Positions 1-64,000 of a DNA stretch of 64,000 nt are shown piece by piece. The DNA lies in the IMG/VR virus record IMGVR_UViG_3300037067_009442, positions 157,721 through 221,720 of that record; one strand, written 5' to 3'. This stretch comes from a virus (taxonomy: Duplodnaviria; Heunggongvirae; Uroviricota; Caudoviricetes). The position numbers were made by a program, and so were the translations under genes. Numbering within the stretch: position 1 is the stretch's first letter; each line of letters opens with the position of its first letter. The notes below the pieces were generated by a model. That model was not told the origin of the DNA, made no database searches, and worked only from the letters and a program-made list of their open reading frames with translations.

Positions 1-225
1 CCTTTCCGAAGGGTTGGGTAGGGAAAGTGATAAGAGCCGTAAACCTAGAGCACGCCCAGTTAGTTGATGGCCGATGGATCTGCTCAACTTGCTACGACTA
101 TGAAGTCTGCCTTAAGGAGTTGGACAGGGAAGGGTGCGAAGAGTTTACTTGTAAGCATCGCCCTGAATTGGCCACCGGCGAATGGACTTTCTGGACCTAC
201 TGGGTGATGTCTGGACCCATCGAAG

Positions 226-486
226 CTAGAGATCTTCAGTGATACCCCTCTCAAATCGAGAGGGGTGCTCTGTACTGTCATAGCAGTAGTCTACGTCATG
301 TCGCGTAGTAGGGCTGTTGATCTTCCCCTCGATGACTGTCTTCTTGATAGGCTCTGGACCTGTGTACCGAATGGGTATGACCTTCCACCCCTTGGCACAG
401 ATCCCGCTCCACTCCATCGTATCGGCATTGAAGGTAGTCAAGTCTTGGGGGTGATGGAGACACTTATCACAGAAGGTAAGACTCAC
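226..486 (-). CDS. Hypothetical Cys-containing small protein; C-terminus ends HPSRFERGITEDL (shared C-terminal motif)
   Basis: ORF track entry. Its N-terminus abuts the stop of the 488..1066 gene. Carries the C-terminal RFER motif found in other proteins here. Confidence 0.3.
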   Translation of the reverse strand: MSLTFCDKCLHHPQDLTTFNADTMEWSGICAKGWKVIPIRYTGPEPIKKTVIEGKINSPTTRHDVDYCYDSTEHPSRFERGITEDL

Positions 487-487
487 T

Positions 488-1066
488 TTAAATGACGTCT
501 TCCCGCTCGAAGCGAGTGAGTCGTTGAACTTCTACTAGGGGTTTCCGAGTTCTCACTTCTCTATCAATATCCCAGTTGACTTTCCTACTCCGATAGCCCC
601 TTTGTTCAGCATCAAGCAAGTAGATCAACCTCACTTTACGAAAGCTCCCTAAGATCCCAGCAGTCCGCTCTTCTTCCGCTAGGTTACGGACTATTACCTG
701 TGCAGTAGAATCTGTAGAGCTGTCAAACTCTCTACGAAGAGTATCCATCTCCTCTAGGATACTCTCTAGTAACTTGAGTCGATCTTCCTCAAAGAGAACC
801 GTGACTACAGCATCTTCTCGAGCAAGGTCGAGAGCCTCATAGTTACACGTCCAAATGTACTCCGACGTTGAGCACATAGAGCAACTAACTCCGAAGCTTA
901 GGAATCCGTGGTACCCACGTGGGTAGACGTGGAAGTGATGACCTGAGTGCGTCAGATGCTCCCCGAGGCTATACAGGAGTATATTGATGTCCGAGAAGTG
1001 GGGCACGTGTTCAAATCTACCTAAAACTGAACCCACTTGAAACCAAATTCGACCTTTGGCTTCCAT
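488..1066 (-). CDS. Hypothetical protein; C-terminus ends LTRFEREDVI
   Basis: 192-aa ORF with no competing ORF. Its C-terminal peptide TRFEREDVI is identical to the C-terminus of the 10519..11001 ORF but is encoded with different codons. Confidence 0.45.
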   Translation of the reverse strand: MEAKGRIWFQVGSVLGRFEHVPHFSDINILLYSLGEHLTHSGHHFHVYPRGYHGFLSFGVSCSMCSTSEYIWTCNYEALDLAREDAVVTVLFEEDRLKLLESILEEMDTLRREFDSSTDSTAQVIVRNLAEEERTAGILGSFRKVRLIYLLDAEQRGYRSRKVNWDIDREVRTRKPLVEVQRLTRFEREDVI

Positions 1067-1124
1067 TTACCAGAGAATTGGTGTAGGCTCTCCAACCTAA
1101 AACCCTGAAAGAGCTGGTGCCTCG

Positions 1125-1697
1125 ATGTTGCTTCTTCTCCATTGGTTACCGATTATTGAGATCGTAGTCCTCATTGCCCTAGTAGTCTTAGTTCAAGCTG
1201 AGTGGTTTAGCTCAGCAACTGTATCATTGATAGTGGTAGTGGCGGTGGCCCAGTATTTCAACCTAGTACCTCTGTGGGGCTGGTTGAAGCACAACTACTT
1301 CATGCTTGGGGTTTACGTCCCTGGGTACCTAGCCTTTGGTGCTCTGGTTTGGTCCTTCACCAAGTGGTACTTGTTCCTGAAGGCATTTCAGTGTGCTCGG
1401 GAGGAGGCTATTCGGGTGTTCCTTGAGGGTCGTAAGGAAGGTCTCCCCCCTGCCACTCCAGAGGAGATTCGAACTGGAATAGTGTACCAGAAGTATCAAA
1501 GTACCAGGCTCTGTGATACCCCTTTGGCAAGTGATTACAAAGGGAAGATCATCGCTTGGATGTGCTGGTGGCCCCTATCGATGATCGGAACTCTACTGAA
1601 CGACCCCGTACGGAAGTTCTTCAATTTGGCTTACCTCCGTCTCAGTGGATACTACCAGCGAATGGCAAACAGGATGGTACCCCAACTTGAAAAGTAA
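1125..1697 (+). CDS. Hypothetical membrane protein (several hydrophobic helices)
   Basis: 190-aa ORF. N-terminal segments are hydrophobic (LLLLHWLPIIEIVVLIALVVLV, LIVVVAVAQYF). Confidence 0.4.
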   Translation: MLLLLHWLPIIEIVVLIALVVLVQAEWFSSATVSLIVVVAVAQYFNLVPLWGWLKHNYFMLGVYVPGYLAFGALVWSFTKWYLFLKAFQCAREEAIRVFLEGRKEGLPPATPEEIRTGIVYQKYQSTRLCDTPLASDYKGKIIAWMCWWPLSMIGTLLNDPVRKFFNLAYLRLSGYYQRMANRMVPQLEK

Positions 1698-2283
1698 GAA
1701 CTTCTCAGAAGCGGGGGATAATCTAGCCCTCATCGATCTGGACGGTACCTTAGCTGACTTCCATAACGGGATGAAGCGAATGATGGATACTCTGCGGAGT
1801 CCGGGTGAGCCTGATTACTCAGATCGCTATGATGGCGTACCCAGTTACATCCAAGCCCGACGGACCCTGATCAAGAAAACCCCTGGGTTCTGGAGAGGCC
1901 TTGACCGCCTAGAGTTAGGTTTTCAGGTGGTAGGCTATTTACAGGAAGCTGGGTTTCGGCTCAATGTCCTAACTAAGTGCTCATCGAAGAATCCAGGTGC
2001 CTGGGCCGAGAAGATTGAGTGGAGCGTCAAGAACCTACCTTCCGCCCAATACACGATCACTGAGGAGAAAAGTATCGTGTACGGGAAGGTGCTAGTGGAT
2101 GACTTCCCTGATTACTACCTTCCTTGGCTCAAGGTCCGCCCTCGAGGCCTAGTGATTGCGGTAGCTCAGCCCTGGAACGAAGGAGAAGATCACCCAAATG
2201 TGATCCGGTATGACGGGAGCAACCAACGTCAAGTACGAGAGGCTATTGACAAAGCCTACCAGAGAGTCGGAACTAAGAAGTAG
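1645..2283 (+). CDS. HAD-superfamily hydrolase (nucleotidase-like)
   Basis: HAD motif I reads LIDLDGTLADF (DxDGT). Start is uncertain because the ORF overlaps the previous one. Stop is TAG at 2281-2283. Confidence 0.5.
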   Translation: MDTTSEWQTGWYPNLKSKNFSEAGDNLALIDLDGTLADFHNGMKRMMDTLRSPGEPDYSDRYDGVPSYIQARRTLIKKTPGFWRGLDRLELGFQVVGYLQEAGFRLNVLTKCSSKNPGAWAEKIEWSVKNLPSAQYTITEEKSIVYGKVLVDDFPDYYLPWLKVRPRGLVIAVAQPWNEGEDHPNVIRYDGSNQRQVREAIDKAYQRVGTKK

Positions 2284-2290
2284 CTAACGT

Positions 2291-2351
2291 CCTACGCACG
2301 AGAGCCCCAATCTTAACCAAAAAGTTGAGATCTGGGGCTCTCGTGCGTAGG
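2291..2351 (+). promoter_or_regulatory. Perfect 19-bp inverted repeat hairpin (cctacgcacgagagcccca / tggggctctcgtgcgtagg) with a 23-nt near-palindromic loop, 7 nt upstream of the ATG at 2359
   Basis: Read directly from the sequence. No T-tract follows, so it is a candidate RNase III or processing site, a terminator without a U-tail, or a translational regulator. Confidence 0.5.
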
Positions 2352-2358
2352 ATAGATC

Positions 2359-2658
2359 ATGGCACGCAAAGAACAGACCTCAAAAACCGTAAACCTTAGG
2401 GTGAAGTCTAGCGCTCTCAATGAGTTGGATGAGGTACTAGGGAACCCGAACGTAGCCACCCAGTACAGGGTTCGCTTCTACGCTAAGCCTGGAGACAAGG
2501 CTGAGGGGATCCCCGTCACTGAGATGTGGGTTGATAACGCCACATCTACCTGCCGGATTCGGAACTACGGGCTAACCTCTATCGAGGCCTTGGATACCAT
2601 TACCCGGGCAGCAGCCTTCATCAAGGCCAGCAACCTCACCATCAACCCTGAATTCTAG
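2359..2658 (+). CDS. Hypothetical protein
   Basis: 99-aa ORF with an ATG start directly after the hairpin. Confidence 0.4.
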   Translation: MARKEQTSKTVNLRVKSSALNELDEVLGNPNVATQYRVRFYAKPGDKAEGIPVTEMWVDNATSTCRIRNYGLTSIEALDTITRAAAFIKASNLTINPEF

Positions 2659-2669
2659 TAGTAGAGGTT

Positions 2670-3008
2670 ATGGAAAAGCCCCCTATTCGGCGAGTCTGGA
2701 TCTACAACCATCTCGAGGGTACTCTCAAGAGGATGCGTAAGGATTCCAAGCGTCTAGTGTGGCACCACCCCAGTCGACCACTCGGGATGGTACTCCTAAA
2801 GGCTAGGAGTACTTCTAAGCCTGAGAGAGCGGATGCTGTGTTCTGGGGAGATACCGCCGAAAGGGCTGTAGAGCGGTCCAACGAATATGCTGAGAGTCGA
2901 ATCAGGATCTTGGAGTCTGACATCCGCGGGTGGAAGCAGACTATAGTCGAGCTCGGACCGGACAATACTGTCCAGAAGAAGGTGAAGTCATGTCATCAAG
3001 GCGAGTAG
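2670..3008 (+). CDS. Hypothetical protein
   Basis: 112-aa ORF with a Shine-Dalgarno-like agaggt 6 nt upstream of the ATG. Confidence 0.4.
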   Translation: MEKPPIRRVWIYNHLEGTLKRMRKDSKRLVWHHPSRPLGMVLLKARSTSKPERADAVFWGDTAERAVERSNEYAESRIRILESDIRGWKQTIVELGPDNTVQKKVKSCHQGE

Positions 3009-3301
3009 CAACACAAGAGCTAGTAGGCCCAGAACATCAGGTTGAATGGGGTACCCTCCTAACCTGTCAGGATGTTGCCAAGGCCGTCATGAACCCCAAG
3101 GGGTGGATCGTCTTCGCTTGGGAGGATACTCCAGGTGCCATTAAGAAGGTGTGCAACCTGAACGGTGGAGATGAGGATTGGGTAGCTATCACAACTGCAG
3201 AACCTAACTGGCTCCCTTCATGGGTAAGCCGCCTGGATTCCTGTGATGAACCGGATACTTACCTCCTCCAAGGTGTGGTCATTTACGTCGGCTCCCACTA
3301 A
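2990..3301 (+). CDS. Hypothetical protein
   Basis: The internal ATG at 2990 is preceded by gaaggtga (Shine-Dalgarno-like). The longer ORF from 2930 overlaps the previous gene. Confidence 0.35.
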   Translation: MSSRRVATQELVGPEHQVEWGTLLTCQDVAKAVMNPKGWIVFAWEDTPGAIKKVCNLNGGDEDWVAITTAEPNWLPSWVSRLDSCDEPDTYLLQGVVIYVGSH

Positions 3302-3488
3302 ACCCCCCAACTAAGTTCGATTTTTGGTTGAGATCTAGGGCCCTCAGACGTAGTACTTAATATGACGAGCTGGTAAGACAGTTCGGAAAGCCTATAAGAC
3401 GGCTGGATTCTAGTATTACCCAACTAGAGGGATAGCAACGCCGAGTTGCCCTTGTCTGAAACTTCAATCGTCTACTAAGGATGCCTCC

Positions 3489-3926
3489 ATGATGTCCGAT
3501 CTGAAAAAACTCTGCAAAACCCGTGGCTTGACCGTAACTACTGTAATCGGAAAGATAGTCGACAACGCGGAAATTGAGAAGGGCTCGGACAGAAAGATCG
3601 AATCCATCGTCGTTCTACAGTACCAAGGTCGGATCATGTCGACCAACCTCATCTTTGGGGATGGAGTAGCCTACCGAGCCGCTAGCCCCTCCAAAAAAGA
3701 GAAGTTGGGGAGAGTCAAGCCTGAGGACGCGATCTGGTCCCTCCTAGTAGACGCCGGGGTCCTCTCCTATACCAACTTTGAAGACTGGGCTAGTAGCTAT
3801 GGGTATGACCTTGACAGTCGAAAGGCCTTGGCTTGCTACGAGACCTGCCTTCGGTCTGCTCACCAACTCAAGGCCCTACTTAGGGACGACTTCAAAGACT
3901 TTCAGGAAGCCAGTCAGGACTCTTAA
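3489..3926 (+). CDS. Hypothetical protein
   Basis: 145-aa ORF with aagga upstream. Ends with TAA at 3924-3926. The next ORF starts 3 nt later in the same frame. Confidence 0.45.
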   Translation: MMSDLKKLCKTRGLTVTTVIGKIVDNAEIEKGSDRKIESIVVLQYQGRIMSTNLIFGDGVAYRAASPSKKEKLGRVKPEDAIWSLLVDAGVLSYTNFEDWASSYGYDLDSRKALACYETCLRSAHQLKALLRDDFKDFQEASQDS

Positions 3927-3929
3927 CCT

Positions 3930-4226
3930 ATGACTCACTTCGTCGTTAAGGGAGATAGGGTAACCGCCCAATGGTTCGAGTGCGATCCACTGGGGTCGTA
4001 TTCCCTAGCGGGGTACCAAACTAAATTCAACGCCAAGCCTAGGTTCATCACCGGAGAAGTTCGGCATATTCGCAGTGATCAACCCACCAACCCTGTGAAC
4101 GTCACCCTCCATGTTCAATCAGAAGGCAACCTTGGGACCCTCTGCCCCAAGTGCCAAGTCTACGAAGTGGAAGTTCGCTTGGAGTGGGTTACTCAAGTCT
4201 ACCCCAAGGAGGCCCCTAGTGGGTAA
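3930..4226 (+). CDS. Hypothetical protein (CPKC motif)
   Basis: 98-aa ORF in frame with the preceding gene across a single TAA codon. Confidence 0.35.
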   Translation: MTHFVVKGDRVTAQWFECDPLGSYSLAGYQTKFNAKPRFITGEVRHIRSDQPTNPVNVTLHVQSEGNLGTLCPKCQVYEVEVRLEWVTQVYPKEAPSG

Positions 4227-4497
4227 GAACACCCTCCTTAGTATTAGTTGCCGAGTAGTAGGTCCCGGCGGGACTACGGTCGACTTCTACCCCACCAACG
4301 GGGGTCTCAAGGCTATCTGGCACAACGAGAACTGCCCTTACACCCCTTGCAATGAAGAGACCTACGAGGCTGAGGATGGCTCCAACGTCACTCACATCCC
4401 ATGGGATAACCTATCAAAACTACTAGGGGTAATGCCACCTTCCGGTGGATCTCCAAGGCTCCAACCTCAACCCAAAAAAGGAGGTAAGCGCAAGTAG
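4111..4497 (+). CDS. Hypothetical basic or Pro-rich protein
   Basis: 128-aa ORF overlapping the 3930..4226 ORF in another frame. The start is uncertain. Confidence 0.25.
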   Translation: MFNQKATLGPSAPSAKSTKWKFAWSGLLKSTPRRPLVGKNTLLSISCRVVGPGGTTVDFYPTNGGLKAIWHNENCPYTPCNEETYEAEDGSNVTHIPWDNLSKLLGVMPPSGGSPRLQPQPKKGGKRK

Positions 4498-4642
4498 CCC
4501 TAGAAAGATCACTACTTAATGCTACCTACCTAACAATTCCTATTGCCATTCCTAAGATCTCCTATCATAGTGTCCTAGGAATCGCTTTTTGATTCAGGTT
4601 TCGAAATGAGGTCTCACTGAGACCCTAGAAAGAGAAAAGACA

Positions 4643-4993
4643 ATGAGTGATAACAGGTCTGATTTCATCCGCAAGTACCCTAATATGTCCCCTGCCGAAC
4701 TCATCGCCGAAGCGGCCAAGCTAGGTATCGAAATCAAGAAGGGGCTTGTCTACAACGTCCGCTCCAAGATCAAGAACTCCGGGGAAGATGTCGGCAAGTC
4801 CAAGAAGAAGGCCCCCAAGGCAGCGAAGGCCTCCAAGGCAGCGAAGGCCTCCAAGGCAGCGAAGGCCTCCAAGGCAGCGAAGGCCCCCAAGGCAGCACCA
4901 GTGAGCCACCAGACCAAGGGATCCGGTCCTTGCTCGGTCACCCTCAACTTCAAGTCCCGAGCTGCCCTTCAAGCTGCACTGGCTCGCCTCTAG
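4643..4993 (+). CDS. Histone H1-like / KA-repeat DNA-binding protein
   Basis: The C-terminal half carries KAPKAAKASKAAKASKAAKASKAAKAPKAA, encoded by near-perfect 18-bp tandem DNA repeats. Confidence 0.5.
   Translation: MSDNRSDFIRKYPNMSPAELIAEAAKLGIEIKKGLVYNVRSKIKNSGEDVGKSKKKAPKAAKASKAAKASKAAKASKAAKAPKAAPVSHQTKGSGPCSVTLNFKSRAALQAALARL
4809..4895 (+). repeat. 18-bp tandem repeat (gcagcgaaggcctccaag), about 4.7 copies, coding for AAKASK units
   Basis: Read directly. Only one copy differs (ccc for tcc). Confidence 0.7.
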
Positions 4994-5128
4994 TCAACCC
5001 CGAGCTCTATATCAGGACTATGGATCCTGAACTCGAGACTCAGGAGAAGTCGCTTGAATCAATGTAGCTCTGAGGGGGTAAGTATCACTTAGGGCTACAT
5101 TGTCTATCTACTGTAATGTGAGGACTTC

Positions 5129-5737
5129 ATGTTTGAACACTTTGGGGTAGACCCTAAGCTGGTTTCGGTAGCCCTAGTTGCTGATCTCATCCCTGTGATT
5201 AATGGTATGTTCCAGGGAACCAACGGTCTAAGCGAGATTACTGCCATACTAGGAATCACTCGAGATCCTAGGAGTGGTAAACCCCTGGAGGGTATGCAAC
5301 TCTACCTCTTGCGTGATCGCTCTGACCTTGGGCTTGATGACAGTAACCAAGGAAAGTCTAAGTTCGCTCAGATCCTCAGGGTAATGGCGGAGAAGTCAGG
5401 GGCTACTTTTATAGCCATCCTGTCGGAGGTCTGGACAGTGAAGTCCTCTGAGGATCCGGAAGAAACCAAGGCTATTAGAGACTGGGTAACACTCTACCGG
5501 GACATCAGTCAGTGCCCCTACCGTCAAGAAGCTGTGATGGTTCAGCTAGAGCACCAAAGGGCGACCCCTAGGCATCAACTATGGACGGCGCCCATTAAGG
5601 AAGACTCAAACGGTGTTCGTACCGTGGGTGAGTTTGTACTTAGCGAGCACGAAGGGTACTCTGGTCGATTCGCCAACTTGTTGCCAAGTGCGAGTGATGA
5701 AAACCCACCTCCAGAGGTTCAGGTTCAAGCGAACTGA
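5129..5737 (+). CDS. Hypothetical protein
   Basis: 202-aa ORF with a gagga Shine-Dalgarno-like sequence upstream. Confidence 0.45.
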   Translation: MFEHFGVDPKLVSVALVADLIPVINGMFQGTNGLSEITAILGITRDPRSGKPLEGMQLYLLRDRSDLGLDDSNQGKSKFAQILRVMAEKSGATFIAILSEVWTVKSSEDPEETKAIRDWVTLYRDISQCPYRQEAVMVQLEHQRATPRHQLWTAPIKEDSNGVRTVGEFVLSEHEGYSGRFANLLPSASDENPPPEVQVQAN

Positions 5738-5809
5738 AAAGAACGAGGGGTCTGTTTCATGGGGTGCAAAAGAACCCGTCGCAGGATCTCCCTGCGCACC
5801 ATACCCCCT

Positions 5810-6061
5810 CTAAAATCCAAGTACTGCCTGATCAATATTGGCAAATAATTCCAGAGATGAGATCAGTTCCTGGTAAGTCAACCAAGCATTCTCTGGTGAG
5901 TTATTGGTAAGGGCCAATCGGAAACCCTCTATGTGTGAAGTGGCAGCAGCGATTAAGTGGTCGAGGTAGCCACCCTCAGCTTCAAGAGCTTCCTCAAGAC
6001 AGAGGCTTGCAATCTCAGCATGAGTAGATAGGGGATCCAGGGAGGTAACTAAGACGAGCAT
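5810..6061 (-). CDS. Hypothetical protein
   Basis: 83-aa ORF. Confidence 0.3.
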   Translation of the reverse strand: MLVLVTSLDPLSTHAEIASLCLEEALEAEGGYLDHLIAAATSHIEGFRLALTNNSPENAWLTYQELISSLELFANIDQAVLGF

Positions 6062-6080
6062 TATTGAGCCTTTAAGGAGT

Positions 6081-6347
6081 CTACTCTAATGCCCACTTTT
6101 TCTCAAGTGCTAACTTCCACTTAGCTAGATCTTGGGATGAAACTCTCTCAGTTTCTGCCACATTATCCAGTGGAGTGTGGTTCCCACATTCGAACCACAT
6201 CATCCCAGATCGGTCACCCACAACCAATGTAGCTGGAACTGTGAGTCCCTTGGCCATACACCCGGTACATAAGTAGGGGACGACCCTTTGTCTTACTAAG
6301 GGTCGTACGAGGTCCCAGTAGGCCTCGAGAGTGTCATTCGGGTACAT
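6081..6347 (-). CDS. Hypothetical protein
   Basis: 88-aa ORF. Confidence 0.3.
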   Translation of the reverse strand: MYPNDTLEAYWDLVRPLVRQRVVPYLCTGCMAKGLTVPATLVVGDRSGMMWFECGNHTPLDNVAETERVSSQDLAKWKLALEKKWALE

Positions 6348-6409
6348 GCACCTTAGCTTACCCTAAGCTAGGGTGCAGAGGTTAAACTATTGATGCCCAG
6401 TTCGTATCA

Positions 6410-7507
6410 ATGGCCCGCCGACTCAACCCGCTTGATCAGTTCATTGCCGCCCGCGTTGCCTTCAGGGTGGTGGCGAGACCTGTAGTACCTACTACGATTG
6501 AGGAGGCTGCTAAGCTGCTAGGAGTCCAACCAGACGCCTCTGAGAGTGAAGTTGACAGAGCCTATAAGGCTCTCGCGTTCAAGAACCATCCGGACCTCGG
6601 AGGGGACGCGGACAAGATGGTTGAGTTCAACGTAGCTAGAGACCTTCTGAAGGGTGATCGGACTCCCTCAAGGCCATCTTGGAGTGGTCCACAAGACGAA
6701 CCCTACGGTGGACCTCCCCCAGTAAAGAGAGAGTGGAAGAAGACTGTAGTCACCTTCGAAGAAGCCCTAGCTTCTTCGGGAGTCCCTTCCAATGTGAAGT
6801 GGATCTTTGCTACCAATACAGGTCACGGTGACTATGACATGGGTGCTTTCAGCATCAGTGGGATCGTCTACTACGGGACTACAGATACTGAGCATGTCTT
6901 CCTATCCATTCGTCGTGAGAGTGGGCAGAATGCTTTCAGCTTCATCTCGATAGACGCCTTCCACTGTGAATCTAAGACGGTACCCCTCAGTCAACCGATT
7001 GCGACTGTAGCTCCGAAGATGATCCGAGTGATGTTTGATCGCATTGACGGACTGAGAAAGGGCTATAACGCCAAGGTCACGATTCTCCCTGACAACCTCA
7101 ACCTCAAGTCGGTCTCATCCCCGATGTACCCCAAGGGAAAGGAGATGTCCTTCAAGGACGCTCTTGTCAACTTAGGCCTCGTTGGTGATGACCACGCATG
7201 GAAGACCAACCAGAAGATCTCTGTGGTATTCTCCTACTCGGAAGTATATAGCACTCGGGCGAAGACCGTTACGTTGGACATCAACGGTAAGAGCTTCGAG
7301 TTGAGTCAGGAGAGCACAAGTCTCCTCTTCCGGTGGCCCCAGATGTTGAAGGCTATCTACGGAGATAGGCCCCGAGAAGATCAGAAGAAGACACTCACTC
7401 GCAACACGAAGGGGAAGGAGATCCTCACTGCTCTAGCTGAGAAGCTTACTAGTGAACCCCAAGAGCTTCGAGATCTACTGACTAGAGCCGCTGAGCAGAT
7501 GAAGTGA
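6410..7507 (+). CDS. J-domain (DnaJ-like) protein
   Basis: The J-domain signature AYKALAFKNHPDLGGDADKMVEFNVARDLL contains the HPD tripeptide. Confidence 0.55.
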   Translation: MARRLNPLDQFIAARVAFRVVARPVVPTTIEEAAKLLGVQPDASESEVDRAYKALAFKNHPDLGGDADKMVEFNVARDLLKGDRTPSRPSWSGPQDEPYGGPPPVKREWKKTVVTFEEALASSGVPSNVKWIFATNTGHGDYDMGAFSISGIVYYGTTDTEHVFLSIRRESGQNAFSFISIDAFHCESKTVPLSQPIATVAPKMIRVMFDRIDGLRKGYNAKVTILPDNLNLKSVSSPMYPKGKEMSFKDALVNLGLVGDDHAWKTNQKISVVFSYSEVYSTRAKTVTLDINGKSFELSQESTSLLFRWPQMLKAIYGDRPREDQKKTLTRNTKGKEILTALAEKLTSEPQELRDLLTRAAEQMK

Positions 7508-7510
7508 TCC

Positions 7511-7897
7511 TCAGTGGAGGACTCTGTCTTTAATCCGATCTGGAACTAGCTCATCTGTAGGGATTATCAGTAACCTCACTCGATGAATGAGGAAGTCTCG
7601 AGCAATTTCCCAGAACTCATCCTCAAAGGGGGCTAGTTGTCCGTTGGGGTAAGGAAGCCCTTTTCTAACCCACCTATTCAAGTGATCCACTGCTAGATCG
7701 ATCAAAAGGTAGTCGTTGTCCGTGATACATGGTGGACAGGATAACCTATTGAAGGAATGAATATGGTGAGTTTGTCTCTCTGAGTTCCAAGTAGCACTGC
7801 CAACCGGAACCCCCGGCCTACCGTCCTTCATGAACAGAATTAGGGCTAACCTGGTCACGGGTCTCCGCTTAGTCTCTGTTCGAATTGATTTCTTCAT
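7511..7897 (-). CDS. Hypothetical protein
   Basis: 128-aa ORF. It is the last gene of a run of minus-strand ORFs (7511-10161). Confidence 0.35.
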   Translation of the reverse strand: MKKSIRTETKRRPVTRLALILFMKDGRPGVPVGSATWNSERQTHHIHSFNRLSCPPCITDNDYLLIDLAVDHLNRWVRKGLPYPNGQLAPFEDEFWEIARDFLIHRVRLLIIPTDELVPDRIKDRVLH

Positions 7898-8210
7898 TCT
7901 TCCTGCTCCGGCGAGTCTTAGGGCGAATGGTAGCCCAATAGGCTTCTAGGCTTTCATCGTTAGGCGTACGAGCCTTCTTGATTGGCTTAGGGCCTATATC
8001 CAGAACACCGGCGATAAGAGCATGCTCAACTCCACAGACTCTTTTCTTCCCACATGCATGGCACGTGTACCCCTGAGCATCGGGCTCAACCCGCTCTTGC
8101 GTCGTACAGCAAGCTAAGCAGATCCCCATGTAACCATCACTCAGCTTTTGGTACTCTTTTAGGGTTAGGCTAATGATCACTAGGAGTACACCCCTGTTCC
8201 AGTGTGCCAA
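7869..8210 (-). CDS. Zinc-ribbon protein (CLACC...CHACG)
   Basis: Two Cys pairs in a 113-aa ORF. Confidence 0.35.
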   Translation of the reverse strand: MAHWNRGVLLVIISLTLKEYQKLSDGYMGICLACCTTQERVEPDAQGYTCHACGKKRVCGVEHALIAGVLDIGPKPIKKARTPNDESLEAYWATIRPKTRRSRKNEEINSNRD

Positions 8211-8713
8211 GGTTCATTCTGTTTCACGAAAGCGTCCAGGGATTGGGTCAGATAGGGGATCCAGATCTTCTTGATGATGATCCCCTCGAGGCTAGAGTAC
8301 TTGTTCTCGGAGGTGCCCGAGTGAAACTTGCACCCGTCCTGGCAGAGATGCCCAAAGGCCCCCTGGTAATCTTTCCCTCCAAATAGCTCCTTAGCACTAC
8401 CAACCCCCCAAGAGTAGATCCCGTCAGCAGTGTTGATCCAGACAGGTCCGAAGGGGAAGGGGCTGACCACGGGCTCATCATCAAAGATGATCCCACATGC
8501 ATGGATCTCATTCTTCATGAGGTGGACGGCGAGCTCGGGAGTTTCTGGGTAGTACAGGAGCGGAGGAGCCCCAACTGCGGTCTTACTCACCCGAGGAGAA
8601 GTTACCCAGTCTCGAGGGGCTTTCGAGGAATCTAAGATCCTCTTGGACTCTATGAAGATCCTAGATTCCTTGCGGAAGGGGAACGGTACTCGCTTAGTAG
8701 TAGTGATGATCAT
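8180..8713 (-). CDS. Hypothetical protein
   Basis: 177-aa ORF. Confidence 0.35.
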   Translation of the reverse strand: MIITTTKRVPFPFRKESRIFIESKRILDSSKAPRDWVTSPRVSKTAVGAPPLLYYPETPELAVHLMKNEIHACGIIFDDEPVVSPFPFGPVWINTADGIYSWGVGSAKELFGGKDYQGAFGHLCQDGCKFHSGTSENKYSSLEGIIIKKIWIPYLTQSLDAFVKQNEPWHTGTGVYS

Positions 8714-8906
8714 GGGGAACTCGGTCCAGAAAAGCGGAGTTGATCAAATCGCCCCTCAATGACAAGAGGCTCACGTGAGGAGTTGATTCCTAGAGAGTAC
8801 TCGACGGCTTCCTCATTGGAATCAAAGACCCTTCTAGTAGCAAGGGTGTATTTCCCTGGGCTACCATCTTCTTGCCGGTCTTCCCTACAAACTACTAGGT
8901 GGCCCA

Positions 8907-9599
8907 TTAGCGTTTAATCCCGTTCTTGTTCATAATTCCCTGGATGAGCTTGAAGCGTTCCATACTCATCTTCTGTAGTTCCTCAAGAGTCCGAATTTCC
9001 GGAGGTATATTGACCCACTGCTTGATGGGAGTGAACGGGCAGCTCCGGAATGAAAGGTAATGAGGGTTACTTGGGATAAGTTGCCGCACTAGAGGCTTGC
9101 TGTGGGTGATGATGAAAGCTGCAACCAGTTGGTCAGTGGAATTCTGAGAGAACTTCAGGAGGGTTTCTCCCACGCTAGCGGCCCAACCATCACTCAATCC
9201 AATATCAGGCTCGTCGAAGAATAGGACATGCTTGTTCTCTCTCCCGAGGCTGGTGCTGATAGCGGTAAGGACGGTCTGAGCTGAGTTCTGACCCGTACTA
9301 CGGTACTCCTCTGTCCCATAGATGAAGCTACGAGTTATCCCTGAGGTACCTCTACCCTCCATCGAAAGGTGGATACACTCTACGTCTGCATGCTTGCAGA
9401 CGGATTGAACCACACGGCGGAAGAATGACTTACCTGAGGCATTCCCCCCTAGGCCCAAAATGAGCTTCCCCTGACCCTCAGTGAAGCATAGGGGGATTGG
9501 AACTTTTCCGTCCTCATTCGGGTGGAAGTAGTCGAGAGACATGCACTCCGCGACTAAGGAGGTAGGGGTTGAGGCTTTGAATTTCTTCTTAGTGGTCAT
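8907..9599 (-). CDS. ABC-type / AAA_21-like ATPase
   Basis: Walker A is GGNASGKS, Walker B is VLFFDEPDIG, and an H-loop-like ITHS follows. Confidence 0.55.
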   Translation of the reverse strand: MTTKKKFKASTPTSLVAECMSLDYFHPNEDGKVPIPLCFTEGQGKLILGLGGNASGKSFFRRVVQSVCKHADVECIHLSMEGRGTSGITRSFIYGTEEYRSTGQNSAQTVLTAISTSLGRENKHVLFFDEPDIGLSDGWAASVGETLLKFSQNSTDQLVAAFIITHSKPLVRQLIPSNPHYLSFRSCPFTPIKQWVNIPPEIRTLEELQKMSMERFKLIQGIMNKNGIKR

Positions 9600-9619
9600 G
9601 GGTTAGATAGAGGAGTACT

Positions 9620-9934
9620 CTACTTCACTTTCTCTTGCTTTTCACTGAGTTTTTGGCCGAGCTCTCTACCCGCCGGTGTGAGGGTAGCTTCGAGGTGGTC
9701 TTGTTCATCACCCCTAAGCTCCAAGAAACCCTTTGGTTCTAATGACTTAGCCGTTCGGAACTCATCCCGATGGACTTCTTGGGAGGGGTACCTTGAGTGG
9801 AAACCTGCGGATTCCATATAATCCTTCTCAGTCTTATACAGACCCACTAGTAGTTCCGCTTGCTTAGGGGTGAATCTCATGGCCGATTCCTTTGCGTGAC
9901 CCAGCAGAGTGCCACAGCTATCCGATGCTTGCAC
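9620..9934 (-). CDS. Putative winged-helix (MarR/PadR-like) regulator
   Basis: The pattern FTPKQAELLVGLYK ... GFLELRGDEQDHLEATLTPAGREL resembles a winged helix-turn-helix wing. Confidence 0.3.
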   Translation of the reverse strand: MQASDSCGTLLGHAKESAMRFTPKQAELLVGLYKTEKDYMESAGFHSRYPSQEVHRDEFRTAKSLEPKGFLELRGDEQDHLEATLTPAGRELGQKLSEKQEKVK

Positions 9935-10161
9935 CTATTCCCGTGCGAGCTGTCTGGGCAAGTACAAGTTGAGGTTTTGGCTGAGGTGTCCACTCCGACG
10001 AAGTAGGGGTTTCCTTGGGATCCTATGACTTCCCAGGTATCTTCCCCGATGAACTTACAGCCGGAAACCAAGGTCAGAGCTTTCTGGATCCTGGGAGTCA
10101 AGTCAGGATGCTTTTTGGCCCAGCGTTCTGCTAGGTTCTGTACATCTGATCTGACGGCCAT
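9877..10161 (-). CDS. SWIM-type zinc finger protein
   Basis: CTCPDSSHGNRCKHRIA fits the SWIM pattern CxCxnCxH. Confidence 0.45.
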   Translation of the reverse strand: MAVRSDVQNLAERWAKKHPDLTPRIQKALTLVSGCKFIGEDTWEVIGSQGNPYFVGVDTSAKTSTCTCPDSSHGNRCKHRIAVALCWVTQRNRP

Positions 10162-10227
10162 GCTTAGTACTACGTATGAAGGGCTCAGATCTCAACCGTA
10201 AAGTTTGATACTTGGTGTAGGTCCAGC

Positions 10228-10509
10228 ATGGGACGAAAGCACCGAGAGACCCGGAAGGAAGTCAAGGCCGGACTTCGAAGGTTACCTGGGTGGGTTGAGA
10301 ACGAAATTGGGGAGTTAGCGAGAAAGACCTCAAAGGCTGAAGCTCGCAGGGTTCTCCTTAGAAGGAGTGCCATTCTTCAGGTGGCTGAGGACAGTCTCAT
10401 GGACTCAATTACTAATAGAGTTCGTGAGGAGATCTGTGCTCAAGAGGATGCCAGGGTCCTAGAGATGATAGATCAAACCCTTGAGTGCGGCGGGATGTAC
10501 GCCCCCTGA
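10228..10509 (+). CDS. Hypothetical protein
   Basis: 93-aa ORF. Confidence 0.3.
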   Translation: MGRKHRETRKEVKAGLRRLPGWVENEIGELARKTSKAEARRVLLRRSAILQVAEDSLMDSITNRVREEICAQEDARVLEMIDQTLECGGMYAP

Positions 10510-10518
10510 GGAGTAGCC

Positions 10519-11001
10519 ATGCCAGACTACCAAGATGTTCTAGCGATGTATCGGGCTATCCACTATCATCTCCATAGTCACTCGGGTGACCACATTAACG
10601 CCAATATAGCTAATGAGGATGACGGAGGAAGTCTCAGAATTCGATATGTTTGTACCGACTGTGCCACTGGTGATACTGTTTGGACAACCAGTATCACCTC
10701 CATTCGAAGGTCAATTGAACGGGATGATCGTATCCGAGAACCAATGATGTCGGCTCAGGGAAGAGACTCACTCATTGAGGTCTTACGTCAGTACCCTGAT
10801 ATCAGGGATGTTCCGTTCCTAAGTCCACCAAGGATAACCCCAGAGGTGGAAGCGGAACAACTCAGGCAACTTTGGGGGGTGCCTGAGTTAGAAGCGAGGG
10901 TTGCATACGAAGAGCAGGTGAGTAGGGAAGCAAGGGCCCAGTTCGAAGGTAGGGTTCACGATAAGGTACCCACCAGGTTTGAACGGGAAGACGTGATTTA
11001 G
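10519..11001 (+). CDS. Hypothetical Cys-containing protein; C-terminus ends VPTRFEREDVI
   Basis: 160-aa ORF with gaggag upstream. Carries the shared C-terminal motif. Confidence 0.45.
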   Translation: MPDYQDVLAMYRAIHYHLHSHSGDHINANIANEDDGGSLRIRYVCTDCATGDTVWTTSITSIRRSIERDDRIREPMMSAQGRDSLIEVLRQYPDIRDVPFLSPPRITPEVEAEQLRQLWGVPELEARVAYEEQVSREARAQFEGRVHDKVPTRFEREDVI

Positions 11002-11050
11002 GTTGGATTTTCGTTGCCGTTGTTGACATTGCCTTCATGTTAGGGTACCG

Positions 11051-12316
11051 ATGGCAATTGAAATGAGCGACGATCCCGAGATCAAAGCAGAGCCCACTGA
11101 ATCTCCGACTCCTCCAGTGGAGCCTGAAGAAACCCCGAAGGTACTCTGCCCCAAGAATGGGTTATTCAAGATCATCTCACGAGGTGATACTAAGGACTCC
11201 TCTAACTTCACCTTCACGTGGGAGATCACGAAAGAAGCAGAGGGGGTCCTTCTCGAGAGGGAGGCGAGGAATCCTTTCCTCCTTGTTATCGTCACCGAGA
11301 GCTTCCCGCCTGACCCGCAAGAAGACCATAATCGTGGAATCGAGGGCTCGAGCAAATGTGGTTGCCCTATTTGCTCAGGTTGGACTGATAAGGTCAGTGA
11401 GACCTTCTACTGCCTACATGAAGGTGCGGGTCAGATCCAGTTTGTACGTGATGGTAATTACAGGCTATACTTTTTGATCGTATGGTCTGAGACTAGCTGG
11501 AGTCAACTCTCTTGGGCCAAGGCAAGGGAAGACGTCCGCTACCACAATCACTTCGAGGCGGTGACTCAGCCTAATTTTCCTGGTCACGGGCCACGGCTTG
11601 AACACGTGGAGGAGGTTGATGTTCAGATTACCGCTAGCTTATTTGCACCCAAGCCAAGTGGGTTTGGTTGGTGGTGGGCCAACCTATGGTTCGAAACACC
11701 TCCGAGGAATCAGTGTTTCTACCGAAAAAGACTACTACTCATCTCTATACCTCAAGCCTTAGTATTGCTTTGCTACATCCCACTTCGGGCTCTGTGTGGT
11801 TTGGTTGGTTTGCTATGGTTGATCTTAGTTGGGTTTAAGCTCAACGTCCTTCACCTATCACCTATCTATCAACCATTTAGTGCCCTTGATGCCATCAAGG
11901 ATACCCACATACCTGGGGACAATTATGCTCTTTACAATACCAAGATCAGGGATAGAACATCTCTGGTTTCGATTGTTGCTCATTTACCTATTTTCTGGGT
12001 ACTAGTAGCAGCGGCATCCTTTACTCTCCATCGGTCATCACACCTAGTAAGGTCTTACGTTGGGTGCATTTCCGTTTGGATTGCAGCTCTAGTTTTTCTT
12101 GTTTGGGTAGGTCACCACATCCTAAAGAGAGTCAACCTCAAACAAGTTCCGGATTACCAGCGGTACATAACTCAGAAGATCTCCAAGTTGGAGCCACCTG
12201 ACCCCACTAGGACTAAGGGTATACGGCTCTATGTCAGATACTTGGATTTAACCCACAAGGTCTGTCTTCCGTACGCTAGTAATAAACCCAAGAGGCGGGC
12301 GCCTCTTGATTGGTAA
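11051..12316 (+). CDS. Hypothetical protein with acidic N-terminal domain and polytopic membrane C-terminal half
   Basis: 421-aa ORF with several hydrophobic helices after residue 230. Confidence 0.45.
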   Translation: MAIEMSDDPEIKAEPTESPTPPVEPEETPKVLCPKNGLFKIISRGDTKDSSNFTFTWEITKEAEGVLLEREARNPFLLVIVTESFPPDPQEDHNRGIEGSSKCGCPICSGWTDKVSETFYCLHEGAGQIQFVRDGNYRLYFLIVWSETSWSQLSWAKAREDVRYHNHFEAVTQPNFPGHGPRLEHVEEVDVQITASLFAPKPSGFGWWWANLWFETPPRNQCFYRKRLLLISIPQALVLLCYIPLRALCGLVGLLWLILVGFKLNVLHLSPIYQPFSALDAIKDTHIPGDNYALYNTKIRDRTSLVSIVAHLPIFWVLVAAASFTLHRSSHLVRSYVGCISVWIAALVFLVWVGHHILKRVNLKQVPDYQRYITQKISKLEPPDPTRTKGIRLYVRYLDLTHKVCLPYASNKPKRRAPLDW

Positions 12317-12336
12317 CCTTGGTGTAACTACTTGCC

Positions 12337-12906
12337 ATGGACCCTGTCGAAGTCTACGGCAAGAAGCTGATCAACCTAGAGCGCATCTCGCTTAGGCATG
12401 GCCTACAGTGTCACGTTGAAGTTTTCAGTGAGGTATCCGGTAAGATGGTACCTCACTCAGGGGACTCCTCTAATGAAAGAGACGCTACGCAGCAAGAGGT
12501 CCAGATGTGGAGCCTCTTGTGCCCAGAGAACCCTGAAGAAGACCTAGTGGCTACCCCTGAGGAGGTTACCTCTTCGTGGAAGTATAGAAACGGGCCTTTT
12601 ACGATCAGTACCAAAGACTTCACAGCTATCCGTACTCTCGGATACAAGCACTTCGACCCGAGCACTATCAAAGAAGAGCTCCTGAGTGGGTTCTTCGGTA
12701 ACTATGAAAAGGGTCCTGGGGTCGAGCCTATTCCGATTTACGTCTCTCGGGGGATCCCTACTGGGTTCTACTACGAAGGCCCTAAGATTCCGGAGCTACA
12801 TTGGCGCCCTGATCTTTATGACAAGCGAGTCCTGGAACCTAAGCTTCCAATGGAGATTGAGTGTAAGCTTCAAGAGGAGCTTCGCCCTTTCCAGCTCAGA
12901 GGTTGA
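12337..12906 (+). CDS. Hypothetical protein
   Basis: 189-aa ORF. Confidence 0.4.
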   Translation: MDPVEVYGKKLINLERISLRHGLQCHVEVFSEVSGKMVPHSGDSSNERDATQQEVQMWSLLCPENPEEDLVATPEEVTSSWKYRNGPFTISTKDFTAIRTLGYKHFDPSTIKEELLSGFFGNYEKGPGVEPIPIYVSRGIPTGFYYEGPKIPELHWRPDLYDKRVLEPKLPMEIECKLQEELRPFQLRG

Positions 12907-13116
12907 ATATGCAAACCGCCAAGGGTTACGACGAAGAGAGTGATGTCCTTGTTAGGGAGCTCGGGGAGATTCGAGCTGAGGACGGCAGATCAATCCTCAA
13001 GGTAGGACTCTATAGCTACCGTAGGGGCCCCCCAAAGCTTCGACTTCAGCGCCACGGCACCATGGCTACAGGTAAGCCCTGGAGCTCCCCTGTCCGTCGC
13101 TTGACTCGAGAAGAGG

Positions 13117-13455
13117 TTGTTGCTCTCTTGCCTATGCTTTCAAGTTGGGTCAACGAGTATGCCCCAACCACTACTTAAACAAGGCTACTACTGGGTCGCT
13201 CACTCCACAGCCAAAGAAATGCCCCCAAGAGTGGCATTTCTTTGGATAGGAGAAGAGGGTAAATTCTTTTGGTATGTTACAGGGGGCCGCCTCGAACTAG
13301 ACTTTGAGTACTTCAGTATCATCGAAGGCCCACTCTATGCTCCAATACGATCTGATGGGGGTCCTATTGAAGGAACTACTAGATTTGAGCGTGTATTGGA
13401 TGGGGCCCATATTGAACCGGACTCTAACCTTGAAACTTCGATGCTTGAGGTATAG
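13117..13455 (+). CDS. Hypothetical protein with TTRFERVLDG motif near C-terminus
   Basis: 112-aa ORF carrying the shared motif. Confidence 0.35.
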   Translation: MLLSCLCFQVGSTSMPQPLLKQGYYWVAHSTAKEMPPRVAFLWIGEEGKFFWYVTGGRLELDFEYFSIIEGPLYAPIRSDGGPIEGTTRFERVLDGAHIEPDSNLETSMLEV

Positions 13456-13486
13456 GTTGAAAGTTCTTGTTAGAACATAGAGTGGA

Positions 13487-13879
13487 ATGCCCTCCTTACG
13501 CTCCCCAACGATACCACCGCCGCGACCCAACGTTGACCGTATCACTCCAACAGAGGCCTGGGAGTTCCTAGTCAACTCGCTGAGGACGGTAGAGGACAAG
13601 CTAGGGAAACCCTTAATTATAGCTAAGAGGGTTTCCCAGGAGCACCCTAAGAAGCCGGGGGACTTTAGTGAGTACTTGGAGTTGGATGTTGGGGGATCGA
13701 CTACCAAGGTCACGATGAACTTCATCGTTGACATGGGTTTGTACCTCGAGGTAATTGACTGCCATCGGTCCGAACGGCCGAGAAAAGTCATCAATGAGTG
13801 CCTGACCAGCCGAGAATCCTATCAGAGCACCTTAGGATCTTGCCTTCTTAGAGCCATTTGCAATCAGCTCGCAGTGTAG
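13487..13879 (+). CDS. Hypothetical protein
   Basis: 130-aa ORF. Confidence 0.3.
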   Translation: MPSLRSPTIPPPRPNVDRITPTEAWEFLVNSLRTVEDKLGKPLIIAKRVSQEHPKKPGDFSEYLELDVGGSTTKVTMNFIVDMGLYLEVIDCHRSERPRKVINECLTSRESYQSTLGSCLLRAICNQLAV

Positions 13880-14160
13880 TACCCTGCCAGGGTATGGCTA
13901 ACCAACCAAATCATTGTGCCTCCGGCGAGCCTGGGGAACTTTACACAGTCCGCCTCTACGACGGGTTTGACTACGAGTGGATGGACATCCTTGCTGGAGT
14001 GCCCTATGAAAAGGCTCGAGAGCTCTGGGACTTAAAGACGAAGAACGGCACTGAGAAAACTCGGTACAACGATATCGACTACTACGACATCTTCCCAGCC
14101 AATACCCAAATGCTCCACTCAGAAAGCGGAATCCTTGCATCACTTCATCGAAGCAGTTAA
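13858..14160 (+). CDS. Hypothetical protein
   Basis: 100-aa ORF. Confidence 0.3.
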   Translation: MQSARSVVPCQGMANQPNHCASGEPGELYTVRLYDGFDYEWMDILAGVPYEKARELWDLKTKNGTEKTRYNDIDYYDIFPANTQMLHSESGILASLHRSS

Positions 14161-14419
14161 GGGGACCCCGCCTGATGGAGGAGCTTTCTACTTCTTGGTA
14201 GGAGTAGTTCTTGGCACCTTTGTGATGTACCTGATCCACAAGATTAGGATTGAGAGTGAACGCAGTGAGACTCGAATAGCCCGTAAGATACTGGCGATTG
14301 AGAAAGAGACTCACCAAAGTACTCGTGAAAGTATGACCCGGCAGATTGAGATGGAAAGAAAACTCAGGGACCTGCCAAGGACTCACTTCCCTCGCTCAAC
14401 AGACCAGTCCCTAAATTGA
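14135..14419 (+). CDS. Small membrane protein
   Basis: One predicted transmembrane segment (FYFLVGVVLGTFVMYLI). Confidence 0.3.
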   Translation: MHHFIEAVKGTPPDGGAFYFLVGVVLGTFVMYLIHKIRIESERSETRIARKILAIEKETHQSTRESMTRQIEMERKLRDLPRTHFPRSTDQSLN

Positions 14420-14476
14420 GCTTCCGTGACAATAGTGTTGCTTTAGTAGCTTCCGTTGAGGTAACTTAACCGCGGA

Positions 14477-14959
14477 ATGCCCCGAATTCAATACGAGTAT
14501 CACCTAAAGGTTTACACCTGTCACGGAGAGCTTGAACCCCCCGATGGTGGAAACTGGAGGGTCTATAAGTCCCACCTGGAGAGGGGTAGGATCTACGTAC
14601 AAGTCATCTGGAGGCGGCCTATTCCTGGGTCTATGACCGAACCTGGAAAGTTTGAGCCGATCCGGTCGATGAACGTTGCTTGCATCAACGAAAAGCGATG
14701 CGAGGGCCCCTACGGACCCAATAAGTGTATTGCCTGTGATAACTACTACCGAACCTACCCGAATGGGAAGGCCAGTATCCCTGAGATGATCGATGCTGGT
14801 GAGAAATTCCTTCACACGGTGATAGGAAAGACTGGAGGGGATCACCCTGGGATCATCCGGGACCTGAGACTCCAAGTCGACCTACACGGGACACCCTCAG
14901 TGAAGCCTGAGCAATTAGCCGAGTTGGAGACCTTCTTTCATTCGCTGTTCAAGCCATGA
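14477..14959 (+). CDS. Hypothetical Cys-containing protein
   Basis: 160-aa ORF. Confidence 0.4.
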   Translation: MPRIQYEYHLKVYTCHGELEPPDGGNWRVYKSHLERGRIYVQVIWRRPIPGSMTEPGKFEPIRSMNVACINEKRCEGPYGPNKCIACDNYYRTYPNGKASIPEMIDAGEKFLHTVIGKTGGDHPGIIRDLRLQVDLHGTPSVKPEQLAELETFFHSLFKP

Positions 14960-15414
14960 ACTTCTCAAAAGCCCTTGAGCACCTGAAGGCGGGGCGTAGA
15001 ACTCGACGACCCGGGAAGTTCTGGGTACGCTTGGAGAACTACGATAACACTCTCCTGGGTAAGTATTGGGTAGCCGAGGGCCCAGCTGGTGAGACAACCA
15101 GCTGGGTATTCAATGTCAGTGACCACCTAGCTGAAGACTGGGAGGTAGAGAATGCCCCCACTCCAATCCTATCAGAGTTCAGTTCGGATCAGAGCTGCAT
15201 GATCTTCTCTGGTGCTAATCACCAAGAGATCCTTCGAATTACCTCAGAGGGTAACCTTCTAGTGAAGGGTAAGTTAGTTAAGTGTGATGAAGAACTCCTT
15301 CAGGGTTTCAAGGAGTTCTTCACTTTGATGAATGGAGGGGTTGTTCTTACTCCAGAGCGGAGTGAGATCCCAACTCGATTCGCTCGTATCCTAGGGGGCT
15401 TCAATGCCGATTGA
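14956..15414 (+). CDS. DUF2829-like phage protein; IPTRFARIL motif near C-terminus
   Basis: The N-terminus MNFSKALEHLKAGRRTRRPGKFWVRL resembles the DUF2829 signature. The start overlaps the previous stop (ATGA). Confidence 0.4.
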   Translation: MNFSKALEHLKAGRRTRRPGKFWVRLENYDNTLLGKYWVAEGPAGETTSWVFNVSDHLAEDWEVENAPTPILSEFSSDQSCMIFSGANHQEILRITSEGNLLVKGKLVKCDEELLQGFKEFFTLMNGGVVLTPERSEIPTRFARILGGFNAD

Positions 15415-15697
15415 GGCCCCAGTTTTAGATGGTCGACCTACAATTGAACAATGTACCTTCTGCGGGTCGAGCCCCTTTGACCCTTTCCTAAGGGGTCAAG
15501 TCCAGAGAGGTAAGTGGGACCTCTGGAACCTAGAGATCAGACCTTACTGCGCCCTCATTTGCACATCCTGTAAGGAGATCATAGGGTACGAGCACCCGGT
15601 GACAGAGGAGGTTGACCTAAAGAGTTTCAGGGCCCCCTCACGTTGGTTTGCCGGTAGACTCCTAGATCGTCTTCGAGACGCTTTACGGTTTGGTTGA
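15404..15697 (+). CDS. Zinc-ribbon protein
   Basis: CTFCG ... CTSC pairs in a 97-aa ORF. Confidence 0.35.
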   Translation: MPIEAPVLDGRPTIEQCTFCGSSPFDPFLRGQVQRGKWDLWNLEIRPYCALICTSCKEIIGYEHPVTEEVDLKSFRAPSRWFAGRLLDRLRDALRFG

Positions 15698-15950
15698 TGT
15701 TGAGCAGGTGATCGGTTGCTTGCCTCCTAGTAACTGGAGTTAACCCTTCTCTTTGGAGTAGGTTGTAGACTTTTTCAGTTTCGGAGGTTAGCCCTGAGAG
15801 AAGAGCCAACACTTCGGTGAGCATTTCGTGCCTCTCCGTCTTGGGCTCCTCTTCAGGAAAGCTAGTTGAGTTTCTGAAGTCTTGAGTGATTGTCACATAG
15901 GGAGCATAGCTCATTTGCCCCGCGAGCACCTCATTGACTAGCACATGCAA
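15627..15950 (-). CDS. Hypothetical protein
   Basis: 107-aa ORF convergent with the previous gene. Confidence 0.3.
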   Translation of the reverse strand: MHVLVNEVLAGQMSYAPYVTITQDFRNSTSFPEEEPKTERHEMLTEVLALLSGLTSETEKVYNLLQREGLTPVTRRQATDHLLNINQTVKRLEDDLGVYRQTNVRGP

Positions 15951-16057
15951 CCTAGCCCAATCTTCGGGGATCCACTCCTTGATTGGGACTCGTACCCGAT
16001 CACTGAGAGAAGGTTCAGAATGATTTGATTGACTTGATCTGAGTAGGGTCCCCCGCC

Positions 16058-16732
16058 ATGGCGTTCAACATCAAGTCACTTAGAGTTGTTACTGAAAGTA
16101 CAAACCTCACCGCCAAAGATGATAATCTCATTTATGATGGTACAGGAAATGTATTTGAGCAGTTCTACTTACCCAGTAGCCCTGTAGTCGGTCAGACCCA
16201 TAGTATCACTATCAAGGCAATGGATGATCTTGCCGCTGCAAACTTCTATGGGTCACCCTTCCTAATAAGAGTGACCCCTGCTTACTCCACTGCCACCCTA
16301 TCCATTAGAAATTCTCTGGTGGAGTGGACCCTGAGCTTCACCTTTGATGGTACTGAGTGGATCCTTACTAGGACCCATCCAGTACCAGGGAAGATGACTT
16401 ATCGAAACTTGAATAGTGGACCCTCTGTTAACATAGAGGCTTGGGATGACTTGCTTCACTGCACCGCTAACCCGCTAACTGTCAACCTACCAGCTGTCCA
16501 CTTCACTGGCCAGACCCATAGATTTCTGATTCGACCTAATGGTGAATACTCTGTCACCCTTACTGGGTCCGGCTCTGATGTAATACTAGTTACTAATATG
16601 ACTACTGGCGGAAGTCTTGCTGAAGTAAGCTCAGTAGACATATCAGTAAATAGTACGATAACTACCGTAACTTGGGTAGGTGATGCCTGGTTAACTGACG
16701 TAACAGCCCGCTTTGAGACTTACATAACATGA
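16058..16732 (+). CDS. Hypothetical beta-rich protein; C-terminus ends VTARFETYIT
   Basis: 224-aa ORF carrying a variant of the shared motif. Confidence 0.4.
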   Translation: MAFNIKSLRVVTESTNLTAKDDNLIYDGTGNVFEQFYLPSSPVVGQTHSITIKAMDDLAAANFYGSPFLIRVTPAYSTATLSIRNSLVEWTLSFTFDGTEWILTRTHPVPGKMTYRNLNSGPSVNIEAWDDLLHCTANPLTVNLPAVHFTGQTHRFLIRPNGEYSVTLTGSGSDVILVTNMTTGGSLAEVSSVDISVNSTITTVTWVGDAWLTDVTARFETYIT

Positions 16733-17034
16733 AGTCCTATACTATATTCAACACAGTAGCCCTACTTGCAAGTATATTTGTTCTCACGGGTTGTCCTTCG
16801 CCAACACCCCCGAAGCCTGCTCCAGGTCCAGACCCTGGTCCCTCTCCTACAACAGAGGATTGCTCTGGTTATTGCTCCCATCTCATTGAGGTAGGTTGCC
16901 TTCAGAGCGCCAAATGCGAACCAATGTGTACGAAGGTCCTCGAGGAGAATCTCATCAAGATCCCCTTCTCTTGCGTGATGGATTCTACGACTAAAGATGC
17001 GGCTGTTGAGTGCGGGGCGTCCTGCAAGGAGTAG
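16729..17034 (+). CDS. Cys-rich lipoprotein (signal peptide plus lipobox LTGC)
   Basis: The ORF begins MKSYTIFNTVALLASIFVLTGCPSP. Confidence 0.45.
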   Translation: MKSYTIFNTVALLASIFVLTGCPSPTPPKPAPGPDPGPSPTTEDCSGYCSHLIEVGCLQSAKCEPMCTKVLEENLIKIPFSCVMDSTTKDAAVECGASCKE

Positions 17035-17036
17035 TC

Positions 17037-17849
17037 ATGGACAGGAACTTTGGTTACCGAAAAGACCGTGATGACCATGGGATGCCAGACCTTCAGGACA
17101 TAGCCCACAAATTCAAGCTTGTCACTGTGCCTAAAGCAATCAACTACCGAGCTCAGGTTCTGAAGGGACCTGGGATCATGGATCAAGGTCAAGTAGGATC
17201 TTGCGTAGGTCATGCTACCTGTGGATCCTGTGAGACTCGACTAGTCATCGCCGGGACACCCATCCCTCATCGCTCTCCGGTATGGATCTACGATGTAGCT
17301 CGGTGCATTGAACGTGCCCGTATGTGCTACAACACCCCCAACAACCAACTACCCTCATTGGAAGACCAAGGGTCGATGCCTTCAGATGCTTGGACAGGGA
17401 TCGCTAAGTGGGGTGTTGCGGCCTACAAGGATCGTCCTACAAGCAACGCCACTGCCAACAATGAACCCAAGCTAGGGATGGTTGAAAGCGCTTCCGAGCT
17501 CATCCTGACGGGAGCCTACCGTATCGACAGCACCGGCTCTTCTCGCATCACTGCCATGAAGACTGCTTTGGCTAATGGGTTCCCAATTGCCTTGGCAGTT
17601 GAAGTGGACAGTGCTTTCATGGACTTCAACGGTACTGGTGTCATCAGTGCCCCTAACTTAGAGAACTCGTTAGGAGGCCATTACATTTATGTGACATCCT
17701 ATGAGGTCCTTTCAACCGGTAAGACCATCTTCGGCGGACCTAATAGTTGGACTGATAGCTGGGGTGACGAAGGTTTCTGGTTAGGCGATGAAGGATTCAT
17801 CGCCGGAGCTCGAGACATCTACGTTGCTGATGTTCACGTTGGGACTTAA
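17037..17849 (+). CDS. Papain-like cysteine peptidase (C1 family)
   Basis: Catalytic Cys context DQGQVGSCVGHAT and C-terminal NSWTDSWGDEGFW. The ATG at 17037 is preceded by aggag. Confidence 0.6.
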   Translation: MDRNFGYRKDRDDHGMPDLQDIAHKFKLVTVPKAINYRAQVLKGPGIMDQGQVGSCVGHATCGSCETRLVIAGTPIPHRSPVWIYDVARCIERARMCYNTPNNQLPSLEDQGSMPSDAWTGIAKWGVAAYKDRPTSNATANNEPKLGMVESASELILTGAYRIDSTGSSRITAMKTALANGFPIALAVEVDSAFMDFNGTGVISAPNLENSLGGHYIYVTSYEVLSTGKTIFGGPNSWTDSWGDEGFWLGDEGFIAGARDIYVADVHVGT

Positions 17850-17861
17850 GTCCTGATTCTA

Positions 17862-17895
17862 CAAAAGCAGAGAGCCACCTAGCCGCAGGGCTAAG
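17862..17895. terminator. Bidirectional hairpin between convergent genes (agagccacctagcc-gcagg-gctaagtggctct)
   Basis: A 13-14 bp imperfect inverted repeat read from the sequence. No clear T-tract. Confidence 0.35.
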
Positions 17896-17918
17896 TGGCT
17901 CTTGTGCATCGAGGTGAA

Positions 17919-18506
17919 TTACTTCGAAGAGGCAGGAGCCGAACGGAGGTTGATTGGGCCCGCACGCTTGGTCCGAAAAGCTTCTTCAGTCTCCTCATTT
18001 GTAACAATATCGAACTTTGATAGATCCTTCTTAGGGTACCCGAAGAACCTTGCCAGCATACCGCCGGGGAAGGTATCTAGGACATTTTGATACACTCGCT
18101 TCTTATCGAGTAGACTCTTCTGGTCTGCCTCAAATGAGTTGCGACCTGCCTCAATTACTTGTTGAATCCTAGTGTACATTGATGAGTCCACACTAGGATT
18201 CTTCTCTTGAATGAACTGGAACATGGCCTTACTACCATCAGATCCGTAGCGCCCCTTCATAGCCCCTTCATAGAGCTTTTGAAGATCTGCTGTGTACATA
18301 TCAGGGACTTGAGCCATCTCCTTGATCTTGGAGAAGTAGTTCGCATAATTGTTACGGTTTTGATCATACTGGGCTTGGAGCCCATTCTCTTGACGAGCAC
18401 AATCATTGTTGGTCCCGATAGCAGAGAACGTGAAGATAAGGCCAATCAGGAACAAACCCCCGATGGCAGCTAGAAGTACTTTCATTGCAGTTGACATGTT
18501 ACCCAT
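17919..18506 (-). CDS. N-terminally membrane-anchored hypothetical protein
   Basis: One transmembrane helix (VLLAAIGGLFLIGLIFTF). Confidence 0.4.
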   Translation of the reverse strand: MGNMSTAMKVLLAAIGGLFLIGLIFTFSAIGTNNDCARQENGLQAQYDQNRNNYANYFSKIKEMAQVPDMYTADLQKLYEGAMKGRYGSDGSKAMFQFIQEKNPSVDSSMYTRIQQVIEAGRNSFEADQKSLLDKKRVYQNVLDTFPGGMLARFFGYPKKDLSKFDIVTNEETEEAFRTKRAGPINLRSAPASSK

Positions 18507-19044
18507 TTACCTTTCGTTTCCCGTTTCTATTCCCCATCATAGAGGCTCCGATCTTATTTTTCCAGGCTTCTGACTTTGGCTTACCTCTCCGTGTAAGGCT
18601 CATCTTTTGCCTAGTCTCTAATGACAATGACTTGCCCTTATTGTTAGGTGGCTTACCTTTCTTCGCTAAGCTCATCTTATGTTTAGTAGCCTCAGTGTGA
18701 GGCCTACATAACCCTAAGTGAGCTTCCCTGATCTTCTGCCTAGCTTCCGGGGACTGGTGGTGTCCAGAGGTCCCCTGACCCCCATGAGTAAAGTTACAAC
18801 CTATCTCGCTACTTCCTGCGTAAGTTAGGTGCTTTAGTATTAGCTTACGTTCAGTGTTGAGAGCTACCTTCTCAACCTTAGTAGTTCGAACAACCTCACG
18901 CCTGATACCGTAAACCTCAGAGATCAAAGAGTGCTTCTTGTTACGCCTTAACTGCAATACTCGGGAGCTATTACCTTTCCCAACATAGAAGGGTCTAGGT
19001 ACTTCCTCTTTTGTCCAGTCGACGTAAACATACCATACCCACAT
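18499..19044 (-). mobile_element. GIY-YIG homing endonuclease with NUMOD3-like repeats
   Basis: VWYVYVDW ... PFYVGKG is GIY-YIG. The C-terminal repeats EARQKIREAHLG, EATKHKMSLAKKGK, ETRQKMSLTRRGK and EAWKNKIGASMMG are NUMOD3-like. Confidence 0.6.
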
Positions 19045-19045
19045 A

Positions 19046-20299
19046 CTAACCCTTGTTACGCTTGAAGATACCCTTCAAGCTGCTTAGAGGATCCCACCCC
19101 TTGGTTAGTTTTTTCTGCATAGCCAAGAATTCTGGGTCACTGTCAAGGTTACTAAGTCTTTCCCAACTAGCCTTGCGCCGAGCAGGAGTATACCCGTACC
19201 CTAACCCTCGAGACCCGAACATAGGACGCTCATCCCCAAAGATATCGTTGACCTCAAAGAGCCAGATGAGCAGTCCAGTAAGGATAACACTGATGAAGAT
19301 GCAGACGGCGTACTGGGTCCCTGAGGGGGCGATACTGGATTGGAGGTACTCGAAGTCCTTCATTGGCTTACGCTTGTAGAACTGCTGAACGTTGTCGTGA
19401 ATAGCAGCCAAGGTAGCTTGAGGGGTAATCTCAGGGAGATCCATCACAGCATCTCGGAGTTTGATCTCGAAGATCTTGGCGGTAGTCCAGCACATGACCT
19501 GAGCCCACCTGGGTTTCATGGTGGAAGGATCTACCCCCACAACAAGAATAACGTCGTTCTTCTTCCCGCCGACCCAAGCCTGTTCCAAAGCATAGTACCA
19601 AGCATCCTCTTGACTAGTGAGGACCACAATCAGATTAGCCTGTTTCTTGGCTCCCAGCTCTGAGTTGATCTTCTCGAGACCCCTGTTCCACTCTTGGGGG
19701 TTGGTCATTGAGAAGCCCTGAGTCACCAAGCGGTCAGCGTGGTAGTAGTCGTATACTCGACCAGGGTAAGCTGGGATCCTACCCTGGTACTTCTCAGCCA
19801 GACCCTGGTGACGAAAGAGTGAGTCGGGGGCCGCTTTGATGTAACTCTCGTAGGTGTGCTTACGAGCAGTTGGCTCATTGATAGTGACCGCTGCCCAACG
19901 AGGGGGCGTGTTAGCTCCCTGGCGATCTATTCGACTGATCCTGAGGGACTCCCCATTTGAGGTGTAGACTTCCCAATTCCAGTCGTTGTCGTGATCGTAG
20001 CAGGTATCACACTCATCTGAGCAGGACCTGTTTTTACCTGAACCAGAGCATACCTCATGGCACCTGCATCGATAGGAGTGCTCACAAGACGTGTACTCCT
20101 TTGCCTTCTTGGTAACCCACCCATTCCAGATCTCCTCATCGGAGGTGTTCTGGTTGTAGACGATGGCTACTGCACTACCTGCAATAATCAACTGAGCCAC
20201 CACAAGCAGGGCGAATTCCTTCCAGGTGATCCCCTTGAGGAGAATGAAGGCACCAATGCCCGCCAGGAGAGGTATAATGAGGAGTAGCAAGAACGACAT
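19046..20299 (-). CDS. Membrane protein with Cys-rich extracytoplasmic region
   Basis: Two N-terminal transmembrane helices followed by CEHSYRCRCHEVCSGSGKNRSCSDECDTCYDHD. Confidence 0.4.
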   Translation of the reverse strand: MSFLLLLIIPLLAGIGAFILLKGITWKEFALLVVAQLIIAGSAVAIVYNQNTSDEEIWNGWVTKKAKEYTSCEHSYRCRCHEVCSGSGKNRSCSDECDTCYDHDNDWNWEVYTSNGESLRISRIDRQGANTPPRWAAVTINEPTARKHTYESYIKAAPDSLFRHQGLAEKYQGRIPAYPGRVYDYYHADRLVTQGFSMTNPQEWNRGLEKINSELGAKKQANLIVVLTSQEDAWYYALEQAWVGGKKNDVILVVGVDPSTMKPRWAQVMCWTTAKIFEIKLRDAVMDLPEITPQATLAAIHDNVQQFYKRKPMKDFEYLQSSIAPSGTQYAVCIFISVILTGLLIWLFEVNDIFGDERPMFGSRGLGYGYTPARRKASWERLSNLDSDPEFLAMQKKLTKGWDPLSSLKGIFKRNKG

Positions 20300-20395
20300 G
20301 CTTATCCTCTACTACGCTTGAGGTTCGTAGATCTCAACTAAAAAATTGAGATTCTAATATCTCGGTCTTGCAGCCGGTACACTAGAGGGGTTACC

Positions 20396-21019
20396 TCAAC
20401 TCACCCGCCGATAGCGACTCATCCTATTGAGTGCGATCTTGCGACCGTTGTCCTGGTAGGCAAATTCTTGATCCACATTTGTGATCGTGAAGGGTGCTGA
20501 TTGCCTTCTTGAGTCCTTACTCTGCCACACTTGGCCGGGACCCACTTCCACTGAGGTTGGGGCAGCTTCTATGGATTCTTGAGGAGGTAGTTCTAGTCGG
20601 TACTCGCCGCTCTTGGGCTTGTCTACCTGAGTTTGATTGGCTACCGAATGGTCTACCGGCTTATCAAGAGAAGGACTCGAGAAGACTTCGGAAGCCTCTG
20701 GTGGGGGTATGGAACCTCGTTCCTGACTAGGAGCTTCCTCGGGTTCCTTTTGCTGATTTGACTCTGGAATCAACTTTGGCACCGGCGGAGGAGCAACTAC
20801 GAGTCCTGCCGGAATTGGCTCCCCTGGTCTGAGAATCAGGGTATATCGATCTCCAACCACATTGCTTTCGCTAGTCGGGTTAATCGACCTGTTGGAGGAC
20901 ATCTTGAAGAACTTGTCCCGTATTTTCAGGATGTTACCCGGGTCGAATGCAACTGATATTCTACCGGCAACACTCTCGGACGGCTCTGAGTCGTCGAACT
21001 GAATCCTAGTTACTCTCAT
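20396..21019 (-). CDS. Pro-rich hypothetical protein
   Basis: 207-aa ORF. Confidence 0.35.
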   Translation of the reverse strand: MRVTRIQFDDSEPSESVAGRISVAFDPGNILKIRDKFFKMSSNRSINPTSESNVVGDRYTLILRPGEPIPAGLVVAPPPVPKLIPESNQQKEPEEAPSQERGSIPPPEASEVFSSPSLDKPVDHSVANQTQVDKPKSGEYRLELPPQESIEAAPTSVEVGPGQVWQSKDSRRQSAPFTITNVDQEFAYQDNGRKIALNRMSRYRRVS

Positions 21020-21078
21020 TCTGATCTCACAAGTAAGCTAAACATAACCACTTTAACAGGGATTGTCAACCTCTACCC

Positions 21079-21999
21079 TCACACAGACAAGCAGCGCTCA
21101 AATCCTACTTTATCAATAGAAGTCAGGATAAGTGGGGGTTCCGGTTCGCCTCTATCAATGTGAATCCTATCCTCGTAAGCGTGGCAGCCCCATTCCCCAT
21201 TATGATCACGGTAGGGGTAAACCGCAGACCATGTACCTAGACTAGGGTTCAGTGCAATTACTGCCGCAACTACATCATGAAGGGCCTTCCCATCAGGGTG
21301 CTTTTTGAAGTAGTGTTTCATCCCAGCCTTGATGAAGTCTAGACCAGGGTGGGATCCCTGAGGGATCCTAGAGTCTACCTCAGGGGAATAAAACATCCCG
21401 TGACAAACATTCTTGGAGACAAGGGTGACACTTGGGATAGGTAGTCGGTCCTGACAAAGAAGGTGGACGGCGGCTTTCCAATCCCCTCCTAAGTTGAAGG
21501 TAGGGCAAGTGACCCTTCCTTCAAACTTTGGTAAACGAAGATTTGGGGGCACAATGTTATCCCCCGCAAAACCCCCCTGACAGGTCCACTCACGGAAGAA
21601 GGGTACTCCTCTGGCTTGGGCTTCCTGTGCAGATCGGAAGATATTTGTCAGAGCTGCGCCGGTGACTAGATGAGTGTCTGGGTACGAAGCGATAGCACTC
21701 AAGATGACGTCAACTGCGGACCCGTCAGGATCTTGAGGTTGAACCTCCCCTAGCCAAGCCGTATGGAAGCCAGATACTCGAGTCTTCTCGCTCTTGGGGT
21801 TACCTACCCCTACCGGAATAGAACCCCTCCCTAGGAGGTTGAGGACGTGTTTGACAAGCCCTACTTGGTCTTTCCCTCCTGGATGGATGGTAACGGCTAC
21901 GAGGTTTGACCTCGGATGGGTAGCAAGTAGGGCCAGAGCGAAGATATCGTCTGGGTCGCTGGTCTCGAGGTCAAGTAAGTAGTTCCCCTTCAATGGCAT
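21079..21999 (-). CDS. Nucleoside hydrolase-like protein (tentative)
   Basis: The N-terminal LLDLETSDPDDIFALALL resembles the IU-nucleoside hydrolase Asp cluster. Confidence 0.3.
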   Translation of the reverse strand: MPLKGNYLLDLETSDPDDIFALALLATHPRSNLVAVTIHPGGKDQVGLVKHVLNLLGRGSIPVGVGNPKSEKTRVSGFHTAWLGEVQPQDPDGSAVDVILSAIASYPDTHLVTGAALTNIFRSAQEAQARGVPFFREWTCQGGFAGDNIVPPNLRLPKFEGRVTCPTFNLGGDWKAAVHLLCQDRLPIPSVTLVSKNVCHGMFYSPEVDSRIPQGSHPGLDFIKAGMKHYFKKHPDGKALHDVVAAVIALNPSLGTWSAVYPYRDHNGEWGCHAYEDRIHIDRGEPEPPLILTSIDKVGFERCLSV

Positions 22000-23263
22000 T
22001 TCGCTCGTCCTGATCGGCTTGGTAACAGCTATCAGCTACACCGGCTAGGACGTGCAATAGTTTCGAATGTGCCTCCCAGTCTCCAAATTGAGGGCCCGAA
22101 CTAGTACTAGGCCTCCAGAGGTATCGGGTTTGGGCTAGGGTACTCCGAAGAGTAATTGTCTCTGCTACCGTAGCCAAGAACTGGTCCTCCTGGCTTGGGT
22201 CGAGATTCATCATCCGCATCAACTGAAAGTGTGCATCAAGTCCGACACAGAATCCGTCATTGAGCCAACGTAACGCCTCACTGTCCTTCAATCCCCTGAT
22301 GAAGGGGTCAGTCGTAGTTTTACCTAGGTTACTCCAGAGATCTCTAACCTTCTTCTCTACCTTACTCAACTCAACCCTATCTAGGTCCAAGAGAGCTTCC
22401 CACACATCCTCTCGAACCATAGCTTGAGCTACTAGGACCTTCGTCTCTTTCTTAGGTTTAACTGCCTTCAGATCGACACTACCTAATTTTGGTCGTACAA
22501 GAAGGCAAGGTTCCTCTTTGTACGAAACAGAACCCTCAAAGAGCTCCCCGGGATAGAACTTAGTCTCGAACCTCTCATCTAAGGTAGGCTGTAGAAGAGC
22601 AAGGCTACTCTTAAGGTCCCCACCATAACTCCATCGAACTTGAACACAACCAAATGACTTCTTATTGAGCAGGTAGCCGTCACAGAAACCCTTATCAGAT
22701 ACCTTGAACCCCGCCTTCCTGAGGATCTTACGAACCCTTCTCAGGTTGGGGATAGCAGGGTCCAACTTAGTAACAAGGTGGGGAGTTCCGAGAGGGCCCT
22801 CAGACTCTCTGACCGCGTTATTAAATAGGATCTCTCTGAAGTTTACCATCTTGACTCGGAGCCTGCTCTCCCAGATAGCCTCCATGAGCTTACTGAACTT
22901 CATACTCTTCCGAACAGGAACATCGTGGCAGCTATTATGTCCAGTACCCCTCTCTAATAGGTCGTATTGAAACCCCCTGAGCCAGACTTGCTTCTCAGGA
23001 CCCTCTTCAATATCAACCGCCCTTCCGTAGTCATCATAGGTAGCTCTCAGAGCGAAGGTCCGGGGCTCCCAGATCCCGTTAACCACACACGCATCTTGGA
23101 CCCTCCCATAGAACGGGTTCCTATTAAGAAGGAAGAATCGAACCTTATCTCCGCCATGAATCGGAAGCCCAGAGATGCAGCAAGTAAACGCGAAGGAACC
23201 CATACAGTCAGCATACACCAACCTCAGTCTTTCGGTGTACCTTTCGTCGAATGAGTTCCCCAA
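21971..23263 (-). CDS. Hypothetical protein
   Basis: 430-aa ORF. Confidence 0.4.
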   Translation of the reverse strand: MGNSFDERYTERLRLVYADCMGSFAFTCCISGLPIHGGDKVRFFLLNRNPFYGRVQDACVVNGIWEPRTFALRATYDDYGRAVDIEEGPEKQVWLRGFQYDLLERGTGHNSCHDVPVRKSMKFSKLMEAIWESRLRVKMVNFREILFNNAVRESEGPLGTPHLVTKLDPAIPNLRRVRKILRKAGFKVSDKGFCDGYLLNKKSFGCVQVRWSYGGDLKSSLALLQPTLDERFETKFYPGELFEGSVSYKEEPCLLVRPKLGSVDLKAVKPKKETKVLVAQAMVREDVWEALLDLDRVELSKVEKKVRDLWSNLGKTTTDPFIRGLKDSEALRWLNDGFCVGLDAHFQLMRMMNLDPSQEDQFLATVAETITLRSTLAQTRYLWRPSTSSGPQFGDWEAHSKLLHVLAGVADSCYQADQDERNAIEGELLT

Positions 23264-23724
23264 TCCACAAGGTCCATGACTTGATGGCTTTAGCTCTGGA
23301 CAAGGGCACCGACAAAGAAGAATCTAGAACAGCGGCGATTACCGCACTTACTTTGATCCGAAAACACCGATTACTGTTCGAACCTGAGGGGGATCTGACT
23401 CCTGAACCGGAACCCCCGAGGCCAAGTTCACCTCTGTCGGCCGAGATGTCAGTCAAGAGCATCCGCAACTTAGCGGATGATCAGGCCCGAAAGTTGGTAT
23501 CTGAGTTGGTACGAAAGTCAATCCTAGGGGGCTTCCCTTTGGTCAGCGCTGCTTCCATTGCCGAAGCTGAGATCAAAGCAGGACACCTCTTACGAAAGCA
23601 CCGTAAGGTCTTCCTTGATCAACTTCGGAAGACCCTGAATGCGAAGGTCAACCGAGGGGTATTGGTATCCAAGTCAGGGTATCGAGGGGGTTACCAGCTT
23701 GCTCAAACTAAGAAGGCGGTGTAG
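23251..23724 (+). CDS. Hypothetical protein
   Basis: 157-aa ORF. Confidence 0.4.
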   Translation: MSSPIHKVHDLMALALDKGTDKEESRTAAITALTLIRKHRLLFEPEGDLTPEPEPPRPSSPLSAEMSVKSIRNLADDQARKLVSELVRKSILGGFPLVSAASIAEAEIKAGHLLRKHRKVFLDQLRKTLNAKVNRGVLVSKSGYRGGYQLAQTKKAV

Positions 23725-23732
23725 AAGGCTGA

Positions 23733-24539
23733 ATGCCGGTTCGCCCTCTACTTGACATCAGGATCGATCTAATCGACTCCCTCTCTGCTCTTGGGGCTAC
23801 AGTAGTCGATGCTACTCGAGTAGCCGACGGAGTAATTGATGCAGGTGGAAATCCAGTAGCTGGGATCCGGAGTACACAGGAGTTGTATCGAGAGTTGGAT
23901 ACCTTGCCTAGGGGGTATCACCCCCTCTCTCGAATCATGGACCCTGAGGAGTTGGCGCATTTTCTGGCCAACTCTAACCTAGCCCCTGTAACTCCTATTG
24001 TAGACATTGAACCCCAAGAGGGGTCTACTAGGGAGATCAGACTTGGGGTACCTTCTACTCCAGCAGGCACCAGCCCGATGCCTATGTTTGAGCTCTACAG
24101 TAACCCATCGGTCCATATTACAAAGGCACAGGCTAGAAAGATCTTCAAGGGGTTCCCTATGTGGAAGAATGGACCGCCGCGACCCGGGTGGATTAAGGTT
24201 GGACTTGTATTCACCCATAAGTCATCAAAAGCATCCTATCGAGTAGTAGGGTTTGACGGGACTGGGGTTCAAGCAACTGCTATTAAGGGGGATGCAAGGG
24301 GACTAATCACTAACATCAAGTACCGAGATATCCACAAGTCTTGGAAGACGGACGAATTCATTCTATGTGATGAGTGCCGAGCCGTACCGGAGAGTACAAC
24401 TATCTGTACTAGTTGTGGAAGAAGAAAGCTTCGCAAGACAGATGATACCGGATGGGAGCTGCCTAAGTTCTGTGAGACAGCTTTTGATGACCCAGATCCG
24501 CTTCCGAAGACGAGATTTGAACGAGAGGATCCGATCTAG
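23733..24539 (+). CDS. Hypothetical protein with C-terminal zinc ribbon; C-terminus ends KTRFEREDPI
   Basis: CDEC ... CTSCG, then the shared C-terminal motif. Confidence 0.4.
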   Translation: MPVRPLLDIRIDLIDSLSALGATVVDATRVADGVIDAGGNPVAGIRSTQELYRELDTLPRGYHPLSRIMDPEELAHFLANSNLAPVTPIVDIEPQEGSTREIRLGVPSTPAGTSPMPMFELYSNPSVHITKAQARKIFKGFPMWKNGPPRPGWIKVGLVFTHKSSKASYRVVGFDGTGVQATAIKGDARGLITNIKYRDIHKSWKTDEFILCDECRAVPESTTICTSCGRRKLRKTDDTGWELPKFCETAFDDPDPLPKTRFEREDPI

Positions 24540-24576
24540 TACTCGAGTAGAACTTCCTTCGATACACCCGTGAGGC

Positions 24577-25140
24577 ATGGCAGATCGTCTAGAATGCTTT
24601 CTCCTGAAGCCCTCGGTTTATGCCAAGGAATCACTGAGAAGGTTTGCTTCCAGTTCCACTAATACCTGTGCTAGTGGGGTTTATCACAACGCAGTAGTGT
24701 ACTTAGGTACAGTCCCCTACCCCACTTCAGAGCTTGATGGTGAGCCCGGGAGAGGAGTTGATCACAGTGACCCTAGGTGGCCAACTACCTGTTCTTGTGG
24801 TTACCACTTCAAGGAGGCGGATTATTGGCAGCACAATCTGACCCGACTTTACTGGAGAGGAGACCATCTCTCGATGAGTACTACTCTCAGTGAAGCTCCT
24901 GTAGGAGCCATGTGGACCGCAGATTGGTATGACTTCAAGGGGCCTGATGGGCACTGCTTAGTGGTTAGGACACCAGGTGGGGATTGGATAGTTGACGGAC
25001 CGTCGATGAACAACGATGGGTCAAGAGGCAATCCCTGGCAGCGTTCTGGTGAGATCCCTAAGGTAACTGCCAACCCAAGTATACATATCCCAGGGAAGTA
25101 CCATGGGTGGCTTCGTGAAGGGTTCTTAGAAAGTTGCTAG
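24577..25140 (+). CDS. Hypothetical protein
   Basis: 187-aa ORF. Confidence 0.4.
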   Translation: MADRLECFLLKPSVYAKESLRRFASSSTNTCASGVYHNAVVYLGTVPYPTSELDGEPGRGVDHSDPRWPTTCSCGYHFKEADYWQHNLTRLYWRGDHLSMSTTLSEAPVGAMWTADWYDFKGPDGHCLVVRTPGGDWIVDGPSMNNDGSRGNPWQRSGEIPKVTANPSIHIPGKYHGWLREGFLESC

Positions 25141-25562
25141 CTTCCGTCGTAAGGCCACGGGTCAGCTCTACGTAGACCAGAGGATCCAGTGTCCTCTCCG
25201 GGAGGAGCTTCATACTGACCAGCTTTGCTGTAATCGGGTTCCTTGATGAGGATCTCAGGGAATTGTCGCATCCACTTTCGAGCATCACGTTCCTCCGCTG
25301 GAGTGAAGGCCTTCGCTCGAATCTTATCCCTGACTTCGAAGGGCAAGCTACCGTAGAACGGATTCTTCAGTTGGGATTGAACCATAGGGTGGTCCTCCAT
25401 CTCTTGTCCTGGCAACCTTGAGGTGAAGGCCGCTAGGATTTCCTGGTGAGGTTCCACTAGCAAAGTTCTCTCTGCTACTCTCTCTGATGCCACTTGCTGA
25501 AGAGTAGGGTTCTGATCAGATCCCTCTGAGAAAAGGTCACGAATACTTTTGTGAACGACCAT
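25137..25562 (-). CDS. Hypothetical protein
   Basis: 141-aa ORF. Confidence 0.35.
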   Translation of the reverse strand: MVVHKSIRDLFSEGSDQNPTLQQVASERVAERTLLVEPHQEILAAFTSRLPGQEMEDHPMVQSQLKNPFYGSLPFEVRDKIRAKAFTPAEERDARKWMRQFPEILIKEPDYSKAGQYEAPPGEDTGSSGLRRADPWPYDGS

Positions 25563-25813
25563 AGGTGTACTGTACCCTTATGAAGTTCACTTGTCACGCT
25601 GTTGTCTCAGGGTCCCAAGTTGTGAAGTGGGTCATTCGAGGGGCGGATCGTAGTTACAAAGGATCCTTCCTTGATGCCCTGAAAGACAGGGTTCGCCTAG
25701 AGCACCCTGGAGCTGAGTTCGAGGAATCAACTAGTATTCAATGGGGTCAGGAATCAATGCCTAGTTGAGGTAGTAACCAAAAGGATCTACCTATAGTCCC
25801 TGTTCAGTAGCCC

Positions 25814-26650
25814 ATGGCCACTGAGAAATTTGCCAACAATCCGGTCACTACTTTGAATGGTGGGGTTAGCGCTATTGATACCTCCGTCATTGTAACTGAC
25901 GCCACCCCCTTCCCTGTAACAGCTCAGTTCCGACTCAAGGTTGAAAGTGAGCTCATGCTTATCACTGGGGTAGCTGGGAATACCTTCACCGCTACCCGAG
26001 GTATTGAAGGAACAATAGCGGCTGATCATAGTAGTGGAGTACTAGCAACTCATATTCTCACCGCGGGCTCCCTGGACCTTTTGGTTCAGACTGATGATCC
26101 TCGGCTGAGTGATGATCGGACAGCTTCTGGGATCCGAACGGCAACTACGGTAGTAGTAACCTCAGGAGCAACAGCCCCCTCCAACGGGCAAGTACTCACA
26201 GCCTCTTCGAGCACAGCAGCTGTTTGGGCTACTCCATCGACGGAGATCCCTCTTGTAGGCATAAGCTCTGAGGTCCCTCTAACAGCTAATAGTGACATAG
26301 TAATTGACACCAGACCTGCATCCCCAACCGGTATAGGTCGATGGAAGTTATTGTCAATTGACCTTAGATTGAAAACAGCCCTAATTGGAACCGGAAGCAC
26401 TACAGTTAAAGTAGGTTCTTCAATTGGAGGCTCTGAGATTGTACTATCACAGACGATTATTAATACAGACCCAGTAGGGGGAAACGTTGGTGGGTTAGCT
26501 TTATCAACACTAGGGTCTGCAATGGATCAGGCAAATGGCTTTATAGGGTTATTTGGTGCAGGTCAAACCATTAATGTTAATGTCGCTGTCTCTGGGGTTG
26601 TGACAGATGGAGCGGTGACAATTTACTTACTATGGCAGGCTTTATCATGA
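25814..26650 (+). CDS. Virion structural / fibre-like protein
   Basis: Gly/Thr/Ser-rich beta-type sequence. The motif SGATAPSNGQVLTASSSTAAVWA is also found in the 47729..52603 and 52603..53934 proteins. Confidence 0.45.
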   Translation: MATEKFANNPVTTLNGGVSAIDTSVIVTDATPFPVTAQFRLKVESELMLITGVAGNTFTATRGIEGTIAADHSSGVLATHILTAGSLDLLVQTDDPRLSDDRTASGIRTATTVVVTSGATAPSNGQVLTASSSTAAVWATPSTEIPLVGISSEVPLTANSDIVIDTRPASPTGIGRWKLLSIDLRLKTALIGTGSTTVKVGSSIGGSEIVLSQTIINTDPVGGNVGGLALSTLGSAMDQANGFIGLFGAGQTINVNVAVSGVVTDGAVTIYLLWQALS

Positions 26651-27642
26651 GCAGAAGAGTACTGAGGAAGTATAGACTTCTTACTTACGACTCCAGCTCT
26701 GGGCACATCTATTGGAAAACAGGAACTGGATCGATCTGGGCAGGAGGGAGCGGTAACCTCACTGTCGCTAGTGGCTTTGCTATGGCAATGTCTGGTCATG
26801 GTGACCGTGCATTATACACACCATACAGTGGTGGGGTAGTATATCCACTCAGCGTAAATCCGAGTACTGATGCTTGGACTCAGGGCACTGGGATAGCTAT
26901 GCCTGGTAACCCGAATGGAGTAAGTATTGACTTTAGTGGCTCAAATGCCATTATATCTGCGGATTCCACCTCTACAGTGAAGATGTTACGTTGGAATACT
27001 GGAACAGGTGTATGGGGCGTAAAGACTACATTAACATTGACCACCACAAGTCATGCAGCAGTGGTTATTGCATCAGCGGGGACACATGCCTTAGCCGCGG
27101 CAAAGACAACCGCATACGTGACCCCACTAGAGCTAAACTCAGGCACTGATACCTGGACGCAATCAACACCAATACCATTAGTAAGTGCGTCTCATTATGG
27201 GATCGCAATGTCTCGAAGCGGAGAATGGGCTATCGTGTGCGGGTCCTCTGGGGTGGGTACTACTTTCCTACGGAGAAATATGGTAACAAGAGTGTGGTCA
27301 GTCTATCAAGTGTTGGCGGGTGATACCTGGAGTGCATCCTTTGGGCCAGATGACGACTACGCACTTACTTGTGAAAACCCGACTAATAAGATTTTCCCAG
27401 TCATCTTTGATCGAGTGACTGGACTATGGTCTCGTGGTACATACTTTCTAGCTAATTCCGGACCTCAACAGATTTGTATTATCCAAGATGGGATAGGACT
27501 ACTGGCCGTAGTTGCATCCTGGAACGCTGTAACTCAGATTTTCCGGCGTAGCCAAGCTACTGGTATATGGTCAGAAGAATCTTCATTTGGTACAAATAGG
27601 GCTCTAGCTGCTGTAGGAGCTGCTGTATACCCTACAACATAG
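26632..27642 (+). CDS. Virion structural protein (repeat / beta-propeller-like)
   Basis: 336-aa ORF with repeated W/G/T-rich blades. Translationally coupled to the previous gene. Confidence 0.4.
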   Translation: MAGFIMSRRVLRKYRLLTYDSSSGHIYWKTGTGSIWAGGSGNLTVASGFAMAMSGHGDRALYTPYSGGVVYPLSVNPSTDAWTQGTGIAMPGNPNGVSIDFSGSNAIISADSTSTVKMLRWNTGTGVWGVKTTLTLTTTSHAAVVIASAGTHALAAAKTTAYVTPLELNSGTDTWTQSTPIPLVSASHYGIAMSRSGEWAIVCGSSGVGTTFLRRNMVTRVWSVYQVLAGDTWSASFGPDDDYALTCENPTNKIFPVIFDRVTGLWSRGTYFLANSGPQQICIIQDGIGLLAVVASWNAVTQIFRRSQATGIWSEESSFGTNRALAAVGAAVYPTT

Positions 27643-27719
27643 TGAAGATAACTCACCTTATGCATGTAGTACATGGTTATTACAATCAACACTCAACACT
27701 CAATCAGTAAAGTTAGATC

Positions 27720-28682
27720 ATGGCACTACCTACACTTGAAAGAACCTGGCAATACAACGTCAACCAAGCAATCATAAGCTCTGGCATTGCTTCTACTGAT
27801 CTTAAGCAACTAATCCTTCAGATCAAGAACTCCATGATTGGGTTTGCTAGTAACCCTTGGACAGTTGTTAGTAGTAGTACAGGTGCGGTAGTAGATAACT
27901 CTGACTTATGGGCAACTATCAGTGATATAATGGTCCCTCAGTCGCTGGGGAACCCCCACTCATGGATTGTCCTTCAGCAAACAGGAGTGACAGGTGGTCC
28001 ACTACAACTATGTATTGATATGGTTGAGTCTTACTATGGGGAAATGGACCGCCTCATTGTGCTCATTTCCCCGAGTGCAGGGTTTACAGGCGGAACTATA
28101 AGTGCCCGACCAACGGCAACCGATGAGGCTTTCCTCGTTAATAAGCAGAAGTGGATCTCTAACACAGGAGCAAACTCAAAAGTCCTACACGTTACGCAGG
28201 ACTCATCAGGTAAAAGTACTAGAGTCTTTGTGTTCACCTCTAGCACATGTATTCTTCATATACTAATCGAAACCCTCGCTGATTCCGCATTGCCTGTTCC
28301 AGTCAACGTACTTTGGGGTTATGTGGTAGATGTCCAAAGGACAGCTACTTACTGCTATGATAACCCAGTCATCAATGGCTACTACAACGGGACTCACTAC
28401 CTCTCGTACATGGCTACAGAAGCCTTTGGTTCAACCCCTATTACCAATGGGAATTCAGGGAGTACCTCCAATTTCACATCTACCTTCCCCATTGTCCCAA
28501 TTTCGTCTTACTCCCTAACCGGAGGATGTCAGGGTAGAGCAGGTAGATTCGTGGATCTTTACATGGGATCTTCTGGCGTACTTACGGGAGGAACCTACCC
28601 TCTAACCCCCAGTGATAAGGAATTTGCTCAATTCCTTCAGTTCATTACCCCCTGGAACGGGACTGTAGTACTAATGACCTAA
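27720..28682 (+). CDS. Structural protein, paralog A of a duplicated cassette
   Basis: Begins MALPTLERTWQYNVNQAI. About 55-60% identical to the 28986..29933 protein, with a shared upstream cagtaaagttagatcATGGCA. Confidence 0.5.
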   Translation: MALPTLERTWQYNVNQAIISSGIASTDLKQLILQIKNSMIGFASNPWTVVSSSTGAVVDNSDLWATISDIMVPQSLGNPHSWIVLQQTGVTGGPLQLCIDMVESYYGEMDRLIVLISPSAGFTGGTISARPTATDEAFLVNKQKWISNTGANSKVLHVTQDSSGKSTRVFVFTSSTCILHILIETLADSALPVPVNVLWGYVVDVQRTATYCYDNPVINGYYNGTHYLSYMATEAFGSTPITNGNSGSTSNFTSTFPIVPISSYSLTGGCQGRAGRFVDLYMGSSGVLTGGTYPLTPSDKEFAQFLQFITPWNGTVVLMT

Positions 28683-28693
28683 GGTAGGTTCTT

Positions 28694-28957
28694 ATGGCTG
28701 ACGACTATGATGGTGACCTAGTTGGACTACCCACTAACTTCCATAGCTATGGGTGTATGGATCAACCATTTGCCGGTTGGTACTCTCAGACTGATAGCTT
28801 GGTGATTCTAGTAAATCACTACCACAAGCGAGGGTGGCATACTGAATCCAACGCTTATGTCGAGTGGGAGAGTACAGATCGAAACACTCCCTACCCAGGT
28901 GGGGGTACCGTAGAGCCCGCAGTTGGTACAGTAGTCTTCCAGTGGACCACTACCTAG
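28694..28957 (+). CDS. Small partner protein A (possible fibre assembly chaperone or adaptor)
   Basis: Shares GWYSQTDS..NHYHKRGWHTESNAYVEWESTDR.TPYPGGGTVEPAVGTVVFQW.TT with the 29946..30293 protein. Confidence 0.45.
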   Translation: MADDYDGDLVGLPTNFHSYGCMDQPFAGWYSQTDSLVILVNHYHKRGWHTESNAYVEWESTDRNTPYPGGGTVEPAVGTVVFQWTTT

Positions 28958-28985
28958 AGTAATCGATAACCAGTAAAGTTAGATC

Positions 28986-29933
28986 ATGGCAATACCAACA
29001 CTTGAGAAAACCTGGCAATATAACGTCAACCAAGCAATCGCCAGTACGGGGACTGCAGACGGGGATATGAAGAAGCTCGTTCTTGCAATGAAGAACAGCT
29101 TGATTGGATTTAGTACCCAACCTTGGACAGTGGTTCGTAGTAGTAACGGAACTACCGTAGCAGCATCAGACTTGTGGACTAGCGTAAGCGCAATGGTGAA
29201 TGCTTATGATGGATCCGCTCACTCTTGGATTGTACTTGAGCAAACAGGTGTGACAGGTGGACCGTTTCAGTTGTGCCTAGATCTCAATTACTCTGGGATG
29301 TATCAGATGTCTTGGACTTACTCCCCCAGTGCAGGGTTCACAGTAGGAGGGACTACAACCGCTAGGCCAACTGCTACTGACCAGACTATTCTGGTTAATG
29401 CTGGGACTTGGATCACTAACACAACCATCTCTAGTAAGGTGCTTCATGTAATGATGTCCGCTGATGGACAATGTACTAGGATCTTCTCCTTCGTAGGTGG
29501 AGTTGTAACATTCTCCTTACTTATAGAGACCCTAGCAGATACCGCGGCTGCCCTATCCTCCAAGTCTGTCTGCACACTCGGTCTCGCTTACACCTCAACC
29601 AACTTCTACAATACTGCCTACTGGACTGGTCGCTTTGGGACCACTAATTATGTAGCTTTCACTGCAACCGAAGGTTACAAAAATGGCCCTGTTCCGAGCG
29701 GGAACTCAGGTACAATCTCAGATTTCACCGGTGCCTTTCCCATCACTCCTCTATCTGCTTACTCTGAGACAGGTGGCTGTCATGGACGGGCAGGGCGATT
29801 CGTCGATCTCTATATGGGGGCCTCAGGGGCTCCGAACGGAAGTACCTACCCGCTAACTCCAAACGACAAGGAGTTCGTTCAATTCAGTCAATTCATTATG
29901 CCTTGGAATGGTACTGCGCCTTTAATGGCTTAG
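28986..29933 (+). CDS. Structural protein, paralog B
   Basis: Begins MAIPTLEKTWQYNVNQAI and is a paralog of the 27720..28682 protein. Confidence 0.5.
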   Translation: MAIPTLEKTWQYNVNQAIASTGTADGDMKKLVLAMKNSLIGFSTQPWTVVRSSNGTTVAASDLWTSVSAMVNAYDGSAHSWIVLEQTGVTGGPFQLCLDLNYSGMYQMSWTYSPSAGFTVGGTTTARPTATDQTILVNAGTWITNTTISSKVLHVMMSADGQCTRIFSFVGGVVTFSLLIETLADTAAALSSKSVCTLGLAYTSTNFYNTAYWTGRFGTTNYVAFTATEGYKNGPVPSGNSGTISDFTGAFPITPLSAYSETGGCHGRAGRFVDLYMGASGAPNGSTYPLTPNDKEFVQFSQFIMPWNGTAPLMA

Positions 29934-29945
29934 GGGTAGCTATTC

Positions 29946-30293
29946 ATGGCTGATGTTGATGGTGAGTTAACTCAAGTCTCCACTAACTACTTTGATCTAG
30001 GGGTAGTTGATCTACCTCTAGATTCGGAATACCATTCAAACCTAGAGGTGTCCCCCTCCGATCCTGGTATCTTCGACGCCCCAAGACCTGGGTGGTACTC
30101 TCAAACCGACTCGAGGATAGTGATTACAAACCACTACCACAAGCGAGGTTGGCATACTGAATCCAACGCTTATGTTGAATGGGAAAGTACAGATCGAGAA
30201 ACTCCGTATCCAGGTGGAGGTACTGTAGAGCCTGCAGTTGGCACTGTGGTCTTTCAATGGGTAACTACCTCGAATGGATCCCGATCAGGTTGA
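29946..30293 (+). CDS. Small partner protein B
   Basis: Paralog of the 28694..28957 protein. Confidence 0.45.
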   Translation: MADVDGELTQVSTNYFDLGVVDLPLDSEYHSNLEVSPSDPGIFDAPRPGWYSQTDSRIVITNHYHKRGWHTESNAYVEWESTDRETPYPGGGTVEPAVGTVVFQWVTTSNGSRSG

Positions 30294-30295
30294 AT

Positions 30296-30970
30296 TTAGG
30301 CAGATAACCTGGAGATAGACCTCTCCAGGTTACCCCTTGCTCGGAGTTCATAACTACTGCTTCGAAGTTCGGGAGTATAGTAGATGGTCGGCTTGAGGAA
30401 GCACTGTAAGACCTCTTGACGACCCCTCTTGAAGGTCAAGTCATCTACCCAGGAGTACTCCTTCCGGATGTTCTCCTCATAGGTAGCAAACGCCTTAGGG
30501 TCTTCCCCAAGGATAGATAGGTCCATGTCCACTAGTACCTTGGCCCCAGGGGTACTAGGCTCACTTGAGTGCTTGGTAGCTAAGATGAGCTTTCCTACTT
30601 CAATAGCGAAGCTCAGAGGTAACTGAAGGGACCTAGTGATCCGATCAGAGGCGACACTGGCACTCTGAAGTTCGTTATCCTTCGCTTGAGTATTGTACTC
30701 AAAGTCATGGTACCAGAAGGCTAACTCAACCTCACCCGTAGTTCGAGCTTTCAAGTAGCGGTCAAGGACTTCAAACCCAGACCGGAGGTGTTCGGTAGTG
30801 TGGTAGTAACGACTTGAATCAGAATACCTAAGGAGGATCTCCTCAAGGACTTCAGACTTGACTCCCTCAGACCCTACAAGCCGCAAAGTTTCAGCCCAAC
30901 GAGAAACTAAGTACTCTCGCGTTGAAACTGCTGGGGAAGAGAAGGATGCCATAGGTGGATAGTACCACAA
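30296..30970 (-). CDS. HD-domain-like phosphohydrolase (tentative)
   Basis: The pair YHTTEHL ... WYHD resembles the His...HD metal-binding motifs. Confidence 0.3.
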   Translation of the reverse strand: MWYYPPMASFSSPAVSTREYLVSRWAETLRLVGSEGVKSEVLEEILLRYSDSSRYYHTTEHLRSGFEVLDRYLKARTTGEVELAFWYHDFEYNTQAKDNELQSASVASDRITRSLQLPLSFAIEVGKLILATKHSSEPSTPGAKVLVDMDLSILGEDPKAFATYEENIRKEYSWVDDLTFKRGRQEVLQCFLKPTIYYTPELRSSSYELRARGNLERSISRLSA

Positions 30971-31025
30971 AAAGAGAGAAGGACGAGCCTAAGCCCATCC
31001 TTCTCTCTTTACCGTTGCACCCTAC

Positions 31026-32957
31026 TTATTCAGCGGTGGGCTTACTCGTAGGAGAGAGCCTCTCAGAGGTCGCTGTTGCAAGCTTCTCGATTACCTCAAT
31101 GCCCTTTTGAACTGTTGAGGCAGTCGAGGAGTCAGCTCCGGCCATGAAGCCTCCGAAGGCTTGAGAGAGTCCCATGCCGTCGGACCAGTTCTTACCCATC
31201 TTGGCTACATCATCCGGAGTACCATAGACGTTGGCGGTGATCTTTCCATAGATAGTTGCCATGGCTTTGGCTGATTCAACCCGAACCAAGCATTCCTGCT
31301 CAATACGGAGCTTGCTGAGTTCGAAGTCCTGGGCAACCTTACCACTCTTCTCACGGGCTTCGAGTTCCGGCTTAAGGACCTCTTCAACCCTCTGCTTGTC
31401 GACCTCAACCTGACGAGCGTTGACCTCCACAGGGACCATAGCAAGGGCCTTCTGACCCTCAGCTTGAGCAAGGGCTACTGCCTTCTGACCCTCAGCTTGA
31501 GCGAGCTGGAGGGCCTTCTGACCCTCAGCTTGAGCCAACTGAGCTGCCTTGCTACCTTCAGCGCCTAGTCTTGCAGCTTCAGCTTCTGCCTTGGCCTTCT
31601 TGGTCATGGCTTCGGCTTCAGCATCAGCAGCTTCCTTGCGAGCGTTAGCGTCCTTACTGACCTTGTAGGCTTCAGCATCAGCCCTCTTTTGGGCAGTCAC
31701 AAAGTCCTTAGAGGCAGCAGCATCAGCGGCAAGTACCGCTGTTTGCTTGTCACGTTCAGCCTTAGCGACTGCTTCAACAGTAAGGATCCCTTGCTGAGCC
31801 TTAGTGCGAAGGGCTTCAGCGTCAGCCAACTTAGCTTCAGCTTGAGCCTTGCTAGCCTCTGCATCCGCAACAGCTGATTGCTGAATTCGAGTAGCTACTT
31901 GAACCTTCTGATCAGCCTGGATGATGGCTTCATCCTTGGCTCGATTAGCAACCTCAGTCATCTGTGCTTGAGTGATCTTGGCAACGTCTACTGACCTAGT
32001 TGCCTCAAGCTCTTTCTCTTGCGTGATTCGGTCTTGTTCGGCCTTGACAACTGCAATCTGAGCCGCTTGCTTTGCACTAGCCTCAGCTTGGTTCTGCTCG
32101 AGCTCCCAGACTTTCTTCTGGGTCTCCACGTCTTGTTGCTTTCGAGCTTGCTCACCAGCCTTCATGATCTGATTCTTCTCAGTAAGATTCTTCTGAGTGA
32201 TCTCCGCAATGGCTCGCATGCCCTGAGCATCGAAGATATTACCAGGCTTCAGGTGGTCCTCAGAGGTCTGATCAAGGCTCGAAATGGTCACCGTTTCGAG
32301 CGTGAACCCATTGTGCTTTAGGTCAGCTGTCACGAGATTAGTGACCTCCTTGAGGAACTCGTCTCGTTCACTATTGAGCTGCTCCAGAGTCTTCGTGGCG
32401 GCTGCCGTCCTCAAAGCTGAGATGAGCTTGTCCTCGATAAGTGCAGAGACTCCGTTCTTCTGCAGCTCTTGGTAGCCCCTTCGACTCATCTCCTGGTTAG
32501 TAGCTACCTCATTCATGACATCGCCCAATGATCGGGCAGCTGCTTGAATGTCCTCATCACTAGGTTGAATCCGAACGAAGAACTCAGACTGAATATCAGC
32601 CCTCAGTTTGTCACTAGTGATTAAGGCTTCTGCTTCCTTGCGAACCACTGGGAGCTTGATGGTCCTTAGTGAGACCTTAACCACCTGGTGGACTATGGGG
32701 AGTACTAAGGACCCACCATCACGGACTACCTTGAGTCCACCCATACCGGTTCGAACGAAGGCTTCATCTGACTTGGTTCGAACATACAACTTGGTGATGG
32801 TGATTAGGATGGAGCATGCAATTATCAAGGCAATCCCGCTGCCCATCATGATTGCAGACGACATACCGCCAACGTCGTGATGTGTGATGTTGAGCCCTAT
32901 CGGAGCTCCAATCAGAGCAACACCAAAAAGAACAAGCAGAAACAATGTGATTCCCAT
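31026..32957 (-). CDS. Flotillin-like SPFH/band-7 protein (YqiK/FloT-like) with long Ala/Glu/Lys coiled coil
   Basis: N-terminal transmembrane helices, an SPFH core (VRTGMGGLKVVRDGGSLVLPIVHQVVKVSLRTIKL) and a coiled-coil tail with AQAEGQKAL repeats. Confidence 0.65.
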   Translation of the reverse strand: MGITLFLLVLFGVALIGAPIGLNITHHDVGGMSSAIMMGSGIALIIACSILITITKLYVRTKSDEAFVRTGMGGLKVVRDGGSLVLPIVHQVVKVSLRTIKLPVVRKEAEALITSDKLRADIQSEFFVRIQPSDEDIQAAARSLGDVMNEVATNQEMSRRGYQELQKNGVSALIEDKLISALRTAAATKTLEQLNSERDEFLKEVTNLVTADLKHNGFTLETVTISSLDQTSEDHLKPGNIFDAQGMRAIAEITQKNLTEKNQIMKAGEQARKQQDVETQKKVWELEQNQAEASAKQAAQIAVVKAEQDRITQEKELEATRSVDVAKITQAQMTEVANRAKDEAIIQADQKVQVATRIQQSAVADAEASKAQAEAKLADAEALRTKAQQGILTVEAVAKAERDKQTAVLAADAAASKDFVTAQKRADAEAYKVSKDANARKEAADAEAEAMTKKAKAEAEAARLGAEGSKAAQLAQAEGQKALQLAQAEGQKAVALAQAEGQKALAMVPVEVNARQVEVDKQRVEEVLKPELEAREKSGKVAQDFELSKLRIEQECLVRVESAKAMATIYGKITANVYGTPDDVAKMGKNWSDGMGLSQAFGGFMAGADSSTASTVQKGIEVIEKLATATSERLSPTSKPTAE

Positions 32958-33011
32958 GTGATCCTCATCTGACTATCCTTATTAGGATAGTGGTTTCAAA
33001 CGTCTTGACCC

Positions 33012-33656
33012 TTAGATTAATGACGGGTCCCGAACTACTGTGTAAAAATTCCCTGAAGCATTGTAATCAATGGTCAGGATGGCAGAGCCTTTTGGAATAG
33101 AGGAGTCAGATCTACACTGAACTTGGTAGAGCTCCCCCTTCTTGTTTCGAAGTTGAGCTAGGCCGCCCTTGGAGTCTGCGGGTAGAGTTAGGGTCCCGGA
33201 GCAACCTATTAGGTCATGACTTGTGACAGAGTCTGTTTCTGTTGAAGGCATGACTCTCCCTATCAATCTGCTGATGAAAGCAGAGAGGAAGAACATTCCG
33301 ACAAAAGCACAGACTATTGAACCAATAGCGAACCCACTCCAGTGCCGTATAAGAGGCTCCAGGAGGTTATTCATCGTTACCCCGATACCGCCAAAGGTAA
33401 GCAGGACAACCATGATGGAGATGGCTACTGGTACCCTACCAAAACCCAAGAGTGAGAGGATTCCTTTCCCGATACCCTCTCCGTCGTGCTCCCCATCACC
33501 GTCCGAGTCCCCATGCACCCCATGCATAGCCCCGTCTACGTGGATTCCAATATCGTGCTCGAACCCGGAAAACGCCACCCCAATAACGGATAGAACCCCG
33601 AGTGCCAGTGGAATGTAGAAGATCAGGTTATACCAAACAAGCAATTGGGCCATCAC
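33012..33656 (-). CDS. NfeD-like membrane protein (YqiJ-like), partner of flotillin
   Basis: Transmembrane helices followed by a C-terminal OB-fold-like beta domain (GTLTLPADSKGGLAQL...GELYQVQC). It lies just downstream of the flotillin gene, and flotillin-NfeD pairing is the established arrangement. Confidence 0.55.
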   Translation of the reverse strand: MMAQLLVWYNLIFYIPLALGVLSVIGVAFSGFEHDIGIHVDGAMHGVHGDSDGDGEHDGEGIGKGILSLLGFGRVPVAISIMVVLLTFGGIGVTMNNLLEPLIRHWSGFAIGSIVCAFVGMFFLSAFISRLIGRVMPSTETDSVTSHDLIGCSGTLTLPADSKGGLAQLRNKKGELYQVQCRSDSSIPKGSAILTIDYNASGNFYTVVRDPSLI

Positions 33657-33732
33657 GGCTCTTTACACCGGATGGCCCAAAGCCTAAAAAACCTGTAGTT
33701 ATAACGAATCGACCGAGACTTGGTACCTTAGT

Positions 33733-34122
33733 TTACTCCCAGATTGGGCCAACGTGGTCAAAAAGCCTCTGATTATACCGGTGAAAGGAATGAGACGAGT
33801 CAAGTAATTCAGAAGGACGAACCCATTTGACGACTGCATTCTCTTTTGCGACGGGTTCCCCCTCCCAAGACTCAACCTCATAGGTTCGGCACGGGCGAGG
33901 TTCCCCACCTTCTACGCGATCCAAGTCCTCAAAGACCTGTCGGAATACTAGGGGCTTGACCCCTACTTCCTCCCCTACCTCTCGAATTAGAGCCTGCTCT
34001 GGGGTTTCTCCTGGATCAACCTTACCGCCGGGAAGCCCGAGGTCGGAATGGTTGGTCTTCCTTGATACAGCTAGGACTTTACCGCCCCTAATCATCAAAC
34101 CTACGACAGAGAATGGTTCCAT
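33733..34122 (-). CDS. NUDIX hydrolase
   Basis: Nudix box GGKVDPGETPEQALIREVGEEVGV. Confidence 0.65.
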   Translation of the reverse strand: MEPFSVVGLMIRGGKVLAVSRKTNHSDLGLPGGKVDPGETPEQALIREVGEEVGVKPLVFRQVFEDLDRVEGGEPRPCRTYEVESWEGEPVAKENAVVKWVRPSELLDSSHSFHRYNQRLFDHVGPIWE

Positions 34123-34650
34123 CTACATCACCGGGTTTATTTTGGGATCAATCTCGAGCTCACAAAACTCGATGTCCCCATTCTGGGGGTAAATGAAGTA
34201 GGCTTCAACCTGAATTTGAGGGTTCTCCCTCCTGATCCAAGCGGCACTACATTGGAGGTCCTTGATCTGTTGACTCAAGACCTTATTATCCGGTTGGCCA
34301 GTCATCCTTTTCTGGTAGTACCCGCAACTCACATGAGCAATGAGGAAGACCCTCTGAGTGTGGTGCCCTCGAATCAGGAATCGAGTACTCGATCTGACAG
34401 ATTCTGTATCACTAATTGAAGAACCAGACATGTCCAGTAGAGCAGGACCCCCAGGAATTGCTAGAGTATCATAACTCTGATACCCCTTGTGGGCCATTAA
34501 GTCAGCTACTGGTACAGTAAACCTACCGTCGCTGCATCTGATGATGAGCGTTTCAGGGTGTTCCCTTTGAAAACTACGCTTTACCTTGAAAACGTTTCGG
34601 AAGGTCATCTTAGTTCCCCATACACCAGTAGTTGGTGTATGGTCAATCAA
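34123..34650 (-). CDS. Beta-carbonic anhydrase-like protein
   Basis: CSDGR (CxDxR) at residues 39-43 and HVSCG (HxxCG) at 106-110 match the beta-CA zinc ligand spacing. Confidence 0.45.
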   Translation of the reverse strand: MIDHTPTTGVWGTKMTFRNVFKVKRSFQREHPETLIIRCSDGRFTVPVADLMAHKGYQSYDTLAIPGGPALLDMSGSSISDTESVRSSTRFLIRGHHTQRVFLIAHVSCGYYQKRMTGQPDNKVLSQQIKDLQCSAAWIRRENPQIQVEAYFIYPQNGDIEFCELEIDPKINPVM

Positions 34651-35249
34651 TGAAAGGTCGAGTCTTCGGTCTAACTGGAGGGATTGCTTCCGGGAAGAGC
34701 ACCGTATCCAAGTTGTTCCAAAGGGATAATATCCCGATGGTGGATGCCGATGAAGCGGCCAGAGCTGTAGTGGACCCAGGGAAACCTGCCCTAAGGGATC
34801 TGGTTCACGTATTCGGATCTCAAATCCTCCTCGAGGACGGGAAGTTGAATAGGCCTCGATTGGCAGCCCTCATCTTCATGGACCCTAAGAAGCGTTGTGC
34901 TTTGGATCAGATCATCGAGGGTTACTTGATGGTGGAGATCAACACTCGATTGAAGAAGGCTGTGGAGGGGAACCCTCTCGTTGGTTTTGATGCTGCTCTA
35001 ATCATCGAGAAGGGGCATGAGAAGGAGTATCGACCTCTCGTGGTTGTAGCTGCCACTCCAGAAGTTCAACTCCAGAGGATTCAATCTCGAGACGGATTCA
35101 ATGAGGCAGAAGCAAAAGCTCGCTTGGCCTCTCAACTCCCCATGTCCGAGAAGGTGAAGTTCGCTGATCACGTGATCTGGAACAACGGTACCGTAGAGGA
35201 GCTAGAGAAGCAGGCCATCAGCGTGCTTGTTCGGCTGCGTAACCCATGA
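34632..35249 (+). CDS. coaE: Dephospho-CoA kinase
   Basis: P-loop VFGLTGGIASGKSTVSKLF plus overall CoaE-like layout. Confidence 0.7.
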   Translation: MVYGQSMKGRVFGLTGGIASGKSTVSKLFQRDNIPMVDADEAARAVVDPGKPALRDLVHVFGSQILLEDGKLNRPRLAALIFMDPKKRCALDQIIEGYLMVEINTRLKKAVEGNPLVGFDAALIIEKGHEKEYRPLVVVAATPEVQLQRIQSRDGFNEAEAKARLASQLPMSEKVKFADHVIWNNGTVEELEKQAISVLVRLRNP

Positions 35250-35557
35250 GTGACCATGAGGACATCGACTCTTATTGGATCGATGTCAGACCTACACGCC
35301 TACCTGCGGAACTAGATACCCCTGGGTTCTGGGTGTCCTTGATCAATGATAAGGGCATCGAGGTTACCTCTCGGGTTCGGATAATGAAACTCAATTCGTC
35401 CATTATCTTCCCTATGACTACCGAGCCCGCTACCTTCTCTCAGGTAGCGATCTGGAGATCTGAAATGGGAGGTACTCCTCGTATAGTAGACACCAGAAGT
35501 ACCTTCAAAGTACTGTTCCCCGGAGATACCCTGAATCTAACTATTGCCCTGACTTAA
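35246..35557 (+). CDS. Hypothetical protein
   Basis: 103-aa ORF translationally coupled (ATGA) to coaE. Confidence 0.35.
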   Translation: MSDHEDIDSYWIDVRPTRLPAELDTPGFWVSLINDKGIEVTSRVRIMKLNSSIIFPMTTEPATFSQVAIWRSEMGGTPRIVDTRSTFKVLFPGDTLNLTIALT

Positions 35558-35563
35558 GACGAC

Positions 35564-35863
35564 TCAGTAGTCGTCTTCTTGACCTCGACGACCACGCATC
35601 CCATTCTTGTTCCGTGGTTTACCGCCGGTGGGTGGGAGCTCTTGGAACTTAGGGGCATAGTCGAATGATTGATTCACCTGAGTTTGCCCAACCTCAGCGT
35701 CCCTAAGCGCTCGTTTCTTTGCTCGGCAGGGGTAACAGCGCTTAGTAGGACTGTAATTATTCTCAGTAAAAAACACCTGCTCCCTCACGGAGAAGATGAA
35801 GTCCTGGTGGCAATCACAGCAATTGATGGTCTGGTCGGCTAGATTGGATTGAGAGTCGTTCAT
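35564..35863 (-). CDS. Zinc-ribbon domain protein
   Basis: CCDCHQDF ... CYPCRAKKR. Confidence 0.4.
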   Translation of the reverse strand: MNDSQSNLADQTINCCDCHQDFIFSVREQVFFTENNYSPTKRCYPCRAKKRALRDAEVGQTQVNQSFDYAPKFQELPPTGGKPRNKNGMRGRRGQEDDY

Positions 35864-35998
35864 AGCTGGAGTCTTTGAAGTTTCCTAGTGACTGAGTAAC
35901 TTAACTTCAGTCAATACACCAGGTTAATCTCAATCATGGATTATTTAGGGAAGTCAGTAGTAGGATGTAGTCTCATGTAATAAATATCTGAGGTACCG

Positions 35999-36012
35999 GT
36001 TCTTCGAAGAAC
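35999..36012. promoter_or_regulatory. Perfect 14-bp palindrome GTTCTTCGAAGAAC in a divergent intergenic region
   Basis: Read from the sequence, immediately 5' of the 36015 ORF. Candidate operator for a dimeric regulator. Confidence 0.4.
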
Positions 36013-36014
36013 TC

Positions 36015-36503
36015 TTGATTGAAGTAGCTCTATTGAGGCTATTCGTGACGTTAGACCATCCTCGTGCTCGCGAGCTCTTGTCCCAAATGGGAATCAATTC
36101 CAGGGACTTCGAAGCTATAGCTCAAGCTAAGAGTCAAGAAGAAGGGGACCGTCTTCTTCTTGACTTGAGGGGTAGATTCAAGAAGGGCTTCAAGAGGTTA
36201 GTCCTTCTACTCCACCCAGATCAAAATAGTGACCCAAGTGCGGTTGGTGAACTCTCCCTTCTACTCGAGTTACCAAAGCTGATAGAGGCACTTCAATTCA
36301 AACCCTCACCGAGAGCTCCCAGGGTCGTCTACCATACGGTTTTTGTAAGTCCGGTATCGCCACCTCAACCTAGGAGGAATGGGGTACCTCAGTACTTCCA
36401 AACTGAGGGCTCCGGAACCAACTCCACTCACTCATACACGACAGATGCTTCAAGGGTAGTCGATTTGAAGCCACACGGTGTTACTTCTCCACGTGGCCGA
36501 TGA
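36015..36503 (+). CDS. J-domain-like protein (tentative)
   Basis: KKGFKRLVLLLHPDQNSDP contains HPD in a J-domain-like context. TTG start, so the true start is uncertain. Confidence 0.35.
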   Translation: MIEVALLRLFVTLDHPRARELLSQMGINSRDFEAIAQAKSQEEGDRLLLDLRGRFKKGFKRLVLLLHPDQNSDPSAVGELSLLLELPKLIEALQFKPSPRAPRVVYHTVFVSPVSPPQPRRNGVPQYFQTEGSGTNSTHSYTTDASRVVDLKPHGVTSPRGR

Positions 36504-36876
36504 TTACTTGACTGTTCAATTACCCCTCCCAGATCTATCCACGTTGACTCAGGCAGAGCTCACTGCTCTCCGGACGTACCTGAATGCCAAGTGCAAGGAA
36601 GCCCGTAAGGAGTCCTCTAGGCTCATAGGGAAGGTTGTAGTGGTTCGGGATCTGTGGCTCAAGACTATCGCCCTCAAGGGGGATGCTACTGCTGAGGAAC
36701 GGGAAGCAGTTAATGCTCCCTTCTACCAAGAAGCGATGAAGCACCCAGAGCTTTTTGTATCTTACGCCTGGGCAAACTCCCTCTCTACTTTGGATCGTCA
36801 TATTTGGGCAACCATGATGGATCGGTCAAAGCTAATGGAAGCGGAGAAGACTAAGAAGTCATCTCGAACCACCTAG
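36478..36876 (+). CDS. Hypothetical protein
   Basis: 132-aa ORF overlapping the previous gene. Confidence 0.3.
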   Translation: MLLLHVADDYLTVQLPLPDLSTLTQAELTALRTYLNAKCKEARKESSRLIGKVVVVRDLWLKTIALKGDATAEEREAVNAPFYQEAMKHPELFVSYAWANSLSTLDRHIWATMMDRSKLMEAEKTKKSSRTT

Positions 36877-37588
36877 CAGAGAGCATCCGAGCATAAAATA
36901 CTGGATTGAGGCCGTAGGTACCTAAGGAGTACCCTTCGTTCATTTCGACGAGAAGGGTCTTACCTGAGTCCGTCACTCCCCAGTCAAGACTATATGCGGT
37001 CGGGGCGGTACCCTTCATGAGCTGTACAGCCTCTTCCACGGTAGACCGATCCGGAGCCTTAGCCCAATCCCCCTTGTAGTGGCGGCAATCTAGGATGGCG
37101 TGATCCAAGATGAAACTTCGATACTCCGAGACGAAGTTGACGGGCTCAGAGATCCAAATCTCCACATCATCTGCCAGAGTTACCGTCTTTCTCCTTGATT
37201 CAGGGTCATTCGGTAGCCACAGGAGACCGCTAAATAGCTTGTGCTCTAGCGGCTTGATGAACCAAGGGTAGTGTGATTGACGAACATCCTCGAGAAGACC
37301 CTTGAAGAGTTTTCGCTCCAAGAACTTCTCGAGAGGAGTCGGGTAGTCTACGACCGGAGGGATCGGTTTCCCCAACTTGGTTAGTGCTCGGTGAACATCT
37401 CCGATGTACCCAGCAACCCCAACAGTAGGTCCTAAATCCTCAATGGAATCAATATCATCAATCCACTCATAGGGGTTTGTTTCGATCCCTAGTTCCCAGA
37501 ACCCTCTCCGAGCTGAATCCTGAAGGGTCGTTTCGGGGTAACCCTCACGGTGACGAACATAGAATTTAGTGGCTTTAGGGGGGTTCAT
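36851..37588 (-). CDS. Hypothetical protein
   Basis: 245-aa ORF. Confidence 0.4.
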   Translation of the reverse strand: MNPPKATKFYVRHREGYPETTLQDSARRGFWELGIETNPYEWIDDIDSIEDLGPTVGVAGYIGDVHRALTKLGKPIPPVVDYPTPLEKFLERKLFKGLLEDVRQSHYPWFIKPLEHKLFSGLLWLPNDPESRRKTVTLADDVEIWISEPVNFVSEYRSFILDHAILDCRHYKGDWAKAPDRSTVEEAVQLMKGTAPTAYSLDWGVTDSGKTLLVEMNEGYSLGTYGLNPVFYARMLSARWFEMTS

Positions 37589-38003
37589 GGTGTACTTGGG
37601 AGAAGTGTCTGAATCAACTCTACAAGATCTGTCCGACGTCTCTGACGAAACTCTCCTTCAGATGCTCGATGTTGAGCGAGGGAAGTTCACTAAGTCGGAT
37701 TCAGACAAGATCAAGTACTACATCGATACTCTGATTGAAAGAGGGGTTTATCCGAAAGAGACTGTCGAAGGGAACCCTAACGACGTCTATACCATGGTTT
37801 CGGGGTGGGGGGCTTATTGGCACGTCTGGGAGGGGATCTTAGAATGCCCCTTTTGCGAAGCAGACCTTAGGGACTCTAAGTCGGGCCCCCCTTTCCTCCG
37901 TCAGATTGGTATCTCAGACAGAGGTCAAGACAGGATCACTGCATGGCAGTGCCCTGATTGTAAGATTAGTTGGCAGCGTGGTATTCTAACTGTCAAGAAG
38001 TAG
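37569..38003 (+). CDS. Zinc-ribbon hypothetical protein
   Basis: CPFCEADL ... CPDCKISW. Confidence 0.35.
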   Translation: MALGGFMVYLGEVSESTLQDLSDVSDETLLQMLDVERGKFTKSDSDKIKYYIDTLIERGVYPKETVEGNPNDVYTMVSGWGAYWHVWEGILECPFCEADLRDSKSGPPFLRQIGISDRGQDRITAWQCPDCKISWQRGILTVKK

Positions 38004-38032
38004 AGCTCCCACCAGATCAATGTCTCTAAGGA

Positions 38033-46891: not shown

Positions 46892-47765
46892 GTAGATGCT
46901 GGATACCCCTCAAGTCCATAGGTTGATTCCTTATTACTATGGGGTTACATTTAGCAGTCTCAATCCTTGAAGCGAGGATCTTCTTTAGTGGTTCCTCTAG
47001 TAGCTTGTTGAGGGTTGATCCCTCAACAAATCTACCATCTTCAAGTACCCCACTTAAGGTTGTTGCATTAGGTACTTGAACGAGTCTGAACTTAACCAAG
47101 TACCTAGTCATTTCAGTAATGGGGTCTAGGTCATAGTCATAGAGCTCACCAGTACCCTGGCAACGACAATGCTTGGCTTGAACACAGTCTAGGATAGCGG
47201 TACCTTTTTTTGAGGTAAACCTAGACCAGATGTGGTCCAAACCCCAACCATATCGATTACCCTCAAATAAAGGAATAACCTTTCTCAATGCTTCCATAGA
47301 CCAACATGGGACCATAGTTTCAACCATGGTAGTATACCGGAGCTTGAAGCCTTCATGTACCGCTGTGATGGGGTGACTGATAAACCCATCTAGACTCAAT
47401 GCAGGTTGGGCCAATTGAAGATTGTACTCACCCATTGTTAGGAATAACTTGTCTATGTTGGCGGTGGTGAACTCCATATCATCATCGACCAACCAAACAT
47501 ACTTCCGATCTTTGAATAAGTCGGGGCGGGTGTGCCAAAGATTGAAGGTATCCTCGAGTTTCCCACCAACCCCATCAACACGTTCAAAACCATCCCCCCT
47601 GTATTTCTCTGAATCAGTTCCATAATAGGAGACTAAAAGATCCCAATGAGGGCTAGTACCCCAGGTCTTGTGGCGAGATTGCTCTCCTGCACGAGCTATG
47701 ACAAGATTTGGTGAGGACATAGTAGGCACTAAGTAAAGGAAACAGTGATCCCGGAGGAGATACAA
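46866..47765 (-). CDS. Glycosyltransferase-like protein (DXD motif)
   Basis: YVWLVDDDMEF resembles a GT-A fold DXD motif. The assignment is tentative. Confidence 0.35.
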   Translation of the reverse strand: MYLLRDHCFLYLVPTMSSPNLVIARAGEQSRHKTWGTSPHWDLLVSYYGTDSEKYRGDGFERVDGVGGKLEDTFNLWHTRPDLFKDRKYVWLVDDDMEFTTANIDKLFLTMGEYNLQLAQPALSLDGFISHPITAVHEGFKLRYTTMVETMVPCWSMEALRKVIPLFEGNRYGWGLDHIWSRFTSKKGTAILDCVQAKHCRCQGTGELYDYDLDPITEMTRYLVKFRLVQVPNATTLSGVLEDGRFVEGSTLNKLLEEPLKKILASRIETAKCNPIVIRNQPMDLRGIQHLLSIQKSKS

Positions 47766-50700
47766 CTTGCATCTCCTCCAGTGTTAGTTGGAGTAGTCAG
47801 CCAAAACTCTAGTGTTGTTGCACCTGTTGCTGGGGTGACAATACCCCCAACAGAGAATTCAGTCTGTAGGCCATCGATAACATCCGATTCGTATAAGGAA
47901 ATGCTGTTGGTCTTGTCATATAGGCGTACTTGAGCAGTTGACCCTGTTGGGATATTGATGATGGCGTCAAAAGTGAAGGTAGGAGTACCAGTGCCTAAGT
48001 TGAAGTAATCTAGTGCGGGAAGTACACCAAGTAGGGTGTAAGTACTCCCCGCTGATTGAACCCCAGCCATAAGAGGTAGGTACTTCATCGAAGAAGGTGG
48101 TGCATTAATAGTGATTGTACCACTATATACACTCATTGAGGACCTGAAGCTCCAGTAACTAAAGGAGTCCATTTCAACTCCACTACCTACCTCCACCCAA
48201 GAACTCCAATTAATAACGCTATTAATACTCCCTGAGCTGTCAATCTCTATGTACCCTGTTGAACTCGAGATACTAACTCGATTAGTATCATCAACTTGAG
48301 CCTCTAAACCCATACCTACTAACTCAGAATTCAAGTCACTTACGATCTGACCCTTTGAGGTTTCCACACCTGCTGTGACAGTAATTGAGGTAAATGGATC
48401 TCCATCGTGACTCTTAATTAGTAGGGTGTTGGCAGTAGTAGTATCTACTGGATCTAGGGTATTGTACCCTCCAATACTACACATGAATAAGGTAGTGGGG
48501 CCATCAAAGGTGCAATTAGTGAGCTGAAGGCCATTGCCATAAATAACAGCGCTCTGAAAGATGCACCTATCGGCTATAAAACTACCAGTGAAAGTACCCC
48601 CTACAACGACTCTATTCAAACTAACCCTAGAGCCAACTTGCATCCCGTTAGCAAGGTAAACACACTCAAGGTAACCACTGCCACTCAAAATACTAACGTA
48701 GGGTAGTGTTACTGAGTAAGGGCTCACCCCGAGCCCCTTTATACTGAGGGGGTTTGGGGGGTTGTGGGTGGATAACCAGTAGACTAGATCCCCTGAGTAG
48801 TTACCTGGGGTGACAAGTAAGGTTGGGCCCGGGTAGGTGATGCCGCTTACTTGACTGATTGCAGAACTTATCGATGAGTATGGGTTACCTATACTACCAT
48901 TCTCACTGGTAAGTGGTAGACTCGTCCCACCATCAAGGTAACGAATGTTTGACAGTGGTGTTAAAACACTGGTTGCTACCTCAAGCTTAATGGACCCTCC
49001 TCGAAGAGTTAGGACCTTACCTTGGTTAACCCCAAGATCCGTGATAGGTGCAACAGGGATCCCCGCTAGGTGCATCAAAGAACCTAACTTAAGGGCCCCA
49101 CCCATTGGGTAAGTAGTAATGGGGTAGGTGTTTCCGTCATCACCTACCTGGCTCACATAATCACCCTGACGGAAGGCTATGTAAGGCCCTCCTTGGTTGA
49201 TACTTGTGATACAAGAAGGGCCATCTGAAGGTAGGTTCTGACTTAGGCTGATTGACCCTAGTCCTGGAATACAGTGGACTCGGTAAGGATTTAACCCCTC
49301 ATCGGGCCCACCTGTCAGCAACCAAAAAACACTTCTAGATGTATCAATCGACACGTCTAGGGCATAAGTGGGAGCACTCTGTAGTTCCGATAGGTCCCAA
49401 GCCTCTATTTGAGAACCTGGGGCATAGTAAGGGTTTTCCCTAAATTGACCCTCAATAATGTTGATCCAGATTTCCCCATCAAAGTCATTCTCTGCCACCA
49501 TCAAGTAAGTGTCAGACCCACTTGTATATTGCTTGACCGCAGCTACCTGAATCCCGTCCCCTACTACTGTAGGGTTCAGGTAAGTGTCAACGTAGTTGCT
49601 TCCTTGCAGTAAGTGGTAATGATAGGCCCCGGAGTAAGGAGCAGCAGCAAGGTAGTCATACCCTCCAAGAGTGTTAGCTATCCTGATGATACCCGCTAAA
49701 TCAGTATCATCCGTTGGATCTGCCGCAACCACAAGACTGTCCACGTCATCATTAATGTGGACCTCAGTCTCCCCTAAGTGAGCATTGAACTTAGCTTTGA
49801 GATCAATAGCGAGGGCATAACTATTGGGGTAAGAAGGACCCTCATAAGGATCATCAAGGGTTGCATCACCAGTGACAACGTTTGCCACGTCATCTATAAG
49901 GTGGGACCCAAATTGAGTCCTGTGTGCATTGAACTTGTCCCTCAGATCATTGAGTAAGATAGCAACCTCAGGGAAGCTGGGGGATAACCCTATTGTACTG
50001 AAGTTGACCGTATCAGATATGTTATGAACAGGACACTTTACTTGAGACCTGTGGGTGTTGTAAACAGAACGGATGTCATTTGCTAGGGCTATGATCCCTG
50101 GAAGATCAGTATCATCCATTACCACATCAACAGTCAACCTCGAGAGGATGTCTATGTAGTAATGGAGTCCAGTGATTGTAAGCCCCCCATAAGCCCAGTT
50201 AGGTGTGTGAGTGTGACCAGATAAGTAACCTCGAAGCCTATTAGCTAGCTCAGTGGCTGTCGTGTAAGGGCTCGCCACATCTGTGGCATCCGGAGTTGTC
50301 ATTATGTTCCCAGTATCAGGGAACAAGTGGACCTCAGGTTGGACAAGGTGCAGGTTGAACTTAGCCTTCAGGTCATTAAGAAGCAACTGCACTGAAGTTA
50401 AGTCAGTAGCTTCTGGTAGGGTTACTGAGTTGAAGGTGTCGTTGTTCTTGTGGACAGTGAGAGAAGGGTTATACCTTGAGACAATCCCGAATGTACTATC
50501 TCTCCCATAAACCTCTCCTCCATACCAAATGAAGTCTGAGGTACTGGTTTCAACATTCACCCTAGGTATGAACTCAGAGTTTGGGTGAGAGTCTACCGCA
50601 TCGATAACCCCAGTTGAAGGGTTGATCCTGAGTATTCTGAAGACAGACTCGAAGCTATCCATCACACCAACTACCAAAAGACCATTGGTATAGCCGATTG

Positions 50701-52603
50701 ATAGCAGTTGGCTGATTGACGACGGCAAAGTCATTGCCAATGAGTAGGCTACCACTGGAGAAACTAAAGTAGTGTCAACCTTCCAAAGGTAATAGCTTGG
50801 GGCTGCGGGAGCCTCTTGGTAAGTACCAGTGAACCAAGCGTACCTAGTCCCATCAAATACCCCATTGAAGATCTCAAGGCTATTCAGATCGAGTGTTCCG
50901 CCAGTATTGTTCAGGTTAATTGAGGTTGAGACGTATTGGTCAGGAGTCAACTCTGAGATCGCAACGTGAACCACACTTGACTTCCTAACAACCATGAAGG
51001 TGTAGGGGTCAAGAGGGACAATCTTATGAGGTGCTCCAGATTCCGGAAAGGATGTCAGAACATCCCCAGCCTTCACCATATCGGGGTAAGGTACTGGGGT
51101 GTTCAGGTTCAAGTTGGTGACAACCTTCTCTGAAAATCCAGTGATCGGACTCGGGATAGTAGTCTCACCAATGGTGAATGAAGTGAACCCATGCTCGGAT
51201 AGAACAGGATTATCTCCAACAGACACCCATACCTTGACCCCCTGTACTGTTACTTGGTTGTACTGGGAAGTCATCCACCCTTCAGTTGCGGCATTAGGCC
51301 CTAGAGCTACTGTTTTGGCCTTAGTCGTAATATCAACCGCAGTCACATGCTTATGGCTGTCTGAGATGTAGAGTGCGGTAGTTGTGGAGGCTATCCCAGT
51401 AGCATAAGGCTCATAGTAGTTACCACTAGTATTCCAGCAGATTTCAGTACTTGAGGTAGGTGCAGCTGGGAAAGTAGGAATGTCATACTGGAACAAGTAC
51501 GACATCTCAGACATCTCACCAAAAGACTGTAAACCAAGCAACCAGATGTTCCCATCAGTGCTTATGATATCGATGGCACTGAACCAGTCAGTAAGCATCA
51601 CAAAAGTAGAGGTGAGTGTTGTCGGGTTGATCCTTACAAGGGTTTGGCTCCTAGCAGCCCAGATGTAACCATCGGAACCAAAGTGCATTATTTTCAGGTC
51701 GTCAATCGGACCACCAGTGATAACAACCCTAGTCCCATTGGGAGCTTGTGCGGGGAACGCGACTCGAACCTCAGACATCGGTATGTACTGAACGGCACTC
51801 TCTGGTTCAGGGTTGTTGGCATAAGCTAACCAAAGGCGATCAGTGCTGTCGACACAAGCAGTGCATTCCCAAGAAAGTAGTGGAACCCAACCCACCATCT
51901 TCTCAGTGAGTAAGTCAACCACGACTACCGCGACACCACTAGTGTCAAAACCTAGGAGGTAGTTTCCATAGATCTTCAGGGTGGAGATGTAGAAGGTGTT
52001 TAACTCAGTTGAGGTATGAATGATGGCTAACGGAGAACTCCAATCATCTGGATTCACCTTCGCAATCAGGCTCATGCTTGAACTAGTTACCCAAAGGTTA
52101 GTACCGTCCGAGACAACACCACTCCCAGGGGTAAATTGAAGATCAGGGCTAGTGTACAGAACTTCTTTGATCGGTAGCCCTTCAACTCCAATCACCGTTT
52201 GAACGGTAGATGAGCCTGCTAGGTCTCCACCTGCGGTAAACCCTCCTCCGCCCCCCGCTGCCCATTGAGCATGAGTTGAGTCGATAGCAGTGAGTACCTG
52301 TCCCGTAGTAGGGGCGGTTGCACCAGAGACTGAAACTACTGTTGTAGTAGTCTGAAGCCCAGTAGCTACTCCACTTAGGGCCTCAGCAGCCCACGTGGAA
52401 AGATCTGATAATAACCTGTACTTGGTCCCAGTATCGAGGGTGAGAGCTTCCATGCCCTCTTCTCGGATATATACAGGGATAGTATCATCAGTTAGGTTGG
52501 CCAAGCTGGCAACCATCTGAGGAGCTCCAACGATGTCCTTCCGATCAGCAGTCGGAGTGGGGGCGTTGTTCTTGCGAGTGGCTTTGTCTAGGAATTCAGG
52601 CAT
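47729..52603 (-). CDS. Giant virion fibre / structural protein (about 1,625 aa)
   Basis: Continuous 4.9-kb ORF. The ATG at 52603 overlaps the upstream stop (TAATG). The N-terminal motif SGATAPTTGQVLTAIDSTHAQWAAGGGGG is shared with the other structural proteins. The rest is rich in beta-helix/propeller-like repeats. Confidence 0.6.
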   Translation of the reverse strand: MPEFLDKATRKNNAPTPTADRKDIVGAPQMVASLANLTDDTIPVYIREEGMEALTLDTGTKYRLLSDLSTWAAEALSGVATGLQTTTTVVSVSGATAPTTGQVLTAIDSTHAQWAAGGGGGFTAGGDLAGSSTVQTVIGVEGLPIKEVLYTSPDLQFTPGSGVVSDGTNLWVTSSSMSLIAKVNPDDWSSPLAIIHTSTELNTFYISTLKIYGNYLLGFDTSGVAVVVVDLLTEKMVGWVPLLSWECTACVDSTDRLWLAYANNPEPESAVQYIPMSEVRVAFPAQAPNGTRVVITGGPIDDLKIMHFGSDGYIWAARSQTLVRINPTTLTSTFVMLTDWFSAIDIISTDGNIWLLGLQSFGEMSEMSYLFQYDIPTFPAAPTSSTEICWNTSGNYYEPYATGIASTTTALYISDSHKHVTAVDITTKAKTVALGPNAATEGWMTSQYNQVTVQGVKVWVSVGDNPVLSEHGFTSFTIGETTIPSPITGFSEKVVTNLNLNTPVPYPDMVKAGDVLTSFPESGAPHKIVPLDPYTFMVVRKSSVVHVAISELTPDQYVSTSINLNNTGGTLDLNSLEIFNGVFDGTRYAWFTGTYQEAPAAPSYYLWKVDTTLVSPVVAYSLAMTLPSSISQLLSIGYTNGLLVVGVMDSFESVFRILRINPSTGVIDAVDSHPNSEFIPRVNVETSTSDFIWYGGEVYGRDSTFGIVSRYNPSLTVHKNNDTFNSVTLPEATDLTSVQLLLNDLKAKFNLHLVQPEVHLFPDTGNIMTTPDATDVASPYTTATELANRLRGYLSGHTHTPNWAYGGLTITGLHYYIDILSRLTVDVVMDDTDLPGIIALANDIRSVYNTHRSQVKCPVHNISDTVNFSTIGLSPSFPEVAILLNDLRDKFNAHRTQFGSHLIDDVANVVTGDATLDDPYEGPSYPNSYALAIDLKAKFNAHLGETEVHINDDVDSLVVAADPTDDTDLAGIIRIANTLGGYDYLAAAPYSGAYHYHLLQGSNYVDTYLNPTVVGDGIQVAAVKQYTSGSDTYLMVAENDFDGEIWINIIEGQFRENPYYAPGSQIEAWDLSELQSAPTYALDVSIDTSRSVFWLLTGGPDEGLNPYRVHCIPGLGSISLSQNLPSDGPSCITSINQGGPYIAFRQGDYVSQVGDDGNTYPITTYPMGGALKLGSLMHLAGIPVAPITDLGVNQGKVLTLRGGSIKLEVATSVLTPLSNIRYLDGGTSLPLTSENGSIGNPYSSISSAISQVSGITYPGPTLLVTPGNYSGDLVYWLSTHNPPNPLSIKGLGVSPYSVTLPYVSILSGSGYLECVYLANGMQVGSRVSLNRVVVGGTFTGSFIADRCIFQSAVIYGNGLQLTNCTFDGPTTLFMCSIGGYNTLDPVDTTTANTLLIKSHDGDPFTSITVTAGVETSKGQIVSDLNSELVGMGLEAQVDDTNRVSISSSTGYIEIDSSGSINSVINWSSWVEVGSGVEMDSFSYWSFRSSMSVYSGTITINAPPSSMKYLPLMAGVQSAGSTYTLLGVLPALDYFNLGTGTPTFTFDAIINIPTGSTAQVRLYDKTNSISLYESDVIDGLQTEFSVGGIVTPATGATTLEFWLTTPTNTGGDASCISSGITVSFT

Positions 52604-53934
52604 TAGAGCACCGTCACCGTTGTTGAGCCCAGACCCGGAGTAGTGGAGACTCTCCAAAGGTCATAGTTTTGAATGATCCCTTGAGCATTAGTTACAGCTA
52701 CTGCGGAGGCCTCTAGGGACCCCGCGTATTGAAGCCCACCCGACCAGAAGATTGGGGTTCCATAGCTCGAGGGAAGTGCAAAGTATAAATACTGGCCTGC
52801 TAATGCATTATCTGTGTAGGTAGTAACCCTCGAGGTTTGCAGGTTACTACTAGCTAGGCCTGTAATGAAGGCAGCATTATAAGTTCCAGAGACAGAGGCA
52901 CCATGGTATACCCTAGGGAGCCAAGTCACAGTTACTGCAGAAGACTTAGCTGAAGCCCCCGTGACATTGAGAGTCATTGTCCAAGTTGGAGCTGCCCCGA
53001 TCCCAGAGCGAAGGATGGATCCTGCCATGGACCCTGAAGCGAATGGACTATTGAAGGTCCAACTCCCTGGAGCAGTATCAGTCCCACCTGTAGAACCCCC
53101 TGTAGAGTTGGTAATCGTGCCGCTAACAGGGGGTCCAGAGACATAGGATGCAGAAGCCGTTACCCCAGAGATCTCCGTTCCTAGTTCAACTACAGCTGAG
53201 TAATTAGTGCCTGTAGGTGTGAAAGAGGCAATAGAGAAACCTGGAAGGATATCGTCTTGAGTGAGTTGCCTCTTGACGTTCCCACTTGGTGAGCCAATAA
53301 CAACCGCCTCATTAGCTAGGTTGAGCCATGCTGCATTAGTTGAATCAGTAGCCTCAAGGATAGCTCCTGTTGAAGGGGGTGTTGCTGAAAGAGCTACACC
53401 TCGAAGAGCTACCACAGAGGGTGTGGGGTAGTTTGCACCTAAGTCACCTCCAGCAGGCCCTGAAGGTGCTCCGCCACCTCCGCCACCTCCGGATCGTATG
53501 AAAGCATTGAGGAGGGTAGTCCAACCAAAGTCAGGATCCCCTTCGAAGCGCTCCCCTACTGCTCCAACCCGGAAGCCACTACTGAGTAAGGTGTAGACCC
53601 CAAAGGTTGATACTTGACCTGGCCCCCCACCGTCAACAGTAGACCTGAGGATAATAGCCCTCCCAACACCAACACCAACAGGTAAGGTGAAGGTGACAAC
53701 TGTCGAAGGTGATGCTACTTCCCCAGTACCTGAGACCCCAGTAAGAGGTGGGGCACTTGCAGTGACCTCATCGACCCCAAAGACTTTCAGAAACCACTGT
53801 CCAACTGGACCTGGTGTCTTCAATCGAATACTAACAGTATCTCCGGCCGCTACATCGATCCCCCCAGCGGTTTCATACCATGTCCCTGGAGAGGGGTCAG
53901 AAGAGTACTGAACTTGAACTGACGGTGATGACAT
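52603..53934 (-). CDS. Virion structural protein (Gly-rich, fibre/baseplate-like)
   Basis: 443-aa ORF with a GGGGGGG run and the shared SATPPSTGAILEATDSTNAAWLN motif. Confidence 0.5.
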   Translation of the reverse strand: MSSPSVQVQYSSDPSPGTWYETAGGIDVAAGDTVSIRLKTPGPVGQWFLKVFGVDEVTASAPPLTGVSGTGEVASPSTVVTFTLPVGVGVGRAIILRSTVDGGGPGQVSTFGVYTLLSSGFRVGAVGERFEGDPDFGWTTLLNAFIRSGGGGGGGAPSGPAGGDLGANYPTPSVVALRGVALSATPPSTGAILEATDSTNAAWLNLANEAVVIGSPSGNVKRQLTQDDILPGFSIASFTPTGTNYSAVVELGTEISGVTASASYVSGPPVSGTITNSTGGSTGGTDTAPGSWTFNSPFASGSMAGSILRSGIGAAPTWTMTLNVTGASAKSSAVTVTWLPRVYHGASVSGTYNAAFITGLASSNLQTSRVTTYTDNALAGQYLYFALPSSYGTPIFWSGGLQYAGSLEASAVAVTNAQGIIQNYDLWRVSTTPGLGSTTVTVL

Positions 53935-54019
53935 CCTAATGGTGGATGTCCGTCAAAAGTTTATCGATGAGCCGTCTTCAATAAGCCACTGATACAACTA
54001 CCACTAGTGAAGTACCCCT

Positions 54020-54400
54020 GTGACTGACCAAGACCCCCTAGTTCAGAAAGTAGTAAGTAGTTTTACTACAGAATCTAGTGACAACTCTCTAATCTCGAGA
54101 GTTGCTGAGCGATTCATCAAAGCTAGTTACTTCAAGCCGGGAGATCTCGTGCTCTATGGGAAATACAAGAACCATAAAGGCAAAGTGATCAGCTTCGGGC
54201 AGGACAAATGGGGTAACCCAACTGTAGAGATAGAGCCTATCCCTAAAGGGCGCAAACAGAACAAGATCTTTGGTCTGTTCCGTATCTGGCGGGCGGATGT
54301 TAAAGAGAAAGCTCTTGCCGAGCAAAAAGCCCAACAAGAGCAGGACAACCAACTAGTAACCAGAGTTACCGCTCGGTTTACTAACGACGGCGAACCTTAG
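54020..54400 (+). CDS. Hypothetical protein; C-terminus ends VTARFTNDGEP
   Basis: 126-aa ORF carrying a variant of the shared C-terminal motif. Confidence 0.35.
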   Translation: MTDQDPLVQKVVSSFTTESSDNSLISRVAERFIKASYFKPGDLVLYGKYKNHKGKVISFGQDKWGNPTVEIEPIPKGRKQNKIFGLFRIWRADVKEKALAEQKAQQEQDNQLVTRVTARFTNDGEP

Positions 54401-55112
54401 GCTTAGTAGGCTTCGCCACTCGGGTCTTCTTCCGGATGTCGGCCTTGATGTTGTCCCTCACCTTTCTCATATCGAATGAGGGGATGGCACTCTGAATGGT
54501 CTTACCGTCTAGGTGATCATACTCGTGTTGAATAGCCCGTGCAAAGAAGCCTTTTGCAATCAGGACTTGCTCTTTGCTCTCGATATCCAAGTACTTCACT
54601 CGAATTGAGTTATACCGTTCGATACTCCCAAACCCACCAGGGAAAGATAGACATCCTTCCTTTGAGGGGATCTTCGGAGTAGCCTTAGCGTGATCTACGT
54701 CAGGAACGGTATCGAGCTCTTCAGTAAAGGGCTCCAACACAGGATTGATGAAGATGTGAGGGTTAGCTTTCTCAGCGTGACCCTTCCATTCAATGTCCAC
54801 TACGAAGATCCTCAGTAGCTTACCAATCTGAGGAGCGGCGAGTCCAACCCCACCCTCCACCATCATTGTGTAAACCATGTCCTTGGCTAGCTTGACAACC
54901 TCAGGGGATACTAATCCGGTTGCAGCAGATACAGGGATAGGTAAGCAAGCCTGCTTCAGGAAATCACTCGGGAAGTAGACCAAAGGAAGTAACTCCAACT
55001 TCCCTTCCTCACAGTCGCACTCGACATCATGAGTATGTTCGGGTTCCGCTTCACCCTCGGAGGTTTTTAGATTCACAAGGTAATCAGCGACGATTGGGTT
55101 GCGAAAGTTCAT
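54381..55112 (-). CDS. def: Peptide deformylase with acidic N-terminal extension
   Basis: All three PDF motifs are present: GVGLAAPQIG, EGCLSFPG and HEYDHLDG. Confidence 0.7.
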   Translation of the reverse strand: MNFRNPIVADYLVNLKTSEGEAEPEHTHDVECDCEEGKLELLPLVYFPSDFLKQACLPIPVSAATGLVSPEVVKLAKDMVYTMMVEGGVGLAAPQIGKLLRIFVVDIEWKGHAEKANPHIFINPVLEPFTEELDTVPDVDHAKATPKIPSKEGCLSFPGGFGSIERYNSIRVKYLDIESKEQVLIAKGFFARAIQHEYDHLDGKTIQSAIPSFDMRKVRDNIKADIRKKTRVAKPTKPKVRRR

Positions 55113-55118
55113 GGTTCT

Positions 55119-55784
55119 TTATCTGTGCCTCTCGTAAGGTTGTTTCCCTAGGGCTGCTTCATAGAAGCTGTTATCTTTATGAGGACATACTCCAGTACTC
55201 CTTCGACCGCAATTGCAATTGTAACACATAACCTGAAGAGTAGAATCTAAGGGAAGGTTCAATAATTTCTTGTAGAAACCACTCCCAGCTCGAAACCCCT
55301 TCTCTTTTCTTCTTTCCGCTCCGTCGTTATTGATATGATCTATAGTCAAGAAAGCTACCCGCTCTTCTCCGCAACAAGTACACTGCCCACCATACTTCTG
55401 CATGGCTTTGTACTTGATTCTGATAGCTCGCTGGCGCTCAGTTAAACTACAATCACAGCAAAGTAGGCCTCTACTTCTAGGTTTACCTGGGACCCTACAG
55501 GAGACACAATAACCTAACTTCTTAGCTTCATGGTACTGAATACGAAACTTACCTGGGTTCTTCTCTCGGTATCTTCTAGTACCCTCCTTGGAGTTACTCA
55601 GACAGTTCTGACATTGCTTTTTATCGGGAACCAGAAACTCAGATCCACAATTGGAGCATCTCCCCTCTGCTATCCATTTTCTTGAGATCTCCCTCTTGTA
55701 GGTACTACGTTTTCTCAATCCAACTTGAGGCCGCTGTGACTCCGTTTTGACCTTGGTAGTGGCTCTTGAGTCCGAGGGATCCAT
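55119..55784 (-). CDS. Cys-rich zinc-finger protein
   Basis: Multiple CxxC pairs (CSNCG, CQNC, CVSC, CCDC, CTCCG, CYNCNCG). The start is probably a later TTG near 55718, which would avoid an 80-nt overlap with dcd. Confidence 0.4.
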   Translation of the reverse strand: MDPSDSRATTKVKTESQRPQVGLRKRSTYKREISRKWIAEGRCSNCGSEFLVPDKKQCQNCLSNSKEGTRRYREKNPGKFRIQYHEAKKLGYCVSCRVPGKPRSRGLLCCDCSLTERQRAIRIKYKAMQKYGGQCTCCGEERVAFLTIDHINNDGAERRKEKGFRAGSGFYKKLLNLPLDSTLQVMCYNCNCGRRSTGVCPHKDNSFYEAALGKQPYERHR

Positions 55785-56274
55785 AGGGCTTTGAGCACTC
55801 CTTGCTCATCTTACTAAAACTAATCTGGGCTATCTTCATACCAGGCCAAAGAACTAAGTTCCACGGACCATGATTGACGACCTCTAAGGTAATTTTCCCG
55901 TTAAACCCTGGATCAATAAATCCGGCAGTAATGTGAACAGCCAAGAAGATCCTACCAAGCGTTGACTTACCCTCTACTCGAGCCATAATATCGCTAGGCA
56001 AACCAACTACTTCCTTAGTGGATGCAAGGATGCAAGAACCAGGACTCAACTCAAACTCATCCTGTATAGTGTGTTTTGTCAGTAACTCTGATGGGTGAGT
56101 GGAGCGTAGATCAACTCGGTAAGGGTTTGAGGTCAGTATAGGTATCAAGATCTCCGATGATAAAGTAAGGTCGTAACTAGCAGGCTGCACTAACTCCTCA
56201 GTGAAAGGAGTGATTATGATCTTACTAGATCGTACGCTTTCAGTAATCTCATGATCCGACAAGGTGCCCGACAT
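55705..56274 (-). CDS. dcd: dCTP deaminase / dUTPase-fold protein
   Basis: MSGTLSDHEITESV N-terminus like Dcd, plus GFIDPGFNGKITLEVVNHGPWNLVLWPGMKIAQISF. The ATG at 56274 was preferred over the upstream TTG. Confidence 0.6.
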   Translation of the reverse strand: MSGTLSDHEITESVRSSKIIITPFTEELVQPASYDLTLSSEILIPILTSNPYRVDLRSTHPSELLTKHTIQDEFELSPGSCILASTKEVVGLPSDIMARVEGKSTLGRIFLAVHITAGFIDPGFNGKITLEVVNHGPWNLVLWPGMKIAQISFSKMSKECSKPYGSLGLKSHYQGQNGVTAASSWIEKT

Positions 56275-56385
56275 TAGTAACACCCTCTGATGAACTTTCC
56301 CAGGGTAATCCCTATTGACATGGGACCTAATACACCAACGAAGAGAGTGATTTGGCCTCAAGATCAATGGACTTTTATACTGAAC

Positions 56386-56438
56386 GGCCGACGGAAACCT
56401 GCAACGTGGCGCAGGTTTCCGTCAGCGGGCCGGTTTTT
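56386..56438 (+). terminator. Intrinsic-terminator-like hairpin (ggccgacggaaacctgc / gcaggtttccgtc..ggcc) followed by TTTTT
   Basis: Read directly from the sequence. It lies in the divergent region between dcd (minus strand) and the 56593 plus-strand gene. Confidence 0.4.
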
Positions 56439-56592
56439 CAGCTAAAAGGCCGGTGCGGAAATCATGCTGTTTCGTGAAATTCCATTAGACTCAGATCATC
56501 TAAGAATGGACTTAGATGGTGTCTAATGCCCTCTAAATTGAGATATCCGGTTGAGATCCGGTCGACTCGTTCGTAGTATCTGGTAGGTCAAT

Positions 56593-57216
56593 ATGTCAGA
56601 AACCTTTACACCCATGGTAGATCTGGTTCCTGAGTGCGAAAAAGGTAACGTCAAGATCCGGCACTTCAGTATCTCAGAACGAGAGGCAGCTGTCACAATG
56701 CTCCGAGCTGTAGCCACCGGAGGTCGGGAAGAGCCCATCTCAGTGGGTAGGTACTGTCAACTCCTAGTGAATAACGGAGTCATGATGAGTGACACTCCGA
56801 TGGAAAAGCGAACCAACTACGAAGTGGTTCGCCAAGCTCGAGGCCACGTCTTCATTGCTGGGCTCGGGATCGGGATGATCCTAGTGCCTATCCTAGCAAA
56901 GCCTGAAGTGACCCAAGTTACGGTTGTAGAGCGTCTACAAGACGTAATTGACCTAGTGGCTCCTCACTTCTCAGACCCCCGTCTAGAAGTCATCCACGCG
57001 GATGTATTCAGCTACAAGCCTCCGAAGGGTACTCGCTATGATGTCGTGTATCACGACATCTGGGCCGACCAGAATCCAAGTGACTTGGAGGAGATGACTC
57101 AACTCCACCGGAAGTATGGAAGGTACCTCCGGGTCGGTGGTTGGCAGGAGAGCTGGAGACGTGACGAACTTCGGAGATACAAGGCTCAGAAGGCACGATC
57201 AGCTAGTCGGTGGTGA
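56593..57216 (+). CDS. Class I SAM-dependent methyltransferase-like protein
   Basis: Rossmann motif HVFIAGLGIGMILVPIL and an acidic motif DVVYHDIWAD. Confidence 0.4.
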   Translation: MSETFTPMVDLVPECEKGNVKIRHFSISEREAAVTMLRAVATGGREEPISVGRYCQLLVNNGVMMSDTPMEKRTNYEVVRQARGHVFIAGLGIGMILVPILAKPEVTQVTVVERLQDVIDLVAPHFSDPRLEVIHADVFSYKPPKGTRYDVVYHDIWADQNPSDLEEMTQLHRKYGRYLRVGGWQESWRRDELRRYKAQKARSASRW

Positions 57217-57217
57217 T

Positions 57218-57511
57218 TTAAGCAAGAGGGGTTGGTTTGACCAAGCCTACCATCAAGAGGGAATGGATGAAGAGGCTTGCTAAGAGGTCATCGGATTGGT
57301 CCCACGGAAGCTCGATAAGCAGGCCCTGCTTTTGGGCTAACTGAGGGACCAATGTTTGAAGGGCTTGTCTGACAGTAAGCCCATGGCCTGCTGTCATCTC
57401 CAGGACCATCTGGGAAGGCAGGCCTCGGTAAATGTGATAGTCGTCACTGTGGATCCATATCGACAGTGGGATCTTCTCTTTACCTGTTGCAAAGCATGGG
57501 GTGTCGCTCAT
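57218..57511 (-). CDS. Hypothetical protein
   Basis: 97-aa ORF. Confidence 0.3.
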   Translation of the reverse strand: MSDTPCFATGKEKIPLSIWIHSDDYHIYRGLPSQMVLEMTAGHGLTVRQALQTLVPQLAQKQGLLIELPWDQSDDLLASLFIHSLLMVGLVKPTPLA

Positions 57512-57879
57512 ACCACTTCAGTCTTCTGAATCTTCGCTCTAGAGGTTGGTTTTAGCCGTCGTACAGCCGTGTTCTTGACCGACCTCCAGGTAGGGACTAT
57601 TCCGGTTGATGAAACTGAAACTACTTGCTTGGCATCGCCTCTGGCATCGATAGTAACCTCGGTGACCTTGAACTCTCCGTTGACTTGGAGCTCTTCCGTT
57701 CGGCCTCCGTTCCTCCTATGCAGGGTGAATTGAAGCTTTAGTCGACTGCCGATAGGGAGGGGCGCCGGTAGGCTGATCCGAATAGGTGCTAGGTCCTCCA
57801 TGTCTTCCAGTTTCAGCAGGCTCGGGTGATTCATCGAACGGATCCCTTTTGAGTGTGTGATCAAACGAAGTCTGATCAT
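57508..57879 (-). CDS. Hypothetical protein
   Basis: 123-aa ORF. Confidence 0.3.
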   Translation of the reverse strand: MIRLRLITHSKGIRSMNHPSLLKLEDMEDLAPIRISLPAPLPIGSRLKLQFTLHRRNGGRTEELQVNGEFKVTEVTIDARGDAKQVVSVSSTGIVPTWRSVKNTAVRRLKPTSRAKIQKTEVV

Positions 57880-58556
57880 ATTACACTGGACAGCTAGATC
57901 CGAGGGGTGTATATCACGAGACCCTCACGTGTCTGTTGAGGTTGGTTACCTGTTCCATGACCAGACCCAGTACGAAAATAGAGCTGGCGAAGGTACGAGG
58001 ACCCCTGGATTACTCCACAGGATTGTCCTCGAAAAACTTCCGTGCTTCAACCCGTGGATCGGACACCTCTTCCTTAAGAAGAGTCTCCCGGGATAGTTCC
58101 CTAAGCATCAGAGGCCGATTGGCTTCTGATGTCATCCTTGGCTTCAAAAGGGTCTTGGATGGAGCTCTATCACTTGAGAGGGAGTTAGTGACCTCAAGTG
58201 GTAATCTCATAGGGGCGGATCGACATGGGTTCTTCTTCCCTTGTTCCATCCTCATGCTCAAGTAGCCCAACAGAGATCAAGAACGAATGACCAAGTTGAA
58301 CCAAGTAGGACTTACCTCGGAGGCTTCCTCCGTTGTTCCCTCTTCGTTCTCTGGGATCATGATCTATGTTAAGTAGTATTCTGTAGAATACTACCACTTA
58401 GTGGTGAAGTTAAGACCAAATCAATCACAAAAAACAGTAATACTGATACTCCAACTCCAATAAGCGAAGCTTGAGAAACAACCCCTAGTAGTAGAAGACG
58501 TAAAGGCATCCCTAGAGTCAAAGAGTCAAACCAAGGCCTGGAGTCAACTGAGGACC

Positions 58557-59288
58557 TCAGGTAGTAGTGAAGAAGCTAGTAACGTAGGTCCAACAGATCG
58601 ATGGGTTGGTCCTAGTGCCATAATTGGCACCAACCTCGTTAGCTCGTTCGAAGAATCGTTTTGAATCTTCGAGGCGTCCTAATACAAGCATCTCTATAGC
58701 TTTAGCCCAGAAGCTCAAGCTGAGGGTTTCAACCGCTTTGTCACCTTCTCCAGGTTCATCTTCGTTCATGCGACTGATGTAGCTTAGGACAGCTTTGTCA
58801 CCGGTAGTTACCCACTTCATCCAACCGATTGCTAAAGCCTCAAAGGTCCTCTGTGACCACTTGGTTCCAGTAGGCGAGTCAGGGATCAACCCCTCTTTGG
58901 GTTTACCTAGGCAATGGTTCAAACAGAAGATAAGCAACTTGGTCTCAAACCTATCGGGACACTGAGGTTGGAGCTCAAGGGCTTCTCTGACACGAAGGAT
59001 CGCTCGCTCCAAGGAACCCTCTTGGAATGAAACTTCAAATAGTGCTTGTTGGGCTACCATTTCTGCGAGTATTGCCCCAACCTCTTCAGTGTTATCAGGT
59101 AAATCTAAGTCAATCTCATTGTCGATCAATGATTGAAGCGTGGGTACTATGTGTTTTGGGTTAGTCATTCTTGAGAGGAGCTTCCTCTTGCCTAGATGGG
59201 ATTTTCTCTGCGGCGTAAGGCTAACTTCTTCGTGCATTGGGTTCCCATTTTCCATTGACACCGGTCCACTCAATGGGCTAAAACACAA
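58557..59288 (-). CDS. Hypothetical protein
   Basis: 243-aa ORF. Confidence 0.35.
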   Translation of the reverse strand: MCFSPLSGPVSMENGNPMHEEVSLTPQRKSHLGKRKLLSRMTNPKHIVPTLQSLIDNEIDLDLPDNTEEVGAILAEMVAQQALFEVSFQEGSLERAILRVREALELQPQCPDRFETKLLIFCLNHCLGKPKEGLIPDSPTGTKWSQRTFEALAIGWMKWVTTGDKAVLSYISRMNEDEPGEGDKAVETLSLSFWAKAIEMLVLGRLEDSKRFFERANEVGANYGTRTNPSICWTYVTSFFTTT

Positions 59289-59379
59289 GACCCCTCACTG
59301 AGTAAGGTACCAATGAAGTATGTGCTTGGTACTGAGGTCACAAAACTCCTTGAGGGTATAATCAGAGCAGAGGTCCATA

Positions 59380-60531
59380 GTGATTAACTGTGCTATCCCA
59401 GCCATTTCTGAGATCCCTGATGATTATGTACCTAGTAATTATGACGAACTGTATGAGGTTTACGCCCCATTCGTGACTCGTTTGGTTACTCGCTACAATC
59501 GAGTGCATGCGAACTTCGAGGATCTCCTTCAGCACGTTTGGATGGAAGTCCTAAGGGTCAACTTGATCCAGAAGTACAATACCTCAACAGGTACCCTCCC
59601 AAAGAGGATGACCGCTCTTCAGGTCTGTGCCTTCCTTGGGATTCCTTGGGGGACCTTCAAGATTGGGAATGTGCGAGCTAAGAGCGGGGACATTCGGCGG
59701 AAGAAGAAATCAGAATTCATCTGGGCCCCTGAGGCCCTAGAGAGAGAGATCTACCTTCGGGATAATGGCGTGTGTCACAGCTGTGGCATGGATACCAAAA
59801 TCCTCACCACCTTCTTTGAGGACCACTGGGAGAACTCCAATAAAGGTGCTTATGCCTTGCAGATGGGAAGGATCGGACTGCCTTCGGATCACCGCACTTG
59901 GTCCTACGTTGGTTTAGACGAATCCATAGCCTTCAATAGGAATGACACCTTCAAGGTTAGGTACAAGGTCTTCTGTGCTGCTTGTGTAGTCTCTAATTTC
60001 AGTTCGATCCCGACAGCTAGAGTCAAGCCGGAGAAGAACTGCATGAAGTATTTGGTTCCTGTAGTAGGGACCCACGCTTCGAAGAAGGCTCAGTATGCTC
60101 GGGAGGATGTTCTTCGGTTTAAGCAGTTTCGAGATAAGAATACTCGCTGCAAGAAGACTCAAGGGGTAATGCCCGAAGTGGCTCAATCCAAAGCCAACTT
60201 CAAACCTTACCTTGCTAGATCAGTTCACAATATCTACGCTAATTGGTGTCGGACTAGGAAACGAAGGTATAAGGAGCACTTTCCAGGTGTGGACTTAGAG
60301 ACAGGTCGTTCTTGGGAGGACGCTTTAGTTGATCCCTGTGGTCCGCGTCAAGAGAATCTGCTTGAGTTGAACGAGATCATCAGTCAATTCTTCGATGGTC
60401 GTGAGGAGCTTATAGCCTCCAGGAAAGAGGAGTTACTGTCTTTAGTGGCAAAAGGCCTAACTCCTGAAGAGATTGTCTCCAGGATGAAGCTACCAAAGCA
60501 TGTCCTTAAGAAACTCACGCGTAGTCGCTGA
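59380..60531 (+). CDS. Sigma-70/ECF-like factor with internal Cys-rich (HNH-like/zinc-ribbon) insertion
   Basis: Region-2-like FEDLLQHVWMEVLRV and C-terminal HTH-like LTPEEIVSRMKLPKHVLKKLTRSR. The insert carries YLRDNGVCHSCGMD ... CAAC. Confidence 0.4.
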   Translation: MINCAIPAISEIPDDYVPSNYDELYEVYAPFVTRLVTRYNRVHANFEDLLQHVWMEVLRVNLIQKYNTSTGTLPKRMTALQVCAFLGIPWGTFKIGNVRAKSGDIRRKKKSEFIWAPEALEREIYLRDNGVCHSCGMDTKILTTFFEDHWENSNKGAYALQMGRIGLPSDHRTWSYVGLDESIAFNRNDTFKVRYKVFCAACVVSNFSSIPTARVKPEKNCMKYLVPVVGTHASKKAQYAREDVLRFKQFRDKNTRCKKTQGVMPEVAQSKANFKPYLARSVHNIYANWCRTRKRRYKEHFPGVDLETGRSWEDALVDPCGPRQENLLELNEIISQFFDGREELIASRKEELLSLVAKGLTPEEIVSRMKLPKHVLKKLTRSR

Positions 60532-60542
60532 GAATCAATTTA

Positions 60543-61355
60543 TTGGGATTGAGTAGTGTGTCGAGCCCTACTATCCGATTGAACCAAGCCGTCTACAACC
60601 TCAGAGCAAGGGTAGCTTCATCCCTACCTTGGGGTCTCCGTGTTGCTCGGGTCCTTCACCGTATTCGGTTCGCAACCGAGCCGGCTGAATTCGGACAAGC
60701 TATGTACGGCCTCTTCCTCCTATTTGGAGTTGAGGGGATGCCACCGGCCCCCTTCATGCCGAAGAACACAAGAGAGATCTCACGTCTCAAGGGTTACGGG
60801 AAAGAGTTCGGAACTAAGGCCGCTGGTACAGTTGCTCGGTACTTCAGGAACCAAGAGGATAGCAGACGGAAAGAGACCGTCCGAGATGTACTCTCAATGG
60901 TCTTCCTTAAGTTGTATACGGACAAGAGCCTAAAGAACACACTGGAGGGTAAAGACTTATCCTTTGCGGAGCATTACATTCTCCGAGCAGTTCATAATCA
61001 AGCTCTCGATGTCGTTCGAAGTGAGAAGAAGCGTAAGACTGAGGATGTTGAGGACATGCTAGTCGAACCAGCTTCTTGGGATACTATTGGGGACATTCTT
61101 CCTCAAGCAGAGCAATCCGAGATCATACGAGATATCAAGAGGGTTGTTGGGGATGAACGGGCAGAGGATGTGGCCCTCTACTTCCAGTTGATGCTTGATG
61201 GGTACTCTGACGTCGAGATTACCAAAGGTAGACTTCTCCCTTACCTAAGGGAGAAGGAGTTTCAAGACGACAGTAGAGCCGACGGGATGCTGGACAAGTA
61301 CAAAAGGAAGATTCGGGAAGTTCTGTTGAAACATGATGTACAGCCTCCGGTGTAA
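60543..61355 (+). CDS. ECF-type sigma factor-like protein
   Basis: Region 2 is ETVRDVLSMVFLKLYTD ... FAEHYILRAVHNQALDVVRSEKKRK. Region 4 is ERAEDVALYFQLMLDGYSDVEI. The gene ends with TAA at 61353-61355. Confidence 0.45.
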   Translation: MGLSSVSSPTIRLNQAVYNLRARVASSLPWGLRVARVLHRIRFATEPAEFGQAMYGLFLLFGVEGMPPAPFMPKNTREISRLKGYGKEFGTKAAGTVARYFRNQEDSRRKETVRDVLSMVFLKLYTDKSLKNTLEGKDLSFAEHYILRAVHNQALDVVRSEKKRKTEDVEDMLVEPASWDTIGDILPQAEQSEIIRDIKRVVGDERAEDVALYFQLMLDGYSDVEITKGRLLPYLREKEFQDDSRADGMLDKYKRKIREVLLKHDVQPPV

Positions 61356-61364
61356 TTCAGCACT

Positions 61365-61529
61365 GTGAACTTACCTCTCAACACAATCATCAATGGTCTG
61401 TGTCTGCCTGTACTGAAGACGCTGCCTGATGAGTTCCTTGATGCCCTGGTCACCGATCCCCCTTACGGCCTGGGAGACAAGGACCCAACCCTAGAAGAGA
61501 TCATCGCCTACCTTCAAGGTAGGCGATGA
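61365..61529 (+). pseudogene. N-terminal module of the DNA methyltransferase (motif IV, LVTDPPYGL), in a different frame from the rest of the gene and lacking an ATG
   Basis: The frame-0 translation VNLPLNTIINGLCLPVLKTLPDEFLDALVTDPPYGLGDKDPTLEEIIAYLQGRR* is a canonical beta-class MTase N-terminus. The only possible start is GTG at 61365. It is in frame with the upstream ORF across its TAA stop. The rest of the MTase is in the +1 frame from 61495/61537. Confidence 0.45.
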
Positions 61530-61536
61530 TCTCAAT

Positions 61537-63408
61537 ATGGGTGAGTTCATGAATCGGGACTGGGAGCTCCCCTCAGTGGCTGTTTGGAGGGAGTGCTATC
61601 GGATCATGAAGCCTGGGGCCTTTCTCCTCTGCTTCGCTGGTACACGAACCCTAGACATCCTCTCTATTGGGATCCGAGCTGCAGGGTTTGAGAACAGGGA
61701 CTGCATTCCTACTGAGATGGGCCCTCCCATCCTTCGGTGGATCAGAGCTCAAGGGATGCCAAAGAGCACTGATATTGAAAAACTCATTCTTAGTGGTATT
61801 GAGAGGAGTTATGGTAAAAAAGTCTGCAGTTGCAACCAAAAAGAAGGAACGCACAGTAAAGTGGACCCCGAAGTGGATCAGTTTACTAGGTTCAATGTCG
61901 GATGCAAAACTAGCAGTGCAGATGGGTTGCGGGGAACTATCAGTGAGTCGGAAACGTCGCCAACTCAAGATTCAGTCCTATCGTTCTCAGAACGGGTCGA
62001 AGCCAGTGGCTTGCTCGGTATGCGGGAAGATCAGGATGAGACAAGCGAAGAACTCAAAGAGGTGCAAGCACCCTTATTGTTCAACTCAATGCTCAGCGGA
62101 AGGTCAACGTCGTCGGGACTTGGAGATACTTCGGTACGGGCCAGGTTGGAAGAAGATTCGGAACGAAGTTCGGGATCGGGACAAGGTGTGTCGGATTTGC
62201 GGAAAAACCCCAGAACAAAACGGGGCCGAACTTCAAGTTCATCACTTGAAGCCCTATCGATTTCAGGGGTCAAATCAACTGAGAAATCTGATAGCGCTTT
62301 GCACCAGTTGTCACCACAAGATAGAAGCAATCACAAGTACTGCTCTGGACTTGATTCAGATCGAAGTAAGCCTAGAGAGGTCTTTTCTAACCGTTATGTT
62401 GATGGGTCAGATTCTGTGGCAAGGGTCTGTTCTTGGTGTGGGCTCCCAGATCCTGATTGGATCAGATCTACCCAAGGGTTAGGAACTGCTTTAAAACCTT
62501 ATTGGGAGCCTATTCTAGTTTTCCGTAAGCCTATAGTTGAGGGGTCAGTATTAAAGCAAGTAGTGGCGACTGGGACTGGTGGGATCAACATCGAAGCTTC
62601 TCGAGTCAAGCACTCCTCTAAAGAGGATTTTGAGGCCCATAAAAAGGGGGTTGATGCCATTAAAGCTCGAGGGGGCAAGATGGCCAACAGCTGGAAGAAC
62701 AGCTCAGATCTCTCCGGGGCTAATGATGTCAAAACCTCGGGTCGCTTCCCTCCAAACCTGATCATCGTCCACTCAGACCTCTGTATCAAGATGGGGACTG
62801 AGATGGTGGCAATGCCCCCTATCAATCGCTTTGACGATGGAGCTAAGCCATTTGGCGGTGGGGCAGGGCACAAGTATACGACCGTTCATCGAGATGATGA
62901 GGAAGTTGAGATCTGGGATTGCCATCACTCATGCCCAGTACGGTGGCTCAACTACCACAGTGGAGCGGTCAGCGAGAAACCAGCTAAGAAGAAGAAAGGG
63001 GAACCAAGGTTAGAAAAACAAGAGCCGTTGGGAGCCTCCAAGTACTTCTTCAATGTGAACCCAGACTCCACCTTCTTCTACGTACCCAAGCCCAATCAAC
63101 GTGAGAAGGATGAAGGTTTGGATGAGGATGAGGAGAATGAGCACGTCTCGGTGAAGCCTGTGAGGCTCATGGAGTATTTGGTCAAGATGGTGACCCCACC
63201 CAAGGGGATCGTTCTCGACCCTTATTGTGGATCAGGTACCACTTGCGTTGCTGCAATCCGCTCAGGATTTGACTTCATTGGTATCGAGAAAGAAGCGCCG
63301 TCCGCCGCCACCTCTCAAGCTAGGGTTGAGAATGCTCTTCGGGAACGGCGGGAGATTGAGACTCAACGGGAAGCGTTCGAGCTCTCTCTTGAGCTTGAAT
63401 CAGAGTAG
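61537..63408 (+). CDS. Beta-class N6-adenine/N4-cytosine DNA methyltransferase, body and C-terminus, containing an embedded +1-frame HNH gene
   Basis: Sequence order: W..ECYRIMKPGAFLLCFAG, GFENRD, then a 225-aa low-complexity insert, WEPILVFRKP, motif X VKPVRLMEYLV and motif I VLDPYCGSGTT. This matches the permuted beta-class order IV-V-VIII-X-I. Confidence 0.55.
   Translation: MGEFMNRDWELPSVAVWRECYRIMKPGAFLLCFAGTRTLDILSIGIRAAGFENRDCIPTEMGPPILRWIRAQGMPKSTDIEKLILSGIERSYGKKVCSCNQKEGTHSKVDPEVDQFTRFNVGCKTSSADGLRGTISESETSPTQDSVLSFSERVEASGLLGMREDQDETSEELKEVQAPLLFNSMLSGRSTSSGLGDTSVRARLEEDSERSSGSGQGVSDLRKNPRTKRGRTSSSSLEALSISGVKSTEKSDSALHQLSPQDRSNHKYCSGLDSDRSKPREVFSNRYVDGSDSVARVCSWCGLPDPDWIRSTQGLGTALKPYWEPILVFRKPIVEGSVLKQVVATGTGGINIEASRVKHSSKEDFEAHKKGVDAIKARGGKMANSWKNSSDLSGANDVKTSGRFPPNLIIVHSDLCIKMGTEMVAMPPINRFDDGAKPFGGGAGHKYTTVHRDDEEVEIWDCHHSCPVRWLNYHSGAVSEKPAKKKKGEPRLEKQEPLGASKYFFNVNPDSTFFYVPKPNQREKDEGLDEDEENEHVSVKPVRLMEYLVKMVTPPKGIVLDPYCGSGTTCVAAIRSGFDFIGIEKEAPSAATSQARVENALRERREIETQREAFELSLELESE
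61811..62482 (+). mobile_element. HNH endonuclease gene nested in the +1 frame inside the methyltransferase ORF
   Basis: Canonical HNH core CRICGKTPEQNGAELQVHHLKPYRFQGSNQLRNLIALCTSCHHKIE, preceded by a CSVCG...CKHPYC zinc ribbon. ATG at 61811. The frame is open from 61667. Confidence 0.55.
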
Positions 63409-63745
63409 TCTTTTGAAGGTGGGTTAGCTTCTTGATAGCAAACTCTCTCTTGAGGGCATTACCCTTTCCTTCAACCACCTCTAGATAGACATTCACCCAA
63501 GGCCGCCCTGCTCGGGTAGCCTTGGCCCCTCTACCTGCATTGTGGGTTTTTAGTCTACTTTCAGGGTTGTTGCTGATTCCGGTGTAGTATCTACCAGTGA
63601 CTTCACTCCGAATAATGTAGACAAACCAAGTGGAACACCTATCAATACTCGATAAGTTTGTAGTTGGCGGTGATGAGAGTGATGAGGGCTGGAAGCTCGG
63701 CCCGTTTTTGGTCAGTAAGGAAGGGGTATTCTGGTCAGTAGTCAC
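63320..63745 (-). CDS. GIY-YIG nuclease family protein (YhbQ/Slx1-like)
   Basis: WFVYIIRSEVTGRYYTGISNNPESRLKTHNAGRGAKATRAGRPW. It overlaps the 3' end of the MTase gene. Confidence 0.5.
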   Translation of the reverse strand: MTTDQNTPSLLTKNGPSFQPSSLSSPPTTNLSSIDRCSTWFVYIIRSEVTGRYYTGISNNPESRLKTHNAGRGAKATRAGRPWVNVYLEVVEGKGNALKREFAIKKLTHLQKTTLIQAQERARTLPVESQSPAVPEEHSQP

Positions 63746-64000
63746 TTGTCATCATACACTGGTTGCATTCAAGGATGCAGGTGCAATACCGATCCCTGAC
63801 TCCCCTGACTTCCCTTTCCTGTGGCTCCCTCGAGATCCCTTGGCTACTCAGGTTGACAAGACTGAGGTCAGAGTATGGACGAAGGTCCAAGACTCGAATC
63901 TGATTGAGTTAGGTAAATACTCAGTGAACAGTGCTGCCCAGGGTATCATCGTAGGAGTTCTACTTGATATACGGAAGCTAGCTTACCTTCTGGACCAACT

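What the first reader, a model, noticed from the sequence alone, without database searches (positions are those of the whole stretch)
226..54400. Conserved C-terminal peptide motif (P/V)T(R/A)RFER(E/I)(D/L) on at least nine otherwise unrelated predicted proteins
The motif sits close to the C-terminus, 0-25 residues from the stop, in these ORFs:
- 488..1066 (minus strand): ...LTRFEREDVI*
- 10519..11001: ...VPTRFEREDVI*
- 23733..24539: ...KTRFEREDPI*
- 226..486 (minus strand): ...PSRFERGITEDL*
- 38502..38897 (minus strand): ...IPTRFERILAEGGSNG*
- 14956..15414: ...IPTRFARILGGFNAD*
- 13117..13455: ...TTRFERVLDG...
- 16058..16732: ...VTARFETYIT* (degenerate form)
- 54020..54400: ...VTARFTNDGEP* (degenerate form)

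The host proteins differ in size and in the rest of their sequence. The DNA encoding the motif uses different synonymous codons in different genes (ttt gaa cgg gaa gac gtg att, ttc gag cgg gaa gac gtc att, ttt gaa cga gag gat ccg atc). The conservation is therefore at the peptide level, not a repeated DNA element. This looks like a shared C-terminal sorting or docking signal, analogous in logic to encapsulin cargo-loading peptides, microcompartment encapsulation peptides, virion-packaging tags or protease recognition sites, but with a sequence I do not recognise from any described system.
Basis: seen in the sequence. Interest (0 to 1): 0.8.

Follow-up and report, generated by a model that had tools for sequence, protein, structure and literature searches.

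The report
Shared C-terminal tag in huge phages
About 7% of the genes in this window, which comes from a roughly half-megabase phage, end in the same ten-residue peptide (PTRFER…) attached by a flexible linker to otherwise unrelated proteins; it looks like an undescribed address label, whose destination is not yet known.

Summary
The motif is real. Seven of the nine listed ORFs carry it (0.05 expected by chance, P about 1e-16). The two "degenerate" cases are not members, and two carriers are paralogs.

It has two forms:
- Type A: (L)PPTRFER[ED][DPE]VI-COOH, always exactly at the C-terminus.
- Type B: PTRFER[IV]L followed by a short acidic tail.

Selection acts on the peptide: all synonymous codons are used. 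The tag sits after a Pro/Lys/Glu-rich linker. In related contigs I found 110 distinct tagged proteins in about 51 sequence-unrelated families. One 512 kb genome has at least 30.

Among 2.9 million viral contigs, the tag occurs only in one narrow clade of huge phages. This clade is related to Bacillus phage G through its capsid protein. The tag also occurs in integrated mobile elements of one "delta-proteobacterial" MAG. In 870 kb of related huge phages and in Myxococcus phage Mx1, it is at chance level or absent.

Pfam, NCBIfam and the searchable literature do not describe it.

Carriers include a Tad2-like anti-defence protein and rearranged capsid-protein homologs. The latter lie in a module where nearly every gene is tagged.

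Best reading: a portable docking or sorting peptide for one common receptor. The most likely single destination is the (pro)capsid, but this is unproven.

The parts
488..1066 (-). Carrier ORF (192 aa), type A tag LTRFEREDVI* encoded at 491-520; paralog of 10519-11001
   Evidence: 25.7 bits
226..486 (-). Carrier ORF (86 aa; 63 aa in database gene call), divergent type B tag PSRFERGITEDL* encoded at 229-264; body homologous to a tagged ORF of the 512 kb phage (L040 4021-4380)
   Evidence: 13.3 bits
10519..11001 (+). Carrier ORF (160 aa), type A tag PTRFEREDVI* encoded at 10969-10998; tag identical in the 76%-identical ortholog P0002
   Evidence: 29.2 bits
13117..13455 (+). Carrier ORF (gene call 13159-13455, 98 aa), type B core TTRFERVL at 13375-13398 followed by an 18-residue tail; core conserved in L002 ortholog
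   Evidence: 22.4 bits
14956..15414 (+). Carrier ORF (152 aa) with N-terminal Tad2-like (anti-Thoeris) domain; type B tag PTRFARILGGFNAD* at 15370-15411 (Glu replaced by Ala, also in the L002 ortholog)
   Evidence: 24.2 bits
23733..24539 (+). Carrier ORF (268 aa, zinc-ribbon-like CxxC...CxxC near the C-terminus), type A tag KTRFEREDPI* at 24507-24536
   Evidence: 25.1 bits
38502..38897 (-). Carrier ORF (131 aa), type B tag PTRFERILAEGGSNG* at 38505-38549; body (res 2-100) has tag-less homologs in Dolichospermum phage Dfl-JY45 and a 642 kb uncultured phage
   Evidence: 29.0 bits
16058..16732 (+). NOT a member: ...VTARFETYIT* is a chance resemblance
   Evidence: -8 bits; L002 ortholog ends ...SPRLYYAP
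54020..54400 (+). NOT a member: ...VTARFTNDGEP* lacks the invariant E-R
   Evidence: -17 bits

Best explanation
The peptide is a portable C-terminal short linear motif, an 'address label'. This clade of huge phages has attached it, through a flexible Pro/Lys/Glu-rich linker, to dozens of unrelated proteins so that they all dock onto one common receptor.

Shown:
- Peptide-level selection.
- Modularity.
- Two forms with strict geometry.
- Restriction to one clade.
- At least 30 carriers per genome.

Inferred from sequence: P-(T/S)-R-F-E is a Pro-N' plus S/T-x-x-E helix capping box. The tag would therefore begin a short helix that presents Phe plus Ile/Leu (type B) or Phe plus the terminal Val-Ile-COOH (type A), flanked by two invariant Arg. 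An acidic patch or the free carboxylate lies 4-6 residues further on.

Most likely destination (inferred, not shown): the assembling procapsid or a capsid-derived shell. On this reading the tag is a C-terminal counterpart of the T4 capsid-targeting sequence or of an encapsulin cargo-loading peptide. It would load a diverse, fast-evolving set of small proteins, including anti-defence proteins such as the Tad2-like one, for delivery with the DNA. It might be clipped off at the invariant Glu/Arg.

My probabilities:
- About 0.85 that it is a docking or sorting peptide for a common receptor.
- About 0.35 that the receptor is the (pro)capsid or a capsid-derived shell.
For: Real and non-random.

Peptide-level, not DNA-level. 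All three stop codons follow it and read-through frames close at once.

Many unrelated carriers: 110 unique proteins in 51 clusters, median length 130 aa, often in tandem arrays of diversifying paralogs.

Linker enriched in Pro 2.1-fold, Lys 1.9-fold and Glu 1.65-fold.

Modular addition: tag-less body homolog in another phage. The Tad2-like domain occupies only residues 1-64 of its carrier.

Clade-specific:
- Three back-translated patterns hit only nine contigs among 2.9 million viral contigs.
- 3 chance-level hits in 870 kb of related huge phages, against 145 in 329 kb of the tag clade.
- None in Mx1.
- At least 30 tagged ORFs spread over 17-503 kb of one 512 kb genome.

Capsid link: a syntenic module in which 7-9 consecutive genes are tagged contains two proteins with clear homology to the phage G major head protein.
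- PDB 6WKK_A: E = 3e-12 and 1e-9.
- hhalign: 99.2%, 98.0% and 97.7% probability.

[quoted passage not shown] Giant-phage heads hold about 50 different proteins, and a C-terminal propeptide has been proposed to target the prohead protease into the core (PMC7411985).
Against: - No receptor was identified and there are no virion proteomics data.
- The tag also occurs, with the same consensus, in integrated elements of a bacterial MAG. These elements share no other substantial homology with the phages. Their VapE-like primase resembles those of roughly 40 kb temperate phages. That is easier to explain with a host-encoded receptor, unless the elements are satellites of the huge phages.
- The all-tagged module lies among nucleotide-metabolism and anti-defence genes and two AAA+ ATPases, not in a classical head-gene cluster.
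- The capsid-like proteins are rearranged, and I could not show that they are the virion shell. The AlphaFold model was unusable (pLDDT 40.5).
- Some carriers look like cytoplasmic DNA-metabolism proteins: a RecA/DnaB-like P-loop protein and an HU/IHF-like protein.
- The strictly terminal position of type A (65 of 65 unique type A carriers have exactly four residues after RFER) is typical of carboxylate-reading receptors such as AAA+ proteases and PDZ or TPR domains.
- R-F-E does not fit the T4 (L/I-x-E) or phiKZ/SPN3US (A/S/G-x-E) protease site.
Confidence: 0.35

Rival explanations
1. Recognition tag for an AAA+ unfoldase or protease. The tag would be a degron or handle engaged by the phage's two Cdc48/p97-like single-ring ATPases, or by a host AAA+ protease, which read the C-terminal Val-Ile-COOH or acidic tail. 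The outcome would be timed degradation, unfolding or remodelling of the tagged proteins.
For: - Type A is always exactly at the C-terminus and ends in two aliphatic residues.
- Two classical-clade AAA+ ATPases are conserved parts of the module in which nearly every gene is tagged: PDB phmmer E = 1e-16 to 1e-18 to Cdc48/p97/VAT, one D1-like and one D2-like.
- The general logic of ssrA/ClpX, Pup/Mpa and MIM/Vps4 (my own knowledge).
Against: - Myxococcus phage Mx1 has the closest cultured homolog of one of these ATPases (30% identity over 87% of its length) but no tag anywhere in its genome.
- Type B tags are not terminal, and some copies are internal or N-proximal.
- No partner protease was seen next to the ATPases.
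- A degron on capsid-like proteins and on a stoichiometric sponge such as Tad2 seems counter-productive.
- No AAA+ ATPase was found in the parts of the window that I annotated.
Confidence: 0.2
2. Docking motif for a host protein. Phages and other mobile elements of one host lineage would use the peptide to plug many early or take-over proteins into a conserved host hub, such as a chaperone, the polymerase, a clamp or a localisation hub.
For: - The same consensus (PPTRFERE[DEP]VI*) is found in huge phages (GC 0.47-0.51) and in integrated elements of a genuine bacterial MAG (GC 0.53-0.58; neighbours YebC, ArgJ and GH53). These elements carry an integrase or a VapE-like primase and share no other substantial homology with the phages.
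- In the MAG element L020, the tagged ORFs lie in a row of small genes upstream of the replication genes.
- The narrow phyletic range fits a host-lineage-specific partner.
Against: - It is hard to see why at least 30 proteins per genome, including capsid-derived proteins, would all need the same host partner.
- The motif does not resemble the hub-binding motifs I know: clamp QL[SD]LF, SSB tail DDDIPF, FtsZ C-terminal peptide.
- No tagged housekeeping host protein was seen, although only 24 kb of the MAG could be read.
Confidence: 0.2
3. Import or retention signal for a phage-built intracellular compartment or condensate, such as a replication factory or a shell made from the rearranged capsid-like proteins, rather than for the virion.
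For: - Sticker-plus-flexible-linker architecture.
- Capsid-protein homologs that are split and permuted, and lie outside a head-gene neighbourhood.
- DNA-metabolism carriers.
Against: - No chimallin-like, BMC or encapsulin family hit in any stretch annotated.
- The phage encodes a sigma-70-like factor, not the multisubunit polymerases of nucleus-forming phages.
- The rest is conjecture.
Confidence: 0.1
4. No function of its own. The motif would be chance, the shared end of one paralogous family, a translated DNA repeat (terminator or recombination site), or a by-product of stop-codon recoding linked to the suppressor tRNA.
For: - Some carriers are paralogs: 488-1066 with 10519-11001, and several multi-member clusters.
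- The window encodes a tRNA with anticodon UUA.
Against: - P is about 1e-16 against chance.
- 51 clusters have no body similarity.
- Synonymous sites are randomised.
- All three stop codons are used without bias and the downstream frames are closed.
- The tag is conserved while its flanks diverge between the window and L002.
Confidence: 0.01

Closest known systems
T4-type capsid targeting sequence (CTS) of internal proteins IPI-III and Alt
   Same: - A short conserved peptide of about 10 residues is the only thing shared by a hypervariable set of small phage proteins, some of them anti-defence proteins.
- The peptide is portable.
- Carriers are encoded in plastic loci.
(PMC3012670, PMC7411985.)
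   Different: - The CTS is N-terminal, binds the scaffolding core and is removed by gp21 at L/I-x-E.
- The tag here is C-terminal, has no sequence resemblance, marks an order of magnitude more proteins, and also occurs in integrated elements of a bacterial genome.
- Packaging and cleavage are untested.
Encapsulin cargo-loading peptides
   Same: - A C-terminal peptide of about 10 residues after a flexible linker.
- It is attached to unrelated cargo proteins.
- The receptor in that system is an HK97-fold shell protein. HK97-type capsid homologs are present in the all-tagged module here.
   Different: - The consensus differs: encapsulin peptides have a GSL-type motif (my own knowledge).
- No Linocin/encapsulin family hit.
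- The capsid-like proteins themselves carry the tag.
- The cargo repertoire is far larger and consists of phage ORFans.
C-terminal translocation signals of secretion-system effectors (for example Dot/Icm type IV effectors)
   Same: Dozens of unrelated, rapidly diversifying proteins share only a short C-terminal signal that delivers them to one machine (my own knowledge).
   Different: - Those signals are loose compositional biases rather than an invariant R-F-E-R core.
- They belong to cellular secretion systems; no such system is evident here.
Terminal recognition tags of AAA+ machines (ssrA/ClpX, MIM motifs of ESCRT-III binding the Vps4 MIT domain)
   Same: - Short C-terminal peptides, some helical with Arg/Leu, read by an AAA+ ATPase.
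- Cdc48-like ATPases sit in the tagged module.
   Different: - No sequence match.
- Type B is not terminal.
- The nearest cultured ATPase homolog (phage Mx1) exists without any tag.

Membership tests
T4-type capsid targeting sequence | Short conserved peptide as the only similarity among diverse small phage proteins | tested here: met
   110 proteins in 51 unrelated clusters; R-F-(E)-R invariant
T4-type capsid targeting sequence | N-terminal position | tested here: not met
   141 of 151 occurrences lie within 30 residues of the stop codon
T4-type capsid targeting sequence | Contains a prohead-protease site (L/I-x-E in T4, A-x-E in SPN3US) and is removed on maturation | tested here: inconclusive
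   An invariant Glu is present, but the context R-F-E fits neither published site. The prohead protease of the lineage (Tunturi_5 gp331 homolog) matched no Pfam or PDB entry. Cleavage itself is not testable with these tools.
T4-type capsid targeting sequence | Carriers are packaged in the head and ejected | not testable with these tools
   No cultured member and no proteomics
Encapsulin cargo-loading peptide | C-terminal peptide after a flexible linker | tested here: met
Encapsulin cargo-loading peptide | Dedicated HK97-fold shell protein encoded with the cargo | tested here: inconclusive
   Phage-G-type MCP homologs lie in the all-tagged module, but they are rearranged, carry the tag themselves, and could not be modelled. 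No encapsulin Pfam hit.
Encapsulin cargo-loading peptide | Known consensus (GSL-type motif) | tested here: not met
   The consensus is PTRFER...; the comparison with the known motif is from my own knowledge
Bacterial microcompartment encapsulation peptide | BMC-H/BMC-P shell genes in the locus | tested here: not met
   No BMC or EutN family among the Pfam hits of any annotated stretch
AAA+ C-terminal degron (ssrA-like) | Extreme C-terminal position with a free carboxylate and apolar last residues | tested here: inconclusive
   Met for type A (65 of 65 unique type A carriers end ...V/G-I/L exactly 4 residues after RFER). Not met for type B (5-25 more residues, often acidic).
AAA+ C-terminal degron (ssrA-like) | Cognate unfoldase/protease co-occurring with the tag | tested here: inconclusive
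   A Cdc48-like pair is conserved in the tagged module, but a homolog exists in tag-free phage Mx1. No protease partner was seen.
Cell-envelope C-terminal sorting signals (LPXTG, PEP-CTERM and relatives) | Motif followed by a transmembrane helix and basic tail; matched by curated NCBIfam models | tested here: not met
   The tag is followed by 4-25 polar or acidic residues. No NCBIfam family is matched by more than 2 of 51 carriers.
   51 clusters at blastp E <= 1e-3 with the tag removed. Only some are multi-member families.

The most novel reading that the evidence does not exclude
The tag is the address label of a previously unknown phage protein-sorting system. Dozens of effectors, including anti-defence proteins, would be delivered to a container built from a split and circularly permuted HK97 capsid protein, with help from a two-part Cdc48-like unfoldase. 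Integrated elements in the host genome (satellites or temperate phages) would have pirated the same label to get their own proteins aboard.
Probability: 0.15. Interest if true: 0.92.

Novelty: new variant of a known kind. Interest (0 to 1): 0.75.

Why it matters
Most genes of huge phages are ORFans with no handle for study. A ten-residue label shared by at least 30 proteins per genome sorts about 5-8% of the proteome into one functional class in a single step, and it predicts a single receptor that can be fished out with a synthetic peptide.

If the destination is the capsid:
- This would be the first C-terminal, genome-scale capsid-targeting code.
- It would point to a large arsenal of co-injected effectors, among them a Tad2-like anti-Thoeris protein.
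- It would give a ready-made tag for loading foreign proteins into very large capsids.

If the receptor is a host hub or an AAA+ machine, it would be a new example of mass motif-based hijacking in bacteria.

Either way, the presence of the same label in integrated elements of a putative host genome links these uncultured half-megabase phages to a host lineage and to possible satellites.

Tried and rejected
Searches that found nothing useful:
- Megablast of 14 kb of the window against 50,697 phage records: no match.
- Homolog search with one carrier: only itself and one 76%-identical ortholog in 5.8 billion proteins.
- Profile of the tag alone against the word-indexed database and against all 1.84 billion representatives: only known members passed. 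The tag is too short for library-wide significance, so no global census was possible. One 1,126-aa repeat protein (P0025) was a spurious hit with no RFER.
- Literature search for the motif strings and for C-terminal targeting motifs in huge phages: nothing relevant.

Annotations judged unreliable or uninformative:
- PHROG labels 'major head protein', 'head decoration' and 'virion structural protein' on three carriers are short local matches. Only the two MCP matches were later confirmed with PDB and hhalign.
- The prohead protease of the lineage could not be assigned to a family.
- The small ORFs of the MAG elements have no domains.
- The L022 integrase has no phage homolog at E <= 1e-10.

Modelling:
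- AlphaFold2 of the permuted capsid-like protein P0005 with 11 sequences gave mean pLDDT 40.5. I did not use it for fold search.

Explanations rejected:
- Stop-codon recoding via the UUA tRNA.
- A translated DNA repeat.
- The L023 hit in a Multivoradales genome as a true member: it is not C-terminal.
- Mx1 as a tag-bearing model phage.

Not attempted: co-folding the peptide with candidate receptors.
Full report
OBSERVATION

The nine ORFs and their C-termini are in the window as quoted. Searching the six-frame translation for [ST]RFER gives six hits. Every one lies in a long ORF, 4-20 residues before its stop. A seventh carrier has TRFARIL.

In a 96-gene set, amino-acid composition predicts 0.05 occurrences anywhere and 0.006 in the last 30 residues. 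Six were observed, all C-terminal (P = 2e-11 and 7e-17). In 300 shuffles the maximum was one. The seventh carrier, 13117-13455, was missed by my greedy gene set, but it is the gene called on the source contigs.

An unbiased count of C-terminal 4-mers puts RFER and TRFE first, with no occurrence in protein bodies. A position-specific score built from 52 family representatives gives the seven members 13-29 bits. The next-best tail in the window scores -3.3 bits.

The two 'degenerate' members score -8 and -17 bits. The ortholog of 16058-16732 in a related contig ends differently. So seven of nine are real. ORFs 488-1066 and 10519-11001 are paralogs.

PEPTIDE-LEVEL, NOT DNA-LEVEL

Across family representatives:
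- All six Arg codons are used at both Arg positions.
- TTT/TTC is 26:26 and GAA/GAG is 26:24.
- Eleven unrelated families that end in the identical TRFEREDVI use eleven different 27-mers, with 0.42 identity at third positions.
- All three stop codons follow the tag in ordinary proportions, and the frames beyond the stop close at once. So the UUA-anticodon tRNA in the window plays no part.

EXTENT

A back-translated TRFEREDxI-stop pattern (about 38 bits) was scanned against three collections:
- Viral contigs: 17 sites among 2.9 million contigs, all on eight contigs. One is a 512,571-bp contig with six sites.
- Metagenome contigs: 24 sites from a few samples.
- Genome contigs (185,579 species genomes): four sites. 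Three are in one MAG labelled 'uncultured delta proteobacterium'; one is a non-terminal chance match.

Two relaxed patterns (PTRFERxxVI-stop and TRFERILxDD) again hit only the same nine viral contigs.

In the short loci fetched around these sites, the simple regex finds 151 occurrences, 141 of them within 30 residues of a stop. I hold 104.6 kb of the 512 kb genome, a sample biased towards matches. It contains 30 tagged ORFs spread from 17 kb to 503 kb.

Controls:
- 870 kb from 83 loci of related huge phages have three six-frame hits, only one near a stop. The tag clade has 145 in 329 kb.
- 24 kb around the capsid gene of the 485 kb phage LR745208 has none.
- The 170 kb Myxococcus phage Mx1 has none in any real gene and no other recurrent C-terminal motif.

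The window itself belongs to the tag clade. Its left end is syntenic, at 35-65% protein identity, with the 512 kb contig. Its source sample's sister run contains the all-tagged module described below.

ANATOMY

There are two forms.
- Type A (28 families): L-P-P-T-R-F-E-R-[ED]-[DPE]-V-I followed directly by the stop. All 65 unique type A proteins have exactly four residues after RFER.
- Type B (24 families): P-T-R-F-E-R-[IV]-L-x-[DE]-[DE]-[DE] plus 0-20 further residues.

R, F and the second R are invariant. E is replaced by A in a few cases, and T by S in about 13%.

The 15 residues upstream are enriched in Pro (2.1-fold), Lys (1.9-fold) and Glu (1.65-fold), and depleted in Leu, Met and Trp. 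This is a flexible linker.

From established helix rules (S/T-x-x-E capping box, Pro at N'; my own knowledge), P-T-R-F-E should start a short helix. In type B, Phe, Ile and Leu would fall on one face (i, i+3, i+4). In type A, the terminal Val-Ile-COOH follows one and a half turns later. This is inference; no structure was obtained.

Exceptions exist:
- One family has the motif 65 residues before the end.
- One family has SRFERLD near the N-terminus.
- One family has an extra internal RFEREG.
- One MAG protein carries a B-like copy 25 residues upstream of a terminal A tag.

CARRIERS

With the tag removed, 110 unique proteins form 51 clusters at blastp E <= 1e-3. Median length is 130 aa, with a range of 61-386. 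Many sit in tandem arrays of diverging paralogs.

Most are ORFans. Recognisable ones are:
- a Tad2-like anti-Thoeris domain (window 14956-15414);
- an HU/IHF-like protein;
- a RecA/DnaB-like P-loop protein;
- zinc-ribbon proteins.

No Pfam, NCBIfam or PHROG model corresponds to the tag.

The tag is modular. The body of window 38502-38897 aligns to a protein of Dolichospermum phage Dfl-JY45 up to ...EAEAGHA, after which that protein ends in an unrelated tail. Between the window and its 76%-identical relative L002, the core is invariant while the flanks change.

THE ALL-TAGGED MODULE AND THE CAPSID LINK

In at least ten contigs there is a syntenic block in which seven to nine consecutive genes are tagged. 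Two of them are homologous to the major head protein gp27 of Bacillus phage G (PDB 6WKK_A):
- The 250-aa protein contains MCP residues 3-94, the N-arm and E-loop (phmmer E = 3e-12; hhalign 99.2%).
- The 346-aa protein contains MCP 241-291 joined directly to about 58-144 (E = 1e-9; hhalign 97.7% and 98.0%).
- A third protein gives a weak match (75.6%).

The intact MCPs of phage G, Tunturiibacter phage Tunturi_5 and LR745208 have no tag. I saw no intact MCP in the tag-clade DNA I hold, but coverage is partial. An AlphaFold2 model of the 346-aa protein was unusable (pLDDT 40.5).

The module also contains two single-ring AAA+ ATPases of the Cdc48/p97/VAT clade, one D1-like and one D2-like. It lies among thymidine kinase, NADAR, Acb1 and nucleotide-metabolism genes, not among classical head genes. 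The nearest cultured homolog of one ATPase is in Mx1, which has no tag.

THE BACTERIAL ELEMENTS

The three MAG loci are true chromosome (YebC, ArgJ and a GH53 hydrolase nearby). The tagged ORFs, two or three per locus, sit beside a VapE-like primase or a tyrosine integrase. The primase resembles those of roughly 40 kb temperate phages.

Apart from the tag, these loci share nothing substantial with the phage loci. GC is 0.53-0.58 against 0.47-0.51 for the phages. The consensus of their tags is the same as in the phages.

MECHANISM

The evidence shows a short peptide under strong peptide-level selection. It is portable, placed at the end of a flexible linker, shared by dozens of unrelated proteins, and confined to one lineage of mobile elements. 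That is the signature of a docking or sorting signal for one receptor (my estimate 0.85).

The destination is inferred. I rank the (pro)capsid or a capsid-derived shell first (0.35), for three reasons:
- The only carriers with a clear structural identity are capsid-protein homologs in a block of co-tagged genes.
- The pattern of a hypervariable set of small proteins, one of them an anti-defence protein, sharing only a terminal peptide is exactly that of the T4 internal proteins and their capsid-targeting sequence (PMC3012670, PMC7411985).
- The number of carriers matches the roughly 50 head proteins of giant phages.

Against it stand four points:
- The tags in temperate-type elements of a bacterial genome.
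- The non-structural neighbourhood of the module.
- The DNA-metabolism carriers.
- The carboxylate-reading look of type A.

These points feed the two main rivals: an AAA+ recognition tag (0.2) and a host-hub docking motif (0.2). A compartment or condensate signal gets 0.1. Artefact explanations are excluded (0.01).

COMPARISON AND NOVELTY

The tag works like a T4 CTS, an encapsulin cargo-loading peptide or an effector translocation signal. It is not a member of any of them: position, consensus and partners differ, or are untested (see the membership table). I rate it a new variant of a known kind, a terminal sorting or docking peptide. Its scale and strictness have no precedent in phages that I know of, or that the searchable literature shows.

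LIMITS

- No receptor was identified and there are no expression or proteomic data.
- No complete genome could be read.
- The tag is too short for database-wide profile searches.
- Co-folding could not be run.

Noticed in passing
window 41610-41698 (+): An 89-nt tRNA with anticodon UUA (ochre-suppressor type, long variable arm), next to the Ro60/TROVE gene. Stop-codon usage in the window is ordinary (TGA 36, TAG 36, TAA 24), and tagged ORFs use all three, so there is no sign of recoding.
   Followed up: partly
L008 2331-3080 and 4197-5237; L133 8067-8816 and 10001-11059 (related huge-phage contigs): The phage-G-type major capsid protein appears split and permuted in this clade. One protein holds MCP residues 3-94. 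A second holds MCP 241-291 fused directly to about 58-144. Both end in type B tags. No intact copy was seen in the roughly 330 kb held. The structure model failed, so I cannot say whether the two together rebuild an HK97 fold.
   Followed up: partly
L133 3626-4861 and 13253-14467: Two single-ring Cdc48/p97-like AAA+ ATPases (one D1-like, one D2-like; the second has a roughly 40-residue poly-acidic tail) are conserved in the all-tagged module. The nearest cultured homolog is the AAA ATPase of Myxococcus phage Mx1.
   Followed up: partly
L020 6128-7844, L021 5946-6619, L022 561-2301 (MAG MFD01476.bin.3.99): Tagged small ORFs lie in integrated elements of a bacterial chromosome, next to a VapE-like primase or an integrase. 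These could be satellites or temperate phages of the huge phages' host. L022 561-1694 carries a B-like copy (PPTIFERILSDD) and a terminal A tag on the same protein.
   Followed up: partly
window 42765-44450 (+): A Ro60/TROVE plus vWA protein, 42% identical over its full length to the TROVE protein of Myxococcus phage Mx1. This is one of only three window genes shared with Mx1, and a weak pointer to a Myxococcota-like host.
   Followed up: partly
window 31026-32957 (-) and 33012-33656 (-): An SPFH/Band-7 protein (643 aa) with a YqiJ_N (NfeD-type partner) protein upstream. It is followed by NUDIX (33733-34122), carbonic anhydrase (34123-34650) and CoaE (34632-35249). I found no link to the tag.
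   Followed up: no
window 36851-37588 (-), 38033-38509 (-), 41698-42627 (-): An R2K-type ATP-grasp enzyme, a SLOG/DprA-like protein whose start overlaps the stop of the tagged ORF 38502-38897, and an ADP-ribosylglycohydrolase. This is a set typical of nucleotide and ADP-ribose conflict systems.
   Followed up: no
window 27720-28682 / 28986-29933 and 28694-28957 / 29946-30293: A tandem duplication of a two-gene unit (about 320 aa plus about 90-115 aa) with near-identical C-termini. No family match.
   Followed up: no
window 44386-45549, 54381-55112, 59380-60531, 61537-63408, 21079-21999, 1645-2283: Auxiliary genes: UDP-galactopyranose mutase, peptide deformylase, a sigma-70-like factor, an N6/N4 DNA methylase, a nucleoside hydrolase and a 5'-nucleotidase. 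There is also a 1,642-aa ORF (47729-52657) with no family match.
   Followed up: no
L133 11056-11595 (-) and about 14774-15349 (+); L133 9518-9904 (-): Non-terminal copies of the motif, conserved in orthologs: SRFERLD about 26 residues from the N-terminus of a 179-aa protein, RPTRFERILRENE 65 residues before the end of another, and an internal (L/V)RFEREG in addition to the terminal tag of the 128-aa family.
   Followed up: partly

Follow-up and report, generated by a model that had tools for sequence, protein, structure and literature searches.

A lineage-specific frameshift in a DNA methyltransferase gene of a large uncultured phage, very probably left by a quasipalindrome template switch

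Template switching during DNA synthesis can make an imperfect repeat perfect, or bring it closer to perfection, the first case having been found in the rIIB gene of phage T4 (PMC7202029). Quasipalindrome mutations of this kind follow the model of Ripley (1982) and have been described from T4 rIIB, yeast CYC1 and the E. coli thyA and lacZ reporters (PMC7202029). The locus reported here lies in a 64,000-nt stretch of DNA (the window) and resembles the quasipalindrome reporters in that an imperfect repeat has become perfect, a clustered substitution and indel match a copy of the opposite arm, and the result is a frameshift. Unlike the laboratory reporters, the allele in the window appears as a fixed or majority one in an environmental large-phage genome.

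The gene affected encodes a DNA methyltransferase that is like the beta-class N6-adenine/N4-cytosine enzymes (PF01555; PHROG 67) in having a DPPY motif IV near the N-terminus and an FxGxG-type motif I (DPYCGSGTT) near the C-terminus, with solved relatives including 8URK, DpnA (5HEK) and CcrM (6PBD). Unlike other beta-class methyltransferases, it is not a single open reading frame (ORF) and carries a 216-codon selfish insertion. Such an insertion has been described as the ShiLan-type element, which interrupts a methylase gene without closing its frame and carries, in a different frame, the code for an HNH endonuclease (PMC11855218). We conclude that the frameshift is very probably genuine and lineage-specific and came from a quasipalindrome template-switch error in DNA synthesis, with a loss-of-function or strongly hypomorphic allele as its most likely outcome.

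Two reading frames of one methyltransferase gene

The N-terminal methyltransferase fragment (61365..61529, plus strand) begins at GTG 61365 and ends at TGA 61527-61529 after 54 codons. Its product in the ORF list is (M)NLPLNTIINGLCLPVLKTLPDEFLDALVTDPPYGLGDKDPTLEEIIAYLQGRR*, in which DPPY is the catalytic motif IV. The remaining methyltransferase is encoded on the same strand in the +1 frame, which is open from 61495, directly after TAG 61492-61494, and has its first ATG at 61537. The resulting ORF of 623 aa (61537..63408) matched Pfam N6_N4_Mtase (E = 1.9e-22; PF01555 profile score 80.8 bits against a cut-off of 26.7) as well as, significantly, the PHROG 67 profile, and holds motifs V-VIII, a TALKPxxEP segment and the C-terminal motif I DPYCGSGTT. 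By translation and alignment, frame 0 encodes DPPY and frame 1 encodes DPYCGSGTT, and the TGA at 61527-61529 cuts DPPY off from the remainder, where a beta-class enzyme has one polypeptide. Since the frame-0 and frame-1 products, when joined, are colinear with single-ORF homologues, whose N-termini align with the DPPY segment, the two ORFs are the two halves of one gene. This layout was proposed in a first-pass annotation of the letters and is confirmed by the ORFs and their translations.

The absence of an ATG at the start of the methyltransferase, also raised in that annotation, is ordinary, because all four relatives in the alignment keep the GTG, and the homologous codon is the called start of two relatives (P0054 and P0060). 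It is invariant in the window and in L025, L003 and L004, which upholds GTG 61365 as the start of the N-terminal module.

Upstream, the ORF 60543..61355 ends at TAA 61353..61355 (plus strand), located 9 nt 5' of the GTG and in the same frame, so the continuity of the two frames through this stop stands as first described, and the tRNA with a UUA anticodon was likewise found at 41610-41698. The label of this ORF as sigma-like did not hold, as no sigma-factor signature was detected in it by Pfam and PHROG profile searches; one is present one ORF further upstream (59380..60531). A link between the TAA and the tRNA was also suggested, and recoding of TAA by this tRNA was rejected: TAA is the stop of 18 of the 66 long ORFs, and the readthrough fusion is not conserved. 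L025 has the identical TAA, while L003 and L004 have an extra TGA upstream and L004 has TAG at the TAA position, leaving the genes of both separated by two in-frame stops (TGA, then TAA or TAG). Standard-code ORFs cover 81% of the window. The in-frame TAA is incidental.

The palindrome at the break and its origin

A close intact relative, L025, is 89% identical at the nucleotide level and encodes a protein of 463 aa (P0054). The enzyme is a single-frame product, starting at the homologous GTG, in L025, L003, L004, P0056-P0060 and others, more distant large-phage relatives among them. DNA alignments with L025, L003 and L004 located the shift at 61521..61527 (plus strand), where seven mutant nucleotides, AGGCGAT, stand in place of three, for a net gain of 4 nt. 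L025 has GCA at this position and relatives have a single Ser or Ala codon there. The change from GCA to AGGCGAT is the sole indel in coding DNA over the 3.4 kb aligned with L025, and it brings a TGA in frame two codons past the junction. Of the first-pass proposal of a real +1 mutation leaving an inactive or phase-variable enzyme, the real mutation is retained, but it is a net +4 nt change (3 to 7 nt) rather than a simple +1. Phase variation is dropped, there being no simple-sequence repeat at the shift site such as a phase-variable methyltransferase would have (homopolymers of at most 3 and only a GATGAT doublet in 61495-61540).

The break is located inside a perfect 37-nt palindrome (61497..61533, no strand assigned) that was missed in the first pass. 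It reads GAGATCATCGCCTACCTT-C-AAGGTAGGCGATGATCTC, with 18 + 1 + 18 nt verified by an exact reverse-complement check, and is the second-longest perfect hairpin within the 64 kb, where about 4e-6 occurrences of a perfect 17-bp stem with a 3-nt loop would be expected. Its left arm belongs to the ancestral coding sequence (EIIAYL): L004 has the same letters there, and they code for the conserved EEI(I/V)AYL. The right arm holds the mutation and the premature TGA. The mutant AGGCGAT matches, base for base, the reverse complement of ATCGCCT in the opposite arm (61503-61509), which accounts for it with the alignment colinear on both sides and the flanks unchanged; the chance of this 7-nt complementarity, given the pre-existing flanks, is 4^-7 or about 6e-5. 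The folded RNA of 61495-61600 has a free energy of -48.7 kcal/mol (z = -4.8). An intrinsic terminator or promoter was looked for at the palindrome and not found.

In L025 the corresponding sequence, GAGATC...ACCTTCAGGGT-GCA-GATCTT, is an imperfect repeat. Its DNA folds in that register too, but only into a weak hairpin (-5.1 kcal/mol, z = -0.8, compared to -20 kcal/mol, z = -8.9 for 61490-61540 of the window), as expected of a quasipalindrome precursor state. The ancestor suggested by the relatives would have been GAGATC-ATCGCCT-ACCTT-C-AAGGT-NNN-GATCTC, encoding EIIAYLQG(A/S)DL, in which the exact codon at NNN (GCA, AGC or TCA) is an inference from those relatives. Six outer and five inner complementary base pairs would already have been present in this repeat. 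The nascent strand would then have looped onto itself and used the opposite arm as its template through the unpaired middle, replacing the NNN codon by AGGCGAT (the complement of ATCGCCT), making the repeat perfect with 18-bp arms and adding 4 nt. One gene would thereby have become a 54-aa fragment with the catalytic DPPY and a 623-aa fragment with everything else. The observation thus stands but is an ordinary one: the break bears the footprint of a replication error of a known type, and is not that of a programmed frameshift.

The change could also be an artefact of sequencing or of the library, such as a template switch made by the polymerase in an in-vitro amplification step and carried into the consensus, and this was weighed against the assemblies. 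Switching at inverted repeats happens in vitro too, one sample is known to contain the site, and the site was judged from assemblies rather than reads. The Logan assembly of SRR18595300 is 100% identical to the window over 5,464 nt including the site, and since the Logan and JGI contigs may share reads, this base-for-base agreement excludes assembler error, not a library-level artefact. Such an artefact would need to dominate the reads at the locus, and the clean double switch returning to the correct template is unlike a fold-back chimera. A random error would not yield seven nucleotides exactly complementing the opposite arm, and coding indels are absent elsewhere in the region relative to L025. 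An artefact is therefore very unlikely, and the sequencing or assembly indel offered in the first pass is unlikely.

A single genome of the lineage covers the break site. Exact-pattern scans of IMG/VR for the same lineage gave no match, a metagenome scan for it gave only relatives at 77% amino acid identity or less, and the 90% cluster contained only a C-terminal fragment (P0053), L025 having come from a protein search. The 19-nt palindrome core had 11 unrelated matches, mostly in Amycolatopsis, in 596 Gb of bacterial and archaeal genomes, which is compatible with chance for this length. A candidate second break at the same place (P0008/L026) was left out because the gene is fragmented in several places and the contig name suggests nanopore sequencing.

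Recoding, loss of function or a functional split

The site shares with prfB-type and Ty-type +1 frameshifting and with the T4 gene 60 bypass a 0-frame stop soon after a +1 overlap and a stable hairpin nearby. The new 18-bp hairpin with its embedded TGA could in principle act as a recoding signal, stimulating either a +1 shift in GGU-AGG-CGA-UGA (at GGU-AGG-C) or a 22-nt hop from GGU 61518-61520 to GGU 61540-61542, so that the full-length enzyme would still be made. The premature stop, the overlap at 61495-61526, the very stable hairpin, the matched GGT codons 22 nt apart and the intact downstream ORF are all in keeping with this. Against it, the shift is not conserved, every relative examined having the enzyme in one frame, and the site has an obvious mutational origin that requires no selective history for recoding. 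Unlike the prfB and Ty sites, the window has no slippery codon or rare-codon context: no P-site codon in the overlap is able to re-pair in +1 next to a slow A-site codon (GGU to GUA, AGG to GGC and CGA to GAU re-pair poorly). The AGG and CGA codons, taken as rare in the first-pass case for programmed +1 frameshifting in a 35-nt overlap, rank first and second among Arg codons in the long ORFs of the window (26% and 21%). In T4 gene 60 the stop directly follows the take-off codon; here it comes two codons after the putative one (matched GGT at 61518 and 61540), and the frame-1 codons that a hop would skip still specify the homologous peptide DDLNMG. We give recoding almost no credence. If it did occur, a full-length methyltransferase, possibly at a reduced and regulated level, would be produced, and the locus would show a recoding site newly arisen from one replication error.

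A reading that shares the mutational origin and differs only in consequence is a functional split, in which translation terminates at TGA 61527-61529 and reinitiates at ATG 61537, and the 54-aa and 623-aa products assemble into an active enzyme. The ATG begins only 7 nt past the stop. The AlphaFold2 structure predicted for P0054 puts residues 51-54, where the break falls, in a surface loop between a helix (43-50) and a beta-hairpin (55-67), and in the alignment mycobacteriophage homologues entirely lack the segment that contains the break. The family tolerates large insertions, and in L027/L028 a free-standing HNH gene divides the methyltransferase into two ORFs. The ATG is an old internal Met codon rather than an evolved start; the protein alignment shows Met kept in the closest relatives (DLDMGEF, ELDMGEF) and replaced by Thr or Val in P0056 and P0057. 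The sole Shine-Dalgarno-like sequence, AAGGTAGG at 61516-61523, is located 14-21 nt 5' of the ATG and inside the hairpin. The N-terminal fragment supplies a core beta-strand and the catalytic loop, which weighs against assembly in trans. No relative examined, including L025 at 89% nucleotide identity, shares the frameshift or is split at the position of the break.

Strong purifying selection in both halves would also be in line with a functional split. The dN/dS values relative to L025 were 0.058 for the N-terminal piece and 0.015 and 0.052 for the downstream piece, similar to the neighbouring genes (0.06-0.07), at a dS of about 0.5-0.7, and no further lesions were seen in the methyltransferase beyond the frameshift. 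A very recent mutation explains the low dN/dS equally. The low dN/dS and the otherwise intact 623-codon ORF fit a tolerated or a functional split equally well. With dN/dS like that of the neighbours and neither further lesions nor stops in the insert described below, the lesion would be recent or tolerated, and young relative to the dS.

We consider a functional split unlikely. Judged from sequence, the template switch most likely left an allele of recent origin that has lost its function or is strongly hypomorphic. Any residual activity would need reinitiation at ATG 61537 and reassembly of both fragments.

A nested HNH element and the meaning for annotation

Within the downstream half, a ShiLan-type insertion element (61773..62475, plus strand) has 703 nt where L025 has 55 nt by blastn, a net gain of 648 nt that is in frame and without stops in the methyltransferase frame. 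It was placed by aligning the protein with Molly gp60 of a mycobacteriophage and with homologues that carry or lack the insert, and the region is 67% identical in DNA to mycobacteriophage methyltransferase/HNH loci. An HNH homing endonuclease ORF, overlooked in the first pass, lies out of frame with the host (61811..62482, plus strand; 223 aa from ATG 61811, open from 61667), with matches to Pfam HNH (1.8e-9), to a PHROG HNH endonuclease (4e-21) and to Molly gp61 (49% identity over 196 aa, E = 4e-73). The insert is absent from L025 at 89% nucleotide identity, present in P0056 and P0057 and degenerate in P0055. The approximately 90 nt of its 3' flank (62476-62565) are only 67.8% identical to L025. 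This sporadic presence among close relatives and the diverged flank are consistent with homing and co-conversion.

The element is like the mycobacteriophage ShiLan-type in its place, methyltransferase family, lack of methylase-frame stops and sporadic distribution. Unlike those, it is carried by a large uncultured phage (contig of 228,619 bp), and its ATG is preceded by GAGAGGAG, whereas a leaderless GTG has been proposed for the mycobacteriophage HNH gene. It is a separate selfish insertion of an already described kind, unrelated to the frameshift about 250 nt upstream.

Other origins considered for these features were set aside. A template switch tied to repair synthesis during HNH homing is speculative, as the co-conversion tract is located only 3' of the insert and the adjoining 5' flank is 95% identical to L025, giving no support for the link. 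A group I or II intron or structured RNA at the break or the insert was rejected after a whole-window Rfam scan at gathering thresholds returned only the tRNA, and an intein was rejected because the HNH and host frames differ and splicing motifs were not seen. One relative (L009) has a genuine intein-like insert at a different site.

Current understanding is unchanged by these results. The locus provides a clean natural case of quasipalindrome template switching in a large phage that is uncultured, and a sister genome keeps the precursor state. The ShiLan-type hidden-HNH element, described recently in actinobacteriophages, is now seen in large environmental phages as well. Comparing the local inverted repeat with that of a close relative can be enough to explain what looks like a recoding site. 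For annotation, both ORFs are one disrupted methyltransferase gene; labels such as programmed frameshift, readthrough fusion or N-terminally truncated enzyme do not apply.

Reading frames of the split methyltransferase

The methyltransferase was divided between two reading frames. The N-terminal module with the DPPY motif was encoded in frame 0 from GTG 61365 to TGA 61527-61529, giving the product (M)NLPLNTIINGLCLPVLKTLPDEFLDALVTDPPYGLGDKDPTLEEIIAYLQGRR*, and the remainder was encoded in the +1 frame, which was open from 61495 (just after TAG 61492-61494), contained an ATG at 61537 and ended at 63408. This 623-aa +1-frame ORF matched Pfam N6_N4_Mtase (E = 1.9e-22). The two-frame layout described in the first-pass annotation was confirmed in its coordinates and stops, including a TAA at 61353-61355 that is in frame with the N-terminal module and closes the ORF 60543..61355. 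The lack of an ATG on that module had been taken as an oddity; GTG is indeed the start but was invariant in the window, a close relative (L025) and two large phage contigs (L003 and L004), so this gene ordinarily begins without an ATG.

When the frames were joined (frame 0 up to GGT 61520, then frame 1), the N-terminus aligned colinearly with many single-ORF methyltransferases, and the two ORFs are one gene. All related loci encoded ...DPPYGLG-D/N-R/K-DP-x-EEI-I/V-AYL-x-G-S/A-x-L-D-x-G-EFM... in a single frame, including those of L003 (512 kb, 77% aa identity), L004 (407 kb, 72%) and further large-phage loci of lower identity. The full-length reconstruction used as a query recovered the 463-aa protein P0054, which was 92% identical overall (alignment A2) and 95% identical across the best local match. 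P0054 is encoded on L025, a JGI contig with 89% DNA identity to the window, and was unbroken with the homologous GTG start and no HNH insertion.

A spacing of 9 nt between the upstream stop and the GTG was kept in L025 (TAA), L003 (TAA) and L004 (TAG), and L003 and L004 had a TGA that ended the upstream gene a few codons sooner, leaving two in-frame stops before the methyltransferase. TAA closed 18 of the 66 long ORFs in the window, and standard-code ORFs covered 81% of it. A link between the methyltransferase and the upstream gene across the TAA, noted earlier, was therefore not supported, as nothing points to a readthrough fusion, and there was no sign of genome-wide TAA reassignment. A tRNA at 41610-41698 was present as annotated, with a long variable arm and a UUA anticodon that would read the UAA stop. 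The upstream gene (60543-61355), previously called sigma-like, gave no sigma-factor match in Pfam or PHROG; such a match came from the ORF before it, 59380-60531 (Sigma70_r2 4.7e-7, PHROG 1740). A GIY-YIG nuclease ORF (63320-63745, minus strand, Pfam 1.2e-18) overlapped the methyltransferase 3' end on the opposite strand, and the related contigs L027/L028 had one at the equivalent relative position.

The lesion and its mutational mechanism

The window read CTTCAAGGT-AGGCGAT-GATCTCAATATG where L025 read CTTCAGGGT-GCA-GATCTTGACATG. Alignment to related methyltransferases, which had been proposed for locating the shift, thus placed it at seven nucleotides standing for one codon (net +4 nt in the DNA alignment), which was Ala in L025 and the homologous proteins P0056 and P0057 and Ser in L003, L004, P0055 and P0058. 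This was the sole coding indel in the 3.4 kb alignment of the window and L025; the five others were single-base and all intergenic.

Folding of the region identified a perfect palindrome at 61497-61533, GAGATCATCGCCTACCTT-C-AAGGTAGGCGATGATCTC, ranking second by length among perfect hairpins in the 64-kb window. The DNA fold of 61490-61540 was -20 kcal/mol (z = -8.9) compared with -5.1 kcal/mol (z = -0.8) for the homologous L025 segment in the same register. The left arm was the same in L004, codes for the conserved EIIAYL and is ancestral coding sequence. Six outer base pairs (GAGATC/GATCTC, in codons E-I and D-L) and five inner ones (ACCTT/AAGGT) had been complementary beforehand. The inserted AGGCGAT was the exact reverse complement of left-arm ATCGCCT, for which the chance with an arbitrary 7-nt replacement, given the flanks, is 4^-7 (~6e-5). 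Such a pattern is what defines a quasipalindrome template-switch mutation, in which the nascent strand briefly takes itself or the opposite arm as template and the repeat is perfect afterwards. Phage T4 rIIB and yeast CYC1 were the systems in which this mechanism was originally identified (Ripley 1982, summarised in PMC7202029). One such event accounts for the cluster of substitutions, the added 4 nt, the altered frame and the TGA that follows at once, and a real frameshift mutation, as the first-pass annotation had listed among its options, was the correct reading.

Two other options had been a sequencing or assembly error and programmed +1 frameshifting. Assembler error was ruled out by an independent, base-identical Logan assembly (L010, run SRR18595300; 100% identity to 58537-64000, site included), and an artefact of the library, which would need to make up most of the reads and involve a clean double switch, is unlikely. 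Recoding that restores the frame is scarcely credible, since the supposedly rare AGG and CGA were the two commonest Arg codons across the 66 long ORFs (26% and 21%), the overlap codons re-pair poorly in +1 (GGU to GUA, AGG to GGC, CGA to GAU) and the shift was found in none of the homologues. The GGT codons at 61518 and 61540 match and would in principle permit a 22-nt hop, but stop and take-off codon are not neighbours, and frame 1 of the supposed gap still codes for the homologous peptide DDLNMG.

The longest perfect hairpin of the window lay elsewhere, at 38011-38058 (22-bp stem, 4-nt loop; ACCAGATCAATGTCTCTAAGGA-TCAC-...), between convergent ORFs 37569..38003 (+) and 38033..38509 (-), where it may terminate transcription in both directions or bind a protein.

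Age and consequence of the break

Relative to L025, dN/dS was 0.058 upstream of the break (52 codons, dS 0.46), 0.015 and 0.052 in two downstream segments (81 and 310 codons, dS 0.74 and 0.61) and 0.061 and 0.073 in two neighbouring genes (270 and 383 codons, dS 0.37 and 0.63). No further lesions were found across the 623 codons and the methyltransferase frame had zero stops through a 703-nt insertion. Together these indicate that the break is either very recent compared with the divergence from L025 or tolerated.

AlphaFold2 modelling of P0054 (mean pLDDT 70.6, above 88 for the first 30 residues) put the break at residues 51-54, within the loop that connects helix 43-50 to beta-hairpin 55-67, and mycobacteriophage homologues entirely lacked the segment containing it. 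The ATG at 61537, which lies 7 nt past the premature TGA, was an internal Met codon in the ancestral gene. These features make termination-reinitiation at this ATG with fragment complementation conceivable, if rather improbable; by default the allele is taken to be a recent null or hypomorph.

Insertions in the methyltransferase family

The 703-nt insertion (61773-62475) replaced 55 nt of L025, kept the methyltransferase frame and lay some 250 nt 3' of the frameshift, to which no connection was demonstrable. Across 61773-62482 the host frame was open for 234 codons and another frame encoded an HNH endonuclease (Pfam 1.8e-9, PHROG 4e-21), with GAGAGGAG before its ATG at 61811, a TAG stop at 62482 and 49% identity to mycobacteriophage Molly gp61, which is annotated as nested within methyltransferase gp60. 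The insert is a ShiLan-type 'hidden HNH' homing element as described by Arsenault et al. 2025 (PMC11855218), earlier descriptions of such out-of-frame elements being from actinobacteriophages (PMC11855218). The HNH stop overlapped methyltransferase codons TTA-GGA (GLG), and GLG with ILVF tracked the insert whereas insert-free alleles had GFG with ILMF. Identity to L025 fell to 67.8% in the 90 nt that directly follow the insert (62476-62565), compared with ~88% elsewhere, and from this sequence pattern those 90 nt look like a homing co-conversion tract.

In P0055 (Logan, 521 aa) only both insertion ends were kept (...ARYGNKTCCCT...VARVCSWCGLPDP...) and the HNH-coding middle was deleted, probably representing a degenerating copy of the element. 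In a related phage (L027/L028, 3983-6814) a free-standing HNH gene (4477-4974) divided the methyltransferase at the ShiLan site, leaving two ORFs, with no Rfam intron match at the locus. The C-terminal part contained a second large insertion, in which a further HNH ORF lay on the minus strand (5529-5987). In L009 (~6270 onward) and L021 a related methyltransferase was broken right after FAG by an intein-like sequence starting with Cys (CYDEHTEVLTRKGWVRFPDV...). The split methyltransferase is a fresh instance of already known phenomena, and selfish insertions of several kinds appear to concentrate in its family.

Follow-up and report, generated by a model that had tools for sequence, protein, structure and literature searches.

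An HNH gene nested in a DNA methyltransferase gene

On its + strand the window, which is the whole 64,000-nucleotide stretch of Caudoviricetes DNA analysed here, carries a 623-codon open reading frame for a beta-class N6A/N4C DNA methyltransferase (MTase; 61537..63408). Inside it lies, on the same strand and in the +1 frame relative to the MTase, a complete HNH homing-endonuclease gene for a protein of 223 aa (61811, the ATG, to 62482). Both ORFs are as a previous sequence-only reading of the window had claimed, with the MTase frame running uninterrupted through the HNH gene, and both products are matched in Pfam (N6_N4_Mtase PF01555, E 1.9e-22, for the MTase; HNH PF01844, E 1.4e-9). The MTase has fold matches to M.BceJIV, M.RsrI and CcrM, its motif I, DPYCGSGTT, is located at 63217-63243, and the main MTase frame displays an omega of 0.02-0.05 against an allele without the HNH gene (empty allele).

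The 623-codon ORF is an incomplete MTase, the DPPY-containing N-terminus of which has been cut off by a palindrome-creating mutation. The catalytic motif IV, DPPY (61455-61466), is found apart from the 623-codon ORF within a 54-codon ORF on the + strand in the third frame (61365..61529; GTG start, TGA end at 61527-61529), which can be aligned codon for codon with the beginning of L010/P0001, an empty allele with an intact MTase, at an omega of 0.057. The motifs of a beta-class MTase (IV ... VIII ... I) and the fold are present, with DPPY in another frame than the remainder through a gain of 4 nt. At the junction, a perfect 37-nt palindrome (61497..61533; 18-nt arms, 1-nt centre, 100% complementary) has in its right arm 21 nt in place of 17 native nt, which amounts to a +4 frameshift within the MTase and is visible in the alignment of the window copy with L010. 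The palindrome was not found in L010, L001 or L002, and together with the 4-nt gain it is unique to the window copy. The frameshift of the window MTase is very recent and arose by a quasi-palindrome-to-palindrome mutation, so that the open MTase frame of the window copy is probably an inherited feature and not one still used. With the DPPY N-terminus out of frame, translation through the insert would in this copy probably yield an inactive protein, except if +1 frameshifting occurs or the frameshift is a sequencing error. The N-terminal frameshift had been overlooked in the sequence-only reading.

The HNH ORF has an alternative TTG start at 61667, is open for 48 codons 5' of its ATG in the window copy and ends with a TAG stop that falls within the MTase codons for QGLG. 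In the protein, an N-terminal WTPxxxxLLGxxSD HTH-like module and a CxxC...CxxxC zinc finger precede the HNH core (62189-62323), and the C-terminus is formed by a conserved beta-like tail; 1-3 HTH-like repeats combined with a zinc finger are found as in homing enzymes. A Shine-Dalgarno-like GAGAGGAG (61801..61808, + strand), read as (I)ERS in the MTase frame, is positioned 2 nt 5' of the ATG, and a similar GAGG(G/A) with 5-nt spacing precedes the HNH ATG in L001, L002 and L008; such a sequence was not found before the HNH ATG in several other loci. A search for an internal sigma-70 promoter for the HNH gene gave no match on the + strand. A scan of bacterial and archaeal genomes retrieved relatives at the level of the HNH domain only and no full-length element.

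The extent of the mobile DNA was derived, as had been proposed, from comparison with MTases without the insert, whereby the filled allele of the window was aligned with an empty (L010) and a mini (L011) allele. The whole mobile insert spans 61783..62475 on the + strand (~690 nt, MTase codons ~83-313) between ...PKSTD on the 5' side and G(L/F)GTALKP on the 3' side and, according to the DNA alignment as well as the protein comparison, stands in place of ~57 nt of a variable loop in the empty allele. The HNH ORF begins 28 nt inside the 5' edge of the insert and runs past the 3' edge. Because a loop has been exchanged and not merely interrupted, the edges of the insert mark the homing site only approximately. 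The empty allele P0001/L010, which lacks the insert, shares 95% amino acid identity with the window MTase, the 77%-identical P0005 MTase is likewise without HNH, the mini alleles P0002/L011 and mycobacteriophage Oogway_58 keep the MTase while the HNH core is absent, and the module is absent from more than 100 of the 120 MTase homologues listed. The insert is less diverged than its flanks (dS of 1.0 in the HNH frame versus 1.8 in the flanks for L001 compared with L002). Among close relatives the insert is distributed patchily, in the manner of a selfish element.

Stop codons and amino acid selection in the two frames

Wherever a codon ending in T is followed by a codon starting with AA, AG or GA in the HNH frame, a stop is created in the MTase (host) frame. 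With 53 T-ending codons and 54 codons starting with AA, AG or GA counted in the HNH frame, 12.8 such junctions are expected, whereas none occurs, in line with the roughly 12 expected and zero found in the sequence-only reading. Over the HNH gene, the host frame contains 0 stops in 223 codons; the third + frame of the region contains 17. Upon shuffling of the synonymous HNH codons with the HNH protein and the codon pool kept (100,000 permutations), a mean of 12.3 and a minimum of 2 host-frame stops were obtained, and 0/100,000 permutations left the MTase frame open, so the proposed shuffled control bears out the claimed depletion. In 52 other ORFs of the window (14,790 codons), which served as control, the -1 frame has a stop density of 7.6% and a longest open run of 95 codons, versus more than 223 codons over the HNH gene, and the -1 frame of ~100 distant free-standing HNH ORFs has a stop density of 5.3%. 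The same depletion is seen in 8 other loci tested singly (P each <5e-5 to 1e-3), and 24 of 26 full-length relatives have no host-frame stop; the two exceptions are L025, where the MTase is truncated at both ends and one host-frame stop occurs with the HNH intact, and L023, where the MTase is deleted. Cumulatively, the MTase frame is kept stop-free far beyond chance in the window and likewise in virtually all relatives whose MTase is live.

A tRNA with the anticodon UUA had prompted the idea of an alternative genetic code. This was rejected, as TAA-terminated ORFs are not followed by a long in-frame open stretch and the host frame in any case lacks all three stop codons.

With respect to the amino acid sequences, the two frames are selected differently. 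Purifying selection acts on the intact HNH ORF and, strongly, on the MTase flanks in insert-bearing lineages (omega 0.077-0.086 for the flanks). In the insert core, omega is 0.17-0.19 in the HNH frame versus an apparent 1.4-2.1 in the MTase frame, and nucleotide diversity peaks at codon position 3 of the HNH gene; amino acid selection thus acts on the HNH frame only, while the host frame is merely kept open. The proposition that both frames are under selection therefore holds for the HNH protein and for the absence of host-frame stops, but not for the host-frame amino acids of the core. The host-frame read-through of the HNH core (61843..62349, + strand) is a Ser/Glu/Asp/Arg/Gly-rich stretch of ~170 aa that is predicted to be disordered. 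AlphaFold2 modelling of the window MTase agrees with the disordered loop suggested previously, with a pLDDT below 50 and no predicted secondary structure for residues 103-271, between flanks with a pLDDT of 66-86.

At the two ends of the insert, the host frame encodes a pair of cysteine motifs, the codons of which overlap the start and the tail of the HNH gene. The first half, CxC (61825..61833, + strand), provides Cys97 and Cys99 of the 623-aa ORF and occurs in 12/12 aligned loci and in three further intact copies, with the overlapping HNH-frame residues varying. The second half, CSWC (62428..62439, + strand), provides Cys298 and Cys301 within ARVCSWCGLPD; CSWCG is present in 12/12 aligned sequences, the CxxC is retained as CTWC, CPRC and CGRC in L017, L026 and L022, and identity at this end is higher in the MTase frame than in the HNH frame. 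CxC...CxxC is found at the insert ends in every intact copy inspected, and real protein constraint on the host frame is limited to these ends. In the AlphaFold2 models of the window and mini-insert P0002 proteins, the CxC region of the window protein reaches a pLDDT of ~85 and the P0002 insert a pLDDT of 45-84, while a zinc ribbon is not confidently predicted.

Explanations for the nested arrangement

Most likely, a surface loop of the MTase has given way to a free-standing HNH homing gene, without intron or intein, that is read in the +1 frame; the in-frame-tolerated insertion of a homing-endonuclease gene, one of the options considered previously, is thus the best reading of the locus. Ribosomes on the MTase mRNA would pass straight through the insert, and the product would be an active MTase with an additional ~230-aa loop that includes SVRGRLEDNSSQDSEQGR. 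A four-cysteine (zinc) knuckle probably holds the base of this loop together, and splicing would not be needed. The HNH endonuclease would be translated separately from its own ATG, in the window copy after GAGAGGAG, and is expected to cut alleles without the insert and to spread by homing. Phage selection for MTase function would in turn remove those HNH-synonymous changes that make T/AA, T/AG or T/GA junctions.

The same MTase family harbours, at a different site, a second nested nuclease gene that is unrelated to the HNH (P0043/L004), namely a DUF559 ORF on the opposite strand, over which the host frame is again open. Taking both cases together, a more far-reaching proposal can be made, which has a reasonable chance of being correct but is on balance doubtful: the element may bring its own splicing-free end staple of four cysteines, probably zinc-binding, so that the interrupted MTase folds, and read-through nesting may be a general third strategy beside introns and inteins. 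If true, such elements would be recognizable by sequence rules, namely a stop-purged frame and an end staple.

Among the alternatives, the one which survives best, though it is rather unlikely, regards the insert as a domesticated module, with the four-cysteine ends and the loop serving the MTase, for example as a zinc-ribbon DNA-binding or specificity element, and the frame being maintained for that function. The presence of CxC...CxxC in every intact copy inspected, the conservation of VCSWCG in the host frame where the HNH-frame residues vary, the retention of the four-cysteine module by mini-forms without the HNH core in two distant lineages (P0002/L011 and Oogway_58) and the replacement of a native variable loop by the insert all speak for a role in the MTase. 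Set against this are the loop core, which is free of host-frame amino acid constraint and predicted to be disordered, and the patchy, selfish-element-like distribution, with the module missing from more than 100 of the 120 homologues listed. The domesticated-module reading is compatible with that of a tolerated homing gene.

Far less probable is a minimal restriction-modification (R-M) or addiction-like unit, as had been raised in the sequence-only reading, with the HNH as the cognate nuclease of the MTase and both kept at one locus. While the same DNA does encode a nuclease and an MTase, each under purifying selection, the HNH is patchy even in close relatives: the P0001 (95%) and P0005 (77%) MTases and the mini alleles do without it, and conversely the decayed loci L025 and L023 keep the HNH without the MTase. 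With most MTase homologues lacking the HNH and HNH-only remnants in existence, the co-inheritance characteristic of type II R-M systems is not seen. Furthermore, the HTH-like repeats and the zinc finger are traits of homing enzymes, and a sister element in the same MTase family acts as a homing element (PMC9957025, PMC11855218).

Scarcely plausible is the removal of the insert by a self-splicing intron, or by protein splicing, that escaped recognition, in which case the open host frame would be incidental. Phage group I introns often carry HNH genes and divergent introns can evade covariance models, but the statistics rule out an incidentally open frame in every lineage, the stop of the HNH gene falls on conserved MTase codons (QGLG) and the four cysteines inside the insert are conserved specifically in the host frame. 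Rfam searches of the whole window at the gathering threshold gave no intron at the MTase locus, and at E<=10 over 61300-63500, the check for a group I intron suggested previously, neither an Intron_gpI nor a group II match appeared. An intein is rejected as well, as no Hint-family domain was found with Pfam and the host-frame sequence is of low complexity and disordered. The published sister element is likewise without intron or intein features (PMC11855218).

Equally hard to credit is programmed +1 frameshifting, which would join the frames into an MTase(N)-HNH fusion or rescue the split window MTase at 61518-61524 (GGU AGG C). In its favour, the window HNH frame has no stop in the 48 codons before the ATG, GGU is followed by a rare AGG codon at the putative shift site inside the 18-bp hairpin, and in L023 the HNH continues in frame from an N-terminal MTase fragment. 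However, a stop lies immediately 5' of the HNH ATG in L004, L011 and L015 and within four codons in L001, so that neither a fusion as a conserved feature nor the HNH production via frameshifting envisaged previously is supported, and the restriction of the palindrome and the 4-nt gain to the window copy gives no suggestion of an evolved recoding signal.

Relation to known homing elements

I-HmuI is an HNH endonuclease encoded by a group I intron. Elements of this type share with the window element an HNH homing enzyme that interrupts a phage gene, with gene and site both conserved, but they sit in a group I intron, whereas no ribozyme was detected around the window HNH, where RNA splicing is unnecessary because the host frame is selected to stay open. 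Closer in architecture is mobE, which is said to be embedded in nrdA of Aeromonas phage Aeh1 in a 'genes in pieces' arrangement, the embedded gene being cited as Gibb & Edgell 2007 in bioRxiv 10.1101/2025.01.02.630785. As at the window locus, an HNH homing gene without intron or intein would reside there inside a phage gene whose function persists, but the host gene is reportedly split, with two polypeptides that are translated separately and reassemble, in contrast to the one read-through polypeptide of the window element.

Inteins that carry out-of-frame or antisense homing endonucleases likewise combine a nuclease ORF with a host frame that stays open over it, and the antisense VSR-like example among them is similar to the nested DUF559 ORF of P0043/L004 (bioRxiv 10.1101/2025.01.02.630785). 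These inteins splice at the protein level, whereas no Hint or intein domain is detectable at the window element.

The arrangement itself, for which the sequence-only reading knew of no description, is of a kind reported by Arsenault, Gosselin & Gogarten 2025 (PMC11855218), who count I-HmuI among the HNH homing endonucleases and describe out-of-frame HNH inserts in phage methylases that leave no host-frame stops. The 'ShiLan domain' is such a hidden HNH in the DNA methylase gp65 of mycobacteriophage ShiLan (Gosselin et al. 2023, PMC9957025; PMC11855218). It has in common with the window element an out-of-frame HNH in a PF01555 phage methylase, a stop-free methylase frame, a patchy distribution, the lack of intron and intein features and an in-frame product that is predicted to be a poorly structured loop. 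The host MTase family is also the same, as HanShotFirst gp60, which carries a window-type element, and ShiLan gp65 belong to one pham. On the other hand, the ShiLan domain is inserted ~10 codons downstream of the window-type site (between ALKPSYEP and TAFEPIVVARKP), its HNH starts with GTG, ends with TAA and is read in the +2 frame, as opposed to the +1 frame and another HNH subfamily in the window, and it lacks the host-frame CxC...CxxC motif. The two HNH proteins align by BLASTP with E 0.03 over 40 aa only, at the shared CxxC..YCSxxC finger, and a tblastn search with the window HNH did not retrieve ShiLan. Identity with the ShiLan domain proper is thus ruled out by the site, the frame and the HNH subfamily of ShiLan gp65.

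True homologues are the nested HNHs in the mycobacteriophage methylases HanShotFirst gp60, Lamina13 gp61/gp62, Optimus gp142, SG4 gp70, Tarkin gp98 and Tasp14 gp61, with the HanShotFirst nested HNH being 49% identical to that of the window over 203 aa (E 3e-73). The HanShotFirst/Lamina13-type elements occupy the same site (GSGFPKS to GTALKP) in the same +1 frame, with the HNH ATG inside the host-frame Y-G, the host-frame ends ERYGxxxCxC...KVCSWCGLPD and zero host-frame stops; they are found in actinobacteriophages of 62% GC with an intact MTase N-terminus, as opposed to the phage-like window with 50% GC and a frameshifted N-terminus. A megablast search with 24 kb of the window gave no match to any known phage, and the PHROGs matches in the window are to generic phage families only. 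Lamina13 gp61/gp62 is annotated in GenBank as a nested HNH coding sequence, and some other mycobacteriophage records contain overlapping coding sequences as well, while copies of this type are not discussed in the accessible portions of PMC9957025 and PMC11855218. With respect to annotation, long 'disordered inserts' of phage enzymes may conceal nested genes that are encoded out of frame or in antisense.

A PF01555 host, absence from close relatives, a stop-free host frame, an HNH in an alternative frame and no intron or intein signature are all found at the window insert, which is a new member of the hidden-HNH kind published in 2025 (PMC11855218) and not a new kind. It extends a recent and still unexplained class of homing genes, which are maintained within a host gene although no splicing takes place, from a few mycobacteriophages to unrelated, uncultured phage lineages. 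Compared with the published description, the analysis adds quantitative proof of active stop purging in the host frame, evidence that purifying selection persists on insert-bearing methylases, natural 'controls' with host-frame stops that arise once the methylase is dead and, with the conserved four-cysteine motif in the host frame, a testable structural mechanism.

A nested HNH gene under an open methyltransferase frame

The methyltransferase (MTase) ORF spans 61537..63408 on the plus strand (623 aa; N6_N4_Mtase PF01555, E 1.9e-22), while the HNH endonuclease ORF, in the +1 frame relative to it, extends from the ATG at 61811 to the TAG at 62482 (PF01844, E 1.4e-9), the ORF calls and Pfam matches confirming coordinates and frames previously assigned from the sequence alone. 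The HNH ATG is embedded in the host codons Tyr-Gly (TATGG), with GAGAGGAG 2 nt before it; related GAGG(G/A) motifs precede the HNH ATG at the loci L001 and L002 and in mycobacteriophage copies, and are missing in some relatives. The HNH ORF occupies the whole insert, with its stop codon overlapping conserved MTase codons.

In the HNH frame, T is the last base of 53 codons, and AA, AG or GA opens 54, from which 12.8 stop-forming junctions are predicted across the gene; none is present, which bears out the counts of the sequence-only reading, and the remaining plus-strand frame has 17 stops. Shuffling of synonymous codons, with the encoded HNH sequence and the gene's codon pool both kept constant, gave a mean of 12.3 host-frame stops, with 0 of 100,000 permutations devoid of any stop, so that the proposed stop depletion holds against synonymous controls in a test that is conservative because the open-frame constraint has itself already acted on that pool. 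Elsewhere in the window, 52 ORFs (14,790 codons) that served as an empirical control showed a stop density of 7.6% in the -1 frame and a longest open run of 95 codons, versus >223 open codons in the -1 (host) frame of the HNH gene. The openness of the host frame across the HNH gene is real and far in excess of chance.

Selection on the two frames and recurrence among relatives

The MTase flanks of the insert display an omega of 0.077-0.086 between insert-bearing alleles (dS at least 1.8) and of 0.02-0.05 against the insert-free allele; these low values indicate that insert-carrying methylases have remained under strong purifying selection. Within the insert core, omega is 0.17-0.19 in the HNH frame versus an apparent 1.4-2.1 for the same nucleotides in the MTase frame, and nucleotide diversity throughout is highest at HNH codon position 3. 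The constraint on the host frame in the core is to stay open, nothing more. At the insert ends the situation is reversed, with the host frame conserved over the HNH frame: a host-frame CxC directly follows the HNH start and a CxxC (CSWC, CTWC, CPRC or CGRC) is located near the HNH tail in every intact copy inspected, the overlapping HNH-frame residues being variable, and identity in the last 12-codon window is 0.57 in the MTase frame versus 0.47 in the HNH frame. The earlier suggestion that both frames are under selection holds for the HNH frame and, in the host frame, for openness and the ends, but not for the amino acids of the core.

AlphaFold2, with a 73-sequence alignment, predicted residues 103-271 as disordered (pLDDT <50, no secondary structure), in agreement with the disordered host-frame loop proposed before, while the cysteine-carrying flanks of the loop reach a pLDDT of 66-86. 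The fold of the window MTase model resembles beta-class N6A/N4C methyltransferases such as M.BceJIV, M.RsrI and CcrM. In the model of P0002, a homologue with a mini-insert, the four-cysteine segment appears at moderate confidence only; a putative zinc staple is thus supported by conservation of the cysteines, and not by structure prediction.

Used as a protein query, the 623-aa ORF recovered three kinds of alleles, insert-free (P0001, 463 aa, 95% identity; P0005), insert-bearing (P0003, P0004, P0042, P0043, P0054, P0061 and P0096; 36-57% identity in the best local alignment) and mini-insert (P0002). The DNA of seven insert-bearing genes shows in every case an intact +1-frame HNH ORF at a common site, with G(L/F)GTALKP following immediately after its end, and each gene is individually stop-depleted (5.5-12.6 expected, 0 observed). 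Pattern scans built from the HNH alignment, followed by tblastn, extended the set to 26 full-length relatives (loci partly redundant, ~16 distinct sequences), 24 of which lack a host-frame stop over the entire HNH ORF. The exceptions are L025 (~1900-3600), where the MTase has lost both of its ends and one host-frame stop accompanies an intact HNH, and L023 (~1900-3200), where the MTase is deleted save an N-terminal DPPY fragment fused in frame to the HNH. As stops moreover make up 5.3% of the -1 frame in ~100 free-standing, distantly related HNH ORFs, the open frame tracks a live MTase, which is the prediction of selection on the host gene. Two mini-forms, L011 614-2179 (encoding P0002) and mycobacteriophage Oogway gp58 (sequence from the supplement of PMC9957025), have lost the HNH core and have a broken +1 frame, but retain the host-frame CxC...CSWCG module and an intact MTase frame; the two lineages are very far apart, and their deletions end at similar points.

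The window copy, its neighbourhood and further inserts

Judged from its sequence, the window copy of the MTase is itself broken. The DPPY-bearing N-terminus constitutes a separate 54-codon ORF in the third frame (61365-61529, plus strand), separated from the 623-codon ORF by a frameshift at a perfect 37-nt palindrome with 18-nt arms (61497-61533; GAGATCATCGCCTACCTT c AAGGTAGGCGATGATCTC). When aligned with L010, an intact allele, the window copy is 4 nt longer here, 21 nt standing in place of 17 native nt, and the right arm matches the native left arm exactly as its reverse complement. The palindrome, unique to the window genome and missing from L010, L001 and L002, bears the hallmark of quasi-palindrome template switching or fold-back repair. 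As the rest of the gene looks to be under selection relative to L010 (omega 0.02-0.06, dS 0.5-0.8), the lesion is probably recent, a sequencing artefact or a +1 frameshifting site being much less likely.

In P0043 and P0033, the site of the lesion, after AYLQGA, is occupied by another in-frame insert of ~250 aa. In L004, the locus of P0043, this insert conceals a DUF559/Vsr-like nuclease ORF (3163-3993, minus strand; PF04480, 37.4 bits) on the opposite strand and codon-aligned with the MTase frame, which stays open because the antisense ORF has no TTA, CTA or TCA codon, the host-frame stops (~5 expected; P about 3e-3 to 5e-4). L018 and L029 carry the same sequence, and an intein domain was not detected in the L004 insert. 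P0088 (867 aa) has at residues ~150-350 a different, unrelated insert of ~190 aa, located where the HNH element sits in other MTases (PKSTD to GSNLKPAWEP), which may be another hidden nested gene.

The window represents a phage-like genome with 50% GC, PHROG matches and a sigma-like gene. The majority of its large ORFs, among them a 1,642-aa one at 47729-52657, fall into no PHROG family; megablast of 24 kb of the window against 50,697 phage records gave no match. A sigma-70 region-2-like ORF and an unknown 270-aa ORF (59380-61355, plus strand) are located 5' of the MTase in an order syntenic with L001, L002 and L010, and peptide deformylase and dCTP deaminase genes are found nearby in relatives. 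Downstream, a convergent GIY-YIG ORF (63320-63745, minus strand; PF01541, E 1.2e-18) overlaps, as called, the last 89 nt of the MTase; L001 and L006 also have small GIY-YIG genes close to the MTase. A type-II-like tRNA of 89 nt (41610-41698, plus strand; ARAGORN 'tRNA-Stop'; Rfam tRNA, 52.7 bits) has the anticodon UUA and would read the UAA stop codon, and a quick check of the window ORFs gave no sign of TAA recoding.

Proposed mechanism and relation to known systems

We propose that translation of the MTase would run straight through the element to give an enzyme with a loop of ~230 residues, its base presumably held by the four cysteines, while the HNH would be translated on its own from its ATG. 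The nuclease may cleave insert-free alleles, upon which repair would copy the cassette in and replace the native variable loop, and HNH-synonymous mutations creating T|AA, T|AG or T|GA junctions would be purged because they would kill the MTase. That HNH and MTase instead constitute one R-M-like or addiction-like module, as the sequence-only reading had considered, is unlikely, as most members of the MTase family, including 95%- and 77%-identical ones, have no HNH, the mini alleles P0002/L011 and, independently, Oogway gp58 hold the MTase without the HNH core, and the HNH persists without the MTase in decayed loci. Frameshifting, which that reading had named as a possible route to such a module, would yield an MTase-HNH fusion, but a stop directly 5' of the HNH ATG in L004, L011 and L015 (within four codons in L001) shows that such a fusion is not a conserved feature. 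An intron was rejected, as neither a group I intron, for which that reading had suggested a search around the HNH, nor a group II intron turned up between 61300 and 63408 at a cutoff as lax as E<=10 and the HNH fills the insert up to conserved MTase codons, and an intein likewise, as Pfam detected no Hint/intein domain.

Although the sequence-only reading knew of no such arrangement, it is on record from Gosselin et al. (2023, PMC9957025) and the follow-up by Arsenault, Gosselin & Gogarten (2025, PMC11855218). Their ShiLan domain inserts 202 aa into the methylase gp65 of mycobacteriophage ShiLan, leaves the methylase frame stop-free and hides an out-of-frame HNH; it shows neither intron nor intein features, is predicted to form a loop and has a disjunct distribution. 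Pacc40 gp60 is a second case described there. The window element is nevertheless not the ShiLan domain: the ShiLan insert is located ~10 codons further downstream (ALKPSYEP|...|TAFEPIVVARKP), its HNH is in the +2 and not the +1 frame and belongs to another HNH subfamily, and BLASTP between the two nucleases gives only E 0.03, over a common zinc-finger motif. True homologues of the window HNH are found within ShiLan's methylase pham, in HanShotFirst gp60, Lamina13 gp61, Optimus gp142, SG4 gp70, Tarkin gp98 and Tasp14 gp61, these copies sharing 49% identity (E 3e-73), site, +1 frame and CxC...CSWCG ends with the window. The nested HNH is entered as an overlapping CDS in some GenBank records, such as Lamina13 gp62, while we found no discussion of the window-type element in the text of PMC11855218 or PMC9957025. 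Cumulatively, the original observation and its statistics were right and the biology is striking, and the window element is a distinct family, with annotated homologues, within an already described kind of arrangement, to which this analysis adds quantification, an extension beyond actinobacteriophages, naturally decayed loci as controls, the host-frame motif of four cysteines and a second (antisense) nested nuclease.
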